Part shown: positions 1 to 64,000 of the stretch, piece by piece | Numbering within the stretch: position 1 is the stretch's first letter | Layout of the letters: each line of letters starts with the position of its first letter | Source of the DNA: a virus | Lineage: Duplodnaviria > Heunggongvirae > Uroviricota > Caudoviricetes | DNA length: 64,000 nucleotides | Virus record (IMG/VR): IMGVR_UViG_3300033067_001661 | Span: 1-64,000 of that record | Direction: 5' to 3' (one strand) | Notes under the pieces: generated by a model | The model's database searches: none | Told to the model about the DNA's origin: nothing | What the model saw: only the letters and a program-made list of their open reading frames with translations | Program-made: the position numbers and the translations under genes

Positions 1-46
1 GGATTCGAACCAGGACGAACCAGGACGAACCAGGACGAAAAGATTT
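1..46 (-). pseudogene. 3' remnant of a disrupted tRNA (probably Gln); runs off the window edge; T-arm 10-mer triplicated
   Basis: Minus strand reads AA-TCTTT-TCGT-CCTGGTTCG(TCCTGGTTCG)x2-AATCC; TCTTT can pair with GGAGA of the 5' remnant at 656-686. Confidence 0.6.
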
Positions 47-49
47 TAA

Positions 50-122
50 CTGGGCGAACAGGATTCGAACCTGTAGCATCCGGATCCAAAGTCCAGCGTT
101 CCACCATTTGAACTATCGCCCA
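50..122 (-). tRNA. tRNA-Gln(TTG)
   Basis: Cloverleaf; anticodon arm CTGGA-CT TTG GA-TCCGG; T loop TTCGAAT. Confidence 0.93.
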
Positions 123-601
123 TTCTTTCCCGCGAATGTCTCTGTTTGACTATGGCAGTTTGGACAAAGCAATCTTAGGTTTTCTCGTCTATTATCTCTA
201 CAGTTACCATTTTTATGATCAAGCTGAAGAGACAATGGTTTATCATTCCAATTCGGACCAATTTTACACGAAGAACATTCATTCACAACAATATTTTCTT
301 TTATCAATCTTTTCTTAAGAGATCTACTGTTGGTGTAATTTGAGTTTTCAACTAGAATTTCTTCTAAAGGTTGTCCTTTACAACCTCTTATTGACTTATT
401 TTTGTTTGAATTTCTTCCAAGAACTATATGAGAAAAATCAATTTCATCACTAATCAATCTTTCTTTAAGAGTTCTACTGTTTCCACCTTTAGGACTTAGA
501 CCATATTTTCGCAAAATAAATGAAAGAGAATCCGTAGACTTTACAAGCTGATCTAGTTCTTCTCTTGGTATGGCCCAAAGTATTGATTTTTTCTTTCGCA
601 T
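113..601 (-). CDS. HNH endonuclease
   Basis: CxxC...LQLDHKNGN...N...NLRLLCPNCH; AGGAG precedes ATG at 601. Confidence 0.9.
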   Translation of the reverse strand: MRKKKSILWAIPREELDQLVKSTDSLSFILRKYGLSPKGGNSRTLKERLISDEIDFSHIVLGRNSNKNKSIRGCKGQPLEEILVENSNYTNSRSLKKRLIKENIVVNECSSCKIGPNWNDKPLSLQLDHKNGNCRDNRRENLRLLCPNCHSQTETFAGKNGR

Positions 602-655
602 ATCTATCTCCTGTAAGATAGATAATACAAATAATGGTAACACAACCCTTCTTTT

Positions 656-686
656 GTCTCCTATGCTACCGTTACATCATAGACCA
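656..686 (-). pseudogene. 5' half of a disrupted tRNA (Gln-like)
   Basis: TGGTCTA-TG-ATGT AACGGT AGCAT-A-GGAGA-C, then breaks at the anticodon loop. Confidence 0.7.
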
Positions 687-752
687 ATGTTTTACTTCTT
701 CTTAGAAGAAGCCAAGGCTTCCTGTCTCTTACGACGAAGACGCTCTTGATTC

Positions 753-1022
753 TTACGATGCTTTCTTGCCACGTTTTTTTGCTTGCTTGTCATTTTTCTT
801 CTCTTTCTTTACTTTCTCTTCTTTCAATTCGAAGAGTTTGTCTCCAACAAGAACCGACCCGCCCATGACCTTTGCAATGTTCAAATGCATCTTAATTTCA
901 GACGCCTTCATTCCGCTCTTCTTGAAAAGTTCTTCAAGTTGTTCAGCCGTTACTTGAATAGGCTTACCTGCTTTGCTAGCAGTTTGTTTCAAATGGTTGA
1001 ACTTTGCGGCGGAAAAGAACAT
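753..1022 (-). CDS. hypothetical protein, Lys-rich tail
   Basis: ORF with GGAG RBS, co-oriented with neighbours. Confidence 0.65.
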   Translation of the reverse strand: MFFSAAKFNHLKQTASKAGKPIQVTAEQLEELFKKSGMKASEIKMHLNIAKVMGGSVLVGDKLFELKEEKVKKEKKNDKQAKKRGKKAS

Positions 1023-1033
1023 TGCAAATCTCC

Positions 1034-1255
1034 TTATGCGGTCTTTATTCTTACAGAAGCAACCGCAGCAGTCTTTCGGAGATTCTCAAGCGCTGACTCG
1101 CAGTTTTCACGACTTGTATAGCTTTCGCCAGACTCAGCCGTTATACGACCAGAGGAGTAATGCCTCCAACGCCACTGAGAAGTAGCGTCCTCGTACAACT
1201 CAAAGCCGTCAGGATTCGCTGCCTTCTGAACTTCATTTCCTGCTACGCAACCCAT
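1034..1255 (-). CDS. YegP/DUF1508-like small protein
   Basis: FELYED..QWRWR...GRITAESGESYTSRENC pattern. Confidence 0.75.
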   Translation of the reverse strand: MGCVAGNEVQKAANPDGFELYEDATSQWRWRHYSSGRITAESGESYTSRENCESALENLRKTAAVASVRIKTA

Positions 1256-1327
1256 TTTATGTCTCCATTCTGATTAGATTTTGCGCCAAAAGTAAACCCG
1301 TATGTTACTTTCGCTACATATTCCAAA

Positions 1328-1398
1328 CAGCCCGACCTGGATTCGAACCAGGACTAACTCTTTCAGAGAGAGTTGTGCTACCGTTACACTATCAGGCT
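1328..1398 (-). tRNA. tRNA-Gln(CTG)
   Basis: ACTCT-CT CTG AA-AGAGT; acceptor AGCCTGA/TCGGGCT. Confidence 0.9.
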
Positions 1399-1411
1399 AA
1401 ATTTCTTAATT

Positions 1412-1612
1412 CTAGTCAATATCATTATCGTAAAATCTATACTCGTTCATTAAAATATCTTCTACAGATTCCTCAATTAATGATAATAGATCTATAGTTT
1501 TCTTTTGCAAAGGAGTAGATGATTTATCTTCTTCGCATAGTTTCTTGCATTCTGCTAAAACTTTGCGCATTTTCTTTACTTGTTCTATTGCATCTTCTGT
1601 AAAATATGGCAT
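1412..1612 (-). CDS. hypothetical protein
   Basis: 66-aa ORF filling the gap between two tRNAs. Confidence 0.55.
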   Translation of the reverse strand: MPYFTEDAIEQVKKMRKVLAECKKLCEEDKSSTPLQKKTIDLLSLIEESVEDILMNEYRFYDNDID

Positions 1613-1615
1613 AAG

Positions 1616-1689
1616 TGGACCTGGGGAGAGTCGAACTCCCTACCTTTCCCGTGCGAGGGGAATGTTCAACCAAATTGAACTTCAAGCCC
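1616..1689 (-). tRNA. tRNA-Ala(CGC)
   Basis: TTCCC-CT CGC AC-GGGAA; G3:U70. Confidence 0.93.
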
Positions 1690-1980
1690 ATGTTCTATGC
1701 TTTTCCGAAATCCATTCTCTGCCATCATACTCTTCTATTTCCCATTCTACATCGGCAGGAATGCTAACTATCTTAAGTTCTGACAAAGCGCCAAAAGCCC
1801 TTTCTCCCAAGGTTTCAATACACTCAATAAGAAGAGGATCGTCTTGCTATTTGCATAGTATTCAGAAACCTTGTAGGCAATATCTTTCATTCCTCTTTCG
1901 AAGAGCCAAAGAGCAGCCTCAGGAGAAAGACCAAAACCACCATAGCAAGTATTTATGACAACCTTCTTCTCAGCGTCCAT
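1682..1980 (-). pseudogene. frameshifted conserved phage hypothetical gene
   Basis: N-half KVVINTCYGGFGLS in one frame; C-half DPLLIECIETLG...LKIVSIPADVEWEIEEYDGREWISEKHRTWA* in another; break near 1845. Confidence 0.7.
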
Positions 1981-1988
1981 TGCTTTCC

Positions 1989-2399
1989 TCAAACTTCTCT
2001 GCTCGATTTGTAGTGAGCAGTTGCGGGAGTTACAAACGGTATTGGCTTGCCGTCTGGTCCAACACTAACCATCGCAACCGTTGCCGTTGTAACTTCTACT
2101 TTTTCGTGAGTATCGCCTCGTATGGCTTCTACTTTCACTTCAATCGTTACACTTTTCGTTCCCGTCTTTATCGTTCTTGTAGAGAACGATACGATGTCGC
2201 CTATAAGGATAGGCTTCTTGAAATCCACTTTCTCAAAAGAAGCAGTAACCCAACGATGAGCGCCGTGATTCATGGCTTCAACGAGGGCTGCCTGGTCTAT
2301 GTAAGAAAGAATAATACCACCAAAAATTGTTCCATACTGGTTTGTATGACGAGGAAGCATAACAACCTGAATGGCGGTAACGAAAGGTTTTTCTTCCAT
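1989..2399 (-). CDS. acyl-CoA thioesterase (hotdog fold, YciA-like)
   Basis: PRHTNQYGTIFGG...IDQAA...VTAS...VDFKKP motif. Confidence 0.9.
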   Translation of the reverse strand: MEEKPFVTAIQVVMLPRHTNQYGTIFGGIILSYIDQAALVEAMNHGAHRWVTASFEKVDFKKPILIGDIVSFSTRTIKTGTKSVTIEVKVEAIRGDTHEKVEVTTATVAMVSVGPDGKPIPFVTPATAHYKSSREV

Positions 2400-2402
2400 A
2401 AG

Positions 2403-2438
2403 TGGAGCCTGCGAGATTCGAACTCGCCACCTATTGCT
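2403..2438 (-). pseudogene. 3' remnant of a disrupted tRNA-Ala
   Basis: T arm GCGAG TTCGAAT CTCGC plus acceptor strand AGGCTCC-A; no D or anticodon arm. Confidence 0.75.
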
Positions 2439-2487
2439 TTAGCCCCTTTTTAGTCTTAATAAACAATAAAGCACTAATTTTGATTCT

Positions 2488-2766
2488 TCATATAGATGGT
2501 AACAAATCAACATCTATCAAAAATCTATCACATACTACTTTAACGTATTCCTCATTAGTTTTATACTGAAAACTTTCCCACAAGGAAAATCTAGGACCAT
2601 TACGCGATTTATTCAGCCTTCCAATACAAACATAAATGTTTCGTATAGATCTATCTAGATCATAAATACAATGACGATCTTCTTGATTTTTCAAAACACT
2701 TAACAGCCTCTTGCATCGGCTCTGTAAGGCGTCTATTTTTTCTTTTACTTTGATATCAATGTCCAT
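2488..2766 (-). CDS. hypothetical protein
   Basis: 92-aa ORF inside the Ala cassette. Confidence 0.55.
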   Translation of the reverse strand: MDIDIKVKEKIDALQSRCKRLLSVLKNQEDRHCIYDLDRSIRNIYVCIGRLNKSRNGPRFSLWESFQYKTNEEYVKVVCDRFLIDVDLLPSI

Positions 2767-2769
2767 AAG

Positions 2770-2842
2770 TGGAGCTTATGGGGATCGAACCCACCGTCTC
2801 AACCTTGCAAAGGTCGCGATTCACCTTCGAATCTTAAGCCCC
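2770..2842 (-). tRNA. tRNA-Ala(TGC)
   Basis: CGACC-TT TGC AA-GGTTG; G3:U70. Confidence 0.93.
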
Positions 2843-2843
2843 G

Positions 2844-3326
2844 CTACCACTTACCTGCATGCTTCTCTCTATGACATCTACAACATAGAAGGTCACACTT
2901 ATCAAGTTCTGTCTTCAATCTTTCCCAACTCCAGCATTTCATTTTATGAAAATCCGGATCTTTTTCTTGCGGATTGCGATGGTGAAAATCCATCGCTTCA
3001 TAACATTCACTATAGCCGCATTTCAAACACTTGTTACCCTTATATTCTATCGCTTTTTTCTTCTGATCTTTAAAACGTTTCACCGTTTGTTTACTGTGGC
3101 ATTTTTTGCACAAATTCCTTGAATAACCGTTACGCCCATTCTTCATCATCATTTCAGGATTTGATTCAGAACAGCTTTTGCAACAGTAGGATTTTTTCTT
3201 GACAGTTGTTAGACTAAATTTCTCAAGCCAATATCTTGCATTGGTTTGAGAAACACTTAACTTCTCTGCTATCTGTCGAGTTGAAAAGCCTTCATTAACT
3301 AGTTTTAGTAAAAGCTCTGAATCCAT
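2844..3326 (-). CDS. HNH endonuclease with N-terminal HTH
   Basis: STRQIAEKL HTH; CLKCGY...MDFHHRNP...KCDLLCCRCHREKH. Confidence 0.9.
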   Translation of the reverse strand: MDSELLLKLVNEGFSTRQIAEKLSVSQTNARYWLEKFSLTTVKKKSYCCKSCSESNPEMMMKNGRNGYSRNLCKKCHSKQTVKRFKDQKKKAIEYKGNKCLKCGYSECYEAMDFHHRNPQEKDPDFHKMKCWSWERLKTELDKCDLLCCRCHREKHAGKW

Positions 3327-3374
3327 AGAGTATATTTCTATACTCTAGCTCAGCAATCCTTTTTTATTTGCAAA

Positions 3375-3391
3375 AGATGAGCTAAGACCCC
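3375..3391 (-). pseudogene. 5' remnant of a disrupted tRNA-Ala
   Basis: GGGGTCT-TA-GCTC-ATCT; GGGGTCT pairs with AGGCTCC at 2404-2410, including G3:U70. Confidence 0.6.
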
Positions 3392-3394
3392 AAA

Positions 3395-3464
3395 ACAACC
3401 AATATGTTAGGTGACCAACGGGGGTAACTTAACAGGTTAACCGTAGGTACATTCGACTGGTTGT
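3395..3464 (-). ncRNA. Y-RNA-like module, copy 1
   Basis: ACAACCAG-TCGAATG...GGTTAAC...CATA-TTGGTTGT. Confidence 0.6.
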
Positions 3465-3466
3465 AA

Positions 3467-3540
3467 TGCCCCTACCCGGATTCGAACCGGGAAAACGTCG
3501 GCTTAAAAGGCCGCTGCTTTACCTGATAAGCTTCAGGGGC
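3467..3540 (-). tRNA. tRNA-Lys(TTT)
   Basis: CGGC-CT TTT AA-GCCG. Confidence 0.9.
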
Positions 3541-3712
3541 GCTTCTTATTTTTGTCCGAAATCAATTCTTCCCTAGATTTCGGCTCATGACCTTTGGCAA
3601 ACCACATCTTAAACTCAGACTCGCATTCACAACACTTGGGAGGCTTATTACCTCCTTGGTCAAACGCAAAGGTACATCCGCAATGACATTTAGTACCTTC
3701 AAGTCGTTTCAT
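3533..3712 (-). CDS. small Cys-rich hypothetical protein
   Basis: MKRLEG..CHCGC..CCEC; the upstream part of the listed ORF is tRNA. Confidence 0.5.
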   Translation of the reverse strand: MKRLEGTKCHCGCTFAFDQGGNKPPKCCECESEFKMWFAKGHEPKSREELISDKNKKRP

Positions 3713-3714
3713 AA

Positions 3715-3790
3715 TAGCGGAGATAGGATTCGAACCTATATGGAATGGCTTATGAGACCACCGCTGGGAACCGTTCCAGTCTACTCCGCA
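3715..3790 (-). tRNA. tRNA-Met(CAT), 1:72 mismatch
   Basis: TGGT-CT CAT AA-GCCA; acceptor TGCGGAG/CTCCGCT. Confidence 0.85.
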
Positions 3791-3880
3791 GTCTATATTC
3801 AAATCGACAATTACTCAAAACTTCCTTTAGAGAACACGATTGTTTTAGTCGATACTGAAGTGAAAGAAGAAAGGTTAAGT

Positions 3881-4423
3881 ATGGACACAAAAAACATTCA
3901 TGTCGATTTTGAAAAGCTATCAGCAAGTCTTGTTGACGTTCTTCCTATTGCTATTATTATCTTCAACAGCAAGCATGATATAATCTATTGCAACAAACAC
4001 ACAGAAGCTGTATTCGGATACAAAACTGAAGAACTTATAGGAAAGCCTCTTAGTTCTCTTGTTCCTGATAGATTCAAAGAAAGTCATAGCCATGACGCTC
4101 ATGAATATATGAAAAACCCGAAACCAAGGTCTATGAATAATGGACTGGAACTATATGCTATTCACGCAGACCATCATGAATTCCCCGTAGAAATAGCTCT
4201 TTCTCCATTAGTCAAAGACGACGGAGAACAACTTGTGGTAGCTTCCATTCTTGATCTAACTAAAATGACTTCTCTTATTCTTAGAGTTGATTCTTCTGTT
4301 TTAGCTAACACTGAACTTCAGGGCAAGATTGTTGCAATGAAAGAAAAGATGGTAGAAATGGAAGAGAAGTATTCTTCGCTTCTAAAAAGCTCCCGGTTGG
4401 ATTCGAACCAACGTGTCGTTTAA
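3881..4423 (+). CDS. PAS-domain protein with C-terminal coiled coil
   Basis: N..TE.VFGY..EELIGKPLSSLVP...FPVEIALSP...DLT PAS signature. Confidence 0.85.
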   Translation: MDTKNIHVDFEKLSASLVDVLPIAIIIFNSKHDIIYCNKHTEAVFGYKTEELIGKPLSSLVPDRFKESHSHDAHEYMKNPKPRSMNNGLELYAIHADHHEFPVEIALSPLVKDDGEQLVVASILDLTKMTSLILRVDSSVLANTELQGKIVAMKEKMVEMEEKYSSLLKSSRLDSNQRVV

Positions 4424-4471
4424 CGATTCTGCTTTGCAGGCAGGCCCATTCAACCTCTCTGGCACAGGAGC
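4388..4471 (-). tRNA. tRNA-Cys(GCA) with long variable arm
   Basis: CTGC-CT GCA AA-GCAG; U73; variable hairpin TCGT-TAA-ACGA. Confidence 0.85.
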
Positions 4472-4472
4472 A

Positions 4473-4628
4473 TGGAGGCGAGGGCAGGACTAGCAACTTC
4501 TTACCTTGCAAGGGTTTTGGTCTTGCGACCAAAGAAGTTTACCTGCACCAGTGTCCGTAATACCAGCCGCTCAAGGCCGCCAGACATCGTTCTATACGAT
4601 GAGCCATCGCACCTTAAACTACCTCGCC
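4473..4628 (-). ncRNA. tRNA-like RNA with hairpin inserts in D, anticodon and T loops; encoded CCA
   Basis: GGCGAGG/CCTCGCC-T-CCA; stems GTTT/GAAC, TGTCTG/CGGACA, GCAGG/CCTGC. Confidence 0.7.
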
Positions 4629-4658
4629 AATAGAAACCGCAAGCGCTAACCTGTTGTT

Positions 4659-4871
4659 TCATATAACTTCAATATCAAACGTTTTACCCGGAAGACATTT
4701 TTTGGCTATAGTCAGTCCTCTAGGAACGGAATAATCTCCAACAAAAACGGATGAACCGTATTGTTCTTTGGATACTATGGCCTCATAGTAAGATGGGGCT
4801 GTTCTTTTAAGAAGAACATATCCTATCTTTTCCTTGCCATCATAAATGGCAATTCTCATTCTTAGTTTCAT
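4659..4871 (-). CDS. hypothetical protein
   Basis: ORF from MKLRMR; the upstream part of the listed ORF is tRNA. Confidence 0.55.
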   Translation of the reverse strand: MKLRMRIAIYDGKEKIGYVLLKRTAPSYYEAIVSKEQYGSSVFVGDYSVPRGLTIAKKCLPGKTFDIEVI

Positions 4872-4873
4872 AA

Positions 4874-4948
4874 AGCCCGCTACAGGACTCGAACCTGTAC
4901 ACTTCTGAGTTGCAGTCAGAGCCATTTGTCCATTTTTGGTAAGCGGGC
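4874..4948 (-). tRNA. tRNA-Cys(GCA)
   Basis: TCTGA-CT GCA AC-TCAGA; U73. Confidence 0.92.
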
Positions 4949-4950
4949 AT

Positions 4951-5065
4951 TTAGCTAGTATGGGATTGAACTGGGAAATGCCTACACAGGCTATCCCCCC
5001 ATAGTTTTGAAGAGGAGGATATAAGAGTTGAACTTATTGATAACCCAGAAACTTCGACTAGCTAA
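4951..5065 (-). ncRNA. Y-RNA-like module, copy 2 (enlarged distal domain)
   Basis: TTAGCTAG-TCGAAG...GGGTTATC...CATA-CTAGCTAA. Confidence 0.55.
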
Positions 5066-5092
5066 ACCTAGTTATCGGCTTTTCAACCAACA

Positions 5093-5368
5093 CTAAGACT
5101 TCTTTACACGCTTGTTCCAAGCCTTGACCGCCTTCTTAATCAAATGAGTATCAAGGCACTTGTTACTATTCCAACGAGCAGGCAAATCGCAAAAACAAGA
5201 CTTTGCAAAGCATTTAGAGCAACGAACATGCCAGGCATGTCCGCTGCATTCGACATAAGCATCTCCGCCGCAAAAAGGGCAGGGAAGCAAGTCGTCATGC
5301 TCAACTTCTTTGCGAAGAAAATGACCTTGATCGTCTTTCTTATTCCAGATTGGAACTTGAGTCTTCAT
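5093..5368 (-). CDS. Lar-family (restriction alleviation) Zn-ribbon protein
   Basis: LLPCPFCGG...CSKC...AVKAWNKRV. Confidence 0.8.
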   Translation of the reverse strand: MKTQVPIWNKKDDQGHFLRKEVEHDDLLPCPFCGGDAYVECSGHAWHVRCSKCFAKSCFCDLPARWNSNKCLDTHLIKKAVKAWNKRVKKS

Positions 5369-5666
5369 GATTGCCTTTTCTATCTGGACGAATTTTGAAG
5401 TTTACAACCTCTATACCAGTTTCGTTGATTATAACTTCTATGTCATCAGGAGTTGTAGGCAAACCAAGCTCAGTATACTTTGCGCTTATATCTACAGCTA
5501 ACCGAGCCTTGAACTTAGAGTTAAAAACTTCGTTGCTGATCATTTCATGAGTAAAAGACTCAATAGTATCCAAGCCTGAGTTGTCAAAAGACTCAGCAAG
5601 AGCCTTTGCAAGAATTGGGGAGAAAAAAAGGTCTCTAATCTCTCTTGCAATATTGTCTTTATTCAT
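5340..5666 (-). CDS. hypothetical protein
   Basis: ORF from MNKDNI, coupled to neighbours. Confidence 0.55.
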   Translation of the reverse strand: MNKDNIAREIRDLFFSPILAKALAESFDNSGLDTIESFTHEMISNEVFNSKFKARLAVDISAKYTELGLPTTPDDIEVIINETGIEVVNFKIRPDRKGNHEDSSSNLE

Positions 5667-5873
5667 GGCAGTATTCCAAACTACTTTGCTAACGAAAGTA
5701 TATCCCAAGCAGCAGTAGCGGCTATGGGCCGACTCTTATGAGTATATTGACCTGTTTTCTCGTTCTCAGCCCACCACCAAGGCCGACCAGCTTCGATTTT
5801 ATGAAGAAGCCGCCAACCATGAAGTTGCAAAGTAGACCAACAAGAAGGAAATAGGTCTTCCCTTATTACATCA

Positions 5874-5983
5874 AGCGATTGTTGGGATTCGAACCCTGAG
5901 TCGGCTTTCACTCTTGTTATTCCTAGGAAACAAAACGTCAGACTCAATTAACCAAACCAGTATGCCTACCGGAATACAATCGC
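5874..5983 (-). ncRNA. tRNA-like RNA: acceptor stem and T loop with a non-canonical middle
   Basis: GCGATTG/CAATCGC; GGG TTCGAAT CCC; TGAGTC/GACTCA encloses a long hairpin. Confidence 0.55.
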
Positions 5984-5984
5984 A

Positions 5985-6350
5985 TCATTTTTCAAACCAA
6001 ACCTTGTCTTTGCAGGAAGCTTCTCCGTTATAGTTGATGAAGATTTCTTCGCCCTTCCTGATTGACTTGACAGCAGTAAAGAAAATTTCTTTCTTGCTTT
6101 CATTGAAGTCGTATTCAGCATTGGCGCTTGAAGAATGATTGAAGAAGCTTCCATGACCCATTGCTATCGCAAAGGTATTCTTGCCCCATTCGTACCAGTA
6201 GTTGCTAAGGTCTGTTTGAAACAGACTATTAGTGTCTTTCTTCTTGGTAATCAAAAGAGGATTTACCAGGAACTTTTCGCCCTTGCGGATATCTTTGGTG
6301 GCAAAAACACCTCGACCCGAAATCTTGCTCACTTTTACAACTGTTGACAT
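5985..6350 (-). CDS. SET-domain protein-lysine methyltransferase
   Basis: GRGVFA...FNHS...GEEIFINY. Confidence 0.9.
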   Translation of the reverse strand: MSTVVKVSKISGRGVFATKDIRKGEKFLVNPLLITKKKDTNSLFQTDLSNYWYEWGKNTFAIAMGHGSFFNHSSSANAEYDFNESKKEIFFTAVKSIRKGEEIFINYNGEASCKDKVWFEK

Positions 6351-6395
6351 AGAACAGATTATAGGCGATTGTTTGACACAAATATCTGAAACAAG

Positions 6396-6487
6396 CGGAT
6401 GGGGTCGGGGTCGAACCGACAGTCCGCCTTGCGACGGACGCCTGCTTTCCAAGCAGGTACAGAAAACCAACTATCTGAGTCCCATCC
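6396..6487 (-). tRNA. tRNA-Ser(GGA)
   Basis: CCTGC-TT GGA AA-GCAGG; long variable arm; G73. Confidence 0.92.
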
Positions 6488-6491
6488 AAAG

Positions 6492-6609
6492 AATTCCTGC
6501 CGGGCGTCCCCTGACTACGCTGTTCAACCATATGAACTTCCAGGGCAAAAGCGCCCCAGATTGGATTCGAACCAACTACCTTCATAGCTCGCTTAGCGAA
6601 GCAAGAATT
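6492..6609 (-). ncRNA. circularly permuted tRNA-like RNA
   Basis: Order is T arm, CTGGGGC-GCTTTT-GCCCTGG, D arm; termini AATTCTTGC/GCAGGAATT pair. Confidence 0.7.
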
Positions 6610-6635
6610 AACAACGCCGCTAGCAGCGTTGAAAG

Positions 6636-6685
6636 CGGAGAGCAAGGGATTCGAACCCTCATTGCGCCTTTTAAGACGCAAGACT
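6636..6685 (-). pseudogene. 3' half of a disrupted tRNA-Ser
   Basis: Variable arm GCGTCT-TAAA-AGGCGC, T arm, acceptor strand GCTCTCC-G. Confidence 0.8.
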
Positions 6686-6956
6686 AAATATCTCTTGAAA
6701 CTATATCTATTTTCTTTCGCAAAACTGTAACGTCTTCTAGATATTCTTCTGAATCTAAATCTAAACAGTGATTATCAAGAAAGTTAACAACCTCTTTAGC
6801 TATATCTTTTAGAGATTCTATCCTAAACAAAAGTTCACTTTTCCATTCTTCTACAGTATCTCCATCTAATTGATTGGTTGATGCCTTATGTTGAGAATGC
6901 AGCATTTGGCGAATCAACTCTTCAATAGATGCGTTTTTATGTGATCTTTCTTTCAT
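6684..6956 (-). CDS. hypothetical protein
   Basis: 90-aa ORF inside the Ser cassette. Confidence 0.55.
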   Translation of the reverse strand: MKERSHKNASIEELIRQMLHSQHKASTNQLDGDTVEEWKSELLFRIESLKDIAKEVVNFLDNHCLDLDSEEYLEDVTVLRKKIDIVSRDI

Positions 6957-6959
6957 AAG

Positions 6960-7050
6960 CGGATGGTGTCAGAGTTGAACTGACGGCACCCCTTACGAGG
7001 TGCGGCGGTTTAGCAAACCGCTGGGAAAAACCGACATTCCCGTACCATCC
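6960..7050 (-). tRNA. tRNA-Ser(GCT)
   Basis: GCGGT-TT GCT AA-ACCGC; long variable arm. Confidence 0.92.
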
Positions 7051-7052
7051 AA

Positions 7053-7748
7053 TTATCTTTTCAAGATATCATCGCCATTTTTTATAGCTTTGATTTCTTG
7101 CTTTTTCCAAACCAGAAGCTTATGGTCAAACTGACTCCACTTGCTTCTGTCTTTATCTGTCTCGAATCCCTTGACTTCCAAGTAACTGTCTATGTCTTCA
7201 ATATAGAAATCAGGAGTATAAAATCTTTCTTTACTGTCGTAATTATAGGCAAAACGATTCTTATTTCTCTTCCATTTCACACCAATTTTATCAAGATACT
7301 GAGCTACTTCAAGCTCCCAAGTTCCATCAACTTTTATTAATCCAGCAATCGGACTATTGTAATCTATTTTCTTACAGCGACCAGCTTTTGGCATCCAACC
7401 ATTTTTGTATCGTTTATTGATTGAATTTCTTATCTTTTCTCGTCGCTGTTCTTCTGTCTTTTTGGTCCCTGCAACGCCTAGATTTGGATGACCAATTAAT
7501 TTAGCAGAAACCCTCGCAGATAACTCAGCGGCTTTTTCTTTGCCGTAAAGCTCTTCGTTAGTCTTGCCTTTGTTCCAAGCTTGTTGCTCGCCAGTTTTCC
7601 CTTTATTCCACGGAGCTACGCCAGTTTGCTTTTTAGCAAGTTTGGCCCGTATTGCTGGACAACGAGAAACATTCTTCTCACAGCAATAATTCTTACCTAT
7701 CAGGTATCTACCCTGACAACCGCATCCATGTTTACATATTATATCCAT
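7053..7748 (-). CDS. free-standing endonuclease: NUMOD3-like repeats plus PD-(D/E)xK domain
   Basis: PWNKGKT/AWNKGKT repeats; YTPDFY...YLEVKG. Confidence 0.85.
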   Translation of the reverse strand: MDIICKHGCGCQGRYLIGKNYCCEKNVSRCPAIRAKLAKKQTGVAPWNKGKTGEQQAWNKGKTNEELYGKEKAAELSARVSAKLIGHPNLGVAGTKKTEEQRREKIRNSINKRYKNGWMPKAGRCKKIDYNSPIAGLIKVDGTWELEVAQYLDKIGVKWKRNKNRFAYNYDSKERFYTPDFYIEDIDSYLEVKGFETDKDRSKWSQFDHKLLVWKKQEIKAIKNGDDILKR

Positions 7749-7791
7749 ACATTATATGTATCGACATAATATCATTATTGCTTCAATAAAT

Positions 7792-7828
7792 GCAAACTGC
7801 TGCCGCCAACCATATCGGCCTACTCTCC
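7792..7828 (-). pseudogene. 5' half of a disrupted tRNA-Ser(GCT)
   Basis: GGAGAGT-AG-GCCG..CGGC-A-GCAGT-TT GC| breaks in the anticodon; pairs with GCTCTCC at 6637-6643. Confidence 0.8.
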
Positions 7829-7857
7829 AAGGCGAGCTATCTTAGCTCGCGATTATC

Positions 7858-8124
7858 TTACTGACCTACCGTAACAATCGGAAACGGGCTAGAGCAAGCA
7901 ACTATTTCTCCACTTCCCTTTTCCGTCAAAGTACCATTAGGAGTGTGAAACACAACCCTATCAACTTTTACGTTTACAACATTATTATCGTCATCTACCC
8001 CAACGATAACACCAAGAACTTCCATTTTTGCAATACCAACTGGCTGATCATTATCAGGCCAAGCCTTCACAAAATCTCCAAATCTAACTTCTTTCTTTTC
8101 AAAACCTGCATATCCATAATTCAT
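7858..8124 (-). CDS. hypothetical protein
   Basis: ORF with AGGAG RBS. Confidence 0.6.
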   Translation of the reverse strand: MNYGYAGFEKKEVRFGDFVKAWPDNDQPVGIAKMEVLGVIVGVDDDNNVVNVKVDRVVFHTPNGTLTEKGSGEIVACSSPFPIVTVGQ

Positions 8125-8187
8125 TACTATTCTCCTTATAGGGTTAATAGTAATTACAAATGAAAATCTGGCATTCCTCTTACAAAG

Positions 8188-8338
8188 TGGGGACGGTAGG
8201 ATTCGAACCTACAAAGTCTCAAAGACGCCCAGTGTACCGCTGGGTTTGCTCGCCTTCTCTCTATCGTAATAGATCAAAAATTACTATAGAGAGCGGAACT
8301 CGCTTCGCCGCGAGGGTGGCTATCCATGCCGCGTCCCC
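8188..8338 (-). ncRNA. tRNA-Tyr(GTA)-like RNA with a ~65-70 nt structured insertion in the D arm
   Basis: GGGGACG/CGTCCCC-A; CCCAG-CG GTA CA-CTGGG; variable arm GTCT/AGAC; normal T arm. Confidence 0.7.
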
Positions 8339-8360
8339 GAATAATCCGATATTAAAGCAT

Positions 8361-9170
8361 ATGACTCCAATATGGGTTCGTCAAACCAATCTACCAGGTC
8401 TAGGCGATTTTGTTAGAATCTGCCCGACAATTCTTACCCTTTCCCTAAAAGAAGGTCGTCCAATTCCAGTTTTCTTCGAAAACAAAGAAATGGAAGTTAT
8501 TTTCCAAGACTGTTCTTTTATAGAAGTTCTTCAAGAAAAACCCAAAACACCATGTTATCTTTCAACGACAGCAATACTCAATAAGAACATTAAGTATGGC
8601 GCTATCAAAAACAAATACTATGGCGTTCACTTCTCTCTTCATGGAAACGAAAACATGCTTCCATTTTCTATTGGAACCCAACTCCCATATAGAGAGAAGT
8701 TTCCTAATGCAGTAGCTGTTTTTTGCGGTATTGGAGTACCAAGACTCTATAGATACGGCAAAAACATTGGAGACGACAATCGAAGATACATTCTCAAGTC
8801 TCTCATAAAGAGAGGTTACAATCCTGTTATTCTTGGTACTGAGAGCGACCATAAGATGTTCTGGTCTAATATAGACATGACAGGATGTGTAAACATGCTT
8901 GGAAAGACAAAGCTTTTTCAAGCAGTTCGTATTTTGAATGATTGTCAGTTTTTTATCTCGAATGATACATGCCTGTATCATTTTGCTTCTGGACTACAGA
9001 AGAAAGGTCTCGTCTTTTGGAGAGAAACCTCTCACAAGATTGACGGCAACCCATTTGATAAGGACTTTATCCAACACCATCAAAGCGAGGATATAACAAC
9101 TTACAAAACAGTTGTTGACAAGTTCCTTGACAAGCAAAGTTCCCTCCCGGAATCGAACCGAGCTATCTAA
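8361..9170 (+). CDS. glycosyltransferase family 9-like (heptosyltransferase fold)
   Basis: GLGDFV...NMLGKTKL...FISNDTCLYHFA. Confidence 0.8.
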   Translation: MTPIWVRQTNLPGLGDFVRICPTILTLSLKEGRPIPVFFENKEMEVIFQDCSFIEVLQEKPKTPCYLSTTAILNKNIKYGAIKNKYYGVHFSLHGNENMLPFSIGTQLPYREKFPNAVAVFCGIGVPRLYRYGKNIGDDNRRYILKSLIKRGYNPVILGTESDHKMFWSNIDMTGCVNMLGKTKLFQAVRILNDCQFFISNDTCLYHFASGLQKKGLVFWRETSHKIDGNPFDKDFIQHHQSEDITTYKTVVDKFLDKQSSLPESNRAI

Positions 9171-9209
9171 GGTACGAACTTAGCGCATCGCCTACAATGC
9201 TTAGGGAAC
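9138..9209 (-). tRNA. tRNA-Thr(CGT)
   Basis: CTAAG-TT CGT AC-CTTAG. Confidence 0.92.
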
Positions 9210-9383
9210 ATTTTTCTTTCCGCGAATCAACTTCATCATGATTCTGTAAACTATTGGCGTTGAACTTCTCCAGGCAAAGTTAAAAGCGTCTTCAATGGAG
9301 ACAATTCTGCGAAAACGATATGTTTCGCCCTGCCAAGAACGATAAGCATGATAAAACAAAATCATGAATCGAAAAACTCTCAT
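9201..9383 (-). CDS. hypothetical protein
   Basis: 60-aa ORF ending inside the tRNA 5' end. Confidence 0.4.
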   Translation of the reverse strand: MRVFRFMILFYHAYRSWQGETYRFRRIVSIEDAFNFAWRSSTPIVYRIMMKLIRGKKNVP

Positions 9384-9419
9384 AAACAGAGTTACTGCTT
9401 ATGGAGTAAACATTCCTAC

Positions 9420-10217
9420 TTAGTTGAAGAAAAGTTCTAAATAAGCAAACAAATCCTCTACCGAAACAGTTGAGGAATCATTGCAATCAGCGCTTATATC
9501 TGAAATGAAGTAAGCGTCAAGAAAAGAAAACAAATCCTGAGGACTCACTTGACCGTCTTTGTTGAAATCACCAGAAGAAACAAAGTAACTTGCCGGAGCA
9601 ACAACAACTTCGATATCGCCTTTCCATCGAGTTTCTATTGTCCAATTTCCATCATTAGATGGACGAACATTGAAGGCTTTTATCCAAACTTCATTAGATT
9701 CTAAACCGCTCACGCTTTGAGTTGAGCCATTTGATAATCTAACAACTTGTTGACTTCGAGGAAAACGACCTATGTAATGGCGTCCGCCAGCTACAAGATC
9801 CGAAAGAGTCCAGTTCTCGATTATATCAGGGTACTGCTTTACCCACATAGGAATATCTCCTACATTGGGAAAGAAATACGAATTACCATTCCATCCAATT
9901 GTGTCGCATTGAATGGTTGGTCCATAATCGCTTGATGTTTCTATTTTTACCTGCGTATTTCTATAAGGTTGCGACGTTCTTTCAAATGGCAAACTTACAT
10001 CAACAGCAATTGGTTGATTATTGAATGTAGCAAAAAGTCTTGGAGGATCAAAATCGTAGAAACACTGATAGTTACTAATCTGTTCTGGCTGCTCCCAGCC
10101 GCCAATATAAACAAGAGCATTTCCCATTCTTGCATTCTCAATGCGAATCGTCATAACGTCCGCTTTGATTTGAGAAACAAGAGCTAACAAACCAACAATA
10201 AAACCTAAAACTTTCAT
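9420..10217 (-). CDS. secreted protein with C-terminal duplicated dockerin-like EF-hand domain
   Basis: Signal peptide; DFNKDGQVSPQDLFSFLDAYF...ADCNDSSTVSVEDLFAYLELFF. Confidence 0.8.
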   Translation of the reverse strand: MKVLGFIVGLLALVSQIKADVMTIRIENARMGNALVYIGGWEQPEQISNYQCFYDFDPPRLFATFNNQPIAVDVSLPFERTSQPYRNTQVKIETSSDYGPTIQCDTIGWNGNSYFFPNVGDIPMWVKQYPDIIENWTLSDLVAGGRHYIGRFPRSQQVVRLSNGSTQSVSGLESNEVWIKAFNVRPSNDGNWTIETRWKGDIEVVVAPASYFVSSGDFNKDGQVSPQDLFSFLDAYFISDISADCNDSSTVSVEDLFAYLELFFN

Positions 10218-10329
10218 ATTTTTCCTTTCTTAGGGTTACTACCTTAAGAACTGGAAAGTAGAAAGCTTTTCCTATCAAGAAAACAAAAAAGTTTCAAAGT
10301 TATACTAAAACAGGGGAATCGCTCGTATC

Positions 10330-10635
10330 TCAGAGTGTTGCTCTAGCCCTGTCAACCATCTCCTGATGGCCCTGCTCGGCTTCAATCCAGTTTTCGTAGC
10401 GTCTCATGCTACCGTCCATAGGACCGCCGAATACCAGAGTCTCAAAGAGAATCGGTTTATTACGATCCCCAAAGTTATGATCAAGACCAAGAAAGACTGT
10501 TGAAACCTCAACATCTTTTGCTATTTTGGTCAAAGCAACTCGTTTGGCTTCTTTGTTCTGTATAGACCAAAGGCCATTCGTTTCGTCCGGGACAGGACGA
10601 ACACCATCGAGTTTGTACCAAAACGGCTTTCTCAT
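10330..10635 (-). CDS. conserved phage hypothetical protein
   Basis: VSTVFLGLDH...LFETLVFGG motif. Confidence 0.7.
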   Translation of the reverse strand: MRKPFWYKLDGVRPVPDETNGLWSIQNKEAKRVALTKIAKDVEVSTVFLGLDHNFGDRNKPILFETLVFGGPMDGSMRRYENWIEAEQGHQEMVDRARATL

Positions 10636-10649
10636 AATCCATCCTAAAG

Positions 10650-10723
10650 TAGCGGTATCTGGAATCGAACCAGAATCTCAAGCTTATGAGGCCTGCGCCC
10701 TAAACCATTTGGACCATACCGCC
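10650..10723 (-). tRNA. tRNA-Met(CAT)
   Basis: CAGGC-CT CAT AA-GCTTG. Confidence 0.9.
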
Positions 10724-10724
10724 A

Positions 10725-11189
10725 TCAAACTTTGTGTTTCTCTCTCCAAGCGTCTAACTTGGCCTTCTGCTTCTTTCTCCTCTCCACAGCAGCTTGCGCA
10801 TTTTCAAGAGAAGAGTAACAAGAAAAGTAAGCCGTATAATGACCGTCATGAGAGAGTCTACCTGGCAACTCTATAACTCTTCCGTCTTGAAGAGTATAGC
10901 TTTCTGGCTTTCTATCGTCTGGATATCTCCATAGACATAAGCCTCCATTTCCTCTTATGAACCTTACCATGCCAGTTATGATTTTGCCGCTATCGTCCCA
11001 AGGATGATAGTGCCAAACCTGCATGCCTAGTTTTACTTCAACTCCGTCAGCAAGCTTGTAAGGCTTTTTGCGAATACATTTAATGTAGACCTCGCCATCG
11101 ACTATCATCTCATGATAGCTCTTGGCATAGCCACAACGCTGACAGGTCTTGTCATCGTCGAATCTCATTGGCTCGTCAATAGTCGGCAT
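10725..11189 (-). CDS. hypothetical protein
   Basis: 154-aa ORF coupled to the upstream gene. Confidence 0.6.
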   Translation of the reverse strand: MPTIDEPMRFDDDKTCQRCGYAKSYHEMIVDGEVYIKCIRKKPYKLADGVEVKLGMQVWHYHPWDDSGKIITGMVRFIRGNGGLCLWRYPDDRKPESYTLQDGRVIELPGRLSHDGHYTAYFSCYSSLENAQAAVERRKKQKAKLDAWREKHKV

Positions 11190-12070
11190 TAGATGATCTT
11201 ATTGAGGTATTCGTCAATCATTTCCTTACGAGCAAGACCTTCAATCAGGTAATCAGGTATGGAATCGAATCCATAATGAGCGCCAGCAAACTGTCCTGCA
11301 ATCGCTCCAGTTGTATCGGAATCATTGCCAAGGTTGACTGCTCGCAACACAGCTTGCTCGAAGTTATCCGTATCGTAGAAGGCCCACAAAGCCGATTTGA
11401 GGCTTTCTATGACATGGCCCCGACCGTCAACCTCATCCGTCAAGAAAGAGCCATTAGCGACCGCTCGGACTTCTGGAACGAGTTCTAGACTCGCTGTTTC
11501 TTCCCAAGTCGGATTCAAAACCTGTTCCTTTGACAAGCCTCTCAGCAAGCCAGACAGGATAACAGCCATATATTCGCAAGCAGAACGACAAGCAGGACTA
11601 CTATGAGTAGTAGCGCTTGATTCAACTGCAATAGTTCTCAGGTTCGGGTCTGTTGCAAACTTGATTGCAACAGGAGCGAGTCTCATGATTGAGCCATTAC
11701 CCATTGCTTCAACAAGCGGCGACTCAAGTTCGCCAGTTGCAATGTAGTTCTCCAAAGACTTTCTGGTAGTACCTCCCATGCCAAAGCATTTATTACCAGG
11801 AGTGTACTTGCCATTCTTGTACCAGTCAACGTACTTGTCTAACTGGTCTTTCTTGGAGTGACCATTTGCTAGAGAATCAGCAAGAGCCAAAGCCATGCTC
11901 GTATCGTCTGACCATTCCCCAGCAAGGGAACGACGAGCTTTTGCGTCTCGATATCCCAGAACAGGAGGAAACGTGCCTGCTTGCTTCATCTCGACTGGAA
12001 CGCCCAAAGCGTCTCCAATCGCAAGCCCATAGAAGCAGCCTTTTTGACGATTTTGCAAATCGGTAAGCAT
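11189..12070 (-). CDS. ADP-ribosylglycohydrolase (DraG/ARH family)
   Basis: GLAIGDALG...WSDDTSM...GNGSIMRLAP...GNDSDTTGAIAG. Confidence 0.93.
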   Translation of the reverse strand: MLTDLQNRQKGCFYGLAIGDALGVPVEMKQAGTFPPVLGYRDAKARRSLAGEWSDDTSMALALADSLANGHSKKDQLDKYVDWYKNGKYTPGNKCFGMGGTTRKSLENYIATGELESPLVEAMGNGSIMRLAPVAIKFATDPNLRTIAVESSATTHSSPACRSACEYMAVILSGLLRGLSKEQVLNPTWEETASLELVPEVRAVANGSFLTDEVDGRGHVIESLKSALWAFYDTDNFEQAVLRAVNLGNDSDTTGAIAGQFAGAHYGFDSIPDYLIEGLARKEMIDEYLNKII

Positions 12071-12116
12071 TGCAACAGTATAGGCGACAAAAACAGCAGA
12101 CGAAAAAACAAGTGAA

Positions 12117-12153
12117 AGCTGACGGTGGGATTCGAACCCACGACCTGTCCCGT
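12117..12153 (-). pseudogene. 3' half of a disrupted tRNA (Thr-like)
   Basis: AC-GGGAC-AGGTC-GTGGG TTCGAAT CCCAC-CGTCAGC-T directly after the endonuclease stop. Confidence 0.7.
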
Positions 12154-12156
12154 GCT

Positions 12157-12579
12157 TCACCATTCATATTCTTCTGCGAGATGAAGACCTTTAACCTGAC
12201 CGTTAGCGGGTTTTTCAAAACGAACTGTAATCGCTGTTTTATCAGCTATCATTGATGCTTCAAACCAGCAAAATTTGTCATAACGAGGGAAATATGCTAT
12301 TACTACATCTATTTCGTCTACTGAATAAGTCCAACGTCGTCCGCCCTTCTCAATAGGTTTTTTGTTATCAGCTTGCAACCGTATTGCTATAGAACCTTGT
12401 GCGTTAGATCTTTCGCCGTCACAATACTTGATTTGTGTCCTATATAGCTTTCCATTTTTGTCAAGAATCAAGTCGTAACGAGAAGCGTCACTGATAGGAC
12501 GACTGACTCCTATTCCTTTTTCTAGCGCTCTCAATATTACTTTTTGACAAGCTATATCACCTTTTTCGTTTGTATCCAT
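12157..12579 (-). CDS. PD-(D/E)xK homing-type endonuclease
   Basis: KGDIA...SRYDLIL...YRTQIK...YSVDEID. Confidence 0.85.
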   Translation of the reverse strand: MDTNEKGDIACQKVILRALEKGIGVSRPISDASRYDLILDKNGKLYRTQIKYCDGERSNAQGSIAIRLQADNKKPIEKGGRRWTYSVDEIDVVIAYFPRYDKFCWFEASMIADKTAITVRFEKPANGQVKGLHLAEEYEW

Positions 12580-12640
12580 TTATAGACCTCCTGCAAGGGT
12601 ATGCACAGGTCTATCGACAAGAAGAGTCTTTCTTCTTCAA

Positions 12641-12713
12641 AGTCATCACCCGAATTCGAATCGAGGTTTCCTTCGTACCAAGAAGGCGTAATAACCAACT
12701 ATACTATGATGAC
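12641..12713 (-). tRNA. tRNA-Thr(GGT)
   Basis: CCTTC-TT GGT AC-GAAGG. Confidence 0.9.
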
Positions 12714-12720
12714 ATTCTAA

Positions 12721-12808
12721 AGACTGGTCCGGGAGTCGAACCCGGCTGGAGTTTTTACACCCGCAAAGCGGTTAACAGCCGCTCGCTTAGCCGCTCAGCC
12801 AACCAGTC
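12721..12808 (-). tRNA. tRNA with GTT (Asn) anticodon on a long-variable-arm body
   Basis: AGCGG-CT GTT AA-CCGCT; ~21-nt variable region; U73. Confidence 0.75.
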
Positions 12809-12817
12809 ATACATTTT

Positions 12818-12846
12818 GGGCCGCCTGGCCTCTAGGCTACCAACCC
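12818..12846 (-). pseudogene. 5' fragment of a tRNA
   Basis: GGGTTGG-TA-GCCT AGAGGCC AGGC-G-GCCC, then ends. Confidence 0.55.
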
Positions 12847-12851
12847 GAAAG

Positions 12852-12926
12852 CTCCAGAGCTAGGATTCGAACCTAGATTATCCTAGTTAACAGCTAGGCG
12901 AATTACCAAAATTATTCGACCCTGGA
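12852..12926 (-). tRNA. tRNA-Asn(GTT)
   Basis: CCTAG-CT GTT AA-CTAGG; G73. Confidence 0.92.
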
Positions 12927-12932
12927 ATAAAG

Positions 12933-13011
12933 TGGTGAGAGTAGGATTTGAACCTACGACGCGCTGATTTACCTAGGTTACAGCCGCTCTACCAGACTGA
13001 GCTATCTCACC
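12933..13011 (-). tRNA. tRNA with enlarged anticodon loop, isotype undetermined
   Basis: Intact acceptor, D and T arms; GCTG-TAACCTAGGTAAAT-CAGC. Confidence 0.65.
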
Positions 13012-13014
13012 AAA

Positions 13015-13087
13015 AGCCTCCTCCCGGAATCGAACCGAGTATCTCTAAGGTACAAGCTTAGCGCATCGCCAGCAATGCTTAGGAGGC
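13015..13087 (-). tRNA. tRNA-Thr(TGT)
   Basis: CTAAG-CT TGT AC-CTTAG. Confidence 0.92.
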
Positions 13088-13090
13088 ATG

Positions 13091-13519
13091 TTATTTTTTC
13101 CTGAGAAGTTCCTCATGAACCTCTGCATGACAATTTCTACAAAGCATATCGCATTTATCGGCTTCGGTCTTCATTTTTTCAAATGACTGCACACAACCAC
13201 TACCTATTCCGAAGTCTTTCTCTTTTGGATCTCGATGATGAAATTGATAAACGCTTGGATACGCCTTGTTATATCCGCATCGTTGACATTTTCCACCTTT
13301 GTAATCAATAAGCTTGAGTTTACTTTTTCGTCTCCATTCAGAAACCTGTTCAGCATTCCTTAGCTTCTTAATTTTCTTTGGAGCATCAATATCGGCCTTG
13401 GTATTATGAGATTTCCAAGGCGAACACTCAAGACAATATTTGCGGTTACAAATATTCTTCCATTGTCCGTCCAAAAATACTCTGTTTTTGAAGGGTTTTT
13501 TACATTTTCTACATTCCAT
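13091..13519 (-). CDS. HNH endonuclease
   Basis: CQRCGY...QFHHRDP...KCDMLCRNCHAEVH; resembles 2844-3326. Confidence 0.9.
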   Translation of the reverse strand: MECRKCKKPFKNRVFLDGQWKNICNRKYCLECSPWKSHNTKADIDAPKKIKKLRNAEQVSEWRRKSKLKLIDYKGGKCQRCGYNKAYPSVYQFHHRDPKEKDFGIGSGCVQSFEKMKTEADKCDMLCRNCHAEVHEELLRKK

Positions 13520-13583
13520 ACTTTACCTCCTAAGAGGTATTTCGACAATGTAGCTTAGTTTTCTTCAATAAAGTGTAAGAAAG

Positions 13584-13654
13584 CTCCTCGACCAGGATTC
13601 GAACCTGGAAAAACAGATTAACAGTCTGTCGTGATACCGTTTCACCATCGAGGA
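13584..13654 (-). tRNA. tRNA-Asn(GTT)
   Basis: ACAGA-CT GTT AA-TCTGT. Confidence 0.92.
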
Positions 13655-13655
13655 A

Positions 13656-13682
13656 TCGCTCTACCAGTTGAGCTACTAGAGA
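13656..13682 (-). pseudogene. 5' fragment of a tRNA (Asn-like) abutting the intact tRNA-Asn
   Basis: TCTCTAG-TA-GCTC AACTGGTA GAGC-GA. Confidence 0.7.
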
Positions 13683-13689
13683 ATCAAAA

Positions 13690-13760
13690 CGACGCATACG
13701 AGAATCGAACTCGTGTCTTAGCCGTGACAAGGCTCTGATCTACCACTGACCTAATGCGCC
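13690..13760 (-). tRNA. tRNA-Asp(GTC)
   Basis: AGCC-TT GTC AC-GGCT. Confidence 0.9.
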
Positions 13761-13765
13761 ATAAA

Positions 13766-13839
13766 CGCCACCGAAGGGATTTGAACCCTCAACACCCTCG
13801 TAGACAGCGAGGTACTCTAGCCAATTGAGTTACGGCAGC
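13766..13839 (-). tRNA. tRNA-Asp(GTC)
   Basis: CCTCG-CT GTC TA-CGAGG. Confidence 0.9.
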
Positions 13840-13843
13840 AAAT

Positions 13844-13912
13844 GAACTGATATGTAGTTGATACAAGGGTGGAAACATTACAAGTGTTAACCTTATATCT
13901 ATCGACCAGTTC
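13844..13912 (-). ncRNA. Y-RNA-like module, copy 3
   Basis: GAACTGG-TCGATAG...AAGGTTAAC...CATA-TCAGTTC. Confidence 0.65.
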
Positions 13913-13916
13913 TAAG

Positions 13917-13990
13917 TGAGGGATGCGGGATTCGAACCCGCAAGACTTCTGGTTAAGAGCCAGATGCTTTACCTAATAAGCTTATCCCTC
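13917..13990 (-). tRNA. tRNA-Lys(CTT)
   Basis: TCTGG-CT CTT AA-CCAGA. Confidence 0.93.
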
Positions 13991-13995
13991 ATAAA

Positions 13996-14067
13996 TGACC
14001 CCTCAGGGAATCGAACCCTGTTCTCAAGATTAAGAGTCTCGTGCATCGCCACTTATGCTTAGGAGTC
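13996..14067 (-). tRNA. tRNA-Lys(CTT)
   Basis: CGAGA-CT CTT AA-TCTTG. Confidence 0.92.
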
Positions 14068-14073
14068 TCGTAA

Positions 14074-14173
14074 AATGGTTGTCTTAGCGCCTGCTCCGTA
14101 TGGATTCAGGATACTGCCGTATTGTAGCCTCTCAGCTTCACTCGTCAATACCGAACCTAAAGAATCAACCATT
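14074..14173 (-). ncRNA. unknown structured RNA
   Basis: Terminal AATGGTTG/CAACCATT; internal GTATTG/CAATAC and CCTG/CAGG stems. Confidence 0.5.
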
Positions 14174-14178
14174 CACAA

Positions 14179-14252
14179 TGACTTCGGTGGGAATTGAACC
14201 CACAACCGTGAGCTTAAAAGGCTCCTGCGCTACCTGGTTGCGCCACAAAGTC
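14179..14252 (-). tRNA. tRNA-Lys(TTT)
   Basis: GAGC-CT TTT AA-GCTC. Confidence 0.9.
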
Positions 14253-14258
14253 GAAAAA

Positions 14259-14747
14259 TCAAACCTGAGACCTTCTTCTTTGAAAAACTTCTTCCGAATA
14301 TCCTTCGGGCTTTCGTCCTTCCCACCAGTTAGGCCACCATTTATTTGCTTTTAACCAATCAACAAACTCTTTACAAGAGTTGAATTGACCTGGACCTTTT
14401 TCTTTGGTTTCGCTTTCATGATGAGCCGTAATCCATCCTGGATTTGAACAATCAAGATGGTAGATATCTAAACAAGCCCAAAGCTTTTGAGGATATCTTT
14501 TACCGTCTCTTTCGTACCAGCCGTACATTGTATTACCATCTCTAACGAAAAACTTACAATCGTTCAGAGGTTGGTCTAGGTTGGTCAATCCTGATACAAT
14601 GTTTTGCCAACGTTCTTTTTGACAGTCATTATGGAACCAAGAAGTCGTTCCTAAGAAAACCGTGTCTCCTCCAGATAGCCATTTCTTATTAGGAAACTCT
14701 TTACCGTCTTTGGGGAGAATTTCAGTATTACAGTATTCGCATTTCAT
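14259..14747 (-). CDS. hypothetical protein
   Basis: 162-aa ORF with AAGGA RBS. Confidence 0.65.
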   Translation of the reverse strand: MKCEYCNTEILPKDGKEFPNKKWLSGGDTVFLGTTSWFHNDCQKERWQNIVSGLTNLDQPLNDCKFFVRDGNTMYGWYERDGKRYPQKLWACLDIYHLDCSNPGWITAHHESETKEKGPGQFNSCKEFVDWLKANKWWPNWWEGRKPEGYSEEVFQRRRSQV

Positions 14748-14780
14748 AGTTGTTTCCTTTCAATGTCAGAAACACACAAG

Positions 14781-14855
14781 CACTCCCGGCAGGACTCGAA
14801 CCCGCTGCCTTCTCGTTCGAAGCGAGATGTGCAAATCCAGTTACACCTCGGGAGC
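14781..14855 (-). tRNA. tRNA-Arg(TCG)
   Basis: TCTCG-CT TCG AA-CGAGA. Confidence 0.92.
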
Positions 14856-14859
14856 AATA

Positions 14860-15010
14860 TGTAAGTAGGTTTCATATTATTGTTTCTATGAAACTCGCAG
14901 TCTAAATGGTCTGCTGCATTGAAGCTAGTAACAGCCACCTGTACACTTGAGCGCTCGCATGTACAAGCTCTTATATCCTATGTACGTTCTAATCCGTACT
15001 GCTACTTACA
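14860..15010 (-). ncRNA. unknown multi-hairpin structured RNA
   Basis: Terminal TGTAAGTAG/CTACTTACA enclosing five hairpins. Confidence 0.55.
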
Positions 15011-15013
15011 AAG

Positions 15014-15086
15014 CATCCCCAGTAGGAGTCGAACCTACAACCTTATCCTTAGGACGGATCTGCTCTTCCAATTGAGCTATGAGGAC
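15014..15086 (-). tRNA. tRNA-Arg(CCT)
   Basis: ATCC-GT CCT AA-GGAT. Confidence 0.9.
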
Positions 15087-15093
15087 ATGAAAG

Positions 15094-15166
15094 CTGCCCC
15101 AGTTGGATTCGAACCAACATTGACTTGCTTCAGAGGCAAGTGTCCTACCATTTAGACGACAGGGCA
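15094..15166 (-). tRNA. tRNA-Gln(CTG)
   Basis: CTTGC-CT CTG AA-GCAAG. Confidence 0.92.
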
Positions 15167-15171
15167 AAGAT

Positions 15172-15295
15172 GCAGCGACCTTGTATATAGGGCTTCTTCC
15201 AGCAGAAGAGTTGTCTCCCCATACTCGACCTTATCACGGGCAAATCTATAGGCTCGATTCTGGCTTCGAGGACAACCCCATAGACTCTCCGCTGC
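15172..15295 (-). ncRNA. unknown structured RNA, possible pseudoknot
   Basis: Terminal GCAGCGG/TCGCTGC; AGTCTATG/TATAGATT; GGGTTGTC/GACAACTC. Confidence 0.5.
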
Positions 15296-15300
15296 TTAAG

Positions 15301-15374
15301 CGCTCCTGGAGGGATTCGAACCCCCAACTTTCTGCTTAGAAGGCAGAATTTCTGTCCAGTTGAATTACAGGAGC
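15301..15374 (-). tRNA. tRNA-Arg(TCT)
   Basis: TCTGC-CT TCT AA-GCAGA. Confidence 0.92.
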
Positions 15375-15379
15375 ATAAG

Positions 15380-15407
15380 CGTTCCCAAGAGGAGTCGAAC
15401 CTCTAAC
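15380..15407 (-). pseudogene. 3' remnant of disrupted tRNA-Arg(ACG)
   Basis: AGAGG TTCGACT CCTCT-TGGGAAC-G; pairs with GTTCCCA at 16014-16020. Confidence 0.85.
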
Positions 15408-15415
15408 AAAACAAG

Positions 15416-15489
15416 CGCTCCTGGGAAGATTCGAACTTCCAACTCCGACATTCGTAGTGTCGGTTTCTGTCCAGTTGAATTACAGGAGC
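15416..15489 (-). tRNA. tRNA-Arg(ACG)
   Basis: CGACA-CT ACG AA-TGTCG. Confidence 0.92.
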
Positions 15490-15929
15490 TTATCAATATT
15501 ACCTCGATACCAGCCAAACTGTTTAGCAGTTTTTCGTTGATGACAGTTTGCACATCTTACATCGCATTTTTCTACTTCTTTGAGAATTGTTTCCCAACTA
15601 AATCCATACATAAGACTTGATACTGTTTGTCTTTTCTTGCCTCTTACATGATCGAACTGAAGAACAACAGGATCTTTTTCGCCGCAATCAACGCATGGAT
15701 GTTCAAGTAGATAGCTGTACATCTTATTCTTGTTTTCAGCTATGATTACAGCGTTTCTTTTCACTGCTTTCTTTTTGTAGTATTCTTTGTTGTTTTGATA
15801 GTGCTTTTTCTTATGAATCTTGTTGCATTCCGTACAAATGGAATGTCTCAATTTCTTTTCTTTGCTGCGAAAAGTAAAGTCATTGATAGGCCTTTGTAGA
15901 CCGCATTTCGTGCATGTTTTTGTTTCCAT
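15480..15929 (-). CDS. HNH endonuclease
   Basis: CTKC..CTEC; CVDCGEKDPVVLQFDHVRG...CDVRCANCHQRKT. Confidence 0.92.
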   Translation of the reverse strand: METKTCTKCGLQRPINDFTFRSKEKKLRHSICTECNKIHKKKHYQNNKEYYKKKAVKRNAVIIAENKNKMYSYLLEHPCVDCGEKDPVVLQFDHVRGKKRQTVSSLMYGFSWETILKEVEKCDVRCANCHQRKTAKQFGWYRGNIDKLL

Positions 15930-15978
15930 ACATACCTCCTAAGAAGTATGTACAACAATGCACTCGAAAATCCTTCTT

Positions 15979-16020
15979 TGATTCGTAGTCAGAAACTCTA
16001 TCCAATTGAGCTATGGGAAC
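15979..16020 (-). pseudogene. 5' part of disrupted tRNA-Arg(ACG)
   Basis: GTTCCCA-TA-GCTC..GAGT-T-TCTGA-CT ACG AA-TCA|. Confidence 0.85.
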
Positions 16021-16291
16021 AATGATTCATTTTTGATGAGAGAAGAAGACTTCAATAGGTCCGGTCTTTACTTGGTAATACAACTGGAAGTCATTATCAA
16101 CGTGACAGTAGTACCAATACTTCTGTTTCCAAGTGGCGTCCTTCTTGACGTTGAACTTCTCGTCCTTTGCCCAAGAGTTTACCCATGCTTTCGGATGAAG
16201 TAAAAACTTAAACTGAACAGAAGTGCCTTTAGCGAAGCCACACCTTGAAATCCCAAATCAAATGAAAGTACATAGCGTACTCCTTTCTAAA

Positions 16292-16367
16292 CACCCCCAG
16301 TTGGACTCGAACCAACAGCTTCAACCTTCGCAAGGTTGCGTGCAAAATTCCCTTACACTTTGGGGGT
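16292..16367 (-). tRNA. tRNA-Arg(GCG)
   Basis: CAACC-TT GCG AA-GGTTG. Confidence 0.88.
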
Positions 16368-16373
16368 AGCTGC

Positions 16374-17063
16374 TCATCTCTTCTTCATGAAGTTATGAAC
16401 GCATCTATCTGTTCCGATTGCAACTTCGATATTCTTGATTTTAGAATCGAAGTCTTTTCTGCGCGAAATCGAGCAAATCTCCATTTCTTGCTCAGGTTCA
16501 ACGAAGATTACGTCTGTCGTTTCGTCTGAATAAGAAGGCAGTCTATCGCTCTTTTCGGTCTTGCAGTTGACAAGAAGTTCTGCAAGGGCTTTTCTTACGT
16601 CCTCAACAAGACGAGGATAGTAGTCATTAGAAGTATTCGCAGCAAACAGGATCTGAAACTCAAGTTGATAAAACTCTTTGAGTCTCATGAACTTTGTTGG
16701 CTGGTCTTGTTCTCTTCGGAAGCTCTTTCCATGTTGCCAGACGCAGATTGGCGGTTTGAACTTCGGGTCATGATACCCGCTCAAGATATGGCGAGCATAC
16801 GCATATGACCCCATTGTTGTTTCTGGTCTCAAGGCAAGCTGATCAACCATGTAGAAATCATCAACTGAATAGTTGAGATTAATTTCGCTAGACGGCGTAA
16901 GAATCGGCGCTTCGCATTGAACAAGCTTGAAAGCTTGATTCATAGAAAGCAAAGAGCGACGAACAGCAGAAACCATATGTTCAACGAACATATTTCGGAT
17001 TCTGATTTCCTCTTCAGACCAAAAGACCAACCCGTTGACGTTATACAAATTCGCATGAGACAT
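16374..17063 (-). CDS. minimal class II aaRS catalytic core, alpha2 GlyRS-like, no anticodon-binding domain
   Basis: LRPET, motif 2 GKSFRRE..MRLKEFYQLEFQ, motif 3 IEVAIGTDR eight residues before the stop. Confidence 0.85.
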   Translation of the reverse strand: MSHANLYNVNGLVFWSEEEIRIRNMFVEHMVSAVRRSLLSMNQAFKLVQCEAPILTPSSEINLNYSVDDFYMVDQLALRPETTMGSYAYARHILSGYHDPKFKPPICVWQHGKSFRREQDQPTKFMRLKEFYQLEFQILFAANTSNDYYPRLVEDVRKALAELLVNCKTEKSDRLPSYSDETTDVIFVEPEQEMEICSISRRKDFDSKIKNIEVAIGTDRCVHNFMKKR

Positions 17064-17114
17064 AAGAAACCTTTCTGGTAAACGATCTACTTGGTATACT
17101 AGACTTCACCAAAA

Positions 17115-17204
17115 CGGATGGTACTGGACTCGAACCAGTAGAGGCTTTTTAGACCCCGCTCGTTTTCGAAACGAGTACGACTAACCGATATTCGTCTACC
17201 ATCC
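17115..17204 (-). tRNA. tRNA-Ser(CGA)
   Basis: CTCGT-TT CGA AA-ACGAG; long variable arm. Confidence 0.92.
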
Positions 17205-17426
17205 ATTGATTTTTTCTTTTACAAGAAACTTACCATCTAAGTCTGTTGCTATAAAAGCTTCTATGTTCTCATTTAGCTCAAAAATCCAACTAAATTCTTT
17301 TTCTTGTTGAAGTTCTATTCTTAGAAGTCTCAAATCTTCTTCTGTGATATCATTTTCATAGACAACCATATGAAGAACATGAAGTTTGTCTTCCTTGTGA
17401 TAACCAATCAAGAGTATATTTTCCAT
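17196..17426 (-). CDS. hypothetical protein
   Basis: 76-aa ORF. Confidence 0.55.
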   Translation of the reverse strand: MENILLIGYHKEDKLHVLHMVVYENDITEEDLRLLRIELQQEKEFSWIFELNENIEAFIATDLDGKFLVKEKINGW

Positions 17427-17428
17427 AA

Positions 17429-17518
17429 AGACCTAGCTACGGGATTCGAACCCATATCTCCGGGCGTTTCAAAACCTGATCAGGTTGCCCATGCGCATTA
17501 CCATTATGCTAAGCGGCC
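17429..17518 (-). ncRNA. tRNA-like RNA or pseudo-tRNA with expanded anticodon arm
   Basis: D and T arms intact; GGGC-AACCTG AT CAGGTT-TTGAAAC-GCCC; bulged acceptor. Confidence 0.55.
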
Positions 17519-17673
17519 TACATTCTTTCATGTTGTCAATCCAGTTTCGGACAAGCCGTGACTTGGACGGGTCAACCCTCGTTTAGCCGATCTCCGTCGC
17601 AGTAGCCTTACCAGGGGTCTCTGCAACATTATGGAGGTCGGAATGCTTGGAGTATTGGGCGATTCCAGGTAAA

Positions 17674-17745
17674 CTGCCTCGCTAGGACTCGAACCTAGAT
17701 TCAGAGCTTCAAAGGCTCCCGTCCTACCAGTTAGACGACAAGGCA
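17674..17745 (-). tRNA. tRNA-Gln(TTG)
   Basis: GGAGC-CT TTG AA-GCTCT. Confidence 0.92.
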
Positions 17746-17750
17746 ATAAA

Positions 17751-17969
17751 TCAATAACAGTCTCTTACTCTTGTTGAAGAGTAACCAACTGAAGACATAA
17801 GACTATCTCTTAGTTTTATGAAGGCTTCTTCGCCGTAAGCGTCAGCTTTACCGTCTCTTCGACGAGCCTCATTTGCGGCCATCATGCCTTGGGCTTCGAT
17901 ATAAGCCGCCATAGCCTCAGCATTGAGTTCTGCTGCTATCATTGCGATTCTTGCAGCGGTTTCGTTCAT
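17751..17969 (-). CDS. hypothetical protein
   Basis: IEAQGMMAANEARRRDG...AYGEEAF small phage-type protein. Confidence 0.65.
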   Translation of the reverse strand: MNETAARIAMIAAELNAEAMAAYIEAQGMMAANEARRRDGKADAYGEEAFIKLRDSLMSSVGYSSTRVRDCY

Positions 17970-18005
17970 GTTCTTTCATCGCATATTTTGCGTTGATTAG
18001 AACAG

Positions 18006-18191
18006 TTATTCACCGCATGTTTGATCGTTTTCTGTGGTTTTTTCTACAACAGGTTCCGTCTTATTCTCTTCTTTGTTTACAGGAGTGTTTTGCGAAGAAT
18101 CTTGCGTTGTATTTACTGAAGCATGTATAGGATTGGTTCCGCTATTGGTCATGGGGGTATACAATGGATTGTTGGCGCTTTGTTGTTCCAT
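18006..18191 (-). CDS. hypothetical low-complexity protein
   Basis: AGGAG RBS; 61 aa. Confidence 0.5.
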   Translation of the reverse strand: MEQQSANNPLYTPMTNSGTNPIHASVNTTQDSSQNTPVNKEENKTEPVVEKTTENDQTCGE

Positions 18192-18220
18192 ATTCTCTTA
18201 CTCCTGTAATTATGCCTAAG

Positions 18221-18314
18221 CGGAGCGGAAGGGATTCGAACCCTCATGGCGGGGGTTACCCGCCAGCCAGTTTTCAAGACTGGTACAGCATAGCCTTTAG
18301 CTGCCACCTGCTCC
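18221..18314 (-). tRNA. tRNA-Ser(TGA)
   Basis: CCAGT-CT TGA AA-ACTGG; long variable arm. Confidence 0.9.
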
Positions 18315-18470
18315 AAACGCCTTGCATGGTTTACCCTAGGAGCTACAGCCCATGCATCTAAACCCTAGAAAAGACGAGTACAGGAAACTTTGTACTCTTA
18401 AGCCCTCGTTTATCGACTTGCTGAACCGCTCCCATAAGGCGGGGGCGTGCTATAGTCATTCAAGGTGTTT
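18315..18470 (-). ncRNA. unknown structured RNA
   Basis: Terminal AAACACCTTG/CAAGGCGTTT; GAGTACA/TGTACTC; TGCATGG/CCATGCA. Confidence 0.5.
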
Positions 18471-18538
18471 GGGCCAAATACCTACCCAGTTTTCGCCTGT
18501 GCGCAAACAGGACTTATAAGCATTGGGTTATGCTAAAG

Positions 18539-18622
18539 TGGAGGTAGAGGGACTCGAACCCCCGTAGACCTAAAGGCCGCCTGATTTACAGTCAAGAGCA
18601 ATTGCCGCTATGCGATACCTCC
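18539..18622 (-). tRNA. tRNA-Tyr(GTA)
   Basis: CTTGA-CT GTA AA-TCAGG; variable arm. Confidence 0.92.
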
Positions 18623-18626
18623 AAAA

Positions 18627-18697
18627 TGCAGGTACGGAGAATTGAACTCCGTCGTACTCCTTGGCAAGGAGCCATGCTTCCGTAACATCTTACCTGC
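18627..18697 (-). tRNA. tRNA-Gly(GCC)
   Basis: GCTCC-TT GCC AA-GGAGT. Confidence 0.9.
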
Positions 18698-18702
18698 GAA
18701 AG

Positions 18703-18793
18703 TGGGAGTAAGAGGAATCGAACCTCCAATGTTAACTCTTAAGAGAACAGATTTACAGTCTGCTGCCACACAACCAATAGTGACGTTACTCCC
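18703..18793 (-). tRNA. tRNA-Tyr(GTA)
   Basis: GCAGA-CT GTA AA-TCTGT. Confidence 0.9.
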
Positions 18794-18797
18794 GAAA

Positions 18798-18869
18798 AGA
18801 GGCATAGGGGAATCGAACCCCTTTGAACCTGCTTGGAAGGCAGGCAATCAACCAATGACTCAATGCCTC
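18798..18869 (-). tRNA. tRNA-Gly(TCC)
   Basis: CCTGC-CT TCC AA-GCAGG. Confidence 0.9.
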
Positions 18870-19341
18870 AATACGCTATCAAATGCGCTGAACCTGGATT
18901 TCCAAGTCCGTCAACTTCATAACTTGATTCTATCTCAAAACCAAGTTTCTCAAGAACAGGTATGAGAATAGGATTTACAACCCATATTCTCATCATTGTG
19001 TTATGACCCATTTCTTGATAGTCCATCTTCTCCATATTGTATTTCTTGAGAGCTTGCTGTATAAGACCTAAACCAACACCCTGACGACGAAACTCAGGCT
19101 TTACTACAAGGTCAAACGAAAACACCATTACGTCTTCGCCGTAACTATTATCATTCGTCCAACCGCTTGCCAAAGCGCCAATAACAACGCCATTTTCTAT
19201 GGCAACTTGACTTACATTCTTTTCTCTGCCATAACGAATAGCATTATCCTTGAAAACTTGGTCAGCTTGTTCAGCTTTTTCCCAGTCCTCTTCAGGATCA
19301 ATATGCTTGAAATCGGCGTCATCTGCTTTCTTGTACCACAT
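18868..19341 (-). CDS. GNAT acetyltransferase with MWYKKA N-terminus
   Basis: VVKPEFRRQGVG acetyl-CoA motif; LEKLGF. Confidence 0.85.
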   Translation of the reverse strand: MWYKKADDADFKHIDPEEDWEKAEQADQVFKDNAIRYGREKNVSQVAIENGVVIGALASGWTNDNSYGEDVMVFSFDLVVKPEFRRQGVGLGLIQQALKKYNMEKMDYQEMGHNTMMRIWVVNPILIPVLEKLGFEIESSYEVDGLGNPGSAHLIAY

Positions 19342-19388
19342 AACACCTAATTCTTCGGATTCTTTTATAATCCTCTAGAATCTTACAA

Positions 19389-19529
19389 AGCTGCGCTCGG
19401 GACTCGAACCCGAAACCTCGACCTCAAAATGGTGTTAACCTTCATCCTATCGACCAGTCAGTTATTAGACTGACTGATATGTTGCCGGCGAAGATGTTTT
19501 TTCGCGCTCTACCATTGAGCTAACGCAGC
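19389..19529 (-). ncRNA. tRNA shell with the Y-RNA-like module replacing the anticodon arm
   Basis: GCTGCGT/GCGCAGC, canonical D and T arms; CATA-TCAGTCAG..CTGACTGG-TCGATAG..AAGGTTAAC. Confidence 0.75.
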
Positions 19530-19534
19530 ATTTT

Positions 19535-19599
19535 GAACTGATATGTTGATGAACGTAAGGGGTTAATTTGCAGTTAACCTTATGTTCTTCGACCAGTTC
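19535..19599 (-). ncRNA. Y-RNA-like module, copy 4
   Basis: GAACTGG-TCGAAG..AAGGTTAAC..CATA-TCAGTTC. Confidence 0.65.
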
Positions 19600-19604
19600 T
19601 AAAG

Positions 19605-19678
19605 TCAGGGAGACAAGATTTGAACTTGCGACCTTCTGGACCCAAACCAGACGCTCTACCAAGCTGAGCTACACCCTG
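19605..19678 (-). tRNA. tRNA-Pro(TGG)
   Basis: TCTGG-TT TGG GT-CCAGA. Confidence 0.92.
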
Positions 19679-19681
19679 AAT

Positions 19682-19751
19682 GAATCAGTATGTTGGAGAA
19701 TAAGGTGTTGTTACAATTTCAAGTTGTTAACCTTACTCATTCGACTGATTC
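19682..19751 (-). ncRNA. Y-RNA-like module, copy 5
   Basis: GAATCAG-TCGAATG..AAGGTTAAC..CATA-CTGATTC. Confidence 0.65.
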
Positions 19752-19759
19752 TAAATCGT

Positions 19760-20173
19760 TCAACAAGTTTTATCCTGCTGAACAAGGTCTTTTTGATTTC
19801 CAATCGTGATGTGGAATGTATGTTTGTAGTCTTTAGGAGGCTCAATGTAAGGGCTGATTATAGGCAACCCAAGTTCCACCCGAATCTCTTCGAGTCGCTT
19901 ACTAAAAGCATCGACCCAAAAGTAAAGCGTACCGTTACGAACCACGTGGGTGTATTCAAATTCTATTTCTTCACCCGCATGTTTGTTCCAGAACTCCATG
20001 TTAGGATTTTCTTTGCGAACAACAGATATATGAGCGTCATACATCTGAGTATTCGTTCTAATTGATTTCGGTAGTAGACTGCGATAGTACCTAACAATCT
20101 CTTGGTCTACATCAAGAACGAGATTTTCTCGTCCATACCGAAGTATGCCAGTTGATTTGAAAAGGGTACTCAT
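19760..20173 (-). CDS. 2H phosphoesterase
   Basis: Two Hx(S/T) motifs: HISV and HITI. Confidence 0.8.
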   Translation of the reverse strand: MSTLFKSTGILRYGRENLVLDVDQEIVRYYRSLLPKSIRTNTQMYDAHISVVRKENPNMEFWNKHAGEEIEFEYTHVVRNGTLYFWVDAFSKRLEEIRVELGLPIISPYIEPPKDYKHTFHITIGNQKDLVQQDKTC

Positions 20174-20176
20174 AAA

Positions 20177-20301
20177 TACGGCGAGTAGGACTCGAACCTA
20201 CAACCCGGGGTTTGGGTTAACCTTGTTCCATTCGGCCTGAAAAGGCATGTATTAGGAGAAGGTGTTTTAGACTCCTGCTCTGCCAATTGAGCTATCGCCG
20301 T
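20177..20301 (-). ncRNA. second tRNA shell with the Y-RNA-like module replacing the anticodon arm
   Basis: ACGGCGA/TCGCCGT, canonical D and T arms; CATG-CCT TTTC AGG-CCGAATG..AAGGTTAAC. Confidence 0.75.
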
Positions 20302-20373
20302 AAAACTTACTACAGAGGTTAGTCCGCAGCAAACATAGAACTTAACATCGTCAAGTCAATAAGGAGTTCACAA

Positions 20374-21048
20374 ATGGAGCAAGAAAGAAAGTTTGGAAGA
20401 ATGTACTCAAAGGACAGTAGAGACCGCTTGTTTATGGCTCGTCCGCCAATGGCAACCTCTAATATCAAGTATAAGTTCTGGTATACTTCGCCAGCTTACG
20501 ACCAAGGTAATACAAGTCAATGCGTTGCTTACTCTGGTGTAAAACTCCTTGATTCTGGTCCTGTCAGAAACCTAAAAGCTGAAATGGACTTTTCCTTTGC
20601 TGACCTTTACAAAGAATGTCAACAAAACGACGAATGGCCTGGAGAAGATTATGAAGGAACGTCTGTTCGAGCGTTGATGAAGGTTCTTAGAAGCAAAGGC
20701 TATATTAGCCGTTATGAATGGGCTTTTGATTTACAAACCATTATCAATCATGTTCTTACAACAGGTCCAATGGTTGTTGGAACATGGTGGACAAATGATA
20801 TGTTCTATCCTGACGAGAAGAGCTTCATTCGAGTTGGAGGACGAGCGGTTGGCGGTCATGCCTATCTAATCAAAGGCGTGAATACAACAACAGTTTGTCC
20901 TGACGGAACGATTGGAGCTTTCCGCATTATCAACAGTTGGGGAGAGAACTGGGGAGTTAGGGGTTGCGCTTCTATTAGTTTCAAGGACTTTGAAACTCTG
21001 TTGAATGCGGAAGGCGAAGCTGCAACGATTGTTGAGGTTAAGAAGTAA
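20374..21048 (+). CDS. papain-like C1 cysteine peptidase
   Basis: DQGNTSQC, GGHAY, NSWG. Confidence 0.9.
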   Translation: MEQERKFGRMYSKDSRDRLFMARPPMATSNIKYKFWYTSPAYDQGNTSQCVAYSGVKLLDSGPVRNLKAEMDFSFADLYKECQQNDEWPGEDYEGTSVRALMKVLRSKGYISRYEWAFDLQTIINHVLTTGPMVVGTWWTNDMFYPDEKSFIRVGGRAVGGHAYLIKGVNTTTVCPDGTIGAFRIINSWGENWGVRGCASISFKDFETLLNAEGEAATIVEVKK

Positions 21049-21049
21049 G

Positions 21050-21123
21050 TCAGGGTGACTGGATTTGAACCAGCGGCCTCTTGCTCCCGAAGCAAGCGTT
21101 CTACCAAGCTGAACTACACCCTG
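21050..21123 (-). tRNA. tRNA-Pro(CGG)
   Basis: CTTGC-TT CGG GA-GCAAG. Confidence 0.93.
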
Positions 21124-21126
21124 AAG

Positions 21127-21209
21127 TAACCAGTATGGGGTTGAGAAGACGTTTTAACCGCAATGCGGTTGCTTTACAAGAGCGTTAATCTTACTCATTC
21201 GACTGGTTA
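21127..21209 (-). ncRNA. Y-RNA-like module, copy 6
   Basis: TAACCAG-TCGAATG..AAGATTAAC..CATA-CTGGTTA. Confidence 0.65.
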
Positions 21210-21214
21210 TAAAG

Positions 21215-21286
21215 TGGAGCCGAAGGGAATCGAACCCTCCCAGTTTCCTTGCAAAGGAATCTCGCCGCCTTGGTACATGCAGCCCC
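21215..21286 (-). tRNA. tRNA-Ala(TGC)
   Basis: TTCC-TT TGC AA-GGAA; G3:U70. Confidence 0.88.
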
Positions 21287-21383
21287 ATATGTTAGTACAT
21301 GAACGGCTCTAACAGCCGGTTGAATTCTCGACTCATGCTGTGATTCAACAGACCTTTGCCGAATCAATGAGAATTCATTTGAA

Positions 21384-21498
21384 AGCAGCAAGCCGGACTC
21401 GAACCGGCAACTTTCTAAATTCCGCCTCTAAGGTTAAGAGGAATCGACACCTCACAGGAATCCCTCTCGGGGACACTCTGCCATTGAGTTATTGCTGC
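21384..21498 (-). ncRNA. tRNA shell with three hairpins in place of the anticodon arm
   Basis: GCAGCAA/TTGCTGC; D arm ACTC/GAGT; T arm GCCGG TTCGAGT CCGGC. Confidence 0.7.
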
Positions 21499-21503
21499 AT
21501 AAG

Positions 21504-21577
21504 TCAGGGTAGCTGGATTTGAACCAGCGGTCTTCTCGTTCCAAACGAGACGGATTTCCAAGCTTTCCCAAACCCTG
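21504..21577 (-). tRNA. tRNA-Pro(TGG)
   Basis: TCTCG-TT TGG AA-CGAGA. Confidence 0.9.
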
Positions 21578-21582
21578 AAAAG

Positions 21583-21656
21583 TCAGAGAGGAGAGATTTG
21601 AACTCTCAATTTCCTGTACCCAAAACAGGCGACCTACCAAATTGGCCTACACTCTG
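21583..21656 (-). tRNA. tRNA-Pro(TGG)
   Basis: CCTGT-TT TGG GT-ACAGG. Confidence 0.9.
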
Positions 21657-21659
21657 AAA

Positions 21660-21913
21660 AGAAGCAAGTAGTCTGCGTAACTACACTTCAGGCTCCTATT
21701 GCAAATGCTGTGCCTGCGTGCTTTTATTTTCCAGTACCCTTTGCGACCCTCATCAAATTACTTTCAAGTCTACTCTTCCGCAAGGCCTTGTCGGGCGTTT
21801 AACCCGCTCAACGTTTCTAGAGCCTTTGCAATTGTTACCTTTGCGATTTTCGACAAGATTTCAACATGAATCCATTCGCATACTCTTCTGGCGCTTTTAC
21901 ACCATTAGCTTCT
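21660..21913 (-). ncRNA. unknown ~250-nt structured RNA
   Basis: Terminal AGAAGC/GCTTCT; CTTGTCG/CGACAAG; ATTGCAAA/TTTGCAAT; AGGCTCT/GGAGCCT. Confidence 0.5.
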
Positions 21914-21917
21914 AAAG

Positions 21918-21990
21918 TGGGACGGGTCGGAATTGAACCGACGTATCTCGCTCTTCAGGCGAGCGCTTGAACCAACTCAGCTACCGTCCC
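21918..21990 (-). tRNA. tRNA-Phe(GAA)
   Basis: CTCGC-CT GAA GA-GCGAG. Confidence 0.93.
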
Positions 21991-22240
21991 AAGACATACC
22001 AGGGCTTCTCGCCTATCTGGTATGAGTTTGGCATATTTACAGATTCCACGCAACCTCTTATTCCGGCCCAATTAAGGGACGAAGAGTAATGCGTTTCATC
22101 TTTCGCGGTTTATCACCAGAGCCACGTTCGGTGGGTAGTAATTCCGCTGTATTCACTTTTCAAAGATCCGACCATTCTTTAGCCGAATGGTTTGAGCTAG
22201 AAAGTTTAGTTCCTACCAAAGAACCTTATTTCTACTCTAA

Positions 22241-22312
22241 TGGGTTGACCCAGAATCGAACTGGGGACTTCTGTTCTTCAGACAGACGCTAGACCACTTT
22301 AGCTCTCAACCC
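22241..22312 (-). tRNA. tRNA-Phe(GAA)
   Basis: TCTGT-CT GAA GA-ACAGA. Confidence 0.92.
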
Positions 22313-22321
22313 TAATCGAAC

Positions 22322-22504
22322 TTAGAAGTCATTTCTCTCATGTACTTCAAAGTTCGCTTCAGTATACTCTTTCCTACTTGCCTCGTCAAGTTTCTTATTT
22401 AGTCTTTCTTGTGCTTTCTCAAGTTCTTGGATTTTCACAATGAGCGCGGAAAGAGTGTTACGCAGTTCTCTTTCTCTTGTTGAATCTTGTAACAAGCTCA
22501 TCAT
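22322..22504 (-). CDS. hypothetical coiled-coil protein
   Basis: 60-aa ORF. Confidence 0.45.
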   Translation of the reverse strand: MMSLLQDSTRERELRNTLSALIVKIQELEKAQERLNKKLDEASRKEYTEANFEVHERNDF

Positions 22505-22712
22505 TCATTTCCAAGGTACTATTCATTAGGAAGACTTCTATCGTCTTCGCTCTTACGGATTCACGCTCAAGGCAAACTTCTTTCTTTCCAAGGGGCAGGT
22601 ATGTTCGTATACCATTGTTCTTAAACATTCTCTCCGCAGCTTTCTCTATCTTCGAGCGCTCTTCGGCGTTGAATGTATCTCTGCAAATGTCGTTGAATTC
22701 TGCGATTGCCAT
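22458..22712 (-). CDS. hypothetical protein
   Basis: 84-aa ORF with AGGGGG RBS. Confidence 0.55.
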   Translation of the reverse strand: MAIAEFNDICRDTFNAEERSKIEKAAERMFKNNGIRTYLPLGKKEVCLERESVRAKTIEVFLMNSTLEMNDELVTRFNKRKRTA

Positions 22713-22732
22713 TTTGAAACCCCCTGTAAACG

Positions 22733-22755
22733 AAAAAGCCCAGCTTTCGCTGGGC
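22733..22755 (-). terminator. intrinsic terminator (attenuator candidate)
   Basis: GCCCAGC-GAAA-GCTGGGC-TTTTT. Confidence 0.8.
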
Positions 22756-22799
22756 CTCTGGTCTTCTATGCTGTTGGGTTCTTTTAGAACAGTTTCTGG

Positions 22800-22922
22800 T
22801 TACTGTCCTCCCAAAGCTAGAGCCAGAGGCCCGATCATATCGGGACGGCTATTAAAGCCGCAACCGGCAGCAAATCCTGCTGTCGGCTTCTGGGTATAGG
22901 TTTGGGACGATGATTGCAACAT
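22800..22922 (-). promoter_or_regulatory. putative 40-aa leader peptide carrying the antiterminator strand
   Basis: AAGGA RBS, MLQSSSQ...ALGGQ*; GGGCCTCTGG (22823-22832) is complementary to CCAGAGGCCC (22752-22761). Confidence 0.55.
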
Positions 22923-23123
22923 GGAACTGTTATCCTTCTGTTCGGAGACGGCGATACGCGCCGCTCTGTCCATTACTATACCTTGTATATCGGCTAAAGT
23001 CCTTCCTCGATTGCAGATTTTCTCAAAAATTCTGCTCGAATGCTCATTCTCGCTTGAAAAACAAGGATTTTTGCGCCAAGAATTTTGGTGTTTGTCTTTC
23101 ACTTCGACCGAATCGTGTCTTGT

Positions 23124-23540
23124 TCACTCGGTATGAACAACGTTTTCGTCAACATGAGCCGCATTGACCTTCTCTTTCCAGCTTTCCTTGACGTTCGACT
23201 TCTGGAAAACAGTTTCCAGAATCTCAGTCTTTTGGTCAATGAAGCTAGAGTAGTTTACAGTGTCATACGGATTGAAGACCGGAGCAGGCTTGTCGTAGAC
23301 AATCTTCGCTCCAGGGCAGGTCTCATGACCAGCGGCCTTCCAGTCCCAATGCTGGGAAAGACCAACAACTCGGTCGCCAACGTAAATCGCCTCATTGATT
23401 TCATGCGTCACAATAATGCATGTAAAAGGAGGCTCTTCGCCGCGCTTCTTGGCTTCTTCGTTCTCCGCTACTTCGTTCGATATCGGCCAACCGCTATTGG
23501 CCTTCACCGAAGTATAGGGAGGGCGATTCCACTTTTTCAA
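23124..23540 (-). CDS. C-terminal fragment of a NitT/TauT-type ABC ATPase
   Basis: IIVTHEINEAIYVGDRVVGLS H-loop; no Walker A/B. Confidence 0.6.
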   Translation of the reverse strand: MKKWNRPPYTSVKANSGWPISNEVAENEEAKKRGEEPPFTCIIVTHEINEAIYVGDRVVGLSQHWDWKAAGHETCPGAKIVYDKPAPVFNPYDTVNYSSFIDQKTEILETVFQKSNVKESWKEKVNAAHVDENVVHTE

Positions 23541-24361
23541 GCGCTTGCTTCGTTCGCTTTCAAAAATTCCGCTGCCTTCGCCTCAAACTCCGCTCTAGGG
23601 ATGATAGAGAAGTCTGCGAATATGTCCAAGTGGCATTCTTTGGCCTCTTTGACGATGACAATATCCTCAGGAAGTACGTCCTCATAGGTCGGATTGTTGG
23701 CCTCTTTTTGCTCTCGGATTATCGTGTCATAGATTTCTCTTGCAGAGAGAGGCGAGTTGTATCCAAAAACTCGTCGCCTATTGAGCAGGTCTTTTGCAAT
23801 AGCTTTCTTTTCGCCAACAAAACTTCCTGCCAACTTATTGTACCTGGACATTTTCTGGACTTTGATGATATCGCCGTAATCCTCTTTATCTCCAAACTCA
23901 AAGAGCATAAGAGTCAGGTCTTTGATTGGAAAAAGGATTTCCTCAGCGCCGCCAAGAACATTTTTACGAAGAACAACTCGAACTCGTTCTTTGAACGAAT
24001 CATTATTGAGTTCTCGAATGACCTTTGCTAAGAAAGGTTGGAGAGAGTCATAATCCTGGTCTGAAACCTGGTCTGTATTAATAAGCTTACAAAGAGTGGT
24101 ATTCAGATACCAGAGCATTGTCCCCTTTTTAGCATTGAAACTGAAAGAGGTATTAGGGGCAGGCATTGCCTTGCCATGCAAGGCCTTGATAGCATTATTG
24201 ATCTCTTCATTACCAATATCTTTTCTCTTCATGACGCCCTGACTCATTTCATAGTCAACGTCAAGAGTTTCTTTTGTGCCTTCCGCTTCCAAAGCTGAAA
24301 CTACGTCTTCTGCTATCTTCTTTGCATTTTCGTCGATTAGTAAAGCTCTTAGCTCGCTCAT
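23537..24361 (-). CDS. hypothetical protein
   Basis: 274-aa ORF in an operon. Confidence 0.75.
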   Translation of the reverse strand: MSELRALLIDENAKKIAEDVVSALEAEGTKETLDVDYEMSQGVMKRKDIGNEEINNAIKALHGKAMPAPNTSFSFNAKKGTMLWYLNTTLCKLINTDQVSDQDYDSLQPFLAKVIRELNNDSFKERVRVVLRKNVLGGAEEILFPIKDLTLMLFEFGDKEDYGDIIKVQKMSRYNKLAGSFVGEKKAIAKDLLNRRRVFGYNSPLSAREIYDTIIREQKEANNPTYEDVLPEDIVIVKEAKECHLDIFADFSIIPRAEFEAKAAEFLKANEASA

Positions 24362-24562
24362 TTACTCTTCCTTTTTGCTAACCGCCTGTTTCATCAGATA
24401 CATATTTCTGACGGCTTCTGCCTGTCTTACAAAGTTCTCGTCTGACAAGAACCTTCCCAAATATGCTTGCGCCTGAGACGAATCTGGTCCGTGATCATTA
24501 ACAAGCATTGTGTAGGTACTGAGAGACGGGAAATCTCTATGACCTGTTTTGTACATACTCAT
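24362..24562 (-). CDS. hypothetical protein
   Basis: AGGAGG RBS; 66 aa. Confidence 0.65.
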   Translation of the reverse strand: MSMYKTGHRDFPSLSTYTMLVNDHGPDSSQAQAYLGRFLSDENFVRQAEAVRNMYLMKQAVSKKEE

Positions 24563-24589
24563 AACTAGCCTCCTTAAAATAGGACTTCA

Positions 24590-24982
24590 CTAATCTTTAT
24601 TCCAAGGAGCTTCGCTATTTTCCTTCAAATCTTGCGAAACCCGAACTCTCAGTGTATAGACCTTAAGGCCTCTCGATTGCGCCTGGTTTATCATATTGAG
24701 AGTTCCCGGAGAACTGCCGTCCCAAACCGCAATTAAAGCATCGGCATAATGAGCCATTTCGGTATTGCGCATAATTCCTGCTTTACGACCATAAGATTCC
24801 CAATCAGCAGGAAAAACCTTGAGCGATATGCCTTTTTCCTTAGCATATCGTTCTCCAAGAGCATCAACGCCTCTTGCTCCTCCTGAAACAACTTCTGTTA
24901 TCTCAAAACCAGAAGCTTCAATAGCGTCGAGAAGCGCTTGGTATTCAACAATGTTTCTACTACCCGCAATAATTGTTTTCAT
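24590..24982 (-). CDS. SLOG/YspA-like (DUF2493) protein
   Basis: IIAGSR...VVSGGARGVD...AGIMRN..MA...WDGSSPGT. Confidence 0.88.
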   Translation of the reverse strand: MKTIIAGSRNIVEYQALLDAIEASGFEITEVVSGGARGVDALGERYAKEKGISLKVFPADWESYGRKAGIMRNTEMAHYADALIAVWDGSSPGTLNMINQAQSRGLKVYTLRVRVSQDLKENSEAPWNKD

Positions 24983-25611
24983 TGATTAGCCACACCTTCA
25001 AGAGAAAGTAAGTCCATAACCGTTTGTGCATATCGTCGCCAATCATATTCGGTAAGAGCAGAATCACTACTGATTGTGAACCTTTCATAATCAGTAATCG
25101 AACGAGAACTTAGCTTCTTATCAAACAAGTCTTTACGAGTTTTTACAGAACCAGCTATTTCCGCTGGAACGTCAAATACAAACCAGCTTTTGTTACAATC
25201 TTTCAAATAGCTTTCTAATAAGGCTTCATTTGAAGGCCAATAAGTTCTATAGGAAGGATCTGCATAATCAACGGTAGTCCCGTCAATACCCGTAAGTCTA
25301 AGACTGCCACTTTTAATAATTCTTTCTTCTCGCTTGATTTTGTTCCAAAGATCATTAATTTGCTCTTTTGTTTTATGAGAGGGAGCAAAAAAGGTTACAA
25401 TCCTACATTCTTTTTCAAGCAGAGAATTTGCCAATATCCTAATAGGAGCGTCAACCATATTGATCATATCTTTTGACAGATATGGTCCAGTCTGCTTTGA
25501 AAAATAGGATACTCCGTCTTTCGAGAAAAGACGAATATATAAGTAAGGATTTTCTACAGGAATCTTTGTACTATAAACTTTGTCCATTATTTGTTCCTCC
25601 AATCGTAACAT
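24979..25611 (-). CDS. hypothetical protein
   Basis: ~200-aa ORF coupled to the downstream gene. Confidence 0.65.
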   Translation of the reverse strand: MLRLEEQIMDKVYSTKIPVENPYLYIRLFSKDGVSYFSKQTGPYLSKDMINMVDAPIRILANSLLEKECRIVTFFAPSHKTKEQINDLWNKIKREERIIKSGSLRLTGIDGTTVDYADPSYRTYWPSNEALLESYLKDCNKSWFVFDVPAEIAGSVKTRKDLFDKKLSSRSITDYERFTISSDSALTEYDWRRYAQTVMDLLSLEGVANQ

Positions 25612-25653
25612 CGTCAGTCAAGGGATTTTTTCACAAATAGCGAAGATTACACT

Positions 25654-26151
25654 ATGGGATGGTATAAACAAGCATCTAAAAGTTCTGCTCCGGTATTCGA
25701 GAGTTCTGGTAAAATGCAGGACTCTTGGAATACCAATTTGGGTGACTATCAAAGATGGGTCGTTGACGCATATACGGCTTCTGCTTATCTAACTAAAACA
25801 AATTACAAGATATCTGTAGCAATAACCGTAAACAAAGTTCATCTTGGAACAATCATGCTCCAAATGTTCTGGAAGTATAGCCTTGACGAAGAATCAAAAG
25901 CTCGTAAGACCTTCAAAGAGGTTTGCAAAGCTCTTAACGACATTTTCGGAGAACTTGCAGATCAAGAAGCTCCGTCTGCTCTGTATGAAAGTATGATACG
26001 CCATGATTGCGGCCAAATAGACAAAGAGCATATTGCTAAAACAACAATACCTCATATCAATTGGGCGCAAGACGTAAAGTACGAAAGAGATTGGCGAAGC
26101 TCTATATATGGAAACCGTTATCCAAAGCCAGAAGACACAAACGCATTCTAA
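25654..26151 (+). CDS. hypothetical protein with MGWYKQA N-terminus
   Basis: 165-aa ORF. Confidence 0.7.
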   Translation: MGWYKQASKSSAPVFESSGKMQDSWNTNLGDYQRWVVDAYTASAYLTKTNYKISVAITVNKVHLGTIMLQMFWKYSLDEESKARKTFKEVCKALNDIFGELADQEAPSALYESMIRHDCGQIDKEHIAKTTIPHINWAQDVKYERDWRSSIYGNRYPKPEDTNAF

Positions 26152-26339
26152 GGAGATTCATGCATGCTAAAACTAAAATTCGAAATTAGAATATTCAATG
26201 CAGGCGGATGTTTTGAGTTTAATCTTATTAAGTGGAAAGTTGGAGTTACTATTGACGAAAATCAACACGCCGAATACTTCAAGTTTCATCTTGGACCAGT
26301 TTGTTTTGGCTTAATTTGGGATAAGAACCCATTCAACTA

Positions 26340-26804
26340 ATGTGGTACAAACTAGCACAACCAAAGATTATGTACATTATGAGAGGGCCTAGCGGCGCTG
26401 GCAAAAGCACAGCAGCCAAAGAACTAGGTATTAGCGGTACAACTCTCTCAACTGACGACTTTTGGATGAAAGACGGGCAGTATATATACAATCCTGAAAA
26501 GAAAGCTGAAGCTCATAGATGGAATCAACAAAGGGCGAGAGAATGTCTGAAAAAAGGCGTCTCGCCCATTATTATTGACAACACTAACATTGAACCTTGG
26601 GAAATGAAACCATACGTTCATATGGCTCAAGAGTTCGGGTATCAAGTTAGACTTGTTCCGGTTGAAGTTAAAAACACCGCCGAAGAGCTTGCGGCAAGAA
26701 ACAAACACGGAGTTCCCCTAAACGTTATTCAAGAAATGATCAAAAAATACGATCCCAAAATTGGTATAAGGGATATTTTAAGATCAAATCCTCCTCAAAT
26801 ATAA
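26340..26804 (+). CDS. P-loop kinase (AAA_33/N4BP2-like, polynucleotide kinase-like) with MWYKLA N-terminus
   Basis: MRGPSGAGKST, STDDF, IIIDNTN, RNKHGVP. Confidence 0.85.
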   Translation: MWYKLAQPKIMYIMRGPSGAGKSTAAKELGISGTTLSTDDFWMKDGQYIYNPEKKAEAHRWNQQRARECLKKGVSPIIIDNTNIEPWEMKPYVHMAQEFGYQVRLVPVEVKNTAEELAARNKHGVPLNVIQEMIKKYDPKIGIRDILRSNPPQI

Positions 26805-26863
26805 AGAGGAGTCCTGCTTTGGCTATCAAACTATACCTCATACAATTAATGATTGGAGACTTA

Positions 26864-27319
26864 ATGCATAAGCAACTCATAAAAATACTTGTTATCGACA
26901 ATGAAAATGAATTCTATGAGTTTGTTAAAGAATGCATTACTTTAGAAGCTTTATCATTTTATGGAGAAGATTGCGAGTGTATAGAAGTTGAAAGCTCCAA
27001 TCAATATGCTATATCAAGTTATGATTATGATATCTACGTTGTAGTCGAACAAGATAATGAACCAAATAATGGTGATAAGGTAATTTTAATAGTAAACGAT
27101 ATTAGAAACGAAAAAGGGCTTGGGCCTCATATATTTGTTGTTACAAGCAATAACAATCCTACTCTACTAAAGAAACTTATAGAAGTAAACATAACAGGAT
27201 TGATAGATAAAGACGAAAAAGATTGTTCGGTTCTTGCAAAGTCTATGCATAGAGCATTTGAGACTAGAATTGCAATATGCCGAATTTGCGAACTAAAAGA
27301 GAAAATCGAGAAGATATAA
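26864..27319 (+). CDS. degenerate receiver-domain-like protein
   Basis: KILVIDNE...YDIYVV...IFVVTS...LIDK. Confidence 0.6.
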   Translation: MHKQLIKILVIDNENEFYEFVKECITLEALSFYGEDCECIEVESSNQYAISSYDYDIYVVVEQDNEPNNGDKVILIVNDIRNEKGLGPHIFVVTSNNNPTLLKKLIEVNITGLIDKDEKDCSVLAKSMHRAFETRIAICRICELKEKIEKI

Positions 27320-27321
27320 AC

Positions 27322-27732
27322 TTGTGGTACAAAACTGCTCAACCTGACCTAAGAACAAGTCTTAATACTTTGAGACCCCAGTTCGCTGCGGCTGCTCAAA
27401 AAGTCTATGACGAATGGAACGTCATTCCTGGTCAAGAAATTGACGACGATCTTAATGGCGGCGGAATCTGTCAAGACATTGCCGAAGCAATTGCTGGTGT
27501 TATAAATTCAAGCATACCAAACGTTGAAGTTCAAACAGTTGATTCTCAAGGAGTTGGGGACCAGCATGTTTGGGTATGCGCATGGAATGAAGAGTCATGC
27601 TTTGACGTTGATATATCGCCTTATCTATACGAAAGAGGCGGCGGATATAGTTGGACCAAAATACCAGGAATAACATTTACTCCCAACATGATTTTAATAA
27701 CGCCTCAAAGATACAGACCGGAGAACTACTGA
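27322..27732 (+). CDS. hypothetical protein, (M)WYKTAQ N-terminus with TTG start
   Basis: TTG-TGG-TAC-AAA right after the upstream stop; GGIC...H motif. Confidence 0.7.
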   Translation: MWYKTAQPDLRTSLNTLRPQFAAAAQKVYDEWNVIPGQEIDDDLNGGGICQDIAEAIAGVINSSIPNVEVQTVDSQGVGDQHVWVCAWNEESCFDVDISPYLYERGGGYSWTKIPGITFTPNMILITPQRYRPENY

Positions 27733-27983
27733 TGTGGTATATAGAGGCCCAGCTTGAAGACAAAATCAAGAAACTTGTAAAGAAGTTTCCTGGCAATGGG
27801 ATAAAGATTTGGATCATGAAAAATCCAAAGAAGATATTTGTTAGCTTTGGAGATTGGGCCGACGATATTGGCCGTTTCCTCAAAGAACTAAAATGGTCCG
27901 CTGGCGGAGCCTATGTCATTGACCATGACTTTGAAGTTGGAAGTCCTGCACCTGATAAAAGAGAATGGAAGAAAGTTGTTTGA
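27732..27983 (+). CDS. hypothetical protein, MWYIEAQ N-terminus
   Basis: TGATG stop/start overlap. Confidence 0.65.
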   Translation: MWYIEAQLEDKIKKLVKKFPGNGIKIWIMKNPKKIFVSFGDWADDIGRFLKELKWSAGGAYVIDHDFEVGSPAPDKREWKKVV

Positions 27984-28430
27984 TTACAACTTGATCTTAC
28001 AGTTTTTACGGTCAGAAACTTCGTTGAATTTATTAATGGTTGCTTCAGCAAGATTGATACCCATGCTAGCTGCAAGCAAATCGAGATAGCACTGAACGTC
28101 AGCGATTTCTTTAGCAAACTCTTCTTGAGGAACGGCCTGTCCTCGACGAGCCTTTTTGATAAAGTTACAAAGCTCGCCAACTTCGCCAGCAAGAGCGCAA
28201 GCCCAATCAGTTGCGGTCCAAGAATTCAATTTATGGAAGTGTTTCTCGCAACGAGTAACATTGGCCTCTCTTAGCTGACTAAACCTAAAACCCTTAACCT
28301 TGGAACGACGATGCGATTCTAAATAGTCTTTCTTTTCGTCTTTCGAAAGCTTTCTATAATTTCTCAGTTCTTCTCCTGAAAGCTTCATCTCTATTTCTGC
28401 TGCTGTAAGTTTCATCTTTGTCTTCTTCAT
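27984..28430 (-). CDS. MazG-like nucleotide pyrophosphohydrolase
   Basis: LAGEVGELCNFIKK...EIADVQCYL. Confidence 0.85.
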   Translation of the reverse strand: MKKTKMKLTAAEIEMKLSGEELRNYRKLSKDEKKDYLESHRRSKVKGFRFSQLREANVTRCEKHFHKLNSWTATDWACALAGEVGELCNFIKKARRGQAVPQEEFAKEIADVQCYLDLLAASMGINLAEATINKFNEVSDRKNCKIKL

Positions 28431-28445
28431 GTTTTACTCCAAATG

Positions 28446-28475
28446 AAAAGGGCGAGAGCCGAAGCCCTCGCCCTC
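28446..28475 (-). terminator. intrinsic terminator
   Basis: GAGGGCGAGGGC-TTCG-GCTCTCGCCC-TTTT. Confidence 0.8.
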
Positions 28476-28496
28476 AATGCGACGGGAACTCTATTC

Positions 28497-29333
28497 TTAT
28501 GTCGTCTTAGACGGACTAGAACTTGCCTTATTCACGCTGTTATTCTGATTTGGGTCAGGGTCAGCGTTTTTGGTAAAGTCAGCAGGACCGTTTGGGCTAA
28601 AGAAATTCATTGAAGCAGCGGAGATGGCTTCCTGGTCATTATCCGCAACAGATCTCGAAAGATTATCAACATACAAGGCTCTGGCGGCGCTCAATCCGCT
28701 AAAAGCGCTCTTTGTTCCTGCTCCAGTGCTTGCATAAGCGGCAACATTAGAAGCAGAAATATTATACTTCTTAGCGACTTCCATAACGTCTTGATTAGCG
28801 CCAATGTAGGTTACGGTCCAAAGAACCTTAGAACCCTTCTTGAACTCCTCATTCATCTTAGAGATGTCTGAAGCGCTATACTGCTTACTTCTATTCTCTT
28901 CGCCGTCAGTAATAACAGTCAACAGAACGTTGATAACGTCGTCATTGTCCTTATTATCTGCGGCAAGCTCTTCCTGCATGCGATACATCGTGCGTCCCAT
29001 TGCATCGCAAAGAGCAGTATAACCAGACGGCATGTAATCTTGGTCATTTAGCTCTTTAAGAGAAGCAAGGCTCTCTCTCCAACAAACATTTTGATTTTCG
29101 TCAGAGAAAGTTACCAACGTAACCGTATGAGTTTGAGACGGATCTTTACTTGCAAGCTGTCGAATATTTGCTACAGTCTCATTAAATCCGCTAATGGTTG
29201 GACCCTTGACGGAACTCATCGAACCGCTCTTATCAAGGACAATAACGTGATGAAACTGAACCTTTTTAGGGGCTGCTACTACTGATTTCGATTTTGACTT
29301 CTTTGGTGACGATTTCTTTGCTTTCTTCGGCAT
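28497..29333 (-). CDS. VWA-domain protein
   Basis: VLDKSGSM, TALCDA, ITDGEEN, YIGANQD. Confidence 0.9.
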   Translation of the reverse strand: MPKKAKKSSPKKSKSKSVVAAPKKVQFHHVIVLDKSGSMSSVKGPTISGFNETVANIRQLASKDPSQTHTVTLVTFSDENQNVCWRESLASLKELNDQDYMPSGYTALCDAMGRTMYRMQEELAADNKDNDDVINVLLTVITDGEENRSKQYSASDISKMNEEFKKGSKVLWTVTYIGANQDVMEVAKKYNISASNVAAYASTGAGTKSAFSGLSAARALYVDNLSRSVADNDQEAISAASMNFFSPNGPADFTKNADPDPNQNNSVNKASSSPSKTT

Positions 29334-29367
29334 ATACTTTTCCTTTCTTATTGTCTTAAATAGACAA

Positions 29368-29439
29368 AGCGGGCGAAGGGATTCGAACCCTCAACATTCA
29401 GATTGGAAGGCTGACACTCTACCATTGAGTTACGCCCGC
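29368..29439 (-). tRNA. tRNA-Gly(TCC)
   Basis: GCGGGCG/CGCCCGC-T; CT TCC AA loop. Confidence 0.9.
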
Positions 29440-29736
29440 ATTAGGCGGGATTTCACTCCCGCCCTATCCTCTATCGGTTACAATAGAGGTGTGTCCCTAT
29501 GTTGACACGGTATGTTTGTTACTTTTTCCAGCTATCAACAAGCTTGTCAAGCTCTCCAGCGCCCTTATTATATGCGCTAACGACCTCAGAACGGACAGCT
29601 TCGATGTGCTTTTTGTTGTTCTTTCCGAACACAATAACAAGCAACCCACCAACGACAACACCCACAATCAGTCCTAGTATAAATCCCATTTCTAAGCCTC
29701 CTTTTCTAGGTCTACGACAAATAGCAAGACCTTTGT

Positions 29737-30282
29737 TTAACTATTCGACAAAATACCTTCTTCTTCCTCTATTGCTATTTTCTGCTTTCTTTTGTAGGGT
29801 TCATTAGTAGTTGTACGCAGAACATAGCCGCCGTCGCCGTCAAAATGGCCTGGCTCCCAGCGAAGAATATGACCTCGCTCTCTAAGTCGATTACCATAAG
29901 GATTCGACCCGCCATGACGCATCATCGTCTTGATGTTCGTTTCAATACGAACTCGCCAATCGTTTGCTTGCTTCTCAACGACCCCTGTATCCTTGACGGC
30001 CTTGACTTTGCTTTTGTTCTTGAATCGTTCCCACTTTTCAGGGTCTCTGTCTTCAAGCAGGGCAGCAACTTGATCAACAAAATCATGAAGACGAAGCGGG
30101 TTATCATGATTCTCGTAACCAACTCTCAGAATTGCCCAGTAGCAAGAACCTGGTTGCGCAGGCACAACAAAAGACAATTCTCCGTCTTCGACAACATCGA
30201 GAGTATTCTCGTCTTTGTGCAAAAACGAATAGTTTCTCTTCTGAGGCAGGACCGTCCCCTTATCGGAAGCGCCATCACTCAT
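29737..30282 (-). CDS. hypothetical protein
   Basis: AGGAG RBS before MSDGASD. Confidence 0.7.
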   Translation of the reverse strand: MSDGASDKGTVLPQKRNYSFLHKDENTLDVVEDGELSFVVPAQPGSCYWAILRVGYENHDNPLRLHDFVDQVAALLEDRDPEKWERFKNKSKVKAVKDTGVVEKQANDWRVRIETNIKTMMRHGGSNPYGNRLRERGHILRWEPGHFDGDGGYVLRTTTNEPYKRKQKIAIEEEEGILSNS

Positions 30283-30428
30283 AAATGCTCCTAACATTGG
30301 ACTCAATGATACTCGCCTAGAACGACACAAAATACCTGCATGTTTGTGCTAAACAAACTTAGAGCAGAAAAGGCGATTGCATAGCGTGATATCGAAAAGC
30401 CGCTATACAAAAAGGTCGAAAACACGAC

Positions 30429-31220
30429 ATGAGCGAAGACATTCAATCCTCGGACAACTTAGATAATCTTGTTCCACTTGAAGGCTTAGAAATTGAATGT
30501 TATCGCCTTAACGATAAAGGTTGGGATATAACTCCGGCTTCGTCTCGTAGAGAGTGGATGGACGAAACCAGAGGACATGCGCTCAAGTGCTTACCTTTAT
30601 TAGCGGCTTCTCAAATGGGTTGGGTCATTCATAGCCCAACCGACTTCTCTGTAATTTGGAACGGCGAACCTAGCATTCCTGCTACAAAGATAATCATAGA
30701 AGATAAAGAGTTTGAACATGGTATTATTTCTCACTTCGGTCATGGCATCTTTACTTTTCAACTTCCCTATCTATTTAGAACAAGCAAAGAGATAGGCCTC
30801 TTTGTAAGAGGAGCAAGTAACTTTTGGGTTGAAAATGCAGTTGCGCTTGACGGTTTTGTTGAAACCAACTGGTCAAACTATTCGTTTACTATGAACTGGA
30901 AAATGGTCTCGCCGCATAAGGTTGCAACCTTCAAGAAAGGCGACCCGATATGCATGATCATTCCATATCCAATAAGACTTCTTGAGAATGTAAAACTAGC
31001 GTACAAACCCTTTCAAGAAGCTCCTGCTAAAATACAATCAATCTTCAATGGATGGCATAAGCATAGAGCTTCATTCAATGCAAACCCGAATCGCAAATCT
31101 GGCGATTGGCAGAAAGACTATTTTCATGGCAAGAAGTGTCCTTTCTCTGGAATGGGCGAAGAGAACATAGGCGACCCTCATCGAACAAAGTTCAATCTAC
31201 CACGATTTGAAGAATCGTGA
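30429..31220 (+). CDS. DUF6065-like protein
   Basis: REWMD...CLPL..A...GW...SHFGHG...ETNW...FTMNWK. Confidence 0.75.
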   Translation: MSEDIQSSDNLDNLVPLEGLEIECYRLNDKGWDITPASSRREWMDETRGHALKCLPLLAASQMGWVIHSPTDFSVIWNGEPSIPATKIIIEDKEFEHGIISHFGHGIFTFQLPYLFRTSKEIGLFVRGASNFWVENAVALDGFVETNWSNYSFTMNWKMVSPHKVATFKKGDPICMIIPYPIRLLENVKLAYKPFQEAPAKIQSIFNGWHKHRASFNANPNRKSGDWQKDYFHGKKCPFSGMGEENIGDPHRTKFNLPRFEES

Positions 31221-31267
31221 AACTATTTGCTGAACGACGATAACGAAGTCTCTGGAGTAACAAGAAA

Positions 31268-32878
31268 ATGGCTTGGTATAATAACGTTCCGTCCAATCAA
31301 GTGCTTGACAATTGGATCAAGTATAAGTACAACGTCCTCTTTCATGGTCGTCATGGAGTCGGCAAGACTTCTATGATTTTTGACGCTTTCAAGCGCGCAA
31401 ACTGGGAGTTAGGTAGAGACTTCTTGTATTTCTCTGCTGCAACCATCGACCCTTGGGTTGACCTTATCGGCGTCCCTGCAAGAGTAAAGAATGAAGACGG
31501 CGAAGAGGTTTTGAAACTCATTCGCCCAGAAAGCATTCACAACAAGACCATCAAAGCCTTCTTCGTTGACGAGCTTAATCGCTCTCACAAGAAGGTTCGC
31601 AACGCTCTTATGGAACTTATTCAGTTCAAGTCCATTAACGGACTTAAGTTCCCCAATCTTGATATTGTCTGGGCAGCCGTCAATCCTGACGAAGACGACG
31701 TTCTCAAGTTTGACGTTGAAAAGCTCGATCCTGCCCAAGAAGACCGATTCCAAATTCAGGTTCAAATACCTTACGAGCCTAGCGAAAGCTATTTCTCTGA
31801 GAAGTTCAATAATCCAGAAATGGCAGAGGCCGTATGTAAGTGGTGGAAAGGTCTCGCTGATAACGTCAAGCCAACTGTAACTCCAAGAAGACTTGAATAC
31901 GCTATCGACGTATATCGCAATACTGGCGATCTTCGCTATGTCCTGCCCATCGAAGCTAATGCGTCTGTTCTCAAGAATGCAATTGAAACGGGCAATCCTG
32001 AAAAGATGCTTAAGAGACTTATTGCCGCAGGAGAATCTGCTGAGCCTGAAATCCGTAAGTGGCTTGCTATTGAGAACAACCTCAATGCTGTTCAGAACAT
32101 GATTTGTACCGAACGTCAAGTATGCGCCAAGGTTCTCCACCTTCTTTCCGAAGAGCGCCTTGTTTCCTTTGCGACAAAGCATAAGGTTGTTATTGACCAG
32201 CTAAAGGCTGAGCCTAAGAAATACGAAAGAATCATCAGAGACCTTGCCAAGAACTCTACGCAAAAGATGCTCAAGGAAACTTGCGCCAAGCTTATCCCTC
32301 ATCTTGATTCCGCTGATAAGCTTGCTGAAAACATAAGCATCCCAACTAAGTCTCCGTCTGCGCTCACTCTTACAAAGCGAAAGAAAGCTCAAATCTTCGC
32401 TAACTACAGAATCAACAAGAACGAATCCATTTCGCTCGTTGGAAACCCGCCTGCAAACATTGTTCAACAGATTTCTGTTATTGCAACAGAATGTTCATTC
32501 GCTTCTAACTCCATGCAAAGAGCAGATATCCTTCAAAAGCTTGGAGAGGTTGTGTATCCAAGCATGAGCAAGCAAGAGGCGGATATTTGCGTCAGAATGG
32601 TCGAGTCAGTTGCTGGCTACTTGACTGGTGATGAATATATCATCAAGTACCTTCCTGTAATCAATACATGCGTTGCTGCTTGGTCAACCGCCAACAATAC
32701 TGTCTCTACCGAAGCGCTATTCAAGGTTGCTCCATATCTTGTAACAAACATCCTTATCAACGTTGCAGATAATCCGTCGAAGTACAACATTGGCATTCTT
32801 GAAAAGCATGACAATAAGACGCTCATAGACATTCCTGACGAAATAGATAATAAGCAGAGCGTAGAAGCTTTGTTCTAA
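31268..32878 (+). CDS. MoxR/dynein-related AAA+ ATPase (paralog 1)
   Basis: GRHGVGKT, FFVDELNR, AAVNP, DPAQEDRF. Confidence 0.9.
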   Translation: MAWYNNVPSNQVLDNWIKYKYNVLFHGRHGVGKTSMIFDAFKRANWELGRDFLYFSAATIDPWVDLIGVPARVKNEDGEEVLKLIRPESIHNKTIKAFFVDELNRSHKKVRNALMELIQFKSINGLKFPNLDIVWAAVNPDEDDVLKFDVEKLDPAQEDRFQIQVQIPYEPSESYFSEKFNNPEMAEAVCKWWKGLADNVKPTVTPRRLEYAIDVYRNTGDLRYVLPIEANASVLKNAIETGNPEKMLKRLIAAGESAEPEIRKWLAIENNLNAVQNMICTERQVCAKVLHLLSEERLVSFATKHKVVIDQLKAEPKKYERIIRDLAKNSTQKMLKETCAKLIPHLDSADKLAENISIPTKSPSALTLTKRKKAQIFANYRINKNESISLVGNPPANIVQQISVIATECSFASNSMQRADILQKLGEVVYPSMSKQEADICVRMVESVAGYLTGDEYIIKYLPVINTCVAAWSTANNTVSTEALFKVAPYLVTNILINVADNPSKYNIGILEKHDNKTLIDIPDEIDNKQSVEALF

Positions 32879-32887
32879 GGAAACGAC

Positions 32888-34303
32888 ATGCCAGAAGCTA
32901 ATGAACAATCAAAAGACAAAGTAGTAGTAGACTACGCTCCAGGTAATATCTCTGAAGAAGAGAGACGGTCTCTTCTTGGCATGAATATCGAAGACGAGTT
33001 CAATACTATAAGCAGAGAACTTGACAAGTTTCATGCTATATTCTACCAGATCTGGGAGATGGGATATCCAAGACTAACCTTTGATGTCCCAACCGCTGCT
33101 GTTGGTTTTGATAAGAAGGGTCGCAGAATTGAGTTCATGTTCAACCCTATCTTCTGGAAAGAGAGCGATACTTATACAAAAGAGTTCGTTATCTGTCACG
33201 AATGCTTGCATGTCATTCTTAATCACGGCGTAAGAATTAAAGACCTCAAGGGTAAAGAGTTTTGGGCAAGAATTGCAAACTACGCTCTTGACGTTGTTAT
33301 CAATCATATGCTCGTTGATAAGTTCAACTTTGACCGCTACTCGATTCAAGATCAGGACAAATACTGCTGGATAGATACGGTATTCGGAAAAGACCATAAG
33401 CAGGTTGACCGTAACCGAGCATTTGAATACTACTTTGGTCTGCTCAAAGAGAAGATTGTTGAAGACCTTTCAACAATGAAGCTCAAAATTAAGAACGCAG
33501 ACGGGTCTACGTCCGACGTTGGCGGCGAAATGGTTGACGTACACGATTTCCTTGAAGGGCTTGATAATGAATCCCTTCAAAAGGAAATCGAAGAACATAT
33601 CAATAAGAACCTCAACGACTTCGACAAGAAAGACTTCATTGATAAGTTAAGCAAGACTGGCGAAGGCAAAGAGCGGATGAAGGAAAGCAGCAAGCAAGCT
33701 GGTAGCGTTGCTGCTGGTATTACGTTCAAGATGAACCTTTATGAAAAGGTTAAGAAAAAGAAGAAATGGGAGACGGTTATCAAGAAATGGTCCATGAAGT
33801 TCATGAAGAATGAACAGGGTATTGAACAATGGGCCAAAGTAAATAGAAGAATCAGCGATTTGCAAACTAATCTTTTGCTGCCAAGCGAAATTGACGAGCA
33901 GCATATGACTCAGGACCGCATTCAAGTCTGGTTTTTCTTAGACGTTTCTGGTTCTTGCGTGCATCTTAAGGACCGCTTCTTTAGAGCGGTTCGTAGTTTA
34001 CCTGAAGACCGTTTCATGGTCAAGCTTTTCTCGTTTGACCATGAAGTTTACGATGTTGATATCAAAAAGGGCGAAGTTTACGGCGGCGGCGGAACCTCTT
34101 TCTCAATTCTTGAGAATCGCATACAGTCCGATATCAAGAAAGAGGGGTTAAAATACCCAGAAGCCGTCTTCGTTATGACTGACGGTTATGGGGACAAAGT
34201 ATTTCCCCAGTTTCCCAAAAAGTGGTATTGGTTCCTAAGCGATAACTACAGATACTGCATTCCGCAAGAATCCAATATTTACAGTCTAAAAGACTATGAG
34301 TAG
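32888..34303 (+). CDS. HExxH metallopeptidase-like plus VWA-like protein (DUF2201 type)
   Basis: HECLH, ANYALDVVIN, LDVSGS, GGGTSF, TDGYG. Confidence 0.88.
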   Translation: MPEANEQSKDKVVVDYAPGNISEEERRSLLGMNIEDEFNTISRELDKFHAIFYQIWEMGYPRLTFDVPTAAVGFDKKGRRIEFMFNPIFWKESDTYTKEFVICHECLHVILNHGVRIKDLKGKEFWARIANYALDVVINHMLVDKFNFDRYSIQDQDKYCWIDTVFGKDHKQVDRNRAFEYYFGLLKEKIVEDLSTMKLKIKNADGSTSDVGGEMVDVHDFLEGLDNESLQKEIEEHINKNLNDFDKKDFIDKLSKTGEGKERMKESSKQAGSVAAGITFKMNLYEKVKKKKKWETVIKKWSMKFMKNEQGIEQWAKVNRRISDLQTNLLLPSEIDEQHMTQDRIQVWFFLDVSGSCVHLKDRFFRAVRSLPEDRFMVKLFSFDHEVYDVDIKKGEVYGGGGTSFSILENRIQSDIKKEGLKYPEAVFVMTDGYGDKVFPQFPKKWYWFLSDNYRYCIPQESNIYSLKDYE

Positions 34304-34369
34304 ACAAAGGAACAAAGACTAAAACTTGCGAAGTTAACTCATACCTATTATTTTGGAGTGAGTTAACTA

Positions 34370-34993
34370 ATGCCAACGAGTGACAAATTTATACAAAGTA
34401 TGGTCGAGCTTCTTGATAAGCTGATTGAAAATCAGTCCAAGAATGCTTCGTTACTAAGTGAAATAAAGTTCTCTCTAGCTGAGCTTAGAGAAGAGCAAGA
34501 TTCTATTTTAACAAATCTTAGAGAGAAGCTTCCTGATCAAATCATTAGAGAACAGGAAGAATACTACAATAAGCTTTCGATAGTTATATCAAAAATAGAA
34601 ACTGCAAACTCAAGACTTGCCGACAATATAAGAACGTTCGAGCAAGACAACGTTTTTGTCAAATCCAATATAGATAAAAACTCAAAAACTCTTGAAGAGT
34701 ATGCTTTGCTATTGAAAGAAATGAAAGAAACTCTCAAAGAGAAAGACTCCAATAAAAAAGAAATTGAAGACACCCTTAAAGAGGTAAGGGGCTTTGTGGA
34801 GTTTATGAAAAATAAGAAAGCTTGGGCCACAATTATTGTTGCGGCTATAACCGCTTTGGGAACAATGATTGCCGCAGTATTTACAGGTGTTGATAGTATC
34901 AACAAGAACATTGATAGCAAAAAGCAAGCCATCATTCAATCAATGCCGTCGAATCAACCAGCAACACCGCCGCAAAATCCGACTAATCCATAA
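34370..34993 (+). CDS. coiled-coil protein with C-terminal transmembrane helix
   Basis: Heptad-rich; AWATIIVAAITALGTMIAAVF. Confidence 0.75.
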   Translation: MPTSDKFIQSMVELLDKLIENQSKNASLLSEIKFSLAELREEQDSILTNLREKLPDQIIREQEEYYNKLSIVISKIETANSRLADNIRTFEQDNVFVKSNIDKNSKTLEEYALLLKEMKETLKEKDSNKKEIEDTLKEVRGFVEFMKNKKAWATIIVAAITALGTMIAAVFTGVDSINKNIDSKKQAIIQSMPSNQPATPPQNPTNP

Positions 34994-35004
34994 AGAGGTA
35001 AAAC

Positions 35005-35481
35005 ATGCCACCCAAAAAACACTGCACCTGTCAAAAACTCGCAGGTTCAAAAACGACAATTCTCGTTATTGAACAAGAAAGGCAAATAAGCTCAAAGCTT
35101 AACAAACTACTAAGAAACTCAAATCTAAGTTCTTCAATAAAGCTACATAACAGTAGAGGGCTGAACAGCATTAAGTGTCATGACATCTATGTTATTGAAA
35201 ATCAATACTCCTCAATTGAAGAAAAAATACGATTAGTTAAGAAAATATACAAGTCTAATCCAAAAGCTTGCGTATTTCTTCTAAATGAAACCGATGAAAC
35301 CAAAGCTGCCATTTCTAACGAAATTCAGTCATATATCGACCCCATAAAGCTTGGGGTCGTTTTTGAATCAACTATTTCCAAAAATGACGAAGAGTTAAGT
35401 AGTGTAATTGAGTATGTATCTTCAATAGAGAGTACAAAAAAGAAGCTTATATGCTTGTGGCAAAAGCTAGAAACTGCATAA
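35005..35481 (+). CDS. degenerate receiver-domain-like protein
   Basis: TILVIEQE...HDIYVIE; loosely like 26864-27319. Confidence 0.5.
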   Translation: MPPKKHCTCQKLAGSKTTILVIEQERQISSKLNKLLRNSNLSSSIKLHNSRGLNSIKCHDIYVIENQYSSIEEKIRLVKKIYKSNPKACVFLLNETDETKAAISNEIQSYIDPIKLGVVFESTISKNDEELSSVIEYVSSIESTKKKLICLWQKLETA

Positions 35482-35502
35482 TGCCTCCCTGGAAACGAAG
35501 AA

Positions 35503-36954
35503 ATGACTATCCTTGTTAGAACTGAACCATTAGACCCCAAGATGCAGCTTGTGCTTTTTATCAAGCCATTTAATGATAATCACCCCATAAACATTCATCC
35601 AAATGTTACGATTCTTGCAAGGGTAAGACCGGACGCTGTTAATCTTGATAAACCGGCAGGCTTTTCAAACTATCCAGTAAACAATCTTGTTTATTACAGC
35701 AATCAAAACGCAATCAACCTTGGCAAAAGATGGGCTGATTGGTTTCAATATCAGGGGCTTATTAAGGGTTTGGGAAGCGCTTATAACGGGCTATATGGCG
35801 GCGGAGTTTTTGCTCAAAACTGGGGAACCACAACAGGCAATTGGAGTCCCAAGGCTCTTATGTACAATCCGGCTGATAGAGTTGGCGGATTTGATGTTGG
35901 ATTCCATGCAAACTCTATTTTGCGAAATCAAGGCACATTACCAGACGGATCTTTGACCTTGGGTGATTTTATCAAAGTCGCTTTTCAATCAATGAAGACC
36001 GAATGCGATAACAGGAATTTATGCTATCCCCTTTACATATGTTGGGATTGGGAACAACAAAGAAGTGCGGCTGGCCTTGTTGGAACACAACCTTCTGGCG
36101 CAGGTTCTGCACCTTGGCTTGCAGCTATGGCTAGTTCAAAATTCTCAACTGAAATAGTTTATGAAGAATGGGACGGAGCAACTTGGACTGGCAAAACAAT
36201 GGCAAACGCTTGGGAAGCAGCAGGCTTTCCAAGTCATGATCCAAACGTATACTGGTTTCAAGGCAATAATAGAAATTGGTGTTCAAGAATGCAACCATTC
36301 TATGAAATGATGAATGACCATGCCTTATCAAAAGCTCTTTATGAACCGGCTAAAGAAGTTTTTCCAAATATGATATGCGGAAATTATGGAGTTAAGTTTG
36401 GCCTATCCTCCACTCAAAGCAATCAAACATGGTCATATCAAGACAACTGGTGGAGATATCCAAAATCAGACTTTCCAAAAAACAGATACTTCAAGGGTGA
36501 TTATTCAAGTCCAGTATGCTATTGTCCTAACTTAACATCAAATGCACCTTCTAGATATAACCCTCAATATAACGTCCAATATCCTGCTCCTGAGTTTTCA
36601 GGTCATATTTTCGGAACTACTAATAGAGATGTTTATAGAAACTTCATAACTCAAATAGTTAGAGCAACTACCGTAAATGATAATCCTATTCAAACAATGC
36701 CTTGGATAGAACCCCCGCTTGAAGGTGCTGCGGCAGAACTTTTTCCAATTCACGTTCCAGATAAAAGCGATATACTCCATATTATGCAACAACATTATCT
36801 ATTAGGTGTTAAGGCTTGGAATGTTTTCAATCCTTCTCATGGTACATCAACGGTTGGTCAATCAAGATGCGACCTTTTCCTTGAAACCATAAATGATTTC
36901 AATAAATGGATGCAATCGCAAACAAAGACAGCAAGAGTAAGGATAACGAGTTAA
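35503..36954 (+). CDS. hypothetical Trp/Asn-rich protein, possible glycoside-hydrolase-like virion protein
   Basis: 483-aa ORF; WDWEQ, GNYG, PWIE motifs. Confidence 0.65.
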   Translation: MTILVRTEPLDPKMQLVLFIKPFNDNHPINIHPNVTILARVRPDAVNLDKPAGFSNYPVNNLVYYSNQNAINLGKRWADWFQYQGLIKGLGSAYNGLYGGGVFAQNWGTTTGNWSPKALMYNPADRVGGFDVGFHANSILRNQGTLPDGSLTLGDFIKVAFQSMKTECDNRNLCYPLYICWDWEQQRSAAGLVGTQPSGAGSAPWLAAMASSKFSTEIVYEEWDGATWTGKTMANAWEAAGFPSHDPNVYWFQGNNRNWCSRMQPFYEMMNDHALSKALYEPAKEVFPNMICGNYGVKFGLSSTQSNQTWSYQDNWWRYPKSDFPKNRYFKGDYSSPVCYCPNLTSNAPSRYNPQYNVQYPAPEFSGHIFGTTNRDVYRNFITQIVRATTVNDNPIQTMPWIEPPLEGAAAELFPIHVPDKSDILHIMQQHYLLGVKAWNVFNPSHGTSTVGQSRCDLFLETINDFNKWMQSQTKTARVRITS

Positions 36955-36955
36955 T

Positions 36956-38269
36956 ATGCCAAACCTACCAATAACAAGATATCTTTCTTACCGAAAAAGG
37001 CCTTTGTACGCCATACAGGTTCACAATGGCAATGCGTCTGACGGTAACGAGCTAGTTTCTCAATGGGGCTGGGATAATGCTTCTCCTGTTTCTGATAAAA
37101 CAGCCTTAGAAACACTTATAGCAAACCTTGATATGGCTTATAATATTGGATATAGAGATTTCATATTTCATATGCCCGCAGGACAAAGCCCAGAAAACAC
37201 TTTTTACTATGGCGGAAGTCATTGGTATACAATACCAGAATCAAGAAGGCAAGTTCTAAGCGAATCTCTAAAAGAATGGATTGGTTCCAAAAAAGCAGAC
37301 AACCCAGAAAACGGTTTCACTTTTGGTATCTATATAAGTATTCCCGCTAGAGACGATTACGATCTAACACAACTATCTCTTGAGCCTTTAGATAAAATAC
37401 ATTTACCTGAACCTGATAAAGATAGCGGAGATAAATCTTGGGTTGACGGTCAAGTTGAGGGTTGGCTTGAAATTGGAATTAATAGAGTCTGGTTTGATGC
37501 TGCCTCTTCATTAGATGCTCAACCTCATTTTGAAGGTAGAAATATAGACGTTTTGTTTGACGGCGCTCTGATTCAGAAAGAATACCTTGAAAGAATACAT
37601 AATCTTCATACTGGCGGAGAAGCCCTTGTAACTGATGGCACAAACAATTGGGCAATTGATGAAAAATACAGTTCTGCAATGCCTTGGATGGCTGTTAGTG
37701 ATTGGATTGACATTTATGACAGACTAACTTCAACAAGTTTATCATTCAATTTTGATTACAACTCAACAACTAGAATTTGTACTATTACAACACCGTCTTT
37801 TTCTCTTAGCACTCAAGGATATACAAGTTTTGTATCAGGAGATACAGTTAAGGTTGGCTATCATCCGTCTATGCCATCAGGTAGATATCTTATAGAGGAA
37901 AGAACAAGCAATACCTCTTTCAAACTATCAACCGCATCTGTTATTGAAGGCTTATCAGCGGTATTGCCAGTATCTAATACAACAGGTCTAACTGGTGGAA
38001 CTTTCTATAGGCCAGGAATTCTTAGTTCAACATGGACGGTTCCCGGGCAGACAGATGAATTATGTCTTTTGTTTAGACCCGAATCTGGATATAGCACAAG
38101 CGCTATTACTGGATTTTTACAAAAGGGATTGCGTATTGGTGCTTGGACATTCTTACAAACGCTACCAAATACAAGTACAGAACAAGCCGCTCAAAACATT
38201 TACGATACATATATGACATGGATAAGATCTAATGCTGTAACAACTAGGATAATTAGAAGACAGCATTGA
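36956..38269 (+). CDS. hypothetical protein, possible virion carbohydrate-active domain
   Basis: 437-aa ORF; HMPAG, VWFDAAS, GGEA. Confidence 0.65.
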   Translation: MPNLPITRYLSYRKRPLYAIQVHNGNASDGNELVSQWGWDNASPVSDKTALETLIANLDMAYNIGYRDFIFHMPAGQSPENTFYYGGSHWYTIPESRRQVLSESLKEWIGSKKADNPENGFTFGIYISIPARDDYDLTQLSLEPLDKIHLPEPDKDSGDKSWVDGQVEGWLEIGINRVWFDAASSLDAQPHFEGRNIDVLFDGALIQKEYLERIHNLHTGGEALVTDGTNNWAIDEKYSSAMPWMAVSDWIDIYDRLTSTSLSFNFDYNSTTRICTITTPSFSLSTQGYTSFVSGDTVKVGYHPSMPSGRYLIEERTSNTSFKLSTASVIEGLSAVLPVSNTTGLTGGTFYRPGILSSTWTVPGQTDELCLLFRPESGYSTSAITGFLQKGLRIGAWTFLQTLPNTSTEQAAQNIYDTYMTWIRSNAVTTRIIRRQH

Positions 38270-38279
38270 AAGGAAAGCT

Positions 38280-38903
38280 ATGATATTACTCAAAAACACC
38301 GCAAGCCAAGTTGTTTACTCAAAACTCATTGACACTCTAACAGGAGAACCTGTTGTTGGAGTCGCTTCTGGATCATTAAGCGCTTATATATCCAAAGACG
38401 GAGGCGCAGAAGCAACTGTTTCTAACTCCATAACAGGGGTTGGTCATGGCATTTACAAACTTACACTAACTCAATCTGAAACAAACTGCAATACCGCTGT
38501 TGTTAATTTTGTTCATACTTCCAATGCTCAATATCAATTTGAAACTCTTTACTTTCAAACAACTGAAGCAAATCCAAGCGTAAATGTCTTGCAAAACAAT
38601 GATAAGACAGGCTATTTCCTTGACAATGCTCAAACTTTCACCACTTCAGGTAGCGTAGGTAGTGTCGCTGACGCAACCTCAATAAACTCTCTAATTAGAA
38701 ACTCAACTTATGACGGAGTAACTCAAGAAAAGATCTTTGAAATGATACTTTCTTTCATGGCTGGTAAAGTTGTTGTTACGATTGTTGATCCAAATACAAG
38801 ACTTATATCTTACAAGAAAAGAGACGGAACAACAGAAAGATTCAGCGTTACTGTATCGACCGCTGACGGTTCTAGAGCAAGTGGTGGTACTATTGCCCCA
38901 TAA
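38280..38903 (+). CDS. probable virion structural protein
   Basis: AYISKDGGA...GIYKLTLTQSETN; NNDKTGY. Confidence 0.65.
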   Translation: MILLKNTASQVVYSKLIDTLTGEPVVGVASGSLSAYISKDGGAEATVSNSITGVGHGIYKLTLTQSETNCNTAVVNFVHTSNAQYQFETLYFQTTEANPSVNVLQNNDKTGYFLDNAQTFTTSGSVGSVADATSINSLIRNSTYDGVTQEKIFEMILSFMAGKVVVTIVDPNTRLISYKKRDGTTERFSVTVSTADGSRASGGTIAP

Positions 38904-39013
38904 GGAGAAGAAATGCTCTGTAAACTACCAAAGTTTGCTATACCTGTTCGAAGCTTACCAGAGGACGGAACCCAAGTATCTTCGAATACAACAGATAATA
39001 GCGGAGTTGAAGC

Positions 39014-39523
39014 ATGCAATATTCGATCCCGTCGTTTAGTATACCCCTTTTCGCCTTACCCTCGTTCAGTTTACCAGAAACACCAGGCGAGAGTCCAAGT
39101 TTACAAAACGAAACCATAATAGACTTTGAGTTTTACATTTATGGTATTAGCTCAGCCATAACTCCAGAGTTATACAAATATCTCTCGGACCAATATGGCT
39201 TCGCTTATCATGACGCTAGATACTCTCTAAACAACATTCATGATGCTGTTACTCATATCGCTCAACTCAACAATCCTGACGCAAAGATAGACTTACTAAA
39301 GCCGCTAAGAGGCACACAAAAAGACTTCAATCAAAACAAGATTATAGCAAACCTGTATCCTGCTGTTCAGAAACTAAACAAACACATTCTAGATAGAACT
39401 GGCAAAACAAACCTTAACGATTGGCTTTCAGAAAATGAAGTTAAAGTCTTACGCGATTGGGCTACGCTTTGCGAAGAGACTGGCATAACAATAGACGAAG
39501 AGAACATAGTCGTTGAAGGCTAA
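39014..39523 (+). CDS. hypothetical protein
   Basis: 169-aa ORF; start uncertain because it overlaps 38913-39119. Confidence 0.55.
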   Translation: MQYSIPSFSIPLFALPSFSLPETPGESPSLQNETIIDFEFYIYGISSAITPELYKYLSDQYGFAYHDARYSLNNIHDAVTHIAQLNNPDAKIDLLKPLRGTQKDFNQNKIIANLYPAVQKLNKHILDRTGKTNLNDWLSENEVKVLRDWATLCEETGITIDEENIVVEG

Positions 39524-39798
39524 ACAAACTTTTCTTCTCCGTTTTCAAATAAATGAAGAACTTGACGGCCATTGGTTGACAGATAATACCTGTCAATAAC
39601 TATCTGACCGTCATGCACTTTTCTGTGACATTTACAACATAGACAAGTGCTGTTTTCTCTTGTGTAACGACCGCCCTCAGCGCCTGGGATTATCCGATGA
39701 ACATCTAGCACCGCCGGGTCTGTTTCTCCGCAAATACGGCAAGAACCCTCGGCGAGTTTGTAAACATGCTTATCAACAAGCTGTTTTTTTCTTGGCAT
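39520..39798 (-). CDS. small HNH endonuclease
   Basis: CRICG...VHRII...GGRY...N...LCCKCHRKVH. Confidence 0.85.
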   Translation of the reverse strand: MPRKKQLVDKHVYKLAEGSCRICGETDPAVLDVHRIIPGAEGGRYTRENSTCLCCKCHRKVHDGQIVIDRYYLSTNGRQVLHLFENGEEKFV

Positions 39799-39816
39799 GA
39801 AAGGATATCGACAAAG

Positions 39817-40446
39817 ATGAAACTAAAGATTTACCTTGACCTTGACGGAGTTCTTTACGATTGGATGGGTTCTGCTCTTCAAGTTTTCAAAGTTGACGCA
39901 AAATCCCCTGAAAACAGACGCATTCTTAAGACTTACCATGATGGACTTGAAATGATCAAGTCGAAGCAGGAGGTCTTTGAAACTGTTGAATCTCTTGGCG
40001 CTGCTTATTGGGAAAATCTCAAACTTTTCCCTTGGGCAAATGCTTTGTATGAAGCTCTTACCGAACTTGGAGAAGTAATAATCCTTACCTCGCCTGGCTC
40101 CTGGACTTACGCAGGAAGAGGCAAGCTTCTCGCTCTCAAGAGAGACTTTGAAATCAAGAACTTCATTCTAGCAAAGAAAAAAGAAGTCTGCGCCGCTCCT
40201 GATTGCATCTTAATCGACGACAAGAAGAAGAATGTTGCTCGCTTTAGAGAAGCTGGCGGCTGGTCTCACTTATGGCCTAATCAGTTCCATATAGAAGACG
40301 GGCAGCCTCCTGCCGCAACAGCTATTGCTGACTGTTTGGAATATGTAAGAGCCGTAAGACATAAGGTTGTAGACCGTCGCATTCCTGCCCTCATGGACAT
40401 GCTCGCTTACGACAACCAAAGAGAACAAGACCTAACCGAAAGGTGA
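39817..40446 (+). CDS. HAD-family 5'(3')-deoxyribonucleotidase-like protein
   Basis: YLDLDGVL, ILTSP, LIDD. Confidence 0.85.
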   Translation: MKLKIYLDLDGVLYDWMGSALQVFKVDAKSPENRRILKTYHDGLEMIKSKQEVFETVESLGAAYWENLKLFPWANALYEALTELGEVIILTSPGSWTYAGRGKLLALKRDFEIKNFILAKKKEVCAAPDCILIDDKKKNVARFREAGGWSHLWPNQFHIEDGQPPAATAIADCLEYVRAVRHKVVDRRIPALMDMLAYDNQREQDLTER

Positions 40447-40486
40447 AAGTCTAAATAAGCTGCTGAAACTGGCCGAAGGACGTAGC

Positions 40487-42013
40487 ATGAAGATATATCA
40501 ATGCTTTCCAAACGATCAAACCCTTGATTTTTGGGTTAAAAACAACTTGAACGTACTGTTCTTTGGTCGTCATGGAGTTGGTAAAACCTCCATGATTCTT
40601 GAATCATTTGAACGAAACAACATTCGCTATAAACAGTTTTCGGCAGCAACAATGGACCCTTGGGTTGACTTTATTGGCGTTCCCAAGGAAATGAAAGACG
40701 ATAAGGGTTCCTATCTGGAACTCATAAGACCAAAAGATTTCAGGGACGACGAAGTTGAAGCAATCTTCTTTGACGAGCTTAACCGTTCTCACAAGAAGGT
40801 TCGCAACGCCGTCATGGAACTCATACAATTCAAGTCAATCAACGGTAAAAAGTATCCAAACCTCAAAATGATTTGGGGAGCAGTTAATCCTGAAGAGGAT
40901 GATAGTGTCAAGTATGATGTTGAAAAGCTTGACCCTGCTCAACAAGACCGATTTCATATTCAAATAGAGATTCCATACAAACCATACATGCCTTACTTTG
41001 TTGAAAAGTTTGGCAAAGAAAAGGCGCAAGCGGCTGTTGATTGGTGGAACCAATTGCCTGGAGAAATCAAGCTCGAAGTCTCTCCAAGAAGGCTTGAATA
41101 TGCAATTAAAATAGGCGAACTTGGTGGCAACCTCATCCATGTTCTACCTCCATATTCAAATGTTGAGAAGCTTGCTCATGCGCTAAAGCATGGTTCGCCT
41201 CTAAGAGACTACAGAGCGCTCATCAAAGAAGGTAATGAAGCCAAGATAGCAACATGGTTGTCAGAAGAAAATAACTACGACGCAGTTAGAGACGAAATCA
41301 TCAAGAATCCTGAACCTGTTCTCCATCTTGTAGGAGAAGAGAAAGCTATATCGTTGGCTTCTATTAGCAAGTCTTGTTCTGAACACCTATTCAATAACTA
41401 CGACAAGTTTAAAGAAACCATCAAATCAATCGCTGAACATTCAGGTAACAAAGCTTTGAAGAAAGCAGCCATATCCGTTCTACAAGCTAACACGGGACAA
41501 TCAAACCCCATTCAACTTCTTAAGCTGAATATGCCAAATGTTCCAGCGACCGTTCGAAATCAACAATCGAGCGTTGCTACGAGTTACATCTGGAATAATA
41601 ACTGCAAAATTGGCTATAGTAAAGCTTCTAAGAAGATTCCTCACGGATATGAGCTAACTATTTCTGGTTGCGTAAATGCTGCAATGAATTGCGGCAATCA
41701 AACCTATGAAAGAATAAGAATCTGCAAGTCCCTCATAAGGATTCTTACTCTTAAATCTCCAACGGCTCTTACGAAAGAAGACGCATTGATTTGTTTGCAG
41801 CTTTTTGAATGGTTCTCAAGTAAGACTCAAGAAACAACCATTAAAAACATAGACGACATAGAAGTTGCAATCAACAACTGCGTACAAGCTCTCCGAGCTA
41901 ATAATGAGTTTGAGAAGGTGTCGGACTTCGCAACTAAGTTCCCCTTCATATCTGGTAAAATAATGGCGTCTAGTACAGGTGATTACCGTTCTAGATGTCT
42001 GGTCCCAAACTAA
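40487..42013 (+). CDS. MoxR/dynein-related AAA+ ATPase (paralog 2)
   Basis: GRHGVGKT, FFDELNRSHKKVRNA; N-terminal half very similar to 31268-32878. Confidence 0.9.
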   Translation: MKIYQCFPNDQTLDFWVKNNLNVLFFGRHGVGKTSMILESFERNNIRYKQFSAATMDPWVDFIGVPKEMKDDKGSYLELIRPKDFRDDEVEAIFFDELNRSHKKVRNAVMELIQFKSINGKKYPNLKMIWGAVNPEEDDSVKYDVEKLDPAQQDRFHIQIEIPYKPYMPYFVEKFGKEKAQAAVDWWNQLPGEIKLEVSPRRLEYAIKIGELGGNLIHVLPPYSNVEKLAHALKHGSPLRDYRALIKEGNEAKIATWLSEENNYDAVRDEIIKNPEPVLHLVGEEKAISLASISKSCSEHLFNNYDKFKETIKSIAEHSGNKALKKAAISVLQANTGQSNPIQLLKLNMPNVPATVRNQQSSVATSYIWNNNCKIGYSKASKKIPHGYELTISGCVNAAMNCGNQTYERIRICKSLIRILTLKSPTALTKEDALICLQLFEWFSSKTQETTIKNIDDIEVAINNCVQALRANNEFEKVSDFATKFPFISGKIMASSTGDYRSRCLVPN

Positions 42014-42023
42014 GGAAAAACAA

Positions 42024-42581
42024 ATGGGTAAACTTAACGAAGCAATATGTTATCTCAGCGGCCCTATTGACAAGGCCAAAGACCTTGGAAGAGGTTGGCG
42101 CAAAGAATTCATTGCCAAGACAAGCAACTTGGGAATGCAGATTATTGACCCCTGTAATAAGCCTGCTTCTTTTGTTCATGAAGTCAAAGGCGACGTTCGA
42201 ACCGTCACCAAGATGAGAGAAGAGAAGCAATGGGTTGAGTTACAGAAGTTTGTCAAGAAGTTCCGCAGAGAAGACTTGAGATTCACTGACGTTTCAGACT
42301 TCTTGGTTGTTTATATAGATCCTGACGTTCCTTCCTACGGAACGCTTGACGAGTTGTTTACAGCCGAAGACCAGAAAAAGCCTTGCTTCTGTATTTGCAA
42401 GGGAGGTATCGAGTGCCTTCCAACTTGGCTATTCGGAGTTTTTAGGCTTGAAGAAGTCTTCGGTTCGATTGACGAATGCGTTGCTCACCTTATGAAGATT
42501 GACAATGGCGAGATAAACATAGAAGAGGACCGAAGATGGGTATTGTTCAGAAAAGAACTGAGAAATCAATGTCTTTCCTAA
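42024..42581 (+). CDS. nucleoside 2-deoxyribosyltransferase-like protein
   Basis: YLSGPID...WR...DL...SD...GTLDEL. Confidence 0.75.
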   Translation: MGKLNEAICYLSGPIDKAKDLGRGWRKEFIAKTSNLGMQIIDPCNKPASFVHEVKGDVRTVTKMREEKQWVELQKFVKKFRREDLRFTDVSDFLVVYIDPDVPSYGTLDELFTAEDQKKPCFCICKGGIECLPTWLFGVFRLEEVFGSIDECVAHLMKIDNGEINIEEDRRWVLFRKELRNQCLS

Positions 42582-43468
42582 ATGGTTATCTCCGATGGAT
42601 TGGAGGTAAGTCTAGTATCGCAGAACAAATTCTGCCGAACTTCCCAAACGATATTGATATCTATGTAGAACCTTTTGTTGGTTCTGGTGCTATGTTTTTC
42701 GCCTGGTACAAGAGTCTTGAATATAAGTCTTGCAATATCTTCCATGACAATATAAAGTTTCCAAGCAAAATCGTTCTCTGCGATATAAACAGCCATCTTA
42801 TAAACTGTCACAGAATGGTTAGAGACAACTGCGAAGAAGTCTTGGCAAGGGTTTTGCAACTTCAAGAAAAACATAACGCCCTTGGCGAACACTTCGAATC
42901 AATGTACAAAGATATTAGAAAGACAGTAACAGACGATATAACAAGCTCAAATCAAATCGAACTTGCTGCGCAGTTTATGTATGTCAACAAGACTTGCTTT
43001 AATGGAATTTGGAGAGTAAATAGGGCTGGAAAGAACAACGTTCCTTCTAATAAGAAAACGCATATTAGCTTTAACGAAGAAGCGATTAGAGACGCCTCTA
43101 GAATGCTTAAGAAAGCAGAGATTAGAGAAGTCAACTTCACGAATCTAAACTTTGCTCCATGTAAGGATGTCTTTGTTTACTTAGACCCTCCATATTACCC
43201 AATCTCAAAAACTTCAAGCTTCGCTTCATATAACAAAGAAAGAGAAAATGATGACAAGCTGCTTGAAAAACTAAAGAGATATTGTCAAGAGCTTGACGGT
43301 TGCGGAATAAAATGGGCAATGTCTAATAGCAATGCAAAAGAAGTTCTCGACTCCTTTTCAAACAATCGCATTATCCCCATAAGCGCTCACAGATTCGTTC
43401 GAGCAATTAAGAAAAACAACGAAAGGCGAGAGAAGATAACAGAAACTCTCATACTAGGCAAACAATGA
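42569..43468 (+). CDS. dam: Dam-family DNA adenine methyltransferase
   Basis: RWIGGK, EPFVGSGA, CFNGIWRVN, YLDPPY. Confidence 0.9.
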   Translation: MSFLNGYLRWIGGKSSIAEQILPNFPNDIDIYVEPFVGSGAMFFAWYKSLEYKSCNIFHDNIKFPSKIVLCDINSHLINCHRMVRDNCEEVLARVLQLQEKHNALGEHFESMYKDIRKTVTDDITSSNQIELAAQFMYVNKTCFNGIWRVNRAGKNNVPSNKKTHISFNEEAIRDASRMLKKAEIREVNFTNLNFAPCKDVFVYLDPPYYPISKTSSFASYNKERENDDKLLEKLKRYCQELDGCGIKWAMSNSNAKEVLDSFSNNRIIPISAHRFVRAIKKNNERREKITETLILGKQ

Positions 43469-44205
43469 TATTCAAATACTCAGGAAATAAATGGAAGGTC
43501 TTACAGAAGCTCGGTCTTCAATTACCTTCTCATAAAAGACTAGCTGAACTTTACTTGGGTTCTGGCGCTTTCATACTTAGTAATAAAGGTCCAGCTTTAG
43601 GCATGGACACAAATCCAGATATTGTTGACCTTTGGAAATGGCTTAAAACAGTCAAACCAGAAGAGCTTAGAGAACTTGAGAGGGTTAGACAAGTTCATGT
43701 TGCTGCTGCTAGCAACAACAAGCCTGACGTTAGAAAGATGGGTCTCGATAGAGGCGCTGAACTCTATATGCGAGTCAACGTTACGGGAGTGTATGTAGGT
43801 CAACTAAGTTCTTGGAAAGTTTATCCCAAATGGAAGCTTCCCGTTGAGCAAACGATCTCTCGTCTAGAAAGAGTGAAAGAGATAGACATTAGACTTGGCA
43901 AAGCTCATATAGATTACACGCAAGAAGACGGCGATCTTGTTTTCTTAGATCCGCCGTATGTTGGAACGAAAGGTAACTATAAACAAGGCGCAAAGAAAGG
44001 TATTGAAGAGTCATACAATCCTCAAGACACGATAGACCTTATCTCTAGGCTTTCGTGTCCAATCATTTTGACTTATGGAACAGACGCAAAGACGGCTTTC
44101 CCTCAATATGAATGGCAAGAAGTCCTAAGAAAGAAAGTTCCCCTTATTAGAAAAGGCGGAACCGTTGAACGAATAGAGCATGTTACTTTAATAAACTGGA
44201 AATAA
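43465..44205 (+). CDS. second, divergent D12-class adenine methyltransferase
   Basis: KYSGNK, ELYLGSGA, FLDPPY. Confidence 0.8.
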   Translation: MIFKYSGNKWKVLQKLGLQLPSHKRLAELYLGSGAFILSNKGPALGMDTNPDIVDLWKWLKTVKPEELRELERVRQVHVAAASNNKPDVRKMGLDRGAELYMRVNVTGVYVGQLSSWKVYPKWKLPVEQTISRLERVKEIDIRLGKAHIDYTQEDGDLVFLDPPYVGTKGNYKQGAKKGIEESYNPQDTIDLISRLSCPIILTYGTDAKTAFPQYEWQEVLRKKVPLIRKGGTVERIEHVTLINWK

Positions 44206-44207
44206 CA

Positions 44208-44888
44208 ATGAGTAACGAAGGTATTAACATTTTCGAAAAAGCCATACTTCCTGAGTTTGGAAAGAGATTTCCAAGCCAGCATTACACTTATGATATGTTC
44301 ACAAATCTTGTGCGTCCCAAAGATTCGCAAGACCGCAGAGCCGACGAGCGCTATTGGCAAAAGAAGGCCAAAGCTGGTCAGGAATGCTTCATTATTTGGA
44401 AAGAAATACTATCTAAGTTCGACGGCAATCCAACAAGCGTAAGCAAAGAAACCAATGACTTGTTAGACCGTCTTGAGCAATGGTATAACAATGAATCAGC
44501 AAAGGGTTTGATAAGAAATCCGAACTCTCAAGGTTCTAATGCGCCTTTCAAAATGGCTCCTGATTTGGACTTTCTGAATAGAGTCTGTCCCGAATATGCG
44601 CCGTGGGATACTAAGTCTTTCAGAAGCCTTATGATACCAGACAAGGCTGACAATCCAGTTGTTACTTCTATGAAGAAGGCCTTTTCTGAAGGCTATAGAA
44701 GCCGTAACGAGCAATCGCTATCATTGTGGTCAAAAGACAGAAAGTTCTATTTCATGAATAGAGACCGCATTATCAAGCTGCTAACTAGCAAGGGAATCGA
44801 CCCCAACAACAAAGACGTTGCGCGTTCGTTATTGAAGTTTTCTGACAACTACAATGAATCGCTTAGAAAAGAGCTTGATGTATTATGA
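44208..44888 (+). CDS. hypothetical protein
   Basis: 226-aa ORF in an operon. Confidence 0.7.
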   Translation: MSNEGINIFEKAILPEFGKRFPSQHYTYDMFTNLVRPKDSQDRRADERYWQKKAKAGQECFIIWKEILSKFDGNPTSVSKETNDLLDRLEQWYNNESAKGLIRNPNSQGSNAPFKMAPDLDFLNRVCPEYAPWDTKSFRSLMIPDKADNPVVTSMKKAFSEGYRSRNEQSLSLWSKDRKFYFMNRDRIIKLLTSKGIDPNNKDVARSLLKFSDNYNESLRKELDVL

Positions 44889-44947
44889 AGAAAATCTGGG
44901 ACAAAATCAAATATCATCCCATTATTGAGTTTTGGCCGTTTTGGTTC

Positions 44948-45307
44948 TTACCAACCATTATTATTCTGGGTTGGGTCTTGACCACCTTGGGGTTCTAATC
45001 CCTGGTCAATAGGCGGCATTTGAAGAGGGTCAGGAACCTGCTCAAAATCTTGGGTTCTATTGTTCAGTATTTGAATAAGCTCTTGCTGTGTAGGCGTAAG
45101 CATACCGCCCTGCTCTCGCATAACGATAGCAGACGCTGTACTAACTGCTCCCATAAGAACCATTTGATTGTCTGCGCCTTGCATTTGATGAGATATGTCG
45201 TCATTAGCGCTTGCTGAATCAAGTCCATTTCTTGCGTTTCGTAGCCATGCTACTATAACGCCTGTTATGTCATTACCAAGTGCTGCTATTTTGTACCAAC
45301 TACTCAT
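44948..45307 (-). CDS. hypothetical protein, MSSWYKIAA N-terminus
   Basis: 119-aa ORF. Confidence 0.7.
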   Translation of the reverse strand: MSSWYKIAALGNDITGVIVAWLRNARNGLDSASANDDISHQMQGADNQMVLMGAVSTASAIVMREQGGMLTPTQQELIQILNNRTQDFEQVPDPLQMPPIDQGLEPQGGQDPTQNNNGW

Positions 45308-45663
45308 TTTTGCTTTCTATATCCCATCTTCCAAAGAGCTTTTGATAAATCTCTTCCTACTTCGCTAACAACTTCTTCGTCTAAATCCCAGAAACAAGCA
45401 TGCAACATCTCATGGATAAGTATTTCAAGCTCTTCATCATTTTCCAACATCTTATGTATCTTGATTAGTCTATTTGTAAACTTAGGGTCAGTACAATATC
45501 CCCAAAGATCAGAACCAACCTTACCAGTCTTCTGGATCTTGTACTTCTTTCCCCTTAGTTTAACAACATGCTGCTTCTTGCTCTTTGTTGCCTTCTTCTT
45601 GGCGACAGAACAACTATTCTTTTTAGGAGCCTTTTGGCGAGTTGTCTTGCGAGCCTTTTTCAT
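45304..45663 (-). CDS. small HExxH zincin-like protein
   Basis: ILIHEMLHA. Confidence 0.75.
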   Translation of the reverse strand: MKKARKTTRQKAPKKNSCSVAKKKATKSKKQHVVKLRGKKYKIQKTGKVGSDLWGYCTDPKFTNRLIKIHKMLENDEELEILIHEMLHACFWDLDEEVVSEVGRDLSKALWKMGYRKQK

Positions 45664-45706
45664 ACCCTACCAATTCAATCTGTAAGGGTATGCTCCTTTC
45701 TTATTT

Positions 45707-46630
45707 TCAGTATCTAAATCTTCTTAACCAGTTTCCAAAATTTGTATTTGCCAAAACTTCATCTACAGTAGCATTTGCGCTTATAGAATGATAATTAATA
45801 GCACAAATTAGTCTTTCTGAATAATCTTGATTGTGCCTAAAATCAAAAATATGAGTAAGCATATTAGGATTCCTGCTACAGTCTAAAACCGCCGCAGAGC
45901 CACTGTGAAAGCTTCTTGTAAACGCAGCAACTGGAATTCCCATGTATAAAGCTTTATACATCATACTGCTTGAGTTTAATACCAAAGCCCCGCATCTTGC
46001 CAAACTATCAAAAGGATCGTCTATAAAGTCGATTTCCCAGCTTGGATTACGTTCGCAGAAGGGCGCATAGAATTCTTGCATCTTTTGACGGTCTCTAGGA
46101 TGCCCTCGTATAATAACTTTTGTGTTTTTAGGAAGATACTTCTCACAATTCTTGAGCAAAATAGTATCTTCATGTTTACGAGCTTGTAAAGCCGCCATTA
46201 CTATTTTATCTTTTGATACTTTTTCGGGTTGTTTCCAACCGTTATTAGCGAGCTTAACATAAACTTCATCAATATAACTTTGAGGAAACTTCCTAACATT
46301 TTCTCTCAAAGCAACGATATTAGAATTTTGTCCATATCCATTATCATCAAGATAATAGGACTTGCCTCTATCAAGAAGTCCATTCTCTAAGAACAAGATA
46401 TTGACTTTTCTTTTCTGTTCTGCTTCAGACGGAGAAAAGCAAACCCATGCAATCGAGTTTTTCTTTTGCTGTATAGCTTCGAAATGCTTTGAAGCAGAAG
46501 TATTAACTCCATCAACAAATGGAATCTGGTCTAAAAATATGTCAAATGAATGACAAGCCAAACCAAATGATTGAACAAGTTTGGTCTTGAGAACTCCAGG
46601 CCAAGATATAACCGAAGCCGTACCAATCAT
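45707..46630 (-). CDS. KpsC/KpsS-like capsule glycosyltransferase
   Basis: FLENG...IRGHP...VLNSSSM...LYMGIPV. Confidence 0.65.
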   Translation of the reverse strand: MIGTASVISWPGVLKTKLVQSFGLACHSFDIFLDQIPFVDGVNTSASKHFEAIQQKKNSIAWVCFSPSEAEQKRKVNILFLENGLLDRGKSYYLDDNGYGQNSNIVALRENVRKFPQSYIDEVYVKLANNGWKQPEKVSKDKIVMAALQARKHEDTILLKNCEKYLPKNTKVIIRGHPRDRQKMQEFYAPFCERNPSWEIDFIDDPFDSLARCGALVLNSSSMMYKALYMGIPVAAFTRSFHSGSAAVLDCSRNPNMLTHIFDFRHNQDYSERLICAINYHSISANATVDEVLANTNFGNWLRRFRY

Positions 46631-48126
46631 GATTCGGATGAGAAACTTGTTGCGGCTTTGAAGTTATTAGAAACCTCAATACTCTTGATGCATCTGCACT
46701 CAAAGCCTTTACTAATCAAGTATTTTGAAACGTCTGACATTGAGTTTATCGAATCTTTCATATCAAGCAAAAGATGAGCGGCCTTTGCCGGTAAAATAGT
46801 TATGCCGCCATGCAAAGCAGATATGAGAGGGATATCAAGAACAGAATCCTTACTCTGACTTAGATTTGGTCTTATACCGTAATCGTCTTCAAGCTCTCCA
46901 TATGAAACGGCTATCTTATTATCTTCATAATCCTTGCCAGCCGTACAAAAGAATGCATTAGGGAACTCAATAGACGCCGCTATTGCTCTTTCAATATAAA
47001 GCTTAGGAACTTTGATATGACCATCAACAAGAATGATTAGTTTACCAGAAGTTTTCTTGAAAGCGTTCCTTATTGACTCAAGATAAGTAGCACCGGCAGG
47101 AGCGAAGCGAATACCATCAATCTTAGATAATAACTTCTTTTCTGCTTCATGGAGCCTAAAGTCTGAAACAATTGTCTCAGATGGAGCAATCTTTCTTGGG
47201 ATTATAACTCTTAATGTTGAATCATAAACAGAACCAAGCGAGTTTGGAATCACAATAACAGAAGTTGTTGGTATCTCGACCTTTCCAACTCCTCCAAACT
47301 TTTCAACTTTACTTGTTGCCTCAGGATAGTCTTTTACAATCCTTGATATGATTCTACCATATAGTTCTGAGGATACTGGCTTTTCTCCGCCAGCATGAGC
47401 ATATTTTGTTCTTACAACTTGATTCATGCTTACCAAAAATCTTGGCGCGAAATTCATTTCCTTTGCAAGCATAACAGAGACGTACTGATCTAAAGTATCC
47501 TGCGGAACCCATTGCAAAGCCGGTTTTGCAGAGAAGAAATTATCAAAGTTCTCTTGATTAAGAGAAATGATATCGAAGATTGTCTGAGAGAACCTATTGA
47601 AGTATTCAAAATTACTTCCACCTATAACGCCAAGGGTTGCAAAGTTATGCTCTTTCTTGGCCTTGTAGTTATTCCACCAAGACGGGACATCAAACTCTGA
47701 AAATAACTCTGGTCTACATGGAATCTCTGGAGCTTTTTCAATAGAACGATAAAACTGTCTTTCAAATAAGACTCCGCTTCCAAATAATTCTTGAGGTATT
47801 ACATCAAACAAGTAAGCGTCATAATCAAGATGAATAAACGGTTCTTTCTGTATACCAAGCGTATAAGTTCTTCCAAGAGAAAAGAATCTAGGATTCTTAC
47901 CCTTCAAATCATTAAGAGAAAGATCCACGCTTGCAAAGTCAAGACCCAATTGATCTACAAGGAAATTCTTACCCGCATCGTCTGTATAAAGATGAGGCTT
48001 ACCATAAGTCTTGGTTACAGCTTCTACAGAAAGTATCCATGACATATTCCATGCAGCAGGATTCACCCATCTACGATGGAAACCTCTTATATACGGCTCT
48101 GACCAAAAAGACATTATCGGTTTCAT
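46627..48126 (-). CDS. DUF6734-like glycosyltransferase fused to a degenerate GT2-like domain
   Basis: LYTDD...QKEPFIHLDYD; C-half GKLIILVDGH. Confidence 0.6.
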   Translation of the reverse strand: MKPIMSFWSEPYIRGFHRRWVNPAAWNMSWILSVEAVTKTYGKPHLYTDDAGKNFLVDQLGLDFASVDLSLNDLKGKNPRFFSLGRTYTLGIQKEPFIHLDYDAYLFDVIPQELFGSGVLFERQFYRSIEKAPEIPCRPELFSEFDVPSWWNNYKAKKEHNFATLGVIGGSNFEYFNRFSQTIFDIISLNQENFDNFFSAKPALQWVPQDTLDQYVSVMLAKEMNFAPRFLVSMNQVVRTKYAHAGGEKPVSSELYGRIISRIVKDYPEATSKVEKFGGVGKVEIPTTSVIVIPNSLGSVYDSTLRVIIPRKIAPSETIVSDFRLHEAEKKLLSKIDGIRFAPAGATYLESIRNAFKKTSGKLIILVDGHIKVPKLYIERAIAASIEFPNAFFCTAGKDYEDNKIAVSYGELEDDYGIRPNLSQSKDSVLDIPLISALHGGITILPAKAAHLLLDMKDSINSMSDVSKYLISKGFECRCIKSIEVSNNFKAATSFSSES

Positions 48127-48135
48127 ATACTACCT

Positions 48136-50019
48136 TTATAACTGCTCTGTTGTTCCGCTCATATATGACTGATCAAAATGAGTATTAAAAGCTGTTGTTG
48201 TTCCAGTTTTTGTTGATGGAATATCTTGCGCATTGTGAACAACAAATTCATCTGCAATAAAGCTATGAATATCTTTGACAGTCAAATTGAATGTCTCAAC
48301 TACTCCTAAAACAAGTTCAATACTTGTTATTTCTACTTCGTTCTGTTGTTCGTCAAGCATCTTGAATCCAGCTTGAAGAGCCTGCGCCTCAACATACCTC
48401 CATTGATTCGCAAATCTAACAAAGAAGGGATGCTCATGAGTTACTCTAATCTTATTATTGATAACATAGTGTTGTTTTTCTGAACCTTTTCTTGCGTTCA
48501 GAACTTTTCCATTCTTAAAGAACTGCCCATCTCTTGAAGAGAAGTTCGCGGAGAGATATTGTTCCTTTATCAAGGGAAGTTCAGGTATGTAATAACCCAA
48601 AACTTCTTCGCCTTCGATAACGGTTTCAATAGGCTTCTTAGAGCCGTCGCTCATAGTAATCAGTGTTCCTGCTAAGAAACATCCAGAAGGAGAAAGAGAA
48701 ATAGGCGGAGGTGGAGGAGGTGGAGGGCTTCCAGGCGGAGGGCTTCCAGGCGGAGGGCTTCCCGGAGGAGGGCTTCCCGGAGGAGGACTTCCCGGAGGAG
48801 GACTTCCCGGAGGAGGACTTCCCGGAGGAGGACTTCCCGGAGGAGGAGATATAATAATCGACGGCGACGGAGGCGGCGGCGGCGGTGAAGGGCTTGGAGA
48901 AGGCAATGGCGGGGGCGAAGGAGACGCAATAGGCGACGGAGATAACGACGCTGGCGGCGGTGACCCTCCAGGCGACGGAGAAATTCCAGGCGATGGAGAA
49001 GGCGACGGAGAAGCCCCAGGCGACGGAGAGGCTCCAGGCGACGGAGAAGGTGGTGGAGGAGGAGGGGAAATGGGCGGAGGGGAAAGGCAATGGCCTTCGT
49101 CGCCACCAGCCGTATTTACAACCTGACAAGTTCCATTACCATCAAGATAGTAAATATGAACCCACCAAGCAGTTCCTGAACCGCCATCGCAATTTGGAAT
49201 AACAACAAGCTGCGGCGGCAAATCAGAAGGATTAACGTCAACTATAACGTCTCCATTGCAACCGCAACATCCTGAATCAAACAAGATATGAAACGGATCA
49301 ACTCCATATGGATAAGGAGGAGGACCGCCTCCAAAGTTGCATAAGTTTGTCGTAATATCATTCGGATCAGCTAAAGCAGACAACACTATAACATGGTCTT
49401 TAACTGAGTATGTTTCATATTGAATTCTAATTTGAGTTTGATCTATAATTGGAGTGCAATCAAGAGAAGGCGGAGGATTACACCCGTCATCATGAGGATA
49501 TGGAATGTACATCTTACCATGAAGATATCTAAGGATATTTAAGGCATAGATAAGCTCATTAATTCGACTACCTATGTCTTTAGCAAACTCGATTATATTT
49601 GCGGAAGCAAACGGGTCTGGAGGCGGAGTAAAATCAACTCCATTTGGAGCTATAGCTGATACGCCAATAATAGGCAAACCGCCGCTATAATGGAAAAATC
49701 CAACATAAACATCGCAATCAGGAAGCTTGCCATATTCTTCTATGATATTACCATAAACAAACTCTCTAATAGCGTCTTGAAATCTTTCTATAGAATCAAT
49801 GAGGCCAGTTGGACTGGTTGTATCATAGGATTCAACGTTGATAAATGCATTTTCTGGAATTGAAAAACCAACCGAAATTCCAGCCTGCCTCATGCGGATA
49901 GCTTCTGCTACCTGCGAAAAAATAGTATCAAAGTCCGCAAACTGAAATGTCTGCGGAACATAGTTTGATACCTTCTTGAAAGAAGTCACATATTGAGATA
50001 AGTCAAATGGATCTGGCAT
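48136..50019 (-). CDS. probable virion protein with Pro/Ser-rich linker and C-terminal Hint domain
   Basis: GCFLAGTLITMSDG...THEHPF...FNLTV...FVVHN. Confidence 0.85.
   Translation of the reverse strand: MPDPFDLSQYVTSFKKVSNYVPQTFQFADFDTIFSQVAEAIRMRQAGISVGFSIPENAFINVESYDTTSPTGLIDSIERFQDAIREFVYGNIIEEYGKLPDCDVYVGFFHYSGGLPIIGVSAIAPNGVDFTPPPDPFASANIIEFAKDIGSRINELIYALNILRYLHGKMYIPYPHDDGCNPPPSLDCTPIIDQTQIRIQYETYSVKDHVIVLSALADPNDITTNLCNFGGGPPPYPYGVDPFHILFDSGCCGCNGDVIVDVNPSDLPPQLVVIPNCDGGSGTAWWVHIYYLDGNGTCQVVNTAGGDEGHCLSPPPISPPPPPPSPSPGASPSPGASPSPSPSPGISPSPGGSPPPASLSPSPIASPSPPPLPSPSPSPPPPPPSPSIIISPPPGSPPPGSPPPGSPPPGSPPPGSPPPGSPPPGSPPPGSPPPPPPPPISLSPSGCFLAGTLITMSDGSKKPIETVIEGEEVLGYYIPELPLIKEQYLSANFSSRDGQFFKNGKVLNARKGSEKQHYVINNKIRVTHEHPFFVRFANQWRYVEAQALQAGFKMLDEQQNEVEITSIELVLGVVETFNLTVKDIHSFIADEFVVHNAQDIPSTKTGTTTAFNTHFDQSYMSGTTEQL
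48728..48849 (-). repeat. 15-bp tandem repeat x8 encoding SPPPG
   Basis: cttcc[ac]gg[ac]ggagg[ga] units. Confidence 0.95.
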
Positions 50020-50071
50020 GGTTTATTTTCTCATCGGTTCAAAAAGCGATTCGCAATCAAGCTGCACAACA

Positions 50072-51991
50072 TTATCTCCAATCAACATAAGGACCAAAAA
50101 GAGTTGAAAGATATTGTAATACTGGTGGCGGCGAAGAGGCCATAACTCCAACTGAAGTAACAACCATTCCAGGATTAGCCGACAGTAGTTGAGCAAAGCT
50201 CGTTCCAACAGTAAACGGGAAGTTTGCATCTTGTCCGCAATCGTCGAACGTTCCGTCTGAAAGAATGAAAACATTCTTCAAGTCATTAAACTCTGTATGC
50301 AGATTCGAAATAGCAGAACAGAAGTTTGTTGAAACTCCTGACGGTATAAAGAATGTTTCAAGATAAGAGATTATTTCATTTGCGTCCGAATATGTTTTAA
50401 GCTCTTTGCTTATTCTAATCGGGCTTCTATCGTTGAATCCAATAATCGTAATCTTGTCATTATATCTGACATAAGATTGCATCATTCCTCTGAAAGCGTC
50501 AATAATCATACTGATTCTTTGACCAGACATAGAAGCACTAATATCAACCAAGAACAACCAATGAGAACGACCAAGAACAAACGGGAATGGTGAAACCCTT
50601 GTATCTTCTCCGTTTATCGTTGTTGTTGAACCTATCGGAGAGGCAGACAAAGTATAACCCGTATCAACTGGAGTTACAGCGTCTATGTTAACTCTAAAGA
50701 GTTGACCGGCAGGATTGCTTGTATAAAGAACTTGTCCAGTAAGAGTATTGTCAGGGTCTTCAACAAACGCAAGAGTTTCAAGTCCTGCAAAGAGATTGTT
50801 GGTTGGAGAAACAGGTGTTATGTCTCCAGTGACGCCTATATTTGCTAACGAATCATTTAGCATACAATAGGCCTGTAAAGAAGAAGAATAAGTTGATGGG
50901 TATGCCAATCCTCCAATACGATATGATCCAGAAAAAGTTGCATTTATAAGAGAATGAGATAAATACTTAACTCCCGTTCTTTCCGAATATTCCATTCTAA
51001 TATACGAAGGTTGAGAACGTATCCCAATCTGGGTATTTATATGTACTGGATGAAAAAGGTACAAAGAAGCATCATAAATATTGTATTCAATTTTAGGACT
51101 ATATCCATCAAGGGCATTAGAAGGTATTGTAAAATTACAAGAATTGTCGCTAGAGAAAATACAAACGTTCTGTCCAAGATTGCCCCTATCAAATGTAGCA
51201 ACTTCGCCCAATCTTGCGCTTGAAGTTAGAGATCCAGGATAAAGCCTTCTTATGCCATCATTTGTTAAAACAAGCAACGTATTGTCAATAGGTATCCAAG
51301 TTATATCATACAACATGATATTTGGAGATATTGAAACATCAATATTACCTCTAAAAACTAACGCTCCAGAAAGCAATGCAAAATCATAAGAATACAAGGA
51401 ATATGTTGCTTCGCCGGTATTCTGATCTATAACTCTAGTAAGATACCAAATTCTTGTTGCTCTTCCAATGACGCCAGGCTGAGGAAGATCTGTACTTGGA
51501 ATAGAAAGCTCAACTTCGCAACATCCTATTTGTGTATACAATGGAATTTGTGGATACCTAAAGACATTGCCGCTAAGATCGTTTGTTATGGTTTCATAAG
51601 CAAATGTATCATATCTATTCGGCGCTTGAGCTTCGCAATTTGCATTATAACCGGCTGTTCTTATGAATTCGAATATTCTTCTATTGTTTAGATTGATAGC
51701 GTCTTGATAGGTTTCAACATCGACAATTGAATCCGAAAGCGCCGAGGCAGAAGGCATCATAACAAAGTAGCCTGGCGATCTTGACCTGTCAAATGAGCGA
51801 ACAGGAACTTCAACAGGGTAGCAACCAACAAAATAAGAAGAATACGCCAAAACTGAACGAGGATTAGCATTATCAGCAGGGTCGTTTGGGTCTACGCTTG
51901 TTATGGTCGTTAGTGTATCGCCACTCTCTCTATCCTTGATATTAAGAGTACAATGCCACCATTTTCTTTTTCCAATTGATTCACCAGGCAT
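50072..51991 (-). CDS. probable virion protein, beta-rich N-part plus C-terminal VWA
   Basis: FLVDISASM...TNF...ILSDG. Confidence 0.75.
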   Translation of the reverse strand: MPGESIGKRKWWHCTLNIKDRESGDTLTTITSVDPNDPADNANPRSVLAYSSYFVGCYPVEVPVRSFDRSRSPGYFVMMPSASALSDSIVDVETYQDAINLNNRRIFEFIRTAGYNANCEAQAPNRYDTFAYETITNDLSGNVFRYPQIPLYTQIGCCEVELSIPSTDLPQPGVIGRATRIWYLTRVIDQNTGEATYSLYSYDFALLSGALVFRGNIDVSISPNIMLYDITWIPIDNTLLVLTNDGIRRLYPGSLTSSARLGEVATFDRGNLGQNVCIFSSDNSCNFTIPSNALDGYSPKIEYNIYDASLYLFHPVHINTQIGIRSQPSYIRMEYSERTGVKYLSHSLINATFSGSYRIGGLAYPSTYSSSLQAYCMLNDSLANIGVTGDITPVSPTNNLFAGLETLAFVEDPDNTLTGQVLYTSNPAGQLFRVNIDAVTPVDTGYTLSASPIGSTTTINGEDTRVSPFPFVLGRSHWLFLVDISASMSGQRISMIIDAFRGMMQSYVRYNDKITIIGFNDRSPIRISKELKTYSDANEIISYLETFFIPSGVSTNFCSAISNLHTEFNDLKNVFILSDGTFDDCGQDANFPFTVGTSFAQLLSANPGMVVTSVGVMASSPPPVLQYLSTLFGPYVDWR

Positions 51992-52001
51992 TCTTTAGTC
52001 C

Positions 52002-55000
52002 TTACGTTTCCTTCTGATTATAATAGTAGCGGTAACAGATATCAACTTCTGGAGAGGTAAATAGACCCTGAGGGAAGAGAAGGTTCAATCCAATAACCAC
52101 ATCGTCTTCTCTAACGCCATTCACCCAATTCTTGAAGGTGTACCCGATACCAACAACAACAATCTCGTTATTGCTACAGTCTTTGATATTATCGTCTGGA
52201 GGGAAACTAAACTGCGGCTTGACATACAAATACGAACTTTCTGAATTCAATAGATTTCTAATCTCAAAAATGTCAGTAATTGGAGATGTTCTATCAGGAA
52301 GAAGTAAGAACTCTCTATTGAGCCTTTGCATCAATGGCAAGTTCGAATTCAAACTAGAACAAGAAGCAAACTGAAGAACATCAAGTTGATTACCAACTGG
52401 GAAGTAAAACCCTTGAACCTCAGGAGTATAGCTCGACTTGATAAGTAACAATGCATTGCCATTTTTGAATGTTGGAATGTTTGTTGCCGTAATAAGTATA
52501 GGCGCATTAACTGCTATGTTGTAGTTTATAGGCGTTGTCAAGTTTGAACAATCAACAAGTGTTTCATAAGCCACTTCAATTCTGTTCTGAATAATCTCTG
52601 GTCCAGTTGGCTTTGGAGGGTCAATAAGATTCCAGAAGAAATCGCAAAGACCAATATCATAAACACAAGTGTAATCATGATAAATGGTTACTCTCGCTGT
52701 GCCTTCAACCTCAGTCGTTCTACCCTTGACAAGAATATCAACATTCAAATAACATCCAACCAACGATTCTTCGTCGTCATTTTGCGCCAACAATGAAGCA
52801 AGATACCTCTTGACCGCATGCTCAATTCTTAGAATCCAAACTTGAGGATTTCCAGGAACAGGAATCAAAGATATTGCATTTGAAACTTCTGGCGGGAGAT
52901 TGGTAGTAATACTAAAATCATAACTTTCGTCGTCGTCAAATACATTTCTATTGTAGTAAGAACCAAGATGAGGGATTGTTCCTGAAGGATCAAGAGTAAG
53001 AGTAGCTTCTGGAGAAATAAGAACATCCCAAGATCCCCTATTATCAAGAACAAGACCAAAGACTCTTGCGACCTTAGATTCTGTTTGAGACTTCGTATTA
53101 TTTGTTCGATTGACTGCCAAGAAGCCAAACTGATCAAGTTCTGCTGGCTTGTTTGTTATTTTCAATGTTATTGAATCGAGAATACATGAATCCTCAATTG
53201 TTACATCCATAAGCGTTGAATAAACAGGAACTGATATAGTGACAGGAACTCCAAGCCCCTGTTCTGTCCAAACGCTTGTAAACTTAGAATCAGTAGGTAC
53301 AAATGCGTTTATAGAATATGGATTATAACCGTTGCTATATCTTACTAAGCCAGAATAACAAGAAGCAGTTGAAGCATATGTTGTTACCGAATCTTCGGTC
53401 GTTCTGCTCTTAACTAGAAGATAAACAACGTCAGCGTCTATCGTTGTAAAGTTGATTGGGAAAACAGTATTGTAAACAGGCTCAAAGAAAGCATTCGGAG
53501 CAGTATAAGGATAGAAAACACCGTCTTTCTCATATCCGCCAAGAGCAACCTGTATACCGCTTGTTATAGTTCCGCCACCGCCAGGAGGACCGCCTGGACC
53601 TCCATTACTTGCAAAAGCAATGCTATAAGAAATTGTTACATTCTCTGTTGGTATTAGAACATTCGAAATATTTGTTACAGTTCCATTTAGCGTTTTTGGG
53701 AGAGGATTGGATCTTATGTCACTTGTTGTAAATGGAGAAATAAGTCTTAAAGGTCTAGCGTCTGAATGTTGACTTGTTGCAGTATTTATACTTACATCAA
53801 TATTAGAAGCCCAATCAGTTTGTATAGCATTTACCAAAGATACAAGAGTTGAATACTGCGATAGCTGATACCTTCTAACATAAGGTATTTCAGCTTGAGC
53901 ATTCATATTTATATTACCTTGAGTAACTATATCCCAAGGACTAATTGGAGAAGAATTGAGAAGAATGATCGAATTGCCATAATTCGAATCGACAAGAGAC
54001 GCTGTAATATAATCCGAAAGATTTGTGTTTATGAGATTTACAAAATCTCCTAATGTTGTAAATGCATCTCCTTGAACTTGAGTAGCAACAGAAAAAACGC
54101 CTGTTAGATTGAATTTAGAAAAAGTGTTTACAACGGAATTGCCTTCTGAAAGCTGTAAGGTATTTGGAGGCCTAAAATATCTAGTCCATAAAGATGGCCC
54201 ATAGGCAAAAACTGAAACATCGCTTCCGTTTGGCGTTTGCGGAGCAAGAAGATTTGCCGATGGTAAGTTTCCGTAAAAAGATACTGGAACAGAGCAATTA
54301 ACTTGCAATCTTGGCGGTAGCATTGTATAGGACGGGTAAGACCCTCTAACGCTTGAATTTGCTATAACCGCATTAAGCTGAGTCGTAATATTCGTTGCAA
54401 CTTGCTGGATCGTTGTATTAGTTTGCGTATTAACTATTATAGGAGTTCCCTGCAATAGCAAGTTTGCATTATACTGCGAAAAATGAGTGCTATCAGAAGA
54501 TATATCAAGCAAACATTGAGGATCAGAGACTATGGAATGACCATATTGAACTCTATTTTGGACCAAATTAACATATGTATCAGCAAGAGAAAGGCCAAAT
54601 GGGATTAGAGCAAGCTCCCTCCATTCAGTTGTATTTGGAATAAACCACTCTAATATAAGACCATAACTTCCAAACGTCTGTATAAGCCATTGTTCAAATT
54701 CTCTAAATGTTTTTCTAACAGGATTAGATGGATCTGTTACTAAATCGTGAGGAATAAATTCTCTTTGAAACTGAGAAGAATTTGCGTCTTCTGGCTCAAG
54801 TACAAAAACAATAGAATTTGGAGTATTGGGAGAAGAAGCAAGATCTGTAATTGATTCGGATCTAACATCTCCCATTCTGCCGTATTGATATATTGTAACA
54901 ATATTGAATGAAAGACCATTATGCCATAATGGATATTGGCTTAATAAACGACTTCTTACTTCTGCAACAAAATCCTTAACGGTCATGTCATTTGAAAAAT

Positions 55001-56216
55001 CTTCATATCTAAAAGTTGCTGGACCGTTATGATAACCAACAAGCTCAAAATAGTTGTTTAAGGAATTTGTTCTATCTATATTTAGGGTAACAGATACAAA
55101 AACGCTTCCGGTCTGATTTTGAAGATTAAAAGGTCTTCTTACAGCAGCACCAGAATCGTTACAATTGTAATACATGCTAACTTTGCGATTATTTCCAGTT
55201 CCTGTAACTAAAGAACTAAGCTCAACAGATTCTGCTGAATAGATATAATATCGCAACATATCGCCAGATTGTAAAACGCCATTAAGATATCTTCCAATTC
55301 CATAGCGTATAGAGTATTTCAATCTTCGATATATACTTGATTCTCTATAAGGGAAAGAGGCACCACCCGCAGAACCGGAAGGCAATCTCCATAAGCCAAT
55401 AAAGGCATTCATATTCAAGTTTAGATCTGTAGTTATAGTTCCATCTGTAAATGGCAATGGAGTCAAATTCGCAGGAACAAGCCTAATGCCTTCTCTATTT
55501 GTAAAATCTTCTATAACATCAAGACGCAAAGTGTAGTCAAGAGGACTAACGTTGTTGTAAGATATAGACGCAAGAGTTACATTTCTAGAAGTCGGCCAGT
55601 TTCTCTGTATAGAAATGGCAGGAACAGTTTGTCTTATATTACCAGCGTTAATGGACAACTCGCCATTATCAACTGAAACTATGATTGGATTTGGAAAACT
55701 CGAAGGAGGAGCATTGCTTCCATCAAAATTCAAGAACGGTATTACAATGTTATTACTTGGAACGTCTACGTTTGAATCTTCGAATGGTATATTTACAGTA
55801 AACTCTCTTATGCCAGAACTTGCAATAGGAGTTAGATTTACCGTAAAAGTCGCAATGTCGTCAATACCGTTTGAAGCTGGCGTTTCAACCAAAAAGATTG
55901 AACTTCTAATAATGGAAAGCTGAGAATTTGTAAGGCCAGTTCCTGAAACGGTAATAACAGGGTTTCCTGTTGAAACATTTCTTTTAACTCTAAACTGACC
56001 GCTATAAATAGTGCCGTCAGGGTCTTGGCCAGGAACGCCAACAACCGTCATTGTACAAACGCTCGTTTCAGGATTCGGAACCTGAGACGAGATTGATATA
56101 TTCGAAAGAAAGGGACCAGGCGCTGGTACGTCAACGGGAACTCCGTCATAGGTCATTGAAGAACCAATAAACCTTTGTTCTCGAAAGTTTATGTTTGATA
56201 CATATGATTGAGCCAT
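52002..56216 (-). CDS. large (1404 aa) probable virion/tail protein
   Basis: Long Ser/Thr/Asn-rich, beta-type ORF. Confidence 0.75.
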   Translation of the reverse strand: MAQSYVSNINFREQRFIGSSMTYDGVPVDVPAPGPFLSNISISSQVPNPETSVCTMTVVGVPGQDPDGTIYSGQFRVKRNVSTGNPVITVSGTGLTNSQLSIIRSSIFLVETPASNGIDDIATFTVNLTPIASSGIREFTVNIPFEDSNVDVPSNNIVIPFLNFDGSNAPPSSFPNPIIVSVDNGELSINAGNIRQTVPAISIQRNWPTSRNVTLASISYNNVSPLDYTLRLDVIEDFTNREGIRLVPANLTPLPFTDGTITTDLNLNMNAFIGLWRLPSGSAGGASFPYRESSIYRRLKYSIRYGIGRYLNGVLQSGDMLRYYIYSAESVELSSLVTGTGNNRKVSMYYNCNDSGAAVRRPFNLQNQTGSVFVSVTLNIDRTNSLNNYFELVGYHNGPATFRYEDFSNDMTVKDFVAEVRSRLLSQYPLWHNGLSFNIVTIYQYGRMGDVRSESITDLASSPNTPNSIVFVLEPEDANSSQFQREFIPHDLVTDPSNPVRKTFREFEQWLIQTFGSYGLILEWFIPNTTEWRELALIPFGLSLADTYVNLVQNRVQYGHSIVSDPQCLLDISSDSTHFSQYNANLLLQGTPIIVNTQTNTTIQQVATNITTQLNAVIANSSVRGSYPSYTMLPPRLQVNCSVPVSFYGNLPSANLLAPQTPNGSDVSVFAYGPSLWTRYFRPPNTLQLSEGNSVVNTFSKFNLTGVFSVATQVQGDAFTTLGDFVNLINTNLSDYITASLVDSNYGNSIILLNSSPISPWDIVTQGNINMNAQAEIPYVRRYQLSQYSTLVSLVNAIQTDWASNIDVSINTATSQHSDARPLRLISPFTTSDIRSNPLPKTLNGTVTNISNVLIPTENVTISYSIAFASNGGPGGPPGGGGTITSGIQVALGGYEKDGVFYPYTAPNAFFEPVYNTVFPINFTTIDADVVYLLVKSRTTEDSVTTYASTASCYSGLVRYSNGYNPYSINAFVPTDSKFTSVWTEQGLGVPVTISVPVYSTLMDVTIEDSCILDSITLKITNKPAELDQFGFLAVNRTNNTKSQTESKVARVFGLVLDNRGSWDVLISPEATLTLDPSGTIPHLGSYYNRNVFDDDESYDFSITTNLPPEVSNAISLIPVPGNPQVWILRIEHAVKRYLASLLAQNDDEESLVGCYLNVDILVKGRTTEVEGTARVTIYHDYTCVYDIGLCDFFWNLIDPPKPTGPEIIQNRIEVAYETLVDCSNLTTPINYNIAVNAPILITATNIPTFKNGNALLLIKSSYTPEVQGFYFPVGNQLDVLQFASCSSLNSNLPLMQRLNREFLLLPDRTSPITDIFEIRNLLNSESSYLYVKPQFSFPPDDNIKDCSNNEIVVVGIGYTFKNWVNGVREDDVVIGLNLLFPQGLFTSPEVDICYRYYYNQKET

Positions 56217-56222
56217 CTATTT

Positions 56223-58910
56223 TCAGACCTTTACATACTTACCAGGAAGCTCTACGCCAACTTCAACTCGCTGCTTTTTACCATTTGAGTCTTCCAATAC
56301 AACATATCCGTCAGATTTAGAAACAACTCTAAAAGATTCTTCTTGACTTGCTTCAAAAGCAATGCCTGAAGACTTACTTCTAAATCTGTCTCCAACAGCA
56401 ACCATTGAAGAAGAGCCAGGCTCTCTATAAATCATCGACTTAACGCCTTCCCATTCTGAAGGAGAACCTTCTCCAGGAAGTCTACCGCCAGCGCCAAACT
56501 CAGAAGCAGAACTTGCGTCTGCCTCTTTTACTCTATTATACCAGCCTTGAGCCTTTTTTGGACCATACATATTCTCTATCTCCATTCGCATAGACTCAAC
56601 AAACGCAATTGCTTGCTGTTCGTCCACGATATTACCGCCAAGCTGCTCTTCAAGAAGCTTGTCTTGAATATACTTAATGAAAGAGGGCAATCCCTTTGGC
56701 GGCTTAGGAGTTAGAGTAGGAAACATCTGCTGTAAACGGTTGCCGTCAACAAGCGGTTTCATCTGAATTGGAACAGGCCTATTCAAGTATTCTCTCATTT
56801 GCTCGGCATGTTGACCCTTTAGGTCAAAGTCAGCCTGATCGCCTTCATCAGACTTCGCCATTGTATCTGCTTGAGCATGCATCATAACAAACTCCCAGAG
56901 ATCCTTTCGGTCGCTACCTGGGATTTGCGTATCACGCATAAACTTACCAATGGATTTGTTAGTCCAAGAGTCAGTGTGAGGCCTCATATGTTGACGAACA
57001 ACGACATTGACAAACTTACGGTCGTCTTCGCCAATACCAATTCTCTTCATGATGGCGTCAGCTATGTCAGCAGACTTATCCTCATGACCAACATAGGTAT
57101 ATTCGCCTGGATCATGTTCTTTCGGCTTTCCAATTTCAGGATGAGCCTTACCATAATCATGAAAGACCGCAGCCATAAGCATGTTGATTCGATCTTTCTT
57201 GGAAACATTTCTTTGCTTCATGAGTTTGTCAAGATTTTCGACAACTCTCAAAGTATGCTCAAGAAGGTTGAACTTGTGATGCCTATTCCTTTGGTCCATG
57301 TTAAGGGGAAGTAGGTTCCTTGTCTCTTCAGCGTCAAAAATAGCAGCGTCGAGACCTGTTGCAAACATGGCTCGAATGGCAGCCGCAGGTCTTTCTGCGC
57401 CAAACATCTTAATAATTTCAGGACCAGCCCTCTCAGGAGCCACCTTGCTTCTATAGGCATTATGAACATCAGGGTCTCTCATTGCATTGAGAGTCCCTTC
57501 GTCAATATTTGCATTTGGATAACGACTATAGAAACGGAAAACTCTAAGCATTCGCAAAGGGTCGTCCATAAACGTCTTTTTCGGGTCCAGAGGCGTCCTA
57601 AGAACCATAGATTGAAGATCTTTGAGACCTCCAACATAATCCTCGACCTGACCAGTATTAACGTTATAGAACATGGCGTTGATTGTTAAATCTCGCCTCA
57701 AAGCGTCAACCTTTGGATCGTCAGAAAGAGTCATTGTTGGAATACGAGAATCGCCATAGCTCTCGTCTCGAAGGTTGACAAAATCAATCTTCAAACCACC
57801 AATGTCAAGAGCGGTTGTTTCAAGATGCTTTGACTTCTCAACATTCTGCTTTACAACATATGCAGAGTCAACCTTAATGGGAGAACCTGGAACCATCTTT
57901 GTATATTCAATGGCCTTATTGACAAACTGTTGTCCAGTCATTTTGTCAAGAGCGATATCAATATCGTCGCTTGGAGTTCCAAGAAGTTTATCTCGAACCC
58001 AGCCGCCTGCAACTCTGAAAGTAATACCCAAAGACATCTTTGTATTGATATCCATGAGGGTTGCAAAGATTGTTTGCTCTTGAGGAGTTAGATTGATTTG
58101 AGGCATTGCTGCTGCTTCTTTTCTACGTCCAATATGACGAACTATGCTGTCAAAAAATCCAGAGTTAGCCCAATATTCTGCTGTATATCTCTCTGGCCTT
58201 CTCTTATATACTTTACTATCAGGATGCCTGTCCCATCTTATTGATAATACATCTTGCAAAGCCTGCGTTGGGCTAATAGACCTACACTTCTCTTTATGAA
58301 TACCAAGAGAGGGTATATCAACCTCAAATAAGTGCATTGTTCTTGCGAACTTATACTTATCTATACCAGGTATGAAAGAAGTCGTATAAACAGGACAGCC
58401 AATATTAGTCTCTTTAGAAATTGCTTCAACTACTCGAACATTTTCATACCCGCCTCCCTCAACAACAATGCAGTTGATCGCATCTGTTATATCGAGTTCA
58501 TTGGAGTCAAAAATCGCAAGACCACCATAAGTCTTGACTTCGCAGCCATTCTTTTCTGCAATTTTGTTCGGGTCTAACGACAAGAACAATCTGCATTTCT
58601 GTTCTTTGAAAATTCTATCAGAGGCGGCATTGGAGAACAATAGAATACTAGAAGGAGCGGTAACTCTCTTTGTCTCTAGTATCCTGCGAAGCTGAACAAT
58701 GTCGCATGGATAAACCGACTTGCCATAAAACTCCTTATTCTCGAAAACGACCTGCAATAAATGCCTTGGAGAAACCTGCAAAATTCTCTCTGTATCTCTA
58801 GCGGAAAGAAGAGCGCGAATTATATCCTTAGCAAGATCTTCAGTCAACTTCTGACCGCAATTCTGCTGATAAACCGTAATCGTGTCTTTGATGATCGTTT
58901 CGAAATCCAT
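56223..58910 (-). CDS. tRNA nucleotidyltransferase (class II CCA-adding/PolyA polymerase family, HD domain) with N- and C-terminal extensions
   Basis: VAGGWVRD..DIDIA, RRDLTINA, DDPLRMLR, EHT...FHDYGK. Confidence 0.92.
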   Translation of the reverse strand: MDFETIIKDTITVYQQNCGQKLTEDLAKDIIRALLSARDTERILQVSPRHLLQVVFENKEFYGKSVYPCDIVQLRRILETKRVTAPSSILLFSNAASDRIFKEQKCRLFLSLDPNKIAEKNGCEVKTYGGLAIFDSNELDITDAINCIVVEGGGYENVRVVEAISKETNIGCPVYTTSFIPGIDKYKFARTMHLFEVDIPSLGIHKEKCRSISPTQALQDVLSIRWDRHPDSKVYKRRPERYTAEYWANSGFFDSIVRHIGRRKEAAAMPQINLTPQEQTIFATLMDINTKMSLGITFRVAGGWVRDKLLGTPSDDIDIALDKMTGQQFVNKAIEYTKMVPGSPIKVDSAYVVKQNVEKSKHLETTALDIGGLKIDFVNLRDESYGDSRIPTMTLSDDPKVDALRRDLTINAMFYNVNTGQVEDYVGGLKDLQSMVLRTPLDPKKTFMDDPLRMLRVFRFYSRYPNANIDEGTLNAMRDPDVHNAYRSKVAPERAGPEIIKMFGAERPAAAIRAMFATGLDAAIFDAEETRNLLPLNMDQRNRHHKFNLLEHTLRVVENLDKLMKQRNVSKKDRINMLMAAVFHDYGKAHPEIGKPKEHDPGEYTYVGHEDKSADIADAIMKRIGIGEDDRKFVNVVVRQHMRPHTDSWTNKSIGKFMRDTQIPGSDRKDLWEFVMMHAQADTMAKSDEGDQADFDLKGQHAEQMREYLNRPVPIQMKPLVDGNRLQQMFPTLTPKPPKGLPSFIKYIQDKLLEEQLGGNIVDEQQAIAFVESMRMEIENMYGPKKAQGWYNRVKEADASSASEFGAGGRLPGEGSPSEWEGVKSMIYREPGSSSMVAVGDRFRSKSSGIAFEASQEESFRVVSKSDGYVVLEDSNGKKQRVEVGVELPGKYVKV

Positions 58911-58912
58911 TG

Positions 58913-59140
58913 TTAAGACCTCTTTCTCCTACACCCTCCGCAACCAGGTTTAGCAGGCTTTGGAGCAGGAGTAGTCTGAGGCGACGGAGGAGCCGCTGGT
59001 GGAGGGGATGTTTTTGACTGGTTTGGTTGACTTGGCGGAGTTTGAGATTGAGAAACTACTGTTGCTGGTTTCATCTGCGGGGTTCCAAGGCCAATCTTCT
59101 GAAACAATCTTTTCTTCTGTATGATATCATTTAGTGACAT
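58913..59140 (-). CDS. small Pro-rich protein ending in CGGC
   Basis: 75-aa ORF in an operon. Confidence 0.65.
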   Translation of the reverse strand: MSLNDIIQKKRLFQKIGLGTPQMKPATVVSQSQTPPSQPNQSKTSPPPAAPPSPQTTPAPKPAKPGCGGCRRKRS

Positions 59141-59795
59141 TTAATGTCTCCGTTTCCTTAACTACTACGTCTAGAATATCCTGTATGGCTTGTTTAGCCT
59201 CTGGACTTTTAGCATCATTCCATTTGATTGTCATAACGTTATTGAGTCTTTCAATTAGTATCTTGACTGGTTCATTTTCTGATTGCAATGCCTTAATTCG
59301 CTCTTGAACTTTAGTCGCCTGATCAATAAGCTTTATTAGAGTCTCATGACTCTTCCTCATTTCCTCAGGATTTGTTTGATGAATTGCAGATGCAAGCATA
59401 TGTATTTGTTGATCAAGCAAAGAAGAATAAAGCCTTAGACGGTCTTCGTCTTGCATCTTGATTTTAGAATAGTCTTCTAAGTTTTCCGCATAAGCCTTTA
59501 TTCTGGCTTCTATCATTGGTTTCTGATAATGCTGAACAAAATGATTATGAACAGCTTTATCAGAAATATCTTCTTTCTTACTCTTCAACCACTTATAAAC
59601 ATAATGAGGATTCTTGCCTTCAGCAAACATCTCTTCAGCTTCTGTTCTATAGATTGAATTACAGAGTTTGCAGTTTGTTTTGACTATGGGATGGCATGTT
59701 AGGTCTTTAGCATAATCTATAATGCTAGAATACTCTCTTGGGTCTTTCGCAAGAGCTTTTGTTTCTGCTTTTTGTATGTCCTTGTCTTCAGCCAC
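59127..59795 (-). CDS. hypothetical protein (CxxC...HxxxH, coiled coil)
   Basis: CKLC...HNHFVQH. Confidence 0.7.
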   Translation of the reverse strand: MAEDKDIQKAETKALAKDPREYSSIIDYAKDLTCHPIVKTNCKLCNSIYRTEAEEMFAEGKNPHYVYKWLKSKKEDISDKAVHNHFVQHYQKPMIEARIKAYAENLEDYSKIKMQDEDRLRLYSSLLDQQIHMLASAIHQTNPEEMRKSHETLIKLIDQATKVQERIKALQSENEPVKILIERLNNVMTIKWNDAKSPEAKQAIQDILDVVVKETETLNVTK

Positions 59796-59807
59796 AGCTT
59801 TCTCCTA

Positions 59808-60206
59808 TTAGAACAAACCTTTTTTAGGCTTGATGTAGTCTTTAGGGCCGTCTGAGAACTCTTCTCTAAGTTCTACAAGCTTAGAGATTCTTCTGTCAAG
59901 TTCTATTGCGGCCTCTTTACAAAGATCGGCAAACTTTGAAGGAGAATCCATCGCAACTTTATCAGCTTGTTCCAAAAGCTCCATAACAATCGGAAATGAC
60001 GAAATCTTCTTATTAGCCCTCAACTCGGCAACAACGCCTCTTGCTCCTCTTTGTGTTTGATAAACTAACCTTGCGCAATAATCAAGCATATCAGCAATGC
60101 CTATCAAGGATTCAATTCTTGAATTAACAAGATTTCTGTCAGAAAAGTTATCAATCTTGAAAGATTGATCCTCGTCAAACATTTGCTGGCTCTTCTTATA
60201 CCACAT
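59808..60206 (-). CDS. hypothetical protein, MWYKKSQ N-terminus
   Basis: 132-aa ORF. Confidence 0.7.
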   Translation of the reverse strand: MWYKKSQQMFDEDQSFKIDNFSDRNLVNSRIESLIGIADMLDYCARLVYQTQRGARGVVAELRANKKISSFPIVMELLEQADKVAMDSPSKFADLCKEAAIELDRRISKLVELREEFSDGPKDYIKPKKGLF

Positions 60207-60922
60207 TAGTTCACCTTTTTGATTTGAATATCAAAGTTTTCTGTAGCGTCAGCAAAATCTCCATCTGGAGACTTCTGTAATACTATACCCTCTAAACTGT
60301 CACCATTAACCTGAATATAGAAGGCCTCCATACCCGTAAGTTCTCCCTTGACCGCCATAGAGAACTTATTACCGAGTATGCTAAAAACAACCCTCATACC
60401 TTCTTCGCTTTGATAGAAGTTTTGTGCATTCTTAGCAATCGCTTTCGTATTGGCAACAATTCTTCTAACTTTTAGTTCTTTAGCAGCAGTTCTTATGGCT
60501 CCTCTTAGGATTTCCATATCTGCTTCATATGTTTCTTGAGAAAGGGGTATCTTTACAAGTTCTTCGAGAATTGGATTGTAAATACCAAAATCCACTTTTG
60601 CGGCTTTGGTTGCCTTTCCTTTGCTTACCGACATTTTCATTTGAGGAACAGAAGCAAAAGAACTTATGCTCGAAAGCAAAGAGTCTTTATCAAGATGGCA
60701 TCCGTTTTTGTCAATTACAAATTCGTCGTCCTTCTCAACCTCGCCCTCGGTTATGTCATGGTCTTCTACGCCCTCGTCAGCACTAACGGCCTCGCCTTTT
60801 CCTGCCTTCAAAAGCGCAGCTTCCAAAAAGCTATCGTTGATATGAACGCCATGCATATCGACCGTCTTACCGTCGATAACTTCTTTCTGTCCTCTTGTTG
60901 AGGGTATATCAGCCATTCGCAT
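60206..60922 (-). CDS. hypothetical protein
   Basis: 238-aa ORF, AGGAGG RBS. Confidence 0.7.
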   Translation of the reverse strand: MRMADIPSTRGQKEVIDGKTVDMHGVHINDSFLEAALLKAGKGEAVSADEGVEDHDITEGEVEKDDEFVIDKNGCHLDKDSLLSSISSFASVPQMKMSVSKGKATKAAKVDFGIYNPILEELVKIPLSQETYEADMEILRGAIRTAAKELKVRRIVANTKAIAKNAQNFYQSEEGMRVVFSILGNKFSMAVKGELTGMEAFYIQVNGDSLEGIVLQKSPDGDFADATENFDIQIKKVN

Positions 60923-61553
60923 GCCTCCTAATGTATTCAGCTATTAGAAGTGATTCGGCTTTACCGTCGTCCTTCTTTAGCTCAAAACACTCCTTCAATT
61001 CAGGATACAATTTTCCGGCCAATTCTCTTGCTTTATCTTTTGCAAGTTTTTTGGCTTTATCCATATCCTGTTTGTATTGTTTCTTTGCGTCTTTATGTTT
61101 CTTTCTATCAGTCGCAGACAATCTATTAATTTCCACAGGCTTTAACTTGAGTATGTCGGGCTTATCAAGCTTTTTGAGCAAATCGTCAGGCCATTCAGTC
61201 TTCCATGTCAACGGAGTAATAAGCTTCAACTCAAAACCTAAACATCCAATAATGCCCTTCCAGATTCCAAAGCCTTCTCCAAAATGGAACATACTTACAG
61301 TACCCTGACCAGGCATGGCGGATACCTTTTCAAGACAAACTAAAACGTTCTTACCTTGATACGGCCTAAGAGTGTCTGATATAAGCTTGACATTGTATTC
61401 GTTTTTAGCTTTTACTTTGCCTGTTGCTTTTGTCTTTATAACAGGAACGCCATAAACCTTGGTATCAATAATCTTACCATCTTTTTGAGTTATAACGGAA
61501 TAAGCCCCGCCAAGTCCAGGGTCTATACCAATAAAATGAAATTCGTCATTCAT
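60909..61553 (-). CDS. RuvC-like Holliday junction resolvase
   Basis: IGIDPG, LEKV..MP.QG..SMF.FG, P..WK, DGKAESLLIA. Confidence 0.88.
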   Translation of the reverse strand: MNDEFHFIGIDPGLGGAYSVITQKDGKIIDTKVYGVPVIKTKATGKVKAKNEYNVKLISDTLRPYQGKNVLVCLEKVSAMPGQGTVSMFHFGEGFGIWKGIIGCLGFELKLITPLTWKTEWPDDLLKKLDKPDILKLKPVEINRLSATDRKKHKDAKKQYKQDMDKAKKLAKDKARELAGKLYPELKECFELKKDDGKAESLLIAEYIRRHANG

Positions 61554-61588
61554 GTAGATAATCTCCTATTTCTAGGAAATTATCGTCA

Positions 61589-62524
61589 TTAGAGACCTAA
61601 TGACTCTATGGTACGTTGCAAACCTTCTTCAAAAGTAAACTTGGGTTCATATCCAAGAACTTTCCTGGCAAGCTGTATAGAAGGGTATGTCCTCATTACA
61701 TCACCAGGTCTAAATGGTGCTTGTTCTATATCAACATTGAATCTTGAAGTAATCATTCCAAGTATTTCGTTGTTACTAATTTCCGTTCCGCTAGCAATAT
61801 TAATCGGGATACCCTTTAACTCGCCTTTATACGTTGCCGCAAGTATGTTGGCTTGAACAATATCCTCAACATAGACCATATCTCGGCTTTGTTCTCCGGT
61901 TCCGTCTTTTCTAAGAGGCATATTATTCTTGATAGCATTTAGCCAAGCACTAACGGCTGTTGCATATGCTCCTGTAAGATACTGATACGGTCCATAAACA
62001 TTGAAATATCTCAACGATACAGCATCAAAGCCATGAGTTCTACTACTAAATTCAATAAGTTGCTCGCATAACAGTTTCTGTAATCCATAAGGCGATTCAG
62101 GCTTCTTTTCGGAACCTTCTGTTGTAGGGAAAACAGTTGTATTTCCATAAACAGCAGCAGAAGAAGCAAAAACAATTCTTCCTATATTGGAATCTTTTGA
62201 TATCTCAGAAAGCATCATTAGCGTTGTTTCTTGAACATTATTTTTGAAAGACGCATAAGGTCTCTCAACTGAATAAGACACGCTTGGCAAAGCTGCTAAA
62301 TGGAAAACAACGTCAAAATTATCAAACTTTGACGTAATAGCAAAAGACTTAAGACTTTGATTGTAAAGCTTAAAAGAACCAGCTTTGGCTATAACTTCTC
62401 TTCGGAAAGCATGTTGCTCTGTTTTTCCTTCATCAACGATAACAACCTCCCACCCAAGCGACAAGCACTTGAGCGCGAGGTTGCACCCTATGAAACCAAG
62501 TCCGCCAGTTATCAATACCCTCAT
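61589..62524 (-). CDS. NAD-dependent epimerase/dehydratase
   Basis: TGGLGFIG, SSAAVYG, YGLQK, RYFNVYGP. Confidence 0.93.
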   Translation of the reverse strand: MRVLITGGLGFIGCNLALKCLSLGWEVVIVDEGKTEQHAFRREVIAKAGSFKLYNQSLKSFAITSKFDNFDVVFHLAALPSVSYSVERPYASFKNNVQETTLMMLSEISKDSNIGRIVFASSAAVYGNTTVFPTTEGSEKKPESPYGLQKLLCEQLIEFSSRTHGFDAVSLRYFNVYGPYQYLTGAYATAVSAWLNAIKNNMPLRKDGTGEQSRDMVYVEDIVQANILAATYKGELKGIPINIASGTEISNNEILGMITSRFNVDIEQAPFRPGDVMRTYPSIQLARKVLGYEPKFTFEEGLQRTIESLGL

Positions 62525-62559
62525 AAATCACCTTATTAGGGCGTTAAAGGGTATGTAGC

Positions 62560-62895
62560 TTACTTTTTACCCTTAGCCTTTTTTGTATTCGACTTTTTAG
62601 TGGCTTTTACCTTCTCGACTGCTTTTTCCTTCTCAGGAAAAGTAACAGCGCCAAGTGCTGCCTCTTTTTGCAAACTAGAAAGCAACATCCAAACCTCTCC
62701 TGCAACTTTTCCGACTATCTGGCGATACTCTGCGCCAGGGTCTTTCTTAATTGCAACAACAACAAAATTGTCGTTATAAGAGGAATTCTTATAGTGGAAC
62801 TTCTGTCCAACCGGGAAAACGTGGCTCTCTGCAACGCTTTTACTAATGATTTCACCATGAAAAAGAATGGATTGATCTCTGTCAGACTTTGGCAT
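62560..62895 (-). CDS. hypothetical protein
   Basis: AGGAG RBS before MPKSDRD. Confidence 0.65.
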
Positions 62896-64000
62896 TTTTC
62901 TTCTCCTTTTTGAGATACTTCGATACAGTCTTCTTGAACTCATGAGTCTTTGGAGTATTATCGACCGTTTCTTCAATAGCAAGCTTAGTCGCTATCTTTT
63001 TGACTTCTGCGGTATTAGCTACTGTTTCAACAACGACAACGACGATTATATTACCTCGACCGCCTTTTCTATAAAGGCCTTTCCCATGAATAACAAACTT
63101 ATCATTAGTGGATACTCCCGAAGGAATCATTATTTTTTCAGAGCCTCCCTCAGGTATAGGTATTTCTACTGTAGTACCAAGAATAGCTTCTGACATTGTA
63201 ATATATACTTCAATAACAAGATCATGGCTTGAAGTCATATCAAAAAGTTCATGCTCTTCTGGATGAACTCGAATATAACAATCACCTTTTTTATCTTTAG
63301 AAGACGCATGATAACCCTGTCCGGCAATTCTAAGAACAGCACCATAAACAAACTTAGGTGGAATGTCTACATCTACCCTAATATGCTTTTCAATCAAACC
63401 ACCAACACAGTCTTTGCATAAATCACTATCATTAATAGAAACGCCAGAACCCTGGCATTCATCGCATGAAGAAACCATTTGCATAACCTGGTTCTGCCCC
63501 ATAACATGATTCATAACTATGCGACCCGAGCCTCGACATTTCTTGCATTTATCTTTCTTAGCGCCTGCCTTAACTCCCTCGCCATTACAAGAATTACAAA
63601 TCTCTGTTGTAGAGAAACTAACGCTCTTCTTAACTCCATGAATAGAATCTTCAAATGAACATGAAATATCGCAAAACGTATCTCTCCCGTACAGAGAGCT
63701 ATGCTGGCTTTGATTTCTAAAGAAATCCCTGAATACATCATGAACGGACCCCTGAAAATCAGGAGCATCGCTATTGAAGTTTATATCAGGTCCACCTCTG
63801 TGCTTAAAGTGATCGTACTTCTGCTTCTTCTTAGGGTCAGAAAGAACATCATAGGCCTCATTGACCTCTTTGAACTTTTCTTCTGAGGCCAAATCGCCTT
63901 GATTACGGTCAGGATGGTACTTCATCGCCAATGAGCGATAAGCCTTCTTGATCTCTTCTTCCGTTGCGCCTTCAGAGACCCCTAAAATGCCGTAATAGTC
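62882..64000 (-). CDS. dnaJ: DnaJ chaperone (5' end just beyond the window)
   Basis: DYYGILGV...YHPD J-domain, CxxCxGxG repeats, C-terminal domain. Confidence 0.95.

Follow-up and report, generated by a model that had tools for sequence, protein, structure and literature searches.

Endonuclease genes with spare same-anticodon tRNAs split tRNA genes of a giant phage: probable homing of replacement cassettes

Why does a phage carry endonuclease genes lodged inside tRNA genes, each beside an intact tRNA gene with the same anticodon? The window, i.e. the whole stretch of 64,000 nt that we analysed, is the start of a 333-kb contig from an uncultured giant phage, and its minus strand has 42 tRNA genes. 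In this array, at least four old tRNA genes (Gln-TTG, Ala-TGC, Ser-GCT and Arg-ACG) are split by endonuclease cassettes of ~0.57-1.0 kb, and all four loci of the original prediction were recovered where it had placed them or within a few bases. Between the two pieces of the old tRNA gene, the order is a short leader, an endonuclease gene, an intact same-anticodon tRNA gene and, optionally, a small ORF. The nuclease and tRNA genes are fused, with a gap of 1-3 nt or with the ORF ending within tRNA positions 8-10. Compared with intact alleles of related phages (L numbers below), the insertion point lies within the old gene's anticodon loop or next to it, with a loss of 0 to ~9 nt.

At the Gln locus, the features are:

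656..686, minus strand: 5' piece of the old tRNA-Gln(TTG), positions 1-32, ending after C32 of the anticodon loop
113..643, minus strand: HNH endonuclease gene of the cassette, with an ATG at 601 and an in-frame GTG at 643
50..122, minus strand: new tRNA-Gln(TTG) in the cassette (ARAGORN; Rfam tRNA, 66.3 bits), 61% identical to the old one
1..45, minus strand: 3' piece of the old tRNA-Gln(TTG), starting near position 37 and truncated by the contig end

In a side-by-side reading, every base of the 5' piece (686-656) is the same as in an intact tRNA-Gln(TTG) (L017:18786-18858), and the alignment of the locus to L017 ends at 656. The 3' piece (45-1) matches the 3' part of this allele and contains a 10-nt triplication, and 4 nt, U33 and the anticodon, are gone between the pieces. 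A leader with the motif AAAGAAGG (644-655) precedes the nuclease gene, which matches phrog_10822 HNH (E 1e-43; the Pfam HNH_3 match is weak) and has its stop codon inside the new tRNA, giving a 10-nt overlap.

The Ala locus is compared with tRNA-Ala(TGC) of the same relative:

3377..3391, minus strand: 5' piece of the old tRNA-Ala(TGC), 15 nt intact and equal to the start of L017:15971-16045
2844..3326, minus strand: HNH endonuclease gene (phrog_2255 HNH, E 2e-29) with an HTH-like N-terminal part
2769..2842, minus strand: new tRNA-Ala(TGC) (ARAGORN; Rfam 45.7 bits), 61% identical to the old one and the contig's only intact Ala(TGC)
2488..2766, minus strand: small ORF of 92 aa
2403..2439, minus strand: 3' piece of the old tRNA-Ala(TGC), A37 to A73, with U70 kept

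The 5' piece, which extends to ~3363 as a decayed remnant with an anticodon-loop-like motif, lies at the same distance from tRNA-Lys as the intact L017 allele. The 3' piece, the same as the L017 tRNA at every base in a side-by-side reading, starts a 589-nt alignment with 97.5% identity to L017:16008-16596, and a thioesterase start codon lies 3 nt past it with the same spacing in L017. The small ORF has no Pfam match and is missing from the cassette-free L017 allele. Across the HNH domain, the nuclease is 51% identical to that encoded at 13091-13519, which is described below.

The Ser cassette contains a different type of nuclease:

7792..7828, minus strand: 5' piece of the old tRNA-Ser(GCT), ending after C35, the second anticodon base
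7053..7748, minus strand: endonuclease gene with a C-terminal endonuclease-I/PD-(D/E)xK-like domain
6959..7050, minus strand: new tRNA-Ser(GCT) (ARAGORN), 61% identical to the old one and the contig's only intact Ser(GCT)
6684..6956, minus strand: small ORF of 90 aa
6636..6681, minus strand: 3' piece of the old tRNA-Ser(GCT), with the long variable arm, T arm and acceptor

The 5' and 3' pieces are 86% and 96% identical, respectively, to the corresponding parts of an intact tRNA-Ser(GCT) (L018:2184-2275), and ~9 nt (positions 36-44) are gone between them, among them the last anticodon base and the 3' strand of the stem. L005 has the same 5' piece and junction, and L006 and L027 have variants of this piece with compensatory D-stem changes. 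The nuclease had been described as NUMOD3-PD(D/E)xK; its PD-(D/E)xK-like nature stands, with PHROGs matches of the endonuclease-I/PD-(D/E)xK-like type (phrog_15137 endonuclease, E 4e-17; phrog_9019, E 8e-11) and a weak match to Pfam Phage_endo_I, while NUMOD3 does not (Pfam E 3.5). The small ORF has no Pfam match, and L006 has other ORFs in its place. L018 and L030 have the new type of tRNA-Ser(GCT) with no nuclease, and the L018 copy is intact next to the old type; thus, the cassette may have acquired its spare tRNA by capture of a resident gene.

At the Arg locus, the following features are present:

15979..16020, minus strand: 5' piece of the old tRNA-Arg(ACG), positions 1-41, with the break in the 3' strand of the anticodon stem
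15480..15929, minus strand: HNH endonuclease gene (phrog_2255 HNH, E 5e-36)
15415..15489, minus strand: new tRNA-Arg(ACG) (ARAGORN; Rfam 50.5 bits), 69% identical to the old type and the contig's only intact Arg(ACG)
15380..15407, minus strand: 3' piece of the old tRNA-Arg(ACG), with the variable-loop end, T arm and acceptor

The breaks are in or next to the anticodon loop, as claimed for three loci, that of Arg being in the stem and not in the loop itself. The alignment to L026 ends at 15975; L026 has an intact old-type tRNA-Arg(ACG) at 2163-2239 with the same anticodon arm as the 5' piece, and the 3' piece is 94% identical to the 3' end of intact Arg(ACG) genes in L027-L029. The proposed acceptor pairing between the halves is complete (7/7 pairs), and ARAGORN calls the joined pieces as tRNA-Arg(acg) across many join points. 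As in the Gln cassette, the stop codon of the nuclease gene lies inside the new tRNA with a 10-nt overlap; the acceptor and D arm of this tRNA are identical to those of the adjacent tRNA-Arg(TCT). The cassette is present in 7/7 contigs that share an identical neighbouring gene, i.e. polymorphism within the population was not seen among them.

A fifth, partial case, Thr(GGT), has the order new tRNA, nuclease, old 3' piece, and a related module is found at Thr(TGT):

12641..12713, minus strand: new tRNA-Thr(GGT) (ARAGORN), 52% identical to the old-type Thr(GGT)
12157..12579, minus strand: PD-(D/E)xK homing endonuclease gene of the I-Ssp6803I family (Pfam PF11645, E 2e-26; PDB 2ost, E 2e-9)
12115..12141, minus strand: 3' piece of the old tRNA-Thr(GGT), T arm and acceptor
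13015..13519, minus strand: HNH gene (13091-13519; phrog_2255, E 7e-32) and, 3 nt on, tRNA-Thr(TGT), a module of the same kind

The 27-nt Thr(GGT) 3' piece is 100% identical to the 3' end of an intact tRNA-Thr(GGT) (L030:8981-9068), and L027 shares its acceptor strand; a 5' piece of the old gene was not found at this locus. L006 lacks the nuclease, and its Thr(GGT) is directly followed by the next gene. At the Thr(TGT) module, no old tRNA pieces were identifiable; the HNH gene is shared by L017, where a small ORF and another allele of Thr(TGT) come next. The sixth case is perfect: in tRNA-Ala(GGC) of L017, a cassette with a PDDEXK_5 nuclease lies between positions 36 and 37 with zero bases lost. 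The array also contains orphan tRNA pieces without an adjacent nuclease (13688-13655, 6600-6553 and 6545-6521).

At the split loci, the old tRNA gene is dead and the cassette tRNA is then usually the sole gene for that anticodon, in the window for Ala-TGC, Ser-GCT, Arg-ACG and Thr-GGT. The replacement had been predicted to be of the same isotype, which is correct and can be sharpened because the anticodon itself is identical in 6/6 cases (Gln, Ala, Ser, Arg and Thr in the window; Ala-GGC in L017). Otherwise, old and new sequences are only 52-69% identical and their anticodon stems differ, in line with the strong divergence first noted. Other parts of the original prediction were also borne out: the joined pieces are called as tRNAs that correspond to intact genes in relatives; relatives have, at the syntenic site of each of the four loci, a cassette-free allele with an unbroken old tRNA (Gln and Ala in L017, Ser in L018, and Arg in L026 and L027-29); and phrog, Pfam and PDB matches place the nucleases in several lineages that behave alike, four across the cassettes, one of which is the I-Ssp6803I family. 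In cassette-free L017 (Gln and Ala) and L026 (Arg), the old gene is alone for its anticodon. Because relatives keep unbroken originals, the cassette replaces its target and does not hide as an intron. Judged from these sequence comparisons, chance is excluded as the source of the old/new pairing because all six pairs have matching anticodons and unbroken genes of relatives align with the pieces.

Based on these data, we suggest that mobile cassettes of a nuclease and a spare tRNA home into and replace same-anticodon tRNA genes, and we give this explanation a probability of about 0.72. In this model, each nuclease would cut the old gene and spare the new one. In a co-infecting cassette-free phage, the nuclease would cut the anticodon stem-loop DNA of the old gene, and the cassette-bearing genome would serve as the template for mending the break, the old pieces and flanks acting as homology arms. 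Repair would copy the cassette in and thereby destroy its own target site. The co-transferred tRNA, with the same loop and a different anticodon stem, would be uncuttable and keep decoding; the spare tRNA would, therefore, fill the role of self-splicing in intron-borne endonucleases. Over time, the old pieces might decay or be deleted, leaving plain nuclease-tRNA modules, and homing of this kind would turn over the tRNA alleles of the array. The junctions are identical in L005, L006 and L027, which are only 70-85% alike, and 5' pieces across relatives have pairing-preserving D-stem changes (Gln A-T to G-C, Ser C-G to A-T); such a pattern would be expected from repeated entry of cassettes into functional alleles. 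In the comparison of the window with L006, cassettes are 71-80% and flanks 84-92% alike; this greater divergence of the cassettes does not look like a recent single-cassette sweep and counts against the model. The lack of polymorphism at the Arg locus, the nuclease-free new-type Ser(GCT) and the intact upstream tRNA in phage JimJam (see below) likewise count against it.

It is also conceivable, albeit unlikely, that the loci are one-off recombination debris: nucleases of the array would break tRNA genes, and imprecise repair involving arrays that are diverged and mosaic would leave pieces behind. The nuclease-tRNA unit would then be no discrete element that spreads via the pieces as homology arms, and the shared anticodon would reflect ordinary intronless homing, in which a nuclease sits beside a resistant target allele and co-conversion is incomplete. 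The orphan pieces, the strongly mosaic tRNA arrays of relatives and the higher divergence of cassettes than flanks fit this explanation, as does the hybrid Ala(TGC) at the Ala site of L006, a sign of simple recombination between tRNA genes that counts against cassette homing. However, debris would have to account for one ordered design that recurs six times with four nuclease lineages, for cassettes flanked by both pieces with merely 0-9 nt lost, and for the junctions shared by diverged relatives.

It is improbable that the cassette is moved by other means, e.g. general recombination of the phage at an end sequence that the cassettes have in common, with the nuclease as a passenger or serving, for instance, to cut tRNA genes of the host or of competitors. 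In favour of such a mover, cassettes with unrelated nucleases have a purine-rich motif (AAAGAAGG or near variants) at their left junction: two of its four occurrences in the 64 kb are at junctions, and motifs of this type are also at left cassette ends in L006 and L027. However, the motif resembles a ribosome-binding or leader element and at the Arg junction may partly be old tRNA sequence. Moreover, Pfam and PHROGs gave no recombinase or transposase in or adjoining the cassettes, and the nuclease ORFs are intact and from known homing families.

A true intron or split tRNA, in which removal of the cassette from the RNA or trans-joining of the two halves would keep the old tRNA functional, is very unlikely. 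The positions in or next to the anticodon loop are as for group I introns of bacterial tRNAs, the L017 Ala(GGC) insertion is precise, and D stems of the 5' pieces remain paired across relatives. However, Gln and Ser lose anticodon bases, Rfam searches, including short focused ones, detected no group I or group II intron, and the halves are thus wreckage and not exons. In addition, only ~50-75 nt of cassette are left for a ribozyme once the ORF and inner tRNA are subtracted, L006 and L027 keep 5' pieces without 3' pieces, and no complementary leader sequences adjoining the old pieces were seen by eye. The intact alleles, the missing bases and the Rfam results together support the original proposal of insertion into a tRNA gene with a same-anticodon replacement instead of an intron. 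Finally, a chimeric joining of similar tRNA sequences in metagenome assembly has a negligible likelihood: the contig start does fall inside the Gln 3' piece, with the 10-nt triplication at its very end, but the 661-nt Arg locus is 100% identical in four independent assemblies and is, therefore, no artefact, the Ser and Gln cassettes have the same junctions in L005, L006 and L027, and contigs from public runs span the junctions colinearly.

We found no published description of a same-anticodon replacement cassette in the literature, and the proposed homing shares individual design principles with several known systems. SegB of phage T4 and other free-standing homing endonucleases of T-even phages perform intronless homing; SegB is a GIY-YIG enzyme encoded between intact tRNA genes and recognises a conserved T-loop motif, so that many tRNA genes are targets (PMC2330249, PMC13096335). 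In both cases, a nuclease in a phage tRNA cluster cuts, or would cut, tRNA genes of relatives without it and is co-inherited with adjacent tRNA genes via break repair. By contrast, each cassette described here interrupts one particular tRNA gene in its anticodon arm, brings a complete same-anticodon tRNA fused to the end of the nuclease ORF, and encodes an enzyme of the HNH or PD-(D/E)xK type. The gene for I-Ssp6803I lies in a group I intron of tRNA-fMet in Synechocystis, and the target of the enzyme is the anticodon region of tRNA-fMet genes. It is a homing endonuclease with a pseudo-palindromic target (PDB 2OST; PMC3384342). Its family, PF11645, is common to the Thr(GGT) and L017 Ala(GGC) cassettes, and insertion is in the anticodon loop of a tRNA gene in both systems; however, the cassettes lack a ribozyme, and function would be rescued by a spare gene and not by splicing.

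Protein-coding genes provide further parallels. In nrdA of phage Aeh1, insertion of the endonuclease gene mobE makes a gene in pieces. Fractured genes with split inteins have also been described (PMC2677866). In these examples, as here, an intron-free homing endonuclease gene splits a host gene; there, protein products reassemble or splice, whereas here the split gene is abandoned and replaced. In fungal mitochondria, an endonuclease ORF in Allomyces atp6 has a co-transferred foreign 3' end. In Armillaria atp9, a free-standing endonuclease ORF lies beside a partial copy of the invaded gene (PMC6506933). As in the cassettes, the endonuclease carries a substitute for the displaced gene part, and the displaced piece persists as a fragment. 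However, the fungal cases are protein-coding with only partial in-frame replacement, while the cassettes bring a whole unrelated RNA gene with the same decoding function and both old pieces persist.

In Cluster M mycobacteriophages, HNH genes adjoining tRNA genes have been implicated in the diversity of the tRNA repertoire (Pope et al. 2014, as cited in PMC5966550 and PMC6409571); the two citing papers do not describe insertion in a same-anticodon tRNA with both pieces kept. Layouts similar to the cassettes occur in cultured actinophages. For instance, Streptomyces phage JimJam has Pro(tgg)-HNH-Pro(tgg), Leu(tag)-HNH-Leu(tag) and Phe-HNH-Phe 3' piece; because the upstream same-anticodon tRNA is intact there, landing within the gene is not obligatory. 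Homologues of the Arg HNH in Streptomyces and Rhodococcus phages have the same 10-nt overlap with the downstream tRNA. A further parallel is offered by integrative elements with tRNA genes as targets, which rely on an integrase and restore the invaded gene with the copy of the tRNA 3' end that they bring along. As in the proposed cassette homing, a mobile element enters a tRNA gene and repairs the damage with its own sequence. However, in place of an integrase and a short duplicated 3' segment, the cassettes have no integrase and carry a complete tRNA that is just 52-69% identical to the one it replaces.

The original prediction described four loci at which an endonuclease gene and an intact tRNA gene split an older tRNA gene of the same isotype, and this layout was borne out when the minus strand was read and T arms were scanned for outside the called tRNAs. 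At each locus, the order is the 5' piece of the resident (old) tRNA gene, a leader of ~50 nt, an endonuclease ORF, a complete (new) tRNA gene and the 3' piece of the old gene, and the acceptor strands of the 3' and 5' pieces pair. The Ala and Ser cassettes carry an extra ORF of 90-92 aa between the complete tRNA and the 3' piece.

Cassette loci and related cases in the window
686-1, minus strand: Gln(TTG) cassette locus
3391-2403, minus strand: Ala(TGC) cassette locus
7828-6636, minus strand: Ser(GCT) cassette locus
16020-15380, minus strand: Arg(ACG) cassette locus
12641-12713, minus strand: new tRNA-Thr(GGT) of a partial case
12157-12579: nuclease gene of the partial case
12115-12141: old 3' piece of the partial case
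13091-13519: HNH gene next to tRNA-Thr(TGT)

The observation at the four loci is real and stronger than first described. New and old genes share the anticodon in six of six cases and are only 52-69% identical overall, with a different anticodon stem, in line with the strong divergence claimed for them. In the window, the new gene is the sole gene for Ala-TGC, Ser-GCT, Arg-ACG and Thr-GGT; in relatives without the cassette, the old gene alone serves that anticodon. As foreseen, joining old halves can yield a tRNA: for the Arg pieces, ARAGORN calls tRNA-Arg(acg) at widely varied join points. In the Ala and Ser cassettes, 1-3 nt separate the end of the nuclease ORF from the inner tRNA. In the Gln and Arg cassettes, its stop codon (TAG or TAA) forms tRNA positions 8-10, and the resulting 10-nt overlap makes nuclease and tRNA genetically inseparable.

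Overlaps of 10 nt between nuclease ORF and tRNA
113-122, minus strand: Gln cassette of the window
15480-15489, minus strand: Arg cassette of the window
1929-1938 of L031: actinophage sequence
1917-1926 of L032: actinophage sequence

The source contig, from an uncultured virus, is linear, 333,623 bp long and estimated to be 66% complete, with the window as its first 64 kb. The tRNA array, in which the contig starts, comprises the 42 genes that ARAGORN calls between 50 and 29439; every one is on the minus strand, and the rest of the contig has no tRNA gene. Public runs holding most of the stretch around the Arg locus (15300-16400) are wastewater and river metagenomes, and 661 nt of this locus are identical across four independent assemblies. 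Among seven contigs with an identical 229-aa neighbour, the Arg cassette is spanned in five and its start alone is present in a sixth; thus, the cassette is found in every contig covering it and no polymorphism is seen among them. This neighbour (16374-17063) is only a core fragment of a class II aminoacyl-tRNA synthetase, named glycyl-tRNA synthetase in the sources; it adjoins tRNA arrays and has more than 1,000 homologues, which are equally short and often lie on huge-phage contigs.

The relatives compared are two IMG/VR records (L005, 92-97% identical to the window, and L006, about 85%), two metagenome contigs (L017 and L018) and contigs retrieved via a neighbouring gene (L026-L030). Other searches returned little: a megablast of cultured-phage genomes with 16.5 kb gave only a tRNA match of 80 nt; exact matching of a pattern taken from the 5' piece of old Arg gave nothing but unrelated tRNA-Arg(TCT) genes of phages, similar at their 5' end, and a longer pattern had no match; IMG/VR relatives sought via the 229-aa protein were only 50-58% identical and not syntenic; and an IMG/VR search with the PDDEXK_5 (PF11645) profile returned almost no relatives.

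Cassette-free alleles with an intact old tRNA, which were expected to exist in relatives, were found for all four loci. L017 has an uninterrupted tRNA-Gln(TTG), the first 31 nt of which equal the 5' piece in the window at every base and the 3' part of which matches window positions 45-1, and the alignment to the window ends exactly at 656. The same contig also has tRNA-Ala(TGC) uninterrupted; its distance from tRNA-Lys equals that in the window, the thioesterase gene comes directly after it, and nuclease, second Ala tRNA and 92-aa ORF are missing from the site. L018 has an uninterrupted tRNA-Ser(GCT), which matches the Ser pieces at 86% and 96%, and no Ser nuclease. In L026, the tRNA order Arg, Gln, Arg is that of the window, an uninterrupted old-type tRNA-Arg(ACG) has the anticodon arm seen in the window, and the alignment ends at 15975; this old-type gene is also present in L027-L029. 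Thus, presence and absence at the same locus are seen among close relatives, with the Gln and Ala cassettes lacking in L017 and the Arg cassette in L026. L006 has neither the Ala cassette nor the PDDEXK_5 gene.

Compared with the intact alleles, the Gln insertion lies after position 32 with loss of U33 and the anticodon (4 nt), the Ser insertion after position 35 with loss of about 9 nt, and the Arg insertion in the 3' strand of the anticodon stem with loss of about 4 nt. The predicted break in or next to the anticodon loop holds for Gln and Ser, and for Arg has to be moved to the stem. At Ala, the 3' piece starts from position 37 and the 5' piece has decayed to 15 intact nt. Together with a GGGGCT stretch just upstream, this 3' piece could fold into a minihelix of acceptor and T arm that has G3:U70.

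All cassette nucleases belong to known homing-endonuclease families. The Ala, Arg and 13091-13519 genes encode HNH proteins of one PHROG family (Ala and 13091 share 51% identity over the HNH domain; Arg has ~30% identity to both), and the Gln gene belongs to a separate HNH family; the HNH matches to PHROG have E values of 1e-43 to 2e-29. The C-terminal domain of the Ser nuclease is endonuclease-I/PD-(D/E)xK-like (PHROG endonuclease family, E 4e-17); the NUMOD3 domain first assigned to it was not significant. The Thr(GGT) gene is of the I-Ssp6803I family (Pfam PF11645, E 2e-26, with a match to PDB 2ost).

Further cases extend the pattern. At the Thr(GGT) locus, an orphan T arm (12141-12125) lies 15 nt downstream of the PF11645 gene; the order is new tRNA, nuclease, old 3' piece, with no 5' piece, and over 27 nt the 3' piece agrees at 100% with the 3' ends of old-type tRNA-Thr(GGT) genes that are intact in L030 and L027. 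The nuclease is missing from L006. Beyond the point where the window's contig ends, a PF11645 nuclease and a new tRNA-Ala(GGC) interrupt a tRNA-Ala(GGC) of L017, without loss of a base, between positions 36 and 37. The HNH gene at 13091-13519 has tRNA-Thr(TGT) 3 nt downstream, and old pieces are not recognisable. The count of a strict script for split tRNAs is a lower bound, since Ser, with A at position 8, and Ala, with its decayed D arm, escaped it. The Arg HNH protein has homologues in 170 records of cultured phages, and the 10-nt overlap of HNH ORF and downstream tRNA recurs in Streptomyces phage JimJam and Rhodococcus phage Francesca. JimJam offers a cultured, tractable system for the cassette idea, and a possible Phe 5' piece was noted at 27210. 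In a 532-kb phage, one PF11645 gene has a tRNA-Pro 10 nt downstream and another lies between an intact and an apparently degenerate Tyr(gta) gene.

Cassette-like arrangements in Streptomyces phage JimJam (ON970590)
13617-14232: Pro(tgg), HNH, Pro(tgg)
26546-27010: Leu(tag), HNH, Leu(tag)
27210-27911: Phe(gaa), HNH and a Phe-type 3' piece

Three other readings were considered. A group I intron in a tRNA anticodon loop resembles the Gln, Ser and L017 Ala(GGC) insertions, which are in the loop, and differs from Arg, which is in the stem. We reject an intron with a self-splicing core: no Rfam group I or II intron (including RF00028) matched in 30 kb at E up to 10 or in short focused searches, and minimal cassettes have only about 50-75 nt outside the ORF and tRNA. 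The cassette ORFs are free-standing, with no intron or intein around them. As exons, the pieces would not restore a complete tRNA, 4 nt being missing in Gln and about 9 in Ser, with anticodon bases among the losses at both; only at L017 Ala(GGC) do they join completely. Contigs of two RNA-library and two DNA runs, mapped on 1-16500, are colinear across the junctions; rare or small RNAs are invisible in such contigs, and the colinearity of the RNA runs is therefore uninformative on splicing. The sole joints in these contigs are short tRNA-like cross-matches from other organisms (sides of about 20 nt), none of which joins halves. Integrative elements that target tRNA genes encode an integrase and are bounded by direct repeats of the tRNA 3' end; the cassettes have neither, their ORFs lack a recombinase domain and the inner tRNA is complete and only 52-69% identical, so this reading is rejected as well. 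In Nanoarchaeum-type split tRNAs, complementary sequences beside the halves bring them together and both halves are always present; inspection by eye revealed no such complementarity next to the pieces, 5' pieces stand without any 3' piece in L006 and L027 and Thr(GGT) lacks the 5' piece, and trans-joining is dismissed.

Rather, the idea that a nuclease inserts into its own tRNA target and brings a replacement isoacceptor instead of an intron is supported as far as sequence comparison reaches. Allele comparison shows the insertion, the death of the old gene and its functional replacement by the carried tRNA, and we class the cassettes as a candidate new form of intronless homing. In the proposed mechanism, the nuclease would cut the DNA of the old gene's anticodon arm in a co-infecting phage, the broken locus would be restored from the cassette-bearing genome, and the new tRNA gene would escape cutting; the differing anticodon stems of old and new genes lend this indirect support. 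The target of I-Ssp6803I is a 23-bp pseudo-palindrome (PMC3384342), and the DNA of an anticodon stem, a natural pseudo-palindrome, suits such enzymes. Cassette junctions are identical in L005, L006 and L027, and the 5' pieces differ by substitutions that keep the D stem paired, a pattern that fits repeated entry into functional alleles and, as regards co-conversion of flanking markers, short conversion tracts. The higher divergence of cassettes than of flanks between the window and L006, however, points the other way on conversion and speaks against a recent sweep. A new-type Ser tRNA is present without a nuclease in L018 and L030, and the spare tRNA may thus be a captured resident. The only tRNA-Ala(TGC) of L006 at the Ala site (8538-8611) looks like a recombinant of both types, its 5' two-thirds resembling the new Ala of the window and its 3' end the old one; it has a G7-A66 mismatch, and the thioesterase gene is missing there too. 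The incoming tRNA might add an advantage, such as escape from host anticodon nucleases.

The array has other features of note. In several tRNA-like genes, the acceptor, D and T arms are normal, but the anticodon hairpin is odd and a structured insert of 40-75 nt is present; the motif AAGGTTAAC is common to several of them, and their presence varies among relatives. The purine-rich motif AAAGAAGG, in many cases with A or G as the next base, marks the left junction in cassettes whose nucleases are unrelated. Two of its four occurrences on this strand in 64 kb are at junctions, and it may be a shared leader or ribosome-binding element; the copy at the Arg junction may partly be old tRNA sequence.

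Other features of the tRNA array
20301-20177, minus strand: tRNA-like gene with insert
19529-19390, minus strand: tRNA-like gene with insert
21498-21385, minus strand: tRNA-like gene with insert
8338-8189, minus strand: tRNA-like gene with insert
135-268, 11016-11092 and 11099-11199 of L006: tRNA-like genes with insert
15979-15972, minus strand: AAAGAAGG motif
654-647, minus strand: AAAGAAGG motif
about 10395 and 3985 of L006: AAAGAAGG motif
about 3775 of L027: AAAGAAGG motif
6600-6553, minus strand: orphan piece or pseudo-tRNA, no adjoining nuclease
6545-6521, minus strand: same
13688-13655, minus strand: same
21286-21215, minus strand: same
2446-2403, minus strand: same

For 6600-6553, 6545-6521, 13688-13655 and the Ala-like pseudo-tRNA at 21286-21215, no intact counterpart was found in relatives; one of the listed pseudo-tRNAs is Ala(TGC)-like with a broken D arm. 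CCA is encoded in none of the 42 tRNA genes, with a single base and then TT after each. An ATG 3-4 nt past a tRNA (CTTATG) opens many small ORFs, also past dead 3' pieces, and these pieces may thus serve as retained processing signals. A conserved tRNA with a CTA anticodon (12932-13011, "Pyl" according to ARAGORN), also present in L005, L006 and L017, could be an amber suppressor, raising the question of TAG readthrough late in infection. A 935-bp stretch (9404-10337) is absent from L005, L006 and L017, has a depth about ten times below its surroundings in all four runs and is probably another mobile insertion; its 265-aa ORF (9420-10217) has no Pfam or PHROG match. Three copies of a 10-nt unit from the old Gln T arm stand at the contig start (1-40), against one in L017, either as an assembly artefact at a contig end or as real slippage.

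Homing endonucleases are thought to persist in essential or useful genes only via self-splicing introns or inteins, and otherwise to reside between genes. The loci described here would show a third way, in which the target is wrecked and a spare is supplied. We put at roughly one half the probability that they represent a widespread, undescribed class of selfish elements, i.e. intronless invaders of tRNA genes that pay with a same-anticodon tRNA, have separate origins in several nuclease families, behave as a gene drive on the tRNA genes of huge phages and actinophages and are a main source of both tRNA allele turnover and the pieces in arrays. If the third way holds, it would account for mosaic phage tRNA arrays, for their same-anticodon duplicates and broken pieces and for the frequent welding of nuclease and tRNA genes, and would be a "cleave and rescue" gene drive found in nature. 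A direct test is possible, with intact target alleles for every locus and similar layouts in cultured Streptomyces and Rhodococcus phages.

A full-text literature search, with Pope et al. 2014 itself outside it, found no description of a nuclease and a same-anticodon tRNA inside a split tRNA gene. Two surveys (PMC5966550, PMC6409571) credit HNH genes with tRNA diversity in Cluster M mycobacteriophages, citing Pope et al. 2014. The closest studied case is SegB of T4, which is free-standing and lies in a tRNA cluster, as do the nucleases of the cassettes. SegB is a GIY-YIG enzyme that recognises a T-loop motif and is inherited together with neighbouring tRNA genes (PMC2330249), and it also amplifies tRNA genes (PMC13096335).

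What the first reader, a model, noticed from the sequence alone, without database searches (positions are those of the whole stretch)
3395..21209. Family of eight Y-RNA-like modules dispersed through the tRNA array
Seen: six stand-alone 65-115 nt elements (3395, 4951, 13844, 19535, 19682, 21127) and two embedded ones (19389, 20177) share a layout: closing stem, TCGA(A/T)NG, second stem ending (A)AGG, TTAAC loop, return strand, CATA, closing stem. The closing stems differ but stay paired (GAACTGG/TCAGTTC, GAATCAG/CTGATTC, TAACCAG/CTGGTTA, TAGCTAG/CTAGCTA), which is covariation. From memory, bacterial Y RNAs carry GNCGAAN(0-1)G in the Ro60/Rsr-binding helix. Inference: a phage-amplified set of Y RNAs or Ro decoys with variable distal domains. 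No TROVE/Ro60 gene is present in this window.
Basis: partly seen in the sequence, partly recalled or inferred. Interest (0 to 1): 0.85.

Follow-up and report, generated by a model that had tools for sequence, protein, structure and literature searches.

The report
Ro60-type Y RNAs inside phage tRNA array
A giant uncultured phage scatters eight small RNAs with the binding handle for the ring protein Ro60 among its tRNA genes; six display copies of tRNA anticodon loops and two are whole tRNAs with the handle as an extra arm, a new form of a known RNA-protein partnership.

Summary
A covariance model of the shared layout finds exactly the six stand-alone elements in the 333-kb record. A relaxed motif scan adds only the two embedded ones. 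Both helices covary.

The record holds no Ro60/TROVE gene, but it is a 66% fragment. Its two ends map on either side of the 167-kb stretch that carries Ro60 and RtcB in the nearest complete relative. In every relative that reaches that stretch, the same module sits just upstream of a true Ro60 gene on the same strand. In a mycobacteriophage, the model's hit encloses the Rfam YrlA tRNA-like domain.

Three points go beyond what I could find published:
- Copies lie in the tRNA array, 80-100 kb from Ro60.
- Five distal hairpins carry the anticodon loops of the phage's own tRNAs (Ser, Cys and Asn exactly; Thr twice, one base off).
- The embedded forms are normal-order tRNAs with the handle as an extra arm between the D and anticodon arms. 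This is a circular permutation of YrlA.

Binding to Ro60 and the role of the displayed anticodon loops are inferred, not shown. Earlier notes of this scan describe similar handle-tagged RNA arrays beside Ro60-like genes on other DNA.

The parts
3396..3464 (-). S1, stand-alone Y-RNA module. P1 CAACCAG/UUGGUUG, 5' loop strand UCGAAUG, 3' strand ACAUA. Distal hairpin loop CUGUUAA equals the tRNA-Asn(GUU) anticodon loop. Starts about 2 nt after tRNA-Lys 3467-3540.
   Evidence: R1 52 bits, E 2.3e-10; fold; loop comparison
4951..5066 (-). S2, stand-alone module with a long three-hairpin distal domain. P1 UAGCUAG/CUAGCUA, UCGAAGU, UUAUC, 3' strand CCAUA. Ends 2 nt before tRNA-Cys 4874-4948.
   Evidence: R1 28 bits, E 4.5e-4, not in the training set; fold z -3.4. 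The G001 ortholog L083:1498-1643 has compensatory changes in the second distal hairpin.
13844..13912 (-). S3, stand-alone module between tRNA-Lys(CUU) and tRNA-Asp, with 3-nt gaps. P1 GAACUGG/UCAGUUC, UCGAUAG. Distal loop CUUGUAA.
   Evidence: R1 66.9 bits; sequence; fold
19535..19599 (-). S4, stand-alone module between tRNA-Pro(UGG) and E1. UCGAAGA. Distal loop CUGCAAA equals the tRNA-Cys(GCA) loop.
   Evidence: R1 59.1 bits
19682..19751 (-). S5, stand-alone module between the 2H-SAK ORF stop and tRNA-Pro. P1 GAAUCAG/CUGAUUC, UCGAAUG. Distal loop CUUGAAA equals the tRNA-Ser(UGA) loop.
   Evidence: R1 83.2 bits. Orthologs in G001 and G005 keep the loop.
21127..21209 (-). S6, stand-alone module between an odd tRNA-like gene (21212-21286) and tRNA-Pro(CGG). 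P1 UAACCAG/CUGGUUA, UCGAAUG. Distal loop CUUGUAA plus a second hairpin.
   Evidence: R1 60.4 bits; fold z -3.2
19389..19529 (-). E1, tRNA-Y chimera with normal acceptor, D and T arms. The handle (19434-19494) is an extra arm between the D arm and the anticodon arm: P2 3' strand, GGCAACAUA, capped 8-bp P1, UCGAUAG, P2 5' strand, UUAAC. It is followed by a short anticodon-like hairpin ACC-AUUUUGA-GGU.
   Evidence: R2 114 bits, against 50 bits or less for ordinary tRNAs; MAFFT alignment and pair counts; not called by Rfam or default ARAGORN
20177..20301 (-). E2, tRNA-Y chimera. Handle arm 20216-20262 has a 3-4 bp capped P1 and CCGAAUGG. It shares the linker CUAAAACA and a C-rich 7-nt loop (AAACCCC) with the chimeras that sit next to Ro60 genes in relatives.
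   Evidence: R2 110.8 bits; Rfam tRNA 49.1 bits with a 54-nt insertion; alignment

Best explanation
The eight elements are phage Y RNAs: small non-coding RNAs whose constant handle is the docking site for a phage-encoded Ro60 (Rsr/TROVE) ring protein. The handle is helix P1, a CGAA-containing internal loop, helix P2, then GGUUAAC.

Shown here:
- The handle is a conserved, covarying RNA structure.
- The same handle lies immediately upstream of true Ro60 genes in related and unrelated phages.
- It forms the stem of the YrlA-type RNA of a mycobacteriophage.
- The Ro60 locus of the closest relatives falls in the part of this genome that the record lacks.

Inferred:
- The RNAs are transcribed with the tRNA operon (same strand, 2-4 nt from neighbouring tRNAs).
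- They are released by the tRNA-processing enzymes. RNase P cutting of the downstream tRNA would make their 3' end, and 3' trimming of the upstream tRNA their 5' end. The two chimeras would be processed like tRNAs.
- They then bind Ro60 through the handle.

Y RNAs are modular: handle plus effector module. Here the effector module is either a copy of a particular anticodon stem-loop (Asn, Cys, Ser, Thr x2) or a whole tRNA body. My best guess is that they tether Ro60, and whatever nuclease or repair enzyme it recruits, to proteins that recognise tRNA anticodon loops, or that they offer those proteins a decoy, in the phage-host conflict over tRNA cleavage. I put this at about 30%, and it is not shown. 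These phages also encode RtcB, and a 2H phosphoesterase sits inside this array.
For: Structure and specificity:
- Covariation is documented. R1 hits only these six in 333 kb.
- As a control, 50 loci (458 kb) that carry the 5' motif by chance gave no hit below E 0.05 except L030, which has four tandem hits. Its contig G010 then proved to carry TROVE about 200-600 nt downstream on the same strand.

Association with Ro60:
- TROVE is present in G001, G002 and G003. The G001 protein has the TROVE and Ro60-vWA domains and matches D. radiodurans Rsr 2nvo at E 8.5e-108.
- In 115 kb around 10 viral TROVE genes, all 11 R1 hits with E below 0.05 lie on the gene's strand, 57-1300 nt upstream of it.
- G001 has three stand-alone modules and one tRNA chimera in the 700 nt before Ro60.
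- R2 finds chimeras that were not in its training set next to TROVE in G002 (two) and G010.

Link to established Y RNAs:
- In LolaVinca there are three R1 hits in the intergenic region before the Ro-like gene, and Rfam YrlA (36 bits) lies inside one of them.
- In L093 and L094, YrlA hits of 42 bits lie beside or under R1 hits.
- The Rfam YrlA consensus has the same layout: GCGAAUG at the P1/loop junction and AAAACUUG on the 3' strand.

Missing Ro60 gene: synteny with G001. G007 carries both a module in the array and three modules at TROVE.

Literature: GNCGAA motif and same-strand, within-4-kb criterion (PMC4201824). Thermus phage Ro60 binds two upstream RNAs defined by a 5'-3' stem flanking a CGAA bulge (PMC12135203).

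Anticodon loops: exact 7-nt identity with the phage's own tRNA loops for S1, S4 and S5.
Against: - No Ro60 gene is in this 333-kb record. Its presence in the missing third is inferred from relatives, not seen.
- Rfam YrlA and Y_RNA models give no hit on any of the eight at E up to 10.
- Two of the eight have U in place of the second A of CGAA.
- The copies in the window lie 80-100 kb from where Ro60 is expected, outside the within-4-kb rule used to define bacterial Y RNAs.
- No expression or binding data exist for this uncultured phage.
- The anticodon-loop copies may only reflect descent from tRNA genes, not a function.
Confidence: 0.85

Rival explanations
1. The handle is a structural or processing element of the tRNA operon, or the site of some other phage RNA-binding protein. 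It would be, for example, a spacer that guides RNase P/E/Z cutting, and it only happens to occur near Ro60 genes because these often lie beside tRNA arrays.
For: All eight copies in the window sit in tRNA-like slots 2-4 nt from tRNAs. In G002 and L094 the Ro60 gene adjoins a tRNA array.
Against: In G001, G006, G007 and G010 the Ro60-adjacent copies stand where ARAGORN finds no ordinary tRNA. In LolaVinca the handle encloses the YrlA domain. The 5' strand carries the published Ro60-recognition motif. No hit occurred in 458 kb of control phage DNA without TROVE.
Confidence: 0.07
2. The modules are small introns or mobile insertions of tRNA genes. They would be excised from E1 and E2 by an endonuclease and ligase such as RtcB or the 2H enzyme, and the stand-alone copies would be free or decayed forms.
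For: Rfam and ARAGORN -i model E2 and E1 as tRNAs with 52-71 nt 'introns'. A 2H-SAK phosphoesterase ORF lies between E2 and S5. RtcB is present in relatives.
Against: - The insertion lies between the D arm and the anticodon arm, not in the anticodon loop. The apparent loop CUAAAAC of E2 is a linker conserved in all chimeras.
- I saw no bulge-helix-bulge layout when reading the sequences, and the inserts are far too short for group I introns.
- No intron or ribozyme family hit appeared at E up to 10.
- Stand-alone copies are under structural selection and are conserved next to Ro60.
- Removing the insert from E1 leaves only a 3-bp anticodon stem.
Confidence: 0.04
3. They are decaying tRNA pseudogenes or duplicated junk with no present function, or a DNA-level site (GTTAAC and TCGA are palindromes).
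For: The array holds several odd or broken tRNA-like genes.
Against: Compensatory changes keep both helices paired across phages whose Ro60 proteins are only 39-80% identical. Occurrence is strand-specific. Orthologous copies are kept in G001, G005 and G007.
Confidence: 0.03

Closest known systems
YrlA-type Y RNAs of bacteria and mycobacteriophages (Rfam RF02553; Chen et al. 2014 PMC4201824; Wang et al. 2018 bioRxiv 10.1101/312249)
   Same: Handle layout is the same: P1, GNCGAA(N)G at the P1/internal-loop junction, P2, and a 3' strand with AAC(U/A)U. The RNAs are joined to tRNA-derived structure. In relatives they lie upstream of Ro60 on the same strand, often several in tandem. Model R1 built from the window's modules hits the stem around the YrlA domain of phage LolaVinca.
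   Different: RF02553 does not match any of the eight. YrlA is a circularly permuted tRNA mimic with the T arm before the D arm, a closed acceptor stem and no anticodon loop. E1 and E2 keep the normal tRNA order, open acceptor ends and an anticodon-type hairpin, and carry the handle as a capped extra arm. The six stand-alone forms carry only an anticodon stem-loop. The window's copies lie in the tRNA array, far from Ro60.
YrlB and the Yrl1/Yrl2 RNAs of Thermus phage phiLo (PMC12135203)
   Same: Small RNAs made of a 5'-3' stem flanking an internal bulge with CGAA, encoded upstream of a phage Ro60. Binding to the phage Ro60, and complexes that include host PNPase, were shown experimentally for phiLo.
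   Different: I made no sequence comparison with Yrl1/Yrl2, because no reference sequence was available to the tools. The passages I read do not mention anticodon-loop copies or a position inside a tRNA array.
Metazoan Y RNAs and Deinococcus Yrn1
   Same: Modular design with a Ro60-binding stem plus an effector module. The 5' strand GGUCCGA of animal Y RNAs resembles GGUCGAA here (PMC4201824).
   Different: Here there is no bulged-C helix, because the CGAA strand faces an unpaired CAACAUA strand. The effector module of Yrn1 binds PNPase. The effector here is unknown.
Dimeric-tRNA origin model of YrlA (Sim and Wolin 2018, as cited in Wang et al. 2018)
   Same: Reading from the handle of one chimera to the handle of the next in a tandem pair gives the order handle 5' strand, T arm, acceptor strands plus spacer, D arm, handle 3' strand. 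That is the YrlA order. R1 scores such a span across the pair in G002 (L084:1501-1630, E 1.4e-4).
   Different: In that pair the two P1 halves from different tRNAs do not pair well (alignment row for L084:1501-1630). The resemblance is therefore formal, and the direction of evolution is not resolved.

Membership tests
Y RNA (Ro60/Rsr-bound ncRNA, functional class) | Long stem that holds the Ro60 site. In known Y RNAs it is formed by the 5' and 3' ends. | tested here: met
   P1 and P2 are conserved with compensatory changes. In the six stand-alone forms P1 is made by the two ends. In E1 and E2 the same stem is capped, i.e. permuted.
Y RNA (Ro60/Rsr-bound ncRNA, functional class) | GNCGAAN0-1G motif on the 5' strand (PMC4201824) | tested here: met
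   Met in 6 of 8: GUCGAAUG x3, GUCGAAG x2, GCCGAAUG. S3 and E1 read GUCGAUAG.
Y RNA (Ro60/Rsr-bound ncRNA, functional class) | Encoded within about 4 kb of the Ro60 gene on the same strand | tested here: inconclusive
   For the window's own copies: there is no TROVE in the 66%-complete record, and the syntenic Ro60 region is missing. For homologous copies the feature is met in G001/G003, G002, G006, G007, G010, L093, L094 and LolaVinca.
Y RNA (Ro60/Rsr-bound ncRNA, functional class) | Physical binding to Ro60 | not testable with these tools
   Needs EMSA or immunoprecipitation. Shown only for other phage and bacterial Y RNAs (PMC12135203, PMC4201824).
YrlA, Rfam RF02553 | Score at or above the gathering threshold (69 bits) | tested here: not met
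   No YrlA hit overlaps any of the eight at E up to 10. The weak YrlA hits in the window fall on ordinary tRNAs, or across two adjacent ones.
YrlA, Rfam RF02553 | Circularly permuted tRNA-like domain: T arm 5' of D arm, closed acceptor stem, no anticodon loop | tested here: not met
   E1 and E2 run acceptor, D, handle, anticodon hairpin, T, acceptor. The stand-alone forms have no D or T arm.
tRNA, Rfam RF00005 | Cloverleaf scoring above 29 bits with a 5-bp anticodon stem and a 7-nt loop | tested here: inconclusive
   E2 scores 49.1 bits, but only with a 54-nt insertion forced into the anticodon loop. E1 is not called. Acceptor, D and T arms are 100% paired across 13 aligned sequences (12 chimeras plus the E3 candidate). 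The anticodon hairpins are short or have non-standard loops. The stand-alone forms are not tRNAs.
tRNA introns (group I, or bulge-helix-bulge type) | Insert in or next to the anticodon loop, with a group I core or a BHB motif, and removed from the mature RNA | tested here: not met
   The insert lies between the D and anticodon arms. No intron family hit at E up to 10, and I saw no BHB layout when reading the sequences. Removal cannot be tested here.

The most novel reading that the evidence does not exclude
The phage runs a set of interchangeable Ro60 adaptors. Each Y RNA would present the exact anticodon loop of one tRNA species, or a whole chargeable tRNA carrying a Ro60 handle. The Ro60 particle, together with RtcB, the 2H phosphoesterase or a host exonuclease, would then be aimed at, or act as a decoy for, host enzymes that cut or modify particular anticodon loops. 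The normal-order tRNA-Y chimeras would also be living intermediates of the step from tRNA to the permuted YrlA mimic.
Probability: 0.2. Interest if true: 0.85.

Novelty: new variant of a known kind. Interest (0 to 1): 0.64.

Why it matters
Two questions about bacterial and phage Y RNAs remain open: what the tRNA-like effector module binds, and how Y RNAs arose from tRNAs.

These RNAs offer a natural series with one constant handle:
- a bare loop next to Ro60;
- copies of specific anticodon loops;
- whole tRNAs in normal order;
- in other phages, the permuted YrlA form.

The series gives concrete constructs for Ro60 binding and partner pull-downs. It points to anticodon-loop-binding proteins as candidate effectors. 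It also puts sequences behind the dimeric-tRNA origin model. For annotation, giant-phage tRNA arrays contain Y RNAs that neither Rfam nor tRNA finders report, and Y RNAs need not lie next to Ro60.

Tried and rejected
- Rfam at the gathering threshold and at E up to 10 gave no family for the six stand-alone elements. The only YrlA hits were chance-level ones on ordinary tRNAs.
- From the sequence alone I considered a self-cleaving ribozyme (hammerhead, twister, pistol, hatchet, hairpin), a kink-turn, a sarcin-ricin loop and a T-loop. The core motifs do not fit, and no ribozyme family was hit.
- The intron readings of ARAGORN -i and Rfam for E1 and E2 are rejected. The alignment of 12 chimeras places the insert between the D and anticodon arms, and the supposed loop CUAAAAC is a conserved linker.
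- ARAGORN -mt calls S1 an armless 'mtRNA-Asn', but its other calls on this region are scattered and it called no other module on its own strand, so this is not evidence.
- A third embedded candidate at 21384-21498 (GUCGAUUC...CUUAAC) scores 40 bits with R2, like ordinary tRNAs. It is not a member.
- TROVE and RtcB searches in the record itself were negative.
- blastn of 19300-21300 against cultured phages matched only tRNA-Pro.
- I looked for pairing between UUAAC and the loop strands and for GUUAAC self-dimer logic. The sequences give no support for either.
- The link between UUAUC and CCAUA variants (3 of 4 copies) is too thin to call.

Full report
**What is there.** The window is the first 64 kb of a 333,623-base IMG/VR virus record that CheckV rates 66% complete. 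It holds an array of 42 tRNA genes, all on the minus strand.

The six stand-alone ones fold as follows (z-scores -2.2 to -3.5):
- a 7-8 bp closing helix P1;
- an internal loop with UCGAWNG on the 5' side and YCAAC..CAUA on the 3' side;
- an approximately 8-bp helix P2 ending in AGG;
- UUAAC and a distal part.

They occupy tRNA-like slots, 2-4 nt from the neighbouring tRNAs.

**More than chance.** I built covariance model R1 from five window copies and four copies from other contigs, using the P1 and P2 pairs only. In the whole record it finds exactly the six stand-alone elements, including S2, which was not in the training set. A relaxed regex for the core finds no more hits than shuffled sequence does.

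P1 is 98.6% paired in a structure-blind alignment, with changes on both sides in 6 of 8 pairs. On 25 distinct copies, P1 and P2 each have 7 of 8 pairs with double changes, and slid controls fall to 33-48% paired.

**Link to Ro60.** The record has no TROVE gene. An exact-pattern scan of IMG/VR for the 5' half of the motif returned 59 loci. The real relatives among them came from giant-phage contigs. The three longest of these contigs each encode a TROVE protein. The G001 protein has TROVE and Ro60-type vWA domains and matches D. radiodurans Rsr (2nvo) at E 8.5e-108.

Two of the copies I had picked by motif alone turned out to lie next to these genes. R1 then placed modules upstream of TROVE on the same strand in G001/G003 (about 300 nt) and G002 (about 2.4 kb). 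Reading the G001 locus shows three stand-alone modules and one tRNA-embedded module in the 700 nt before the Ro60 start.

Around ten viral homologs of this Ro60 (39-100% identity), all 11 R1 hits with E below 0.05 lie on the gene's strand, 57-1300 nt upstream of it.

As a control I ran R1 on 50 loci (458 kb) that carry the 5' motif by chance. Only L030 scored, with four tandem hits. Its contig then proved to encode TROVE 200-600 nt downstream on the same strand.

**Link to established Y RNAs.**
- Chen et al. 2014 define GNCGAAN0-1G near the 5' end and same-strand proximity to Ro60.
- The Rfam YrlA consensus has the same layout as our handle.
- In mycobacteriophage LolaVinca, from the Bixzunavirus group, R1 gives three hits in the intergenic region before the Ro-like gene. 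The Rfam YrlA tRNA-like domain lies inside one of them. Chen et al. report YrlA-like RNAs in mycobacteriophages that encode Ro60.
- In L093 and L094, sub-threshold YrlA hits (42 bits) sit beside or under R1 hits directly upstream of TROVE.
- A Thermus phage Ro60 was shown to bind two upstream RNAs defined by a 5'-3' stem around a CGAA bulge (PMC12135203).

**Why Ro60 is not seen here.** G000 is collinear, in inverted orientation, with G001 over G001 121-158 kb and 326-360 kb. The G001 stretch at 159-326 kb has no counterpart apart from one weak isolated match. That stretch carries TROVE at 237 kb and RtcB at 268 kb. Its 167 kb equals the third of the genome that CheckV reports missing.

G007 is a 123-kb contig that matches window 1-6 kb at 69-98% identity. 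It runs on past window position 1 and carries Ro60 about 80 kb away. G007 has three modules upstream of Ro60 and one more inside its tRNA array. Presence of Ro60 in this phage is therefore a strong inference, not an observation.

**New anatomy 1: anticodon-loop copies.** In S1, S3, S4, S5 and S6 the distal part is a 3-5 bp hairpin with a 7-nt loop CU-NNN-AA.
- The loops of S5 (CUUGAAA), S4 (CUGCAAA) and S1 (CUGUUAA) are identical to the anticodon loops of the phage's own tRNA-Ser(UGA), tRNA-Cys(GCA) and tRNA-Asn(GUU).
- S3 and S6 (CUUGUAA) differ by one base from tRNA-Thr(UGU).
- Orthologs in G001 and G005 keep these loops, and G002 has a Tyr-type loop (CUGUAAA).
- The Ro60-adjacent stand-alone copies in G001, L088 and L090 mostly have short A-rich distal loops instead.

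**New anatomy 2: tRNA-Y chimeras.** E1 and E2 have normal acceptor, D and T arms. The handle is inserted as a capped arm between the D arm and the anticodon arm, in permuted strand order. Twelve such RNAs from several phages align without structural guidance. All five helices are supported: acceptor, D and T arms are 100% paired, P1 94.5% and P2 78.8%, and 24 of 29 pairs change on both sides (that alignment also held the non-member E3 candidate).

Model R2 gives these RNAs 66-117 bits, against 50 bits or less for ordinary tRNAs. It finds untrained members directly upstream of TROVE in G002 (two) and G010, and one in the G007 array. Rfam also reports 122-127 nt 'tRNAs' next to TROVE in L087, L088, L090, L092 and L091.

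Closing the acceptor stem and opening P1 converts this architecture into that of YrlA, whose T arm precedes the D arm and which lacks an anticodon loop. The chimeras are therefore normal-order counterparts of YrlA. A span across a tandem pair reproduces the YrlA order, in line with the published dimeric-tRNA origin model.

**Mechanism.**
- Shown: a conserved RNA handle tied genomically to Ro60.
- Inferred: co-transcription with the tRNA operon, release by tRNA-processing enzymes, and binding to phage Ro60.
- Speculative (about 30%): the displayed anticodon loops or tRNA bodies tether or decoy anticodon-loop-binding proteins in the conflict over tRNA cleavage.

The context fits that last idea. 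RtcB is present in the relatives, and a 2H-SAK phosphoesterase ORF lies between E2 and S5. That ORF is conserved in G001.

**Known or new.** Phage Ro60 genes with adjacent Y-like RNAs are published (PMC4201824, PMC12135203, PMC7824862). Three literature searches found no description of Y-RNA modules dispersed in tRNA arrays, of anticodon-loop-bearing Y RNAs, or of normal-order tRNA-Y chimeras. Earlier notes of this scan report comparable handle-tagged tRNA-mimic arrays beside Ro60-like genes on other DNA. I did not test those. I file this finding as a new variant of a known kind.

Noticed in passing
window 19760-20173 (-): 137-aa ORF with a weak 2H-SAK phosphoesterase match (PF22547, E 5.9e-5, below the cut-off) and two HxT/S motifs. 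It sits between E2 and S5. G001 has a 73% identical ORF at about 140.0 kb, next to the S5 ortholog.
   Followed up: partly
window 21384-21498 (-): tRNA-like gene with good acceptor, D and T arms and about 66 nt between the D and T arms. ARAGORN -i calls it tRNA-Leu(UAG) with an intron. It contains GUCGAUUC and CUUAAC but scores like an ordinary tRNA with the chimera model.
   Followed up: partly
window 19421-19433 (-); L010:874-1002; L012:7578-7719: The E1 orthologs of three closely related phages differ mainly in the 7-nt anticodon-like loop (AUUUUGA, AUUUGGA, AUGUUAA), while the rest of the RNA is nearly identical.
   Followed up: no
L094:1217-1544 (+): A phage contig carries a bacterial class A RNase P RNA (RF00010, 252.7 bits) inside an array of more than 30 tRNAs that ends in Y RNAs and a Ro60 gene.
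   Followed up: no
window 12932-13011 (-): tRNA with anticodon CUA (ARAGORN 'Pyl'; Rfam tRNA 53 bits). It is an amber-suppressor-type tRNA in the array and hints at TAG recoding.
   Followed up: no
window 21212-21286 (-) and 18702-18795 (-): Two further odd tRNA-like genes. One gets only a partial tmRNA/mascRNA-type Rfam hit and has the anticodon-like loop UUUGCAA. The other has a long variable arm and scores 38 bits with the tRNA-Sec model (loop with GUA).
   Followed up: no
window 16374-17063 (-): 229-aa ORF that matches only the class II aminoacyl-tRNA synthetase core (PF00587, E 5.5e-8). It looks like a truncated or stand-alone catalytic domain inside the tRNA array.
   Followed up: no
A2 alignment (copies from several phages): The variant UUAUC (instead of UUAAC) after P2 goes with CCAUA (instead of ACAUA) on the 3' loop strand in 3 of 4 copies. 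This may be a tertiary contact.
   Followed up: no

Follow-up and report, generated by a model that had tools for sequence, protein, structure and literature searches.

Results

Setting of the element within a phage tRNA array

The DNA analysed here, which we call the window, is the first 64 kb (64,000 nucleotides) of an IMG/VR virus record of 333,623 bases that is rated 66% complete. The phage is a huge wastewater phage, and public runs in which this stretch was found came from wastewater, river and digester samples. ARAGORN reported 42 tRNA genes in the record, all of them on the minus strand between positions 50 and 29439. The array that they form is a mosaic between strains and contains homing-endonuclease-like genes. 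It includes a tRNA with the anticodon CUA, which prompted the idea of stop-codon reassignment, and the open-frame statistics gave no sign of it. Also on the minus strand, the gene at 56223-58910 encodes a protein of 895 residues with a poly(A) polymerase/CCA-adding head domain and an HD domain, which is the CCA-adding enzyme of the phage and possibly a repair enzyme as well. The minus-strand gene at 16374-17063 encodes a class II synthetase core of 229 residues that has no anticodon-binding domain and is closest to GlyRS, its best solved relatives being Thermus GlyRS and others (E about 1e-5 to 1e-6). A gene for a PAS-domain protein (3881-4423) lies within the tRNA array on the opposite, plus strand, and its 3' end overlaps the antisense of a tRNA-Cys gene.

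The element under study occupies 4473-4628, on the same strand as the array, and sits between two tRNA-Cys genes as located by ARAGORN; no promoter or terminator of its own was found there. Upstream of it on the minus strand is an open reading frame of 70 codons (4659-4871, ATG at 4871 and stop at 4659) that belongs to no known family, and the leader between the two (4629-4661), which runs from the stop codon of this frame (4659-4661) to G1 of the element, folds as a small hairpin. Downstream, a single U (4472) separates the CCA of the element from G1 of the next gene, a tRNA-Cys(GCA) of 84 nt at 4388-4471 (minus strand) that was detected by both ARAGORN and Rfam (52.5 bits). This tRNA-Cys has a long variable arm, which is unusual for Cys, and the same holds for its counterparts in two relatives (L007, about 8300-8390; L008, about 5790-5870). 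The sequence of the variable arm differs among relatives (UCGUUAAACGA, UCGUUAAAACGA, UCGCCUUGUUGCGA) with its pairing maintained.

Anatomy of the 156-nt element

An earlier reading, made from the sequence alone, had described a tRNA scaffold at this place with helices inserted in all three loops, and every sequence feature that it named is present on the minus strand within 156 nt. Pairing, spacing, core nucleotides and the response of ARAGORN to the insert-free skeleton all back that description. All 49 pairs of the cloverleaf are standard (49/49), and because four of them are G-U, the cloverleaf fits only the minus-strand RNA and not its complement. The frame consists of an acceptor stem of 7 bp, a D stem of 4 bp, an anticodon stem of 6 bp and a T stem of 5 bp. 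The inserts measure 15, 18 and 45 nt in the D, anticodon and T regions, and each of them lies in a loop, none in a stem. The spacers are those of a tRNA, with two nucleotides (U8 A9) after the acceptor stem, one or two before the anticodon stem and five in the variable loop, and the T stem stacks directly on the acceptor stem.

The 5' strand of the acceptor stem, GGCGAGG (RNA positions 1-7; 4622-4628), pairs perfectly with CCUCGCC (4477-4483) at a pair probability of 0.97. Read directly on the minus strand, the rest of the 3' end (4473-4483 in all) is the discriminator U (4476) followed by a templated CCA (4473-4475), exactly as had been claimed. U8 A9 and the D arm take up 4589-4621, where the stem GUUU/GAAC (4616-4619 with 4589-4592) encloses the loop AAGGU...AUA. 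The hairpin seen earlier in this loop is the 15-nt insert GCGAUG-GCU-CAUCGU (4596-4610; 6 bp), which follows G18 G19 U20 and so separates U20 from A21. Natural tRNAs vary in length at this very site. The lengthened anticodon arm (4552-4586) starts with the 6-bp stem UGUCUG/CGGACA, continues through an internal loop (G / GUAUUA), and carries on top the 5-bp hairpin CGGCC-UUGAGC-GGCUG (4564-4579, direct reading), which is the GGCC/GGCT extension of the sequence-only reading. The arm has no 7-nt anticodon loop; its terminal loop is the 6-nt UUGAGC on an extended helix. The variable loop CUGGU (5 nt; 4547-4551, direct reading) ends in the equivalent of U48, a potential partner of A15. In the T arm (4484-4546), the stem GCAGG/CCUGC (4542-4546 with 4484-4488) closes the loop UA...GCUAGU, and the branched insert proposed for this loop was found as a three-way structure of 45 nt (4495-4539). 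Its helix of 8 bp carries two hairpins, one of 5 bp with a GCAA loop and one of 3 bp with a UGCA loop, and the insert reads AACTTCTT, UGGUC-GCAA-GACCA, CCU-UGCA-AGG, AAGAAGTT. Pair probabilities in the T arm were 0.65 for the T stem, 0.60 for P1 and 0.95 for P2.

Direct reading placed many of the core nucleotides of tRNA at their proper positions in the element, namely U8, A14, A15 with U48, G18 G19 and A21, together with the G53-C61 pair, U54 and A58. By eye, the T loop may be mapped as U54, then a segment made of A, the 45-nt insert and G, then C56, U57, A58, G59 and U60. The element departs here from the T-loop consensus U54-U55-C56-R57-A58, and equivalents could be placed, again by eye, only for U54, C56 and A58.

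Detection as a tRNA and predicted fold

The intact element was not called by ARAGORN, whether introns were allowed or not, and it had no Rfam match either at the gathering score (29 bits for the tRNA family, RF00005) or at E values up to 10. When positions 19-33, 49-66 and 90-134 were removed in silico, the remaining 78 nt were called as a tRNA by ARAGORN at default thresholds, with an 8-nt T loop, the anticodon loop GUAUUAC and the anticodon AUU. Because we picked the boundaries of the excisions by hand, the anticodon AUU carries no weight, and what the test shows is the tRNA frame. A parent tRNA was sought among 164 tRNAs of the phage and its relatives, and none of these was close to the element. 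A crude scan of the arrays of a related genome for acceptor-plus-CCA closures returned scattered matches only, and a looser window scan in which G-U pairs were allowed gave mostly noise.

The minimum free energy (MFE) fold of the element was -58.0 kcal/mol, compared with -51.8 kcal/mol for the cloverleaf, a difference of 6.2 kcal/mol. This fold keeps the acceptor stem, the T stem and the T insert of the cloverleaf, and replaces the D and anticodon arms with one interrupted hairpin of 19 bp (positions 10-60) and a weak hairpin (62-82). Ensemble pair probabilities were near 0.02 for the D and anticodon stems, and the modelled ensemble prefers a different fold for positions 10-82. The alternate fold is partly due to CAUCGU (28-33), for which there are two partners, GCGAUG (19-24) and ACGAUG (39-44), the latter forming a perfect helix. 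The folding z-score of the whole element against shuffled sequences was only -2.5. Energy models ignore tertiary contacts, and the model also misfolded the genuine tRNA-Cys next door.

The templated CCA

The claim that this element has the only encoded CCA held up when all tRNA-shaped genes were counted, since it was found in 1 of 43, and each of the 42 ARAGORN tRNAs of the record (42/42) lacks it. In all 42 of these ordinary tRNA genes the discriminator is followed directly by TT or CTT, and such a uniform U-rich trailer fits a maturation of the ordinary tRNAs by RNase Z and a CCA-adding enzyme. In the element, CCUCGCC-U-CCA is followed by one U and then by G1 of the tRNA-Cys. The templated CCA is retained in all nine copies of the element, and we think that it is the most telling feature of the element.

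Copies of the element and their neighbours

Exact-word scans and a search by way of the neighbouring PAS-domain gene found eight further copies, all of them in very close relatives: on the viral contigs L002 and L003 (the L003/L004 contig being counted once), on the metagenome contig L101 and on the Logan contigs L102 to L105. Four of the eight are identical to the element of the window, three have one base change, and the remaining one has a 5-nt deletion besides two substitutions. The identical copies are those of L101 and L103-105. In L003, the change A90G replaces an A-U pair in the helix of the T insert by G-U, so that the pair is kept, and in L102 the change C115U affects a junction nucleotide. 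The L002 copy combines C115U, C136U and the 5-nt deletion, which leaves only a weak T stem. A covariation check on a model-based alignment found no pair that was changed on both sides among only four distinct sequences. In four public runs, of which two are wastewater metatranscriptomes, contigs run through the element with no sequence difference and no joint inside it. Since contigs do not reveal RNA ends, can derive from DNA and leave out rare forms, this neither proves transcription nor speaks against splicing.

A covariance model of the element had no match in six other members of the phage group that are more distantly related; they include records rated 98% and 100% complete, whose CCA-adding enzymes are 78% and 48% identical to that of the window. 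The absence of the element from these six means that it is either young or dispensable. A blastn search of the element against 50,697 phage records gave no match. Short words from the element were rejected as leads to further copies. A 17-mer of the T insert matched 76 viral contigs, 74 of them new, and nearly all of these matches lay at the start of an unrelated protein gene; a 19-mer of the anticodon arm had three matches, all in GC-rich coding regions; and a 20-mer of the 5' end had one match, in an unrelated Oscillospiraceae contig.

In G001-G004, the relatives in which the Cys region was read, two tRNA-Cys genes are separated by a different structured module of 139 nt. This module (..UAUCGAAGGUUCGACUCC..CAUAG..) was located at 8150-8300 of L007, 5640-5790 of L008 and 1006-1169 of L002. 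L002, L003, L101 and L102 have the 139-nt module, a hairpin leader and then the element, and the window has the 70-codon ORF and then the element. The hairpin leader of those four contigs differs from the window leader at 4629-4661. Between strains its stem changes from UUUUCC/GGGAAA to UUUUUC/GGAAAA (L002, 1006-1037; L102, upstream of 1582 on the minus strand) by wobble steps that keep the pairing. Similarity of the window to its relatives sets in 2 nt ahead of G1 of the element. This border and the exchange of the upstream neighbour show that the element is a discrete unit, which either arrived recently in one sublineage or was lost elsewhere. Across all copies, the element has one constant neighbour, the tRNA-Cys with the long variable arm.

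Selective constraint versus recent spread

In four strains the element had diverged less than any other feature around it, and its copies in L003, L101 and L102 have 0-1 substitutions in 156 nt. In L102, the divergence from the window was 0.6% for the element, 2.4% for the tRNA-Cys that lies 1 nt downstream, 6.7% for the upstream tRNA-Cys and 18.3% for the PAS gene. The values for L003 were 0.6%, 2.4%, 6.7% and 9.3% in the same order. In L101, they were 0% for the element, 6.0% for the downstream and 4.0% for the upstream tRNA-Cys, and 28% for the other flank. When the four strains were pooled, 4 of 624 nt differed in the element as against 12 of 336 nt in the adjoining tRNA-Cys (Fisher p = 0.002, the strains not being independent). 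In two metatranscriptome contig sets, the whole of a block from 4373 to 4926 that includes the ORF had only two differing sites, compared with 7-8% in the flanks, which shows that blocks do move within the mosaic array. The low divergence of the element can mean either purifying selection at least as strong as that on a tRNA or a recent spread driven by recombination. Both readings treat the element as a unit, and the damaged copy in L002 shows that it can be lost.

The sequence-only reading had taken the fully paired inserts as a sign of selection rather than decay. Perfect hairpins can arise from palindromic insertions and are therefore no proof of selection. Selection is suggested by the low divergence, and the lack of covariation, the narrow range and the damage in L002 weigh against it, so that this part of the reading stands as a suggestion.

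Other tRNA-shaped genes of the array

Three oversize tRNA-shaped genes on the minus strand (19389-19529, 20176-20302 and 21384-21498) have normal acceptor, D and T arms, and in each of them a structured segment of 36-71 nt replaces the anticodon loop. Two of the three contain the motif AAGGUUAAC and the third contains CUUAACC; the gene at 19389-19529 is 84% identical in a related genome of 494 kb. At 8188-8338 (minus strand) lies a Tyr-like tRNA-shaped gene of 151 nt with a normal T arm and acceptor stem and a (C)UU trailer, whose D region is expanded by several hairpins. With 92-99% identity in L002, L003 and L008, this gene is more widely kept than the element at 4473-4628. In L003, a tRNA-shaped gene of 132 nt with a 60-nt middle insert (8710-8841, minus strand) lies between the CUA tRNA and a tRNA-Thr, which are adjacent in the window. 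ARAGORN read a tRNA with a four-base anticodon (aggt) in the related genome (L011, 11451-11532, plus strand); its acceptor stem (GGUGAGG) and its D arm resemble, as unaligned sequences, those of the CUA tRNA of the window (12932-13011, minus strand). The array holds several non-decoding tRNA-shaped genes, among which the element is the clearest case of a complete tRNA frame that carries extra helices.

Discussion

A proposed tRNA look-alike cut from the array transcript

We propose that the element is a tRNA-derived, non-decoding stable RNA that would be cut from the transcript of the array, similar in kind to RNA C and RNA D of phage T4 and of a new architecture, and we judge this proposal to be about evenly poised between right and wrong. 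In its favour, the element keeps the phase of the array, with a single nucleotide between it and the next tRNA, and it was retained while its upstream neighbour alternated between the 70-codon ORF and the 139-nt RNA module. The substitutions among its copies either hit a junction (C115U) or preserve a pair (A90G, giving G-U). The element probably acts as a tRNA look-alike and not as a decoder, its tRNA chassis serving, as we see it, to carry the extra helices. Having no 7-nt anticodon loop and an altered elbow, it should be unable to serve on the ribosome, and its action would most likely proceed through the acceptor end and the tRNA-like body. It might mimic, or act as a decoy for, a factor that binds or cuts tRNAs, or it might be an acceptor for aminoacylation that is independent of the anticodon.

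The templated CCA suggests how such an RNA might be finished. RNase Z acts on precursors that lack CCA and grips the tRNA elbow through a flexible arm, and CCA-adding enzymes use their tail domain to measure from the elbow (PMC4810234). The helices inserted in the D and T loops of the element would alter the elbow, and the element may accordingly be a poor substrate for both enzymes. It would be part of a long minus-strand transcript of the tRNA array, in which RNase P would cleave at G1 of the element and again at G1 of the adjoining tRNA-Cys. The RNase P site of the tRNA-Cys at 4388-4471 would in this way also make the 3' end of the element, and removal of the single U would then leave a finished ...U-CCA end. 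We suggest that the CCA of the element is templated because RNase Z and the CCA-adding enzyme, which finish the other tRNAs, both read the elbow; a templated CCA and the RNase P cut of the next tRNA would together bypass the two elbow-reading enzymes. This elbow argument would explain why this one gene differs from its 42 neighbours.

A more specific proposal, which we consider doubtful, is that the element is an acceptor RNA charged at U73-CCA without reading of an anticodon, or a bait for host toxins that attack acceptor ends. Elbow and anticodon would then have been rebuilt so as to exclude the ribosome, RNase Z and the CCA-adding enzyme, and the GlyRS-like core encoded at 16374-17063 would be one possible charging enzyme. 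In the usual view, phage tRNA arrays are supplies of ordinary tRNAs that serve codon usage or anti-defence. If the charging or bait proposal is true, these arrays also yield purpose-built tRNA mimics. More generally, a blocked elbow together with a templated CCA gives a testable rule for maturation without RNase Z and the CCA-adding enzyme. Should the RNA prove to be produced, and to be either charged or bound by a defence factor, this would provide a function for a class of phage RNA that has lacked one since T4 RNA C and RNA D were described. If the element is instead a relic, it shows how tRNA genes decay in mobile arrays through palindromic insertions.

Other explanations of the element

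The element could also be a functionless relic, that is, a tRNA gene disabled by three palindromic insertions and carried along in a recombining block, its source perhaps being a host whose tRNA genes encode CCA. We regard this as possible, though on balance unlikely. It would account for the confinement of the element to a narrow sublineage, with closer as well as more distant relatives lacking it, for the absence of covariation and for the damaged copy in L002. The array as a mosaic between strains with homing-endonuclease-like genes agrees with it too, and in the runs X5 and X7 the adjacent ORF shows no more change than the element does, in line with a block that was shared recently. A decaying gene is harder to reconcile with the 49 intact pairs, with stems that are all free of insertions, and with the retention of the core nucleotides and the CCA. 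Moreover, the adjoining tRNA-Cys has 5 changes in L101 and 2 in L102, against 0 and 1 in the element, so that a shared block would need borders that coincide with those of the element, and the element persisted when its upstream neighbour was exchanged. Another view accepts a real RNA and gives it a different fold, in which only the acceptor stem and the T arm form a frame, resembling that of T4 RNA C, around a single long hairpin of positions 10-60, with the D and anticodon stems of the tRNA type as an evolutionary leftover. This rather unlikely view draws on the MFE fold, which is 6.2 kcal/mol better than the cloverleaf, on the pair probability near 0.02 of the D and anticodon stems, on the perfect CAUCGU/ACGAUG helix within the interrupted 19-bp hairpin, and on T4 rnaC, which folds alike into two long hairpins and a T arm. 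Against this, the energy models that produce the fold disregard tertiary contacts and misfold the genuine tRNA-Cys next door, the cloverleaf register puts U8, A14, R15-Y48, G18 G19 and A21 at the exact sites of a tRNA, and ARAGORN accepts the skeleton of the element.

Three further readings appear much less probable. That the element is a cis-acting processing or stabilising element for the following tRNA-Cys, with no role of its own, is very unlikely; the tRNA-Cys with the long variable arm is indeed the sole neighbour kept in all copies, but relatives have the same tRNA-Cys without the element, and a leader would not need an acceptor stem, a discriminator and a CCA. We consider it highly improbable that this is a true tRNA gene with three introns, from which a decoder of 78 nt with an anticodon such as AUU or UAU would be spliced. 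Deletion of 19-33, 49-66 and 90-134 does yield a tRNA(AUU) with U33 and A37 in ARAGORN, but direct reading found no bulge-helix-bulge at any junction, a group I intron would be far larger than any of the inserts, which match no Rfam intron family, and the 333 kb of the record (66% complete) contain no tRNA splicing endonuclease (PF01974) and no RtcB or Rnl2 ligase. The spliced T loop would also read UAGCUAGU, which is not UUCRANY, and an Asn anticodon with A34 is not known in bacteria. Lastly, a plus-strand frame of 53 codons from ATG to TAG (4472-4633) spans the element almost exactly, which would make the RNA structure incidental to a small protein gene. We find this scarcely credible: the frame belongs to no Pfam family, all three substitutions in relatives (3/3) are non-synonymous (F to S, V to I, A to T), the deletion in L002 shifts the frame, and the AGGAG that precedes the ATG by only 1 nt is the antisense of the 5' end of the tRNA-Cys. 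A tmRNA was rejected on the grounds that pair 3-70 is C-G rather than G3-U70, that there is no tag frame and that the ARAGORN tmRNA search was negative.

Comparison with known systems

In reference to canonical tRNA (RF00005), the element shares the 7-bp acceptor stem, U8, the 4-bp D stem, G18 G19, the 5-nt variable loop, the 5-bp T stem closed by G53-C61, the discriminator and the CCA. It differs in having no 7-nt anticodon loop, no T-loop consensus and structured insertions of 15, 18 and 45 nt. Other RNAs that borrow the shape of a tRNA provide a second point of reference. In YrlA, a bacterial Y RNA bound by Rsr/Ro60, the two ends of the molecule pair into the Ro-binding stem and a loop caps the acceptor-like stem, whereas the ends of the element form a true acceptor stem with NCCA. 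Because of these ends, and with no TROVE (Rsr) or RtcB gene in the 333-kb record (66% complete), we rejected a YrlA-type Y RNA as an identity for the element. The tRNA-like 3' modules of long non-coding RNAs (mascRNA type) and the pseudo-tRNA 'tRNA-Other' of B. cereus are likewise processed by tRNA enzymes without decoding. Both are compact cloverleaves without loop insertions, mascRNA receives its CCA post-transcriptionally, and neither is related to the element in sequence or setting. Mimicry of tRNA for the maturation of RNA ends has been mentioned before (PMC4810234), and the YrlA-type Y RNAs, which do not decode and mimic parts of tRNA, also occur in phages (PMC7824862).

T4 RNA C and RNA D are stable RNAs from the tRNA region of phage T4 whose role is unknown (PMC3014915; PMC9697503). 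We fetched and folded the sequences of RNA C (species 1, 139 nt) and RNA D (species 2, 119 nt). Like these two RNAs, the element is encoded within a phage tRNA cluster, on the tRNA strand and beside a tRNA, and it falls in the same size range of about 120-160 nt. In RNA C, a terminal stem and a T arm likewise surround long hairpins. However, the T loop of RNA C is the canonical UUCGAAU, and RNA C lacks a D arm, the spacing of a tRNA core and a templated CCA, whereas the element has a whole cloverleaf frame, an interrupted T loop and a templated CCA. Compared by eye rather than by formal alignment, the sequence of the element bears no likeness to RNA C or RNA D. In kind, the element would resemble T4 RNA C and RNA D as a non-decoding RNA that matures from a tRNA transcript, and it stands apart from them in sequence and architecture.
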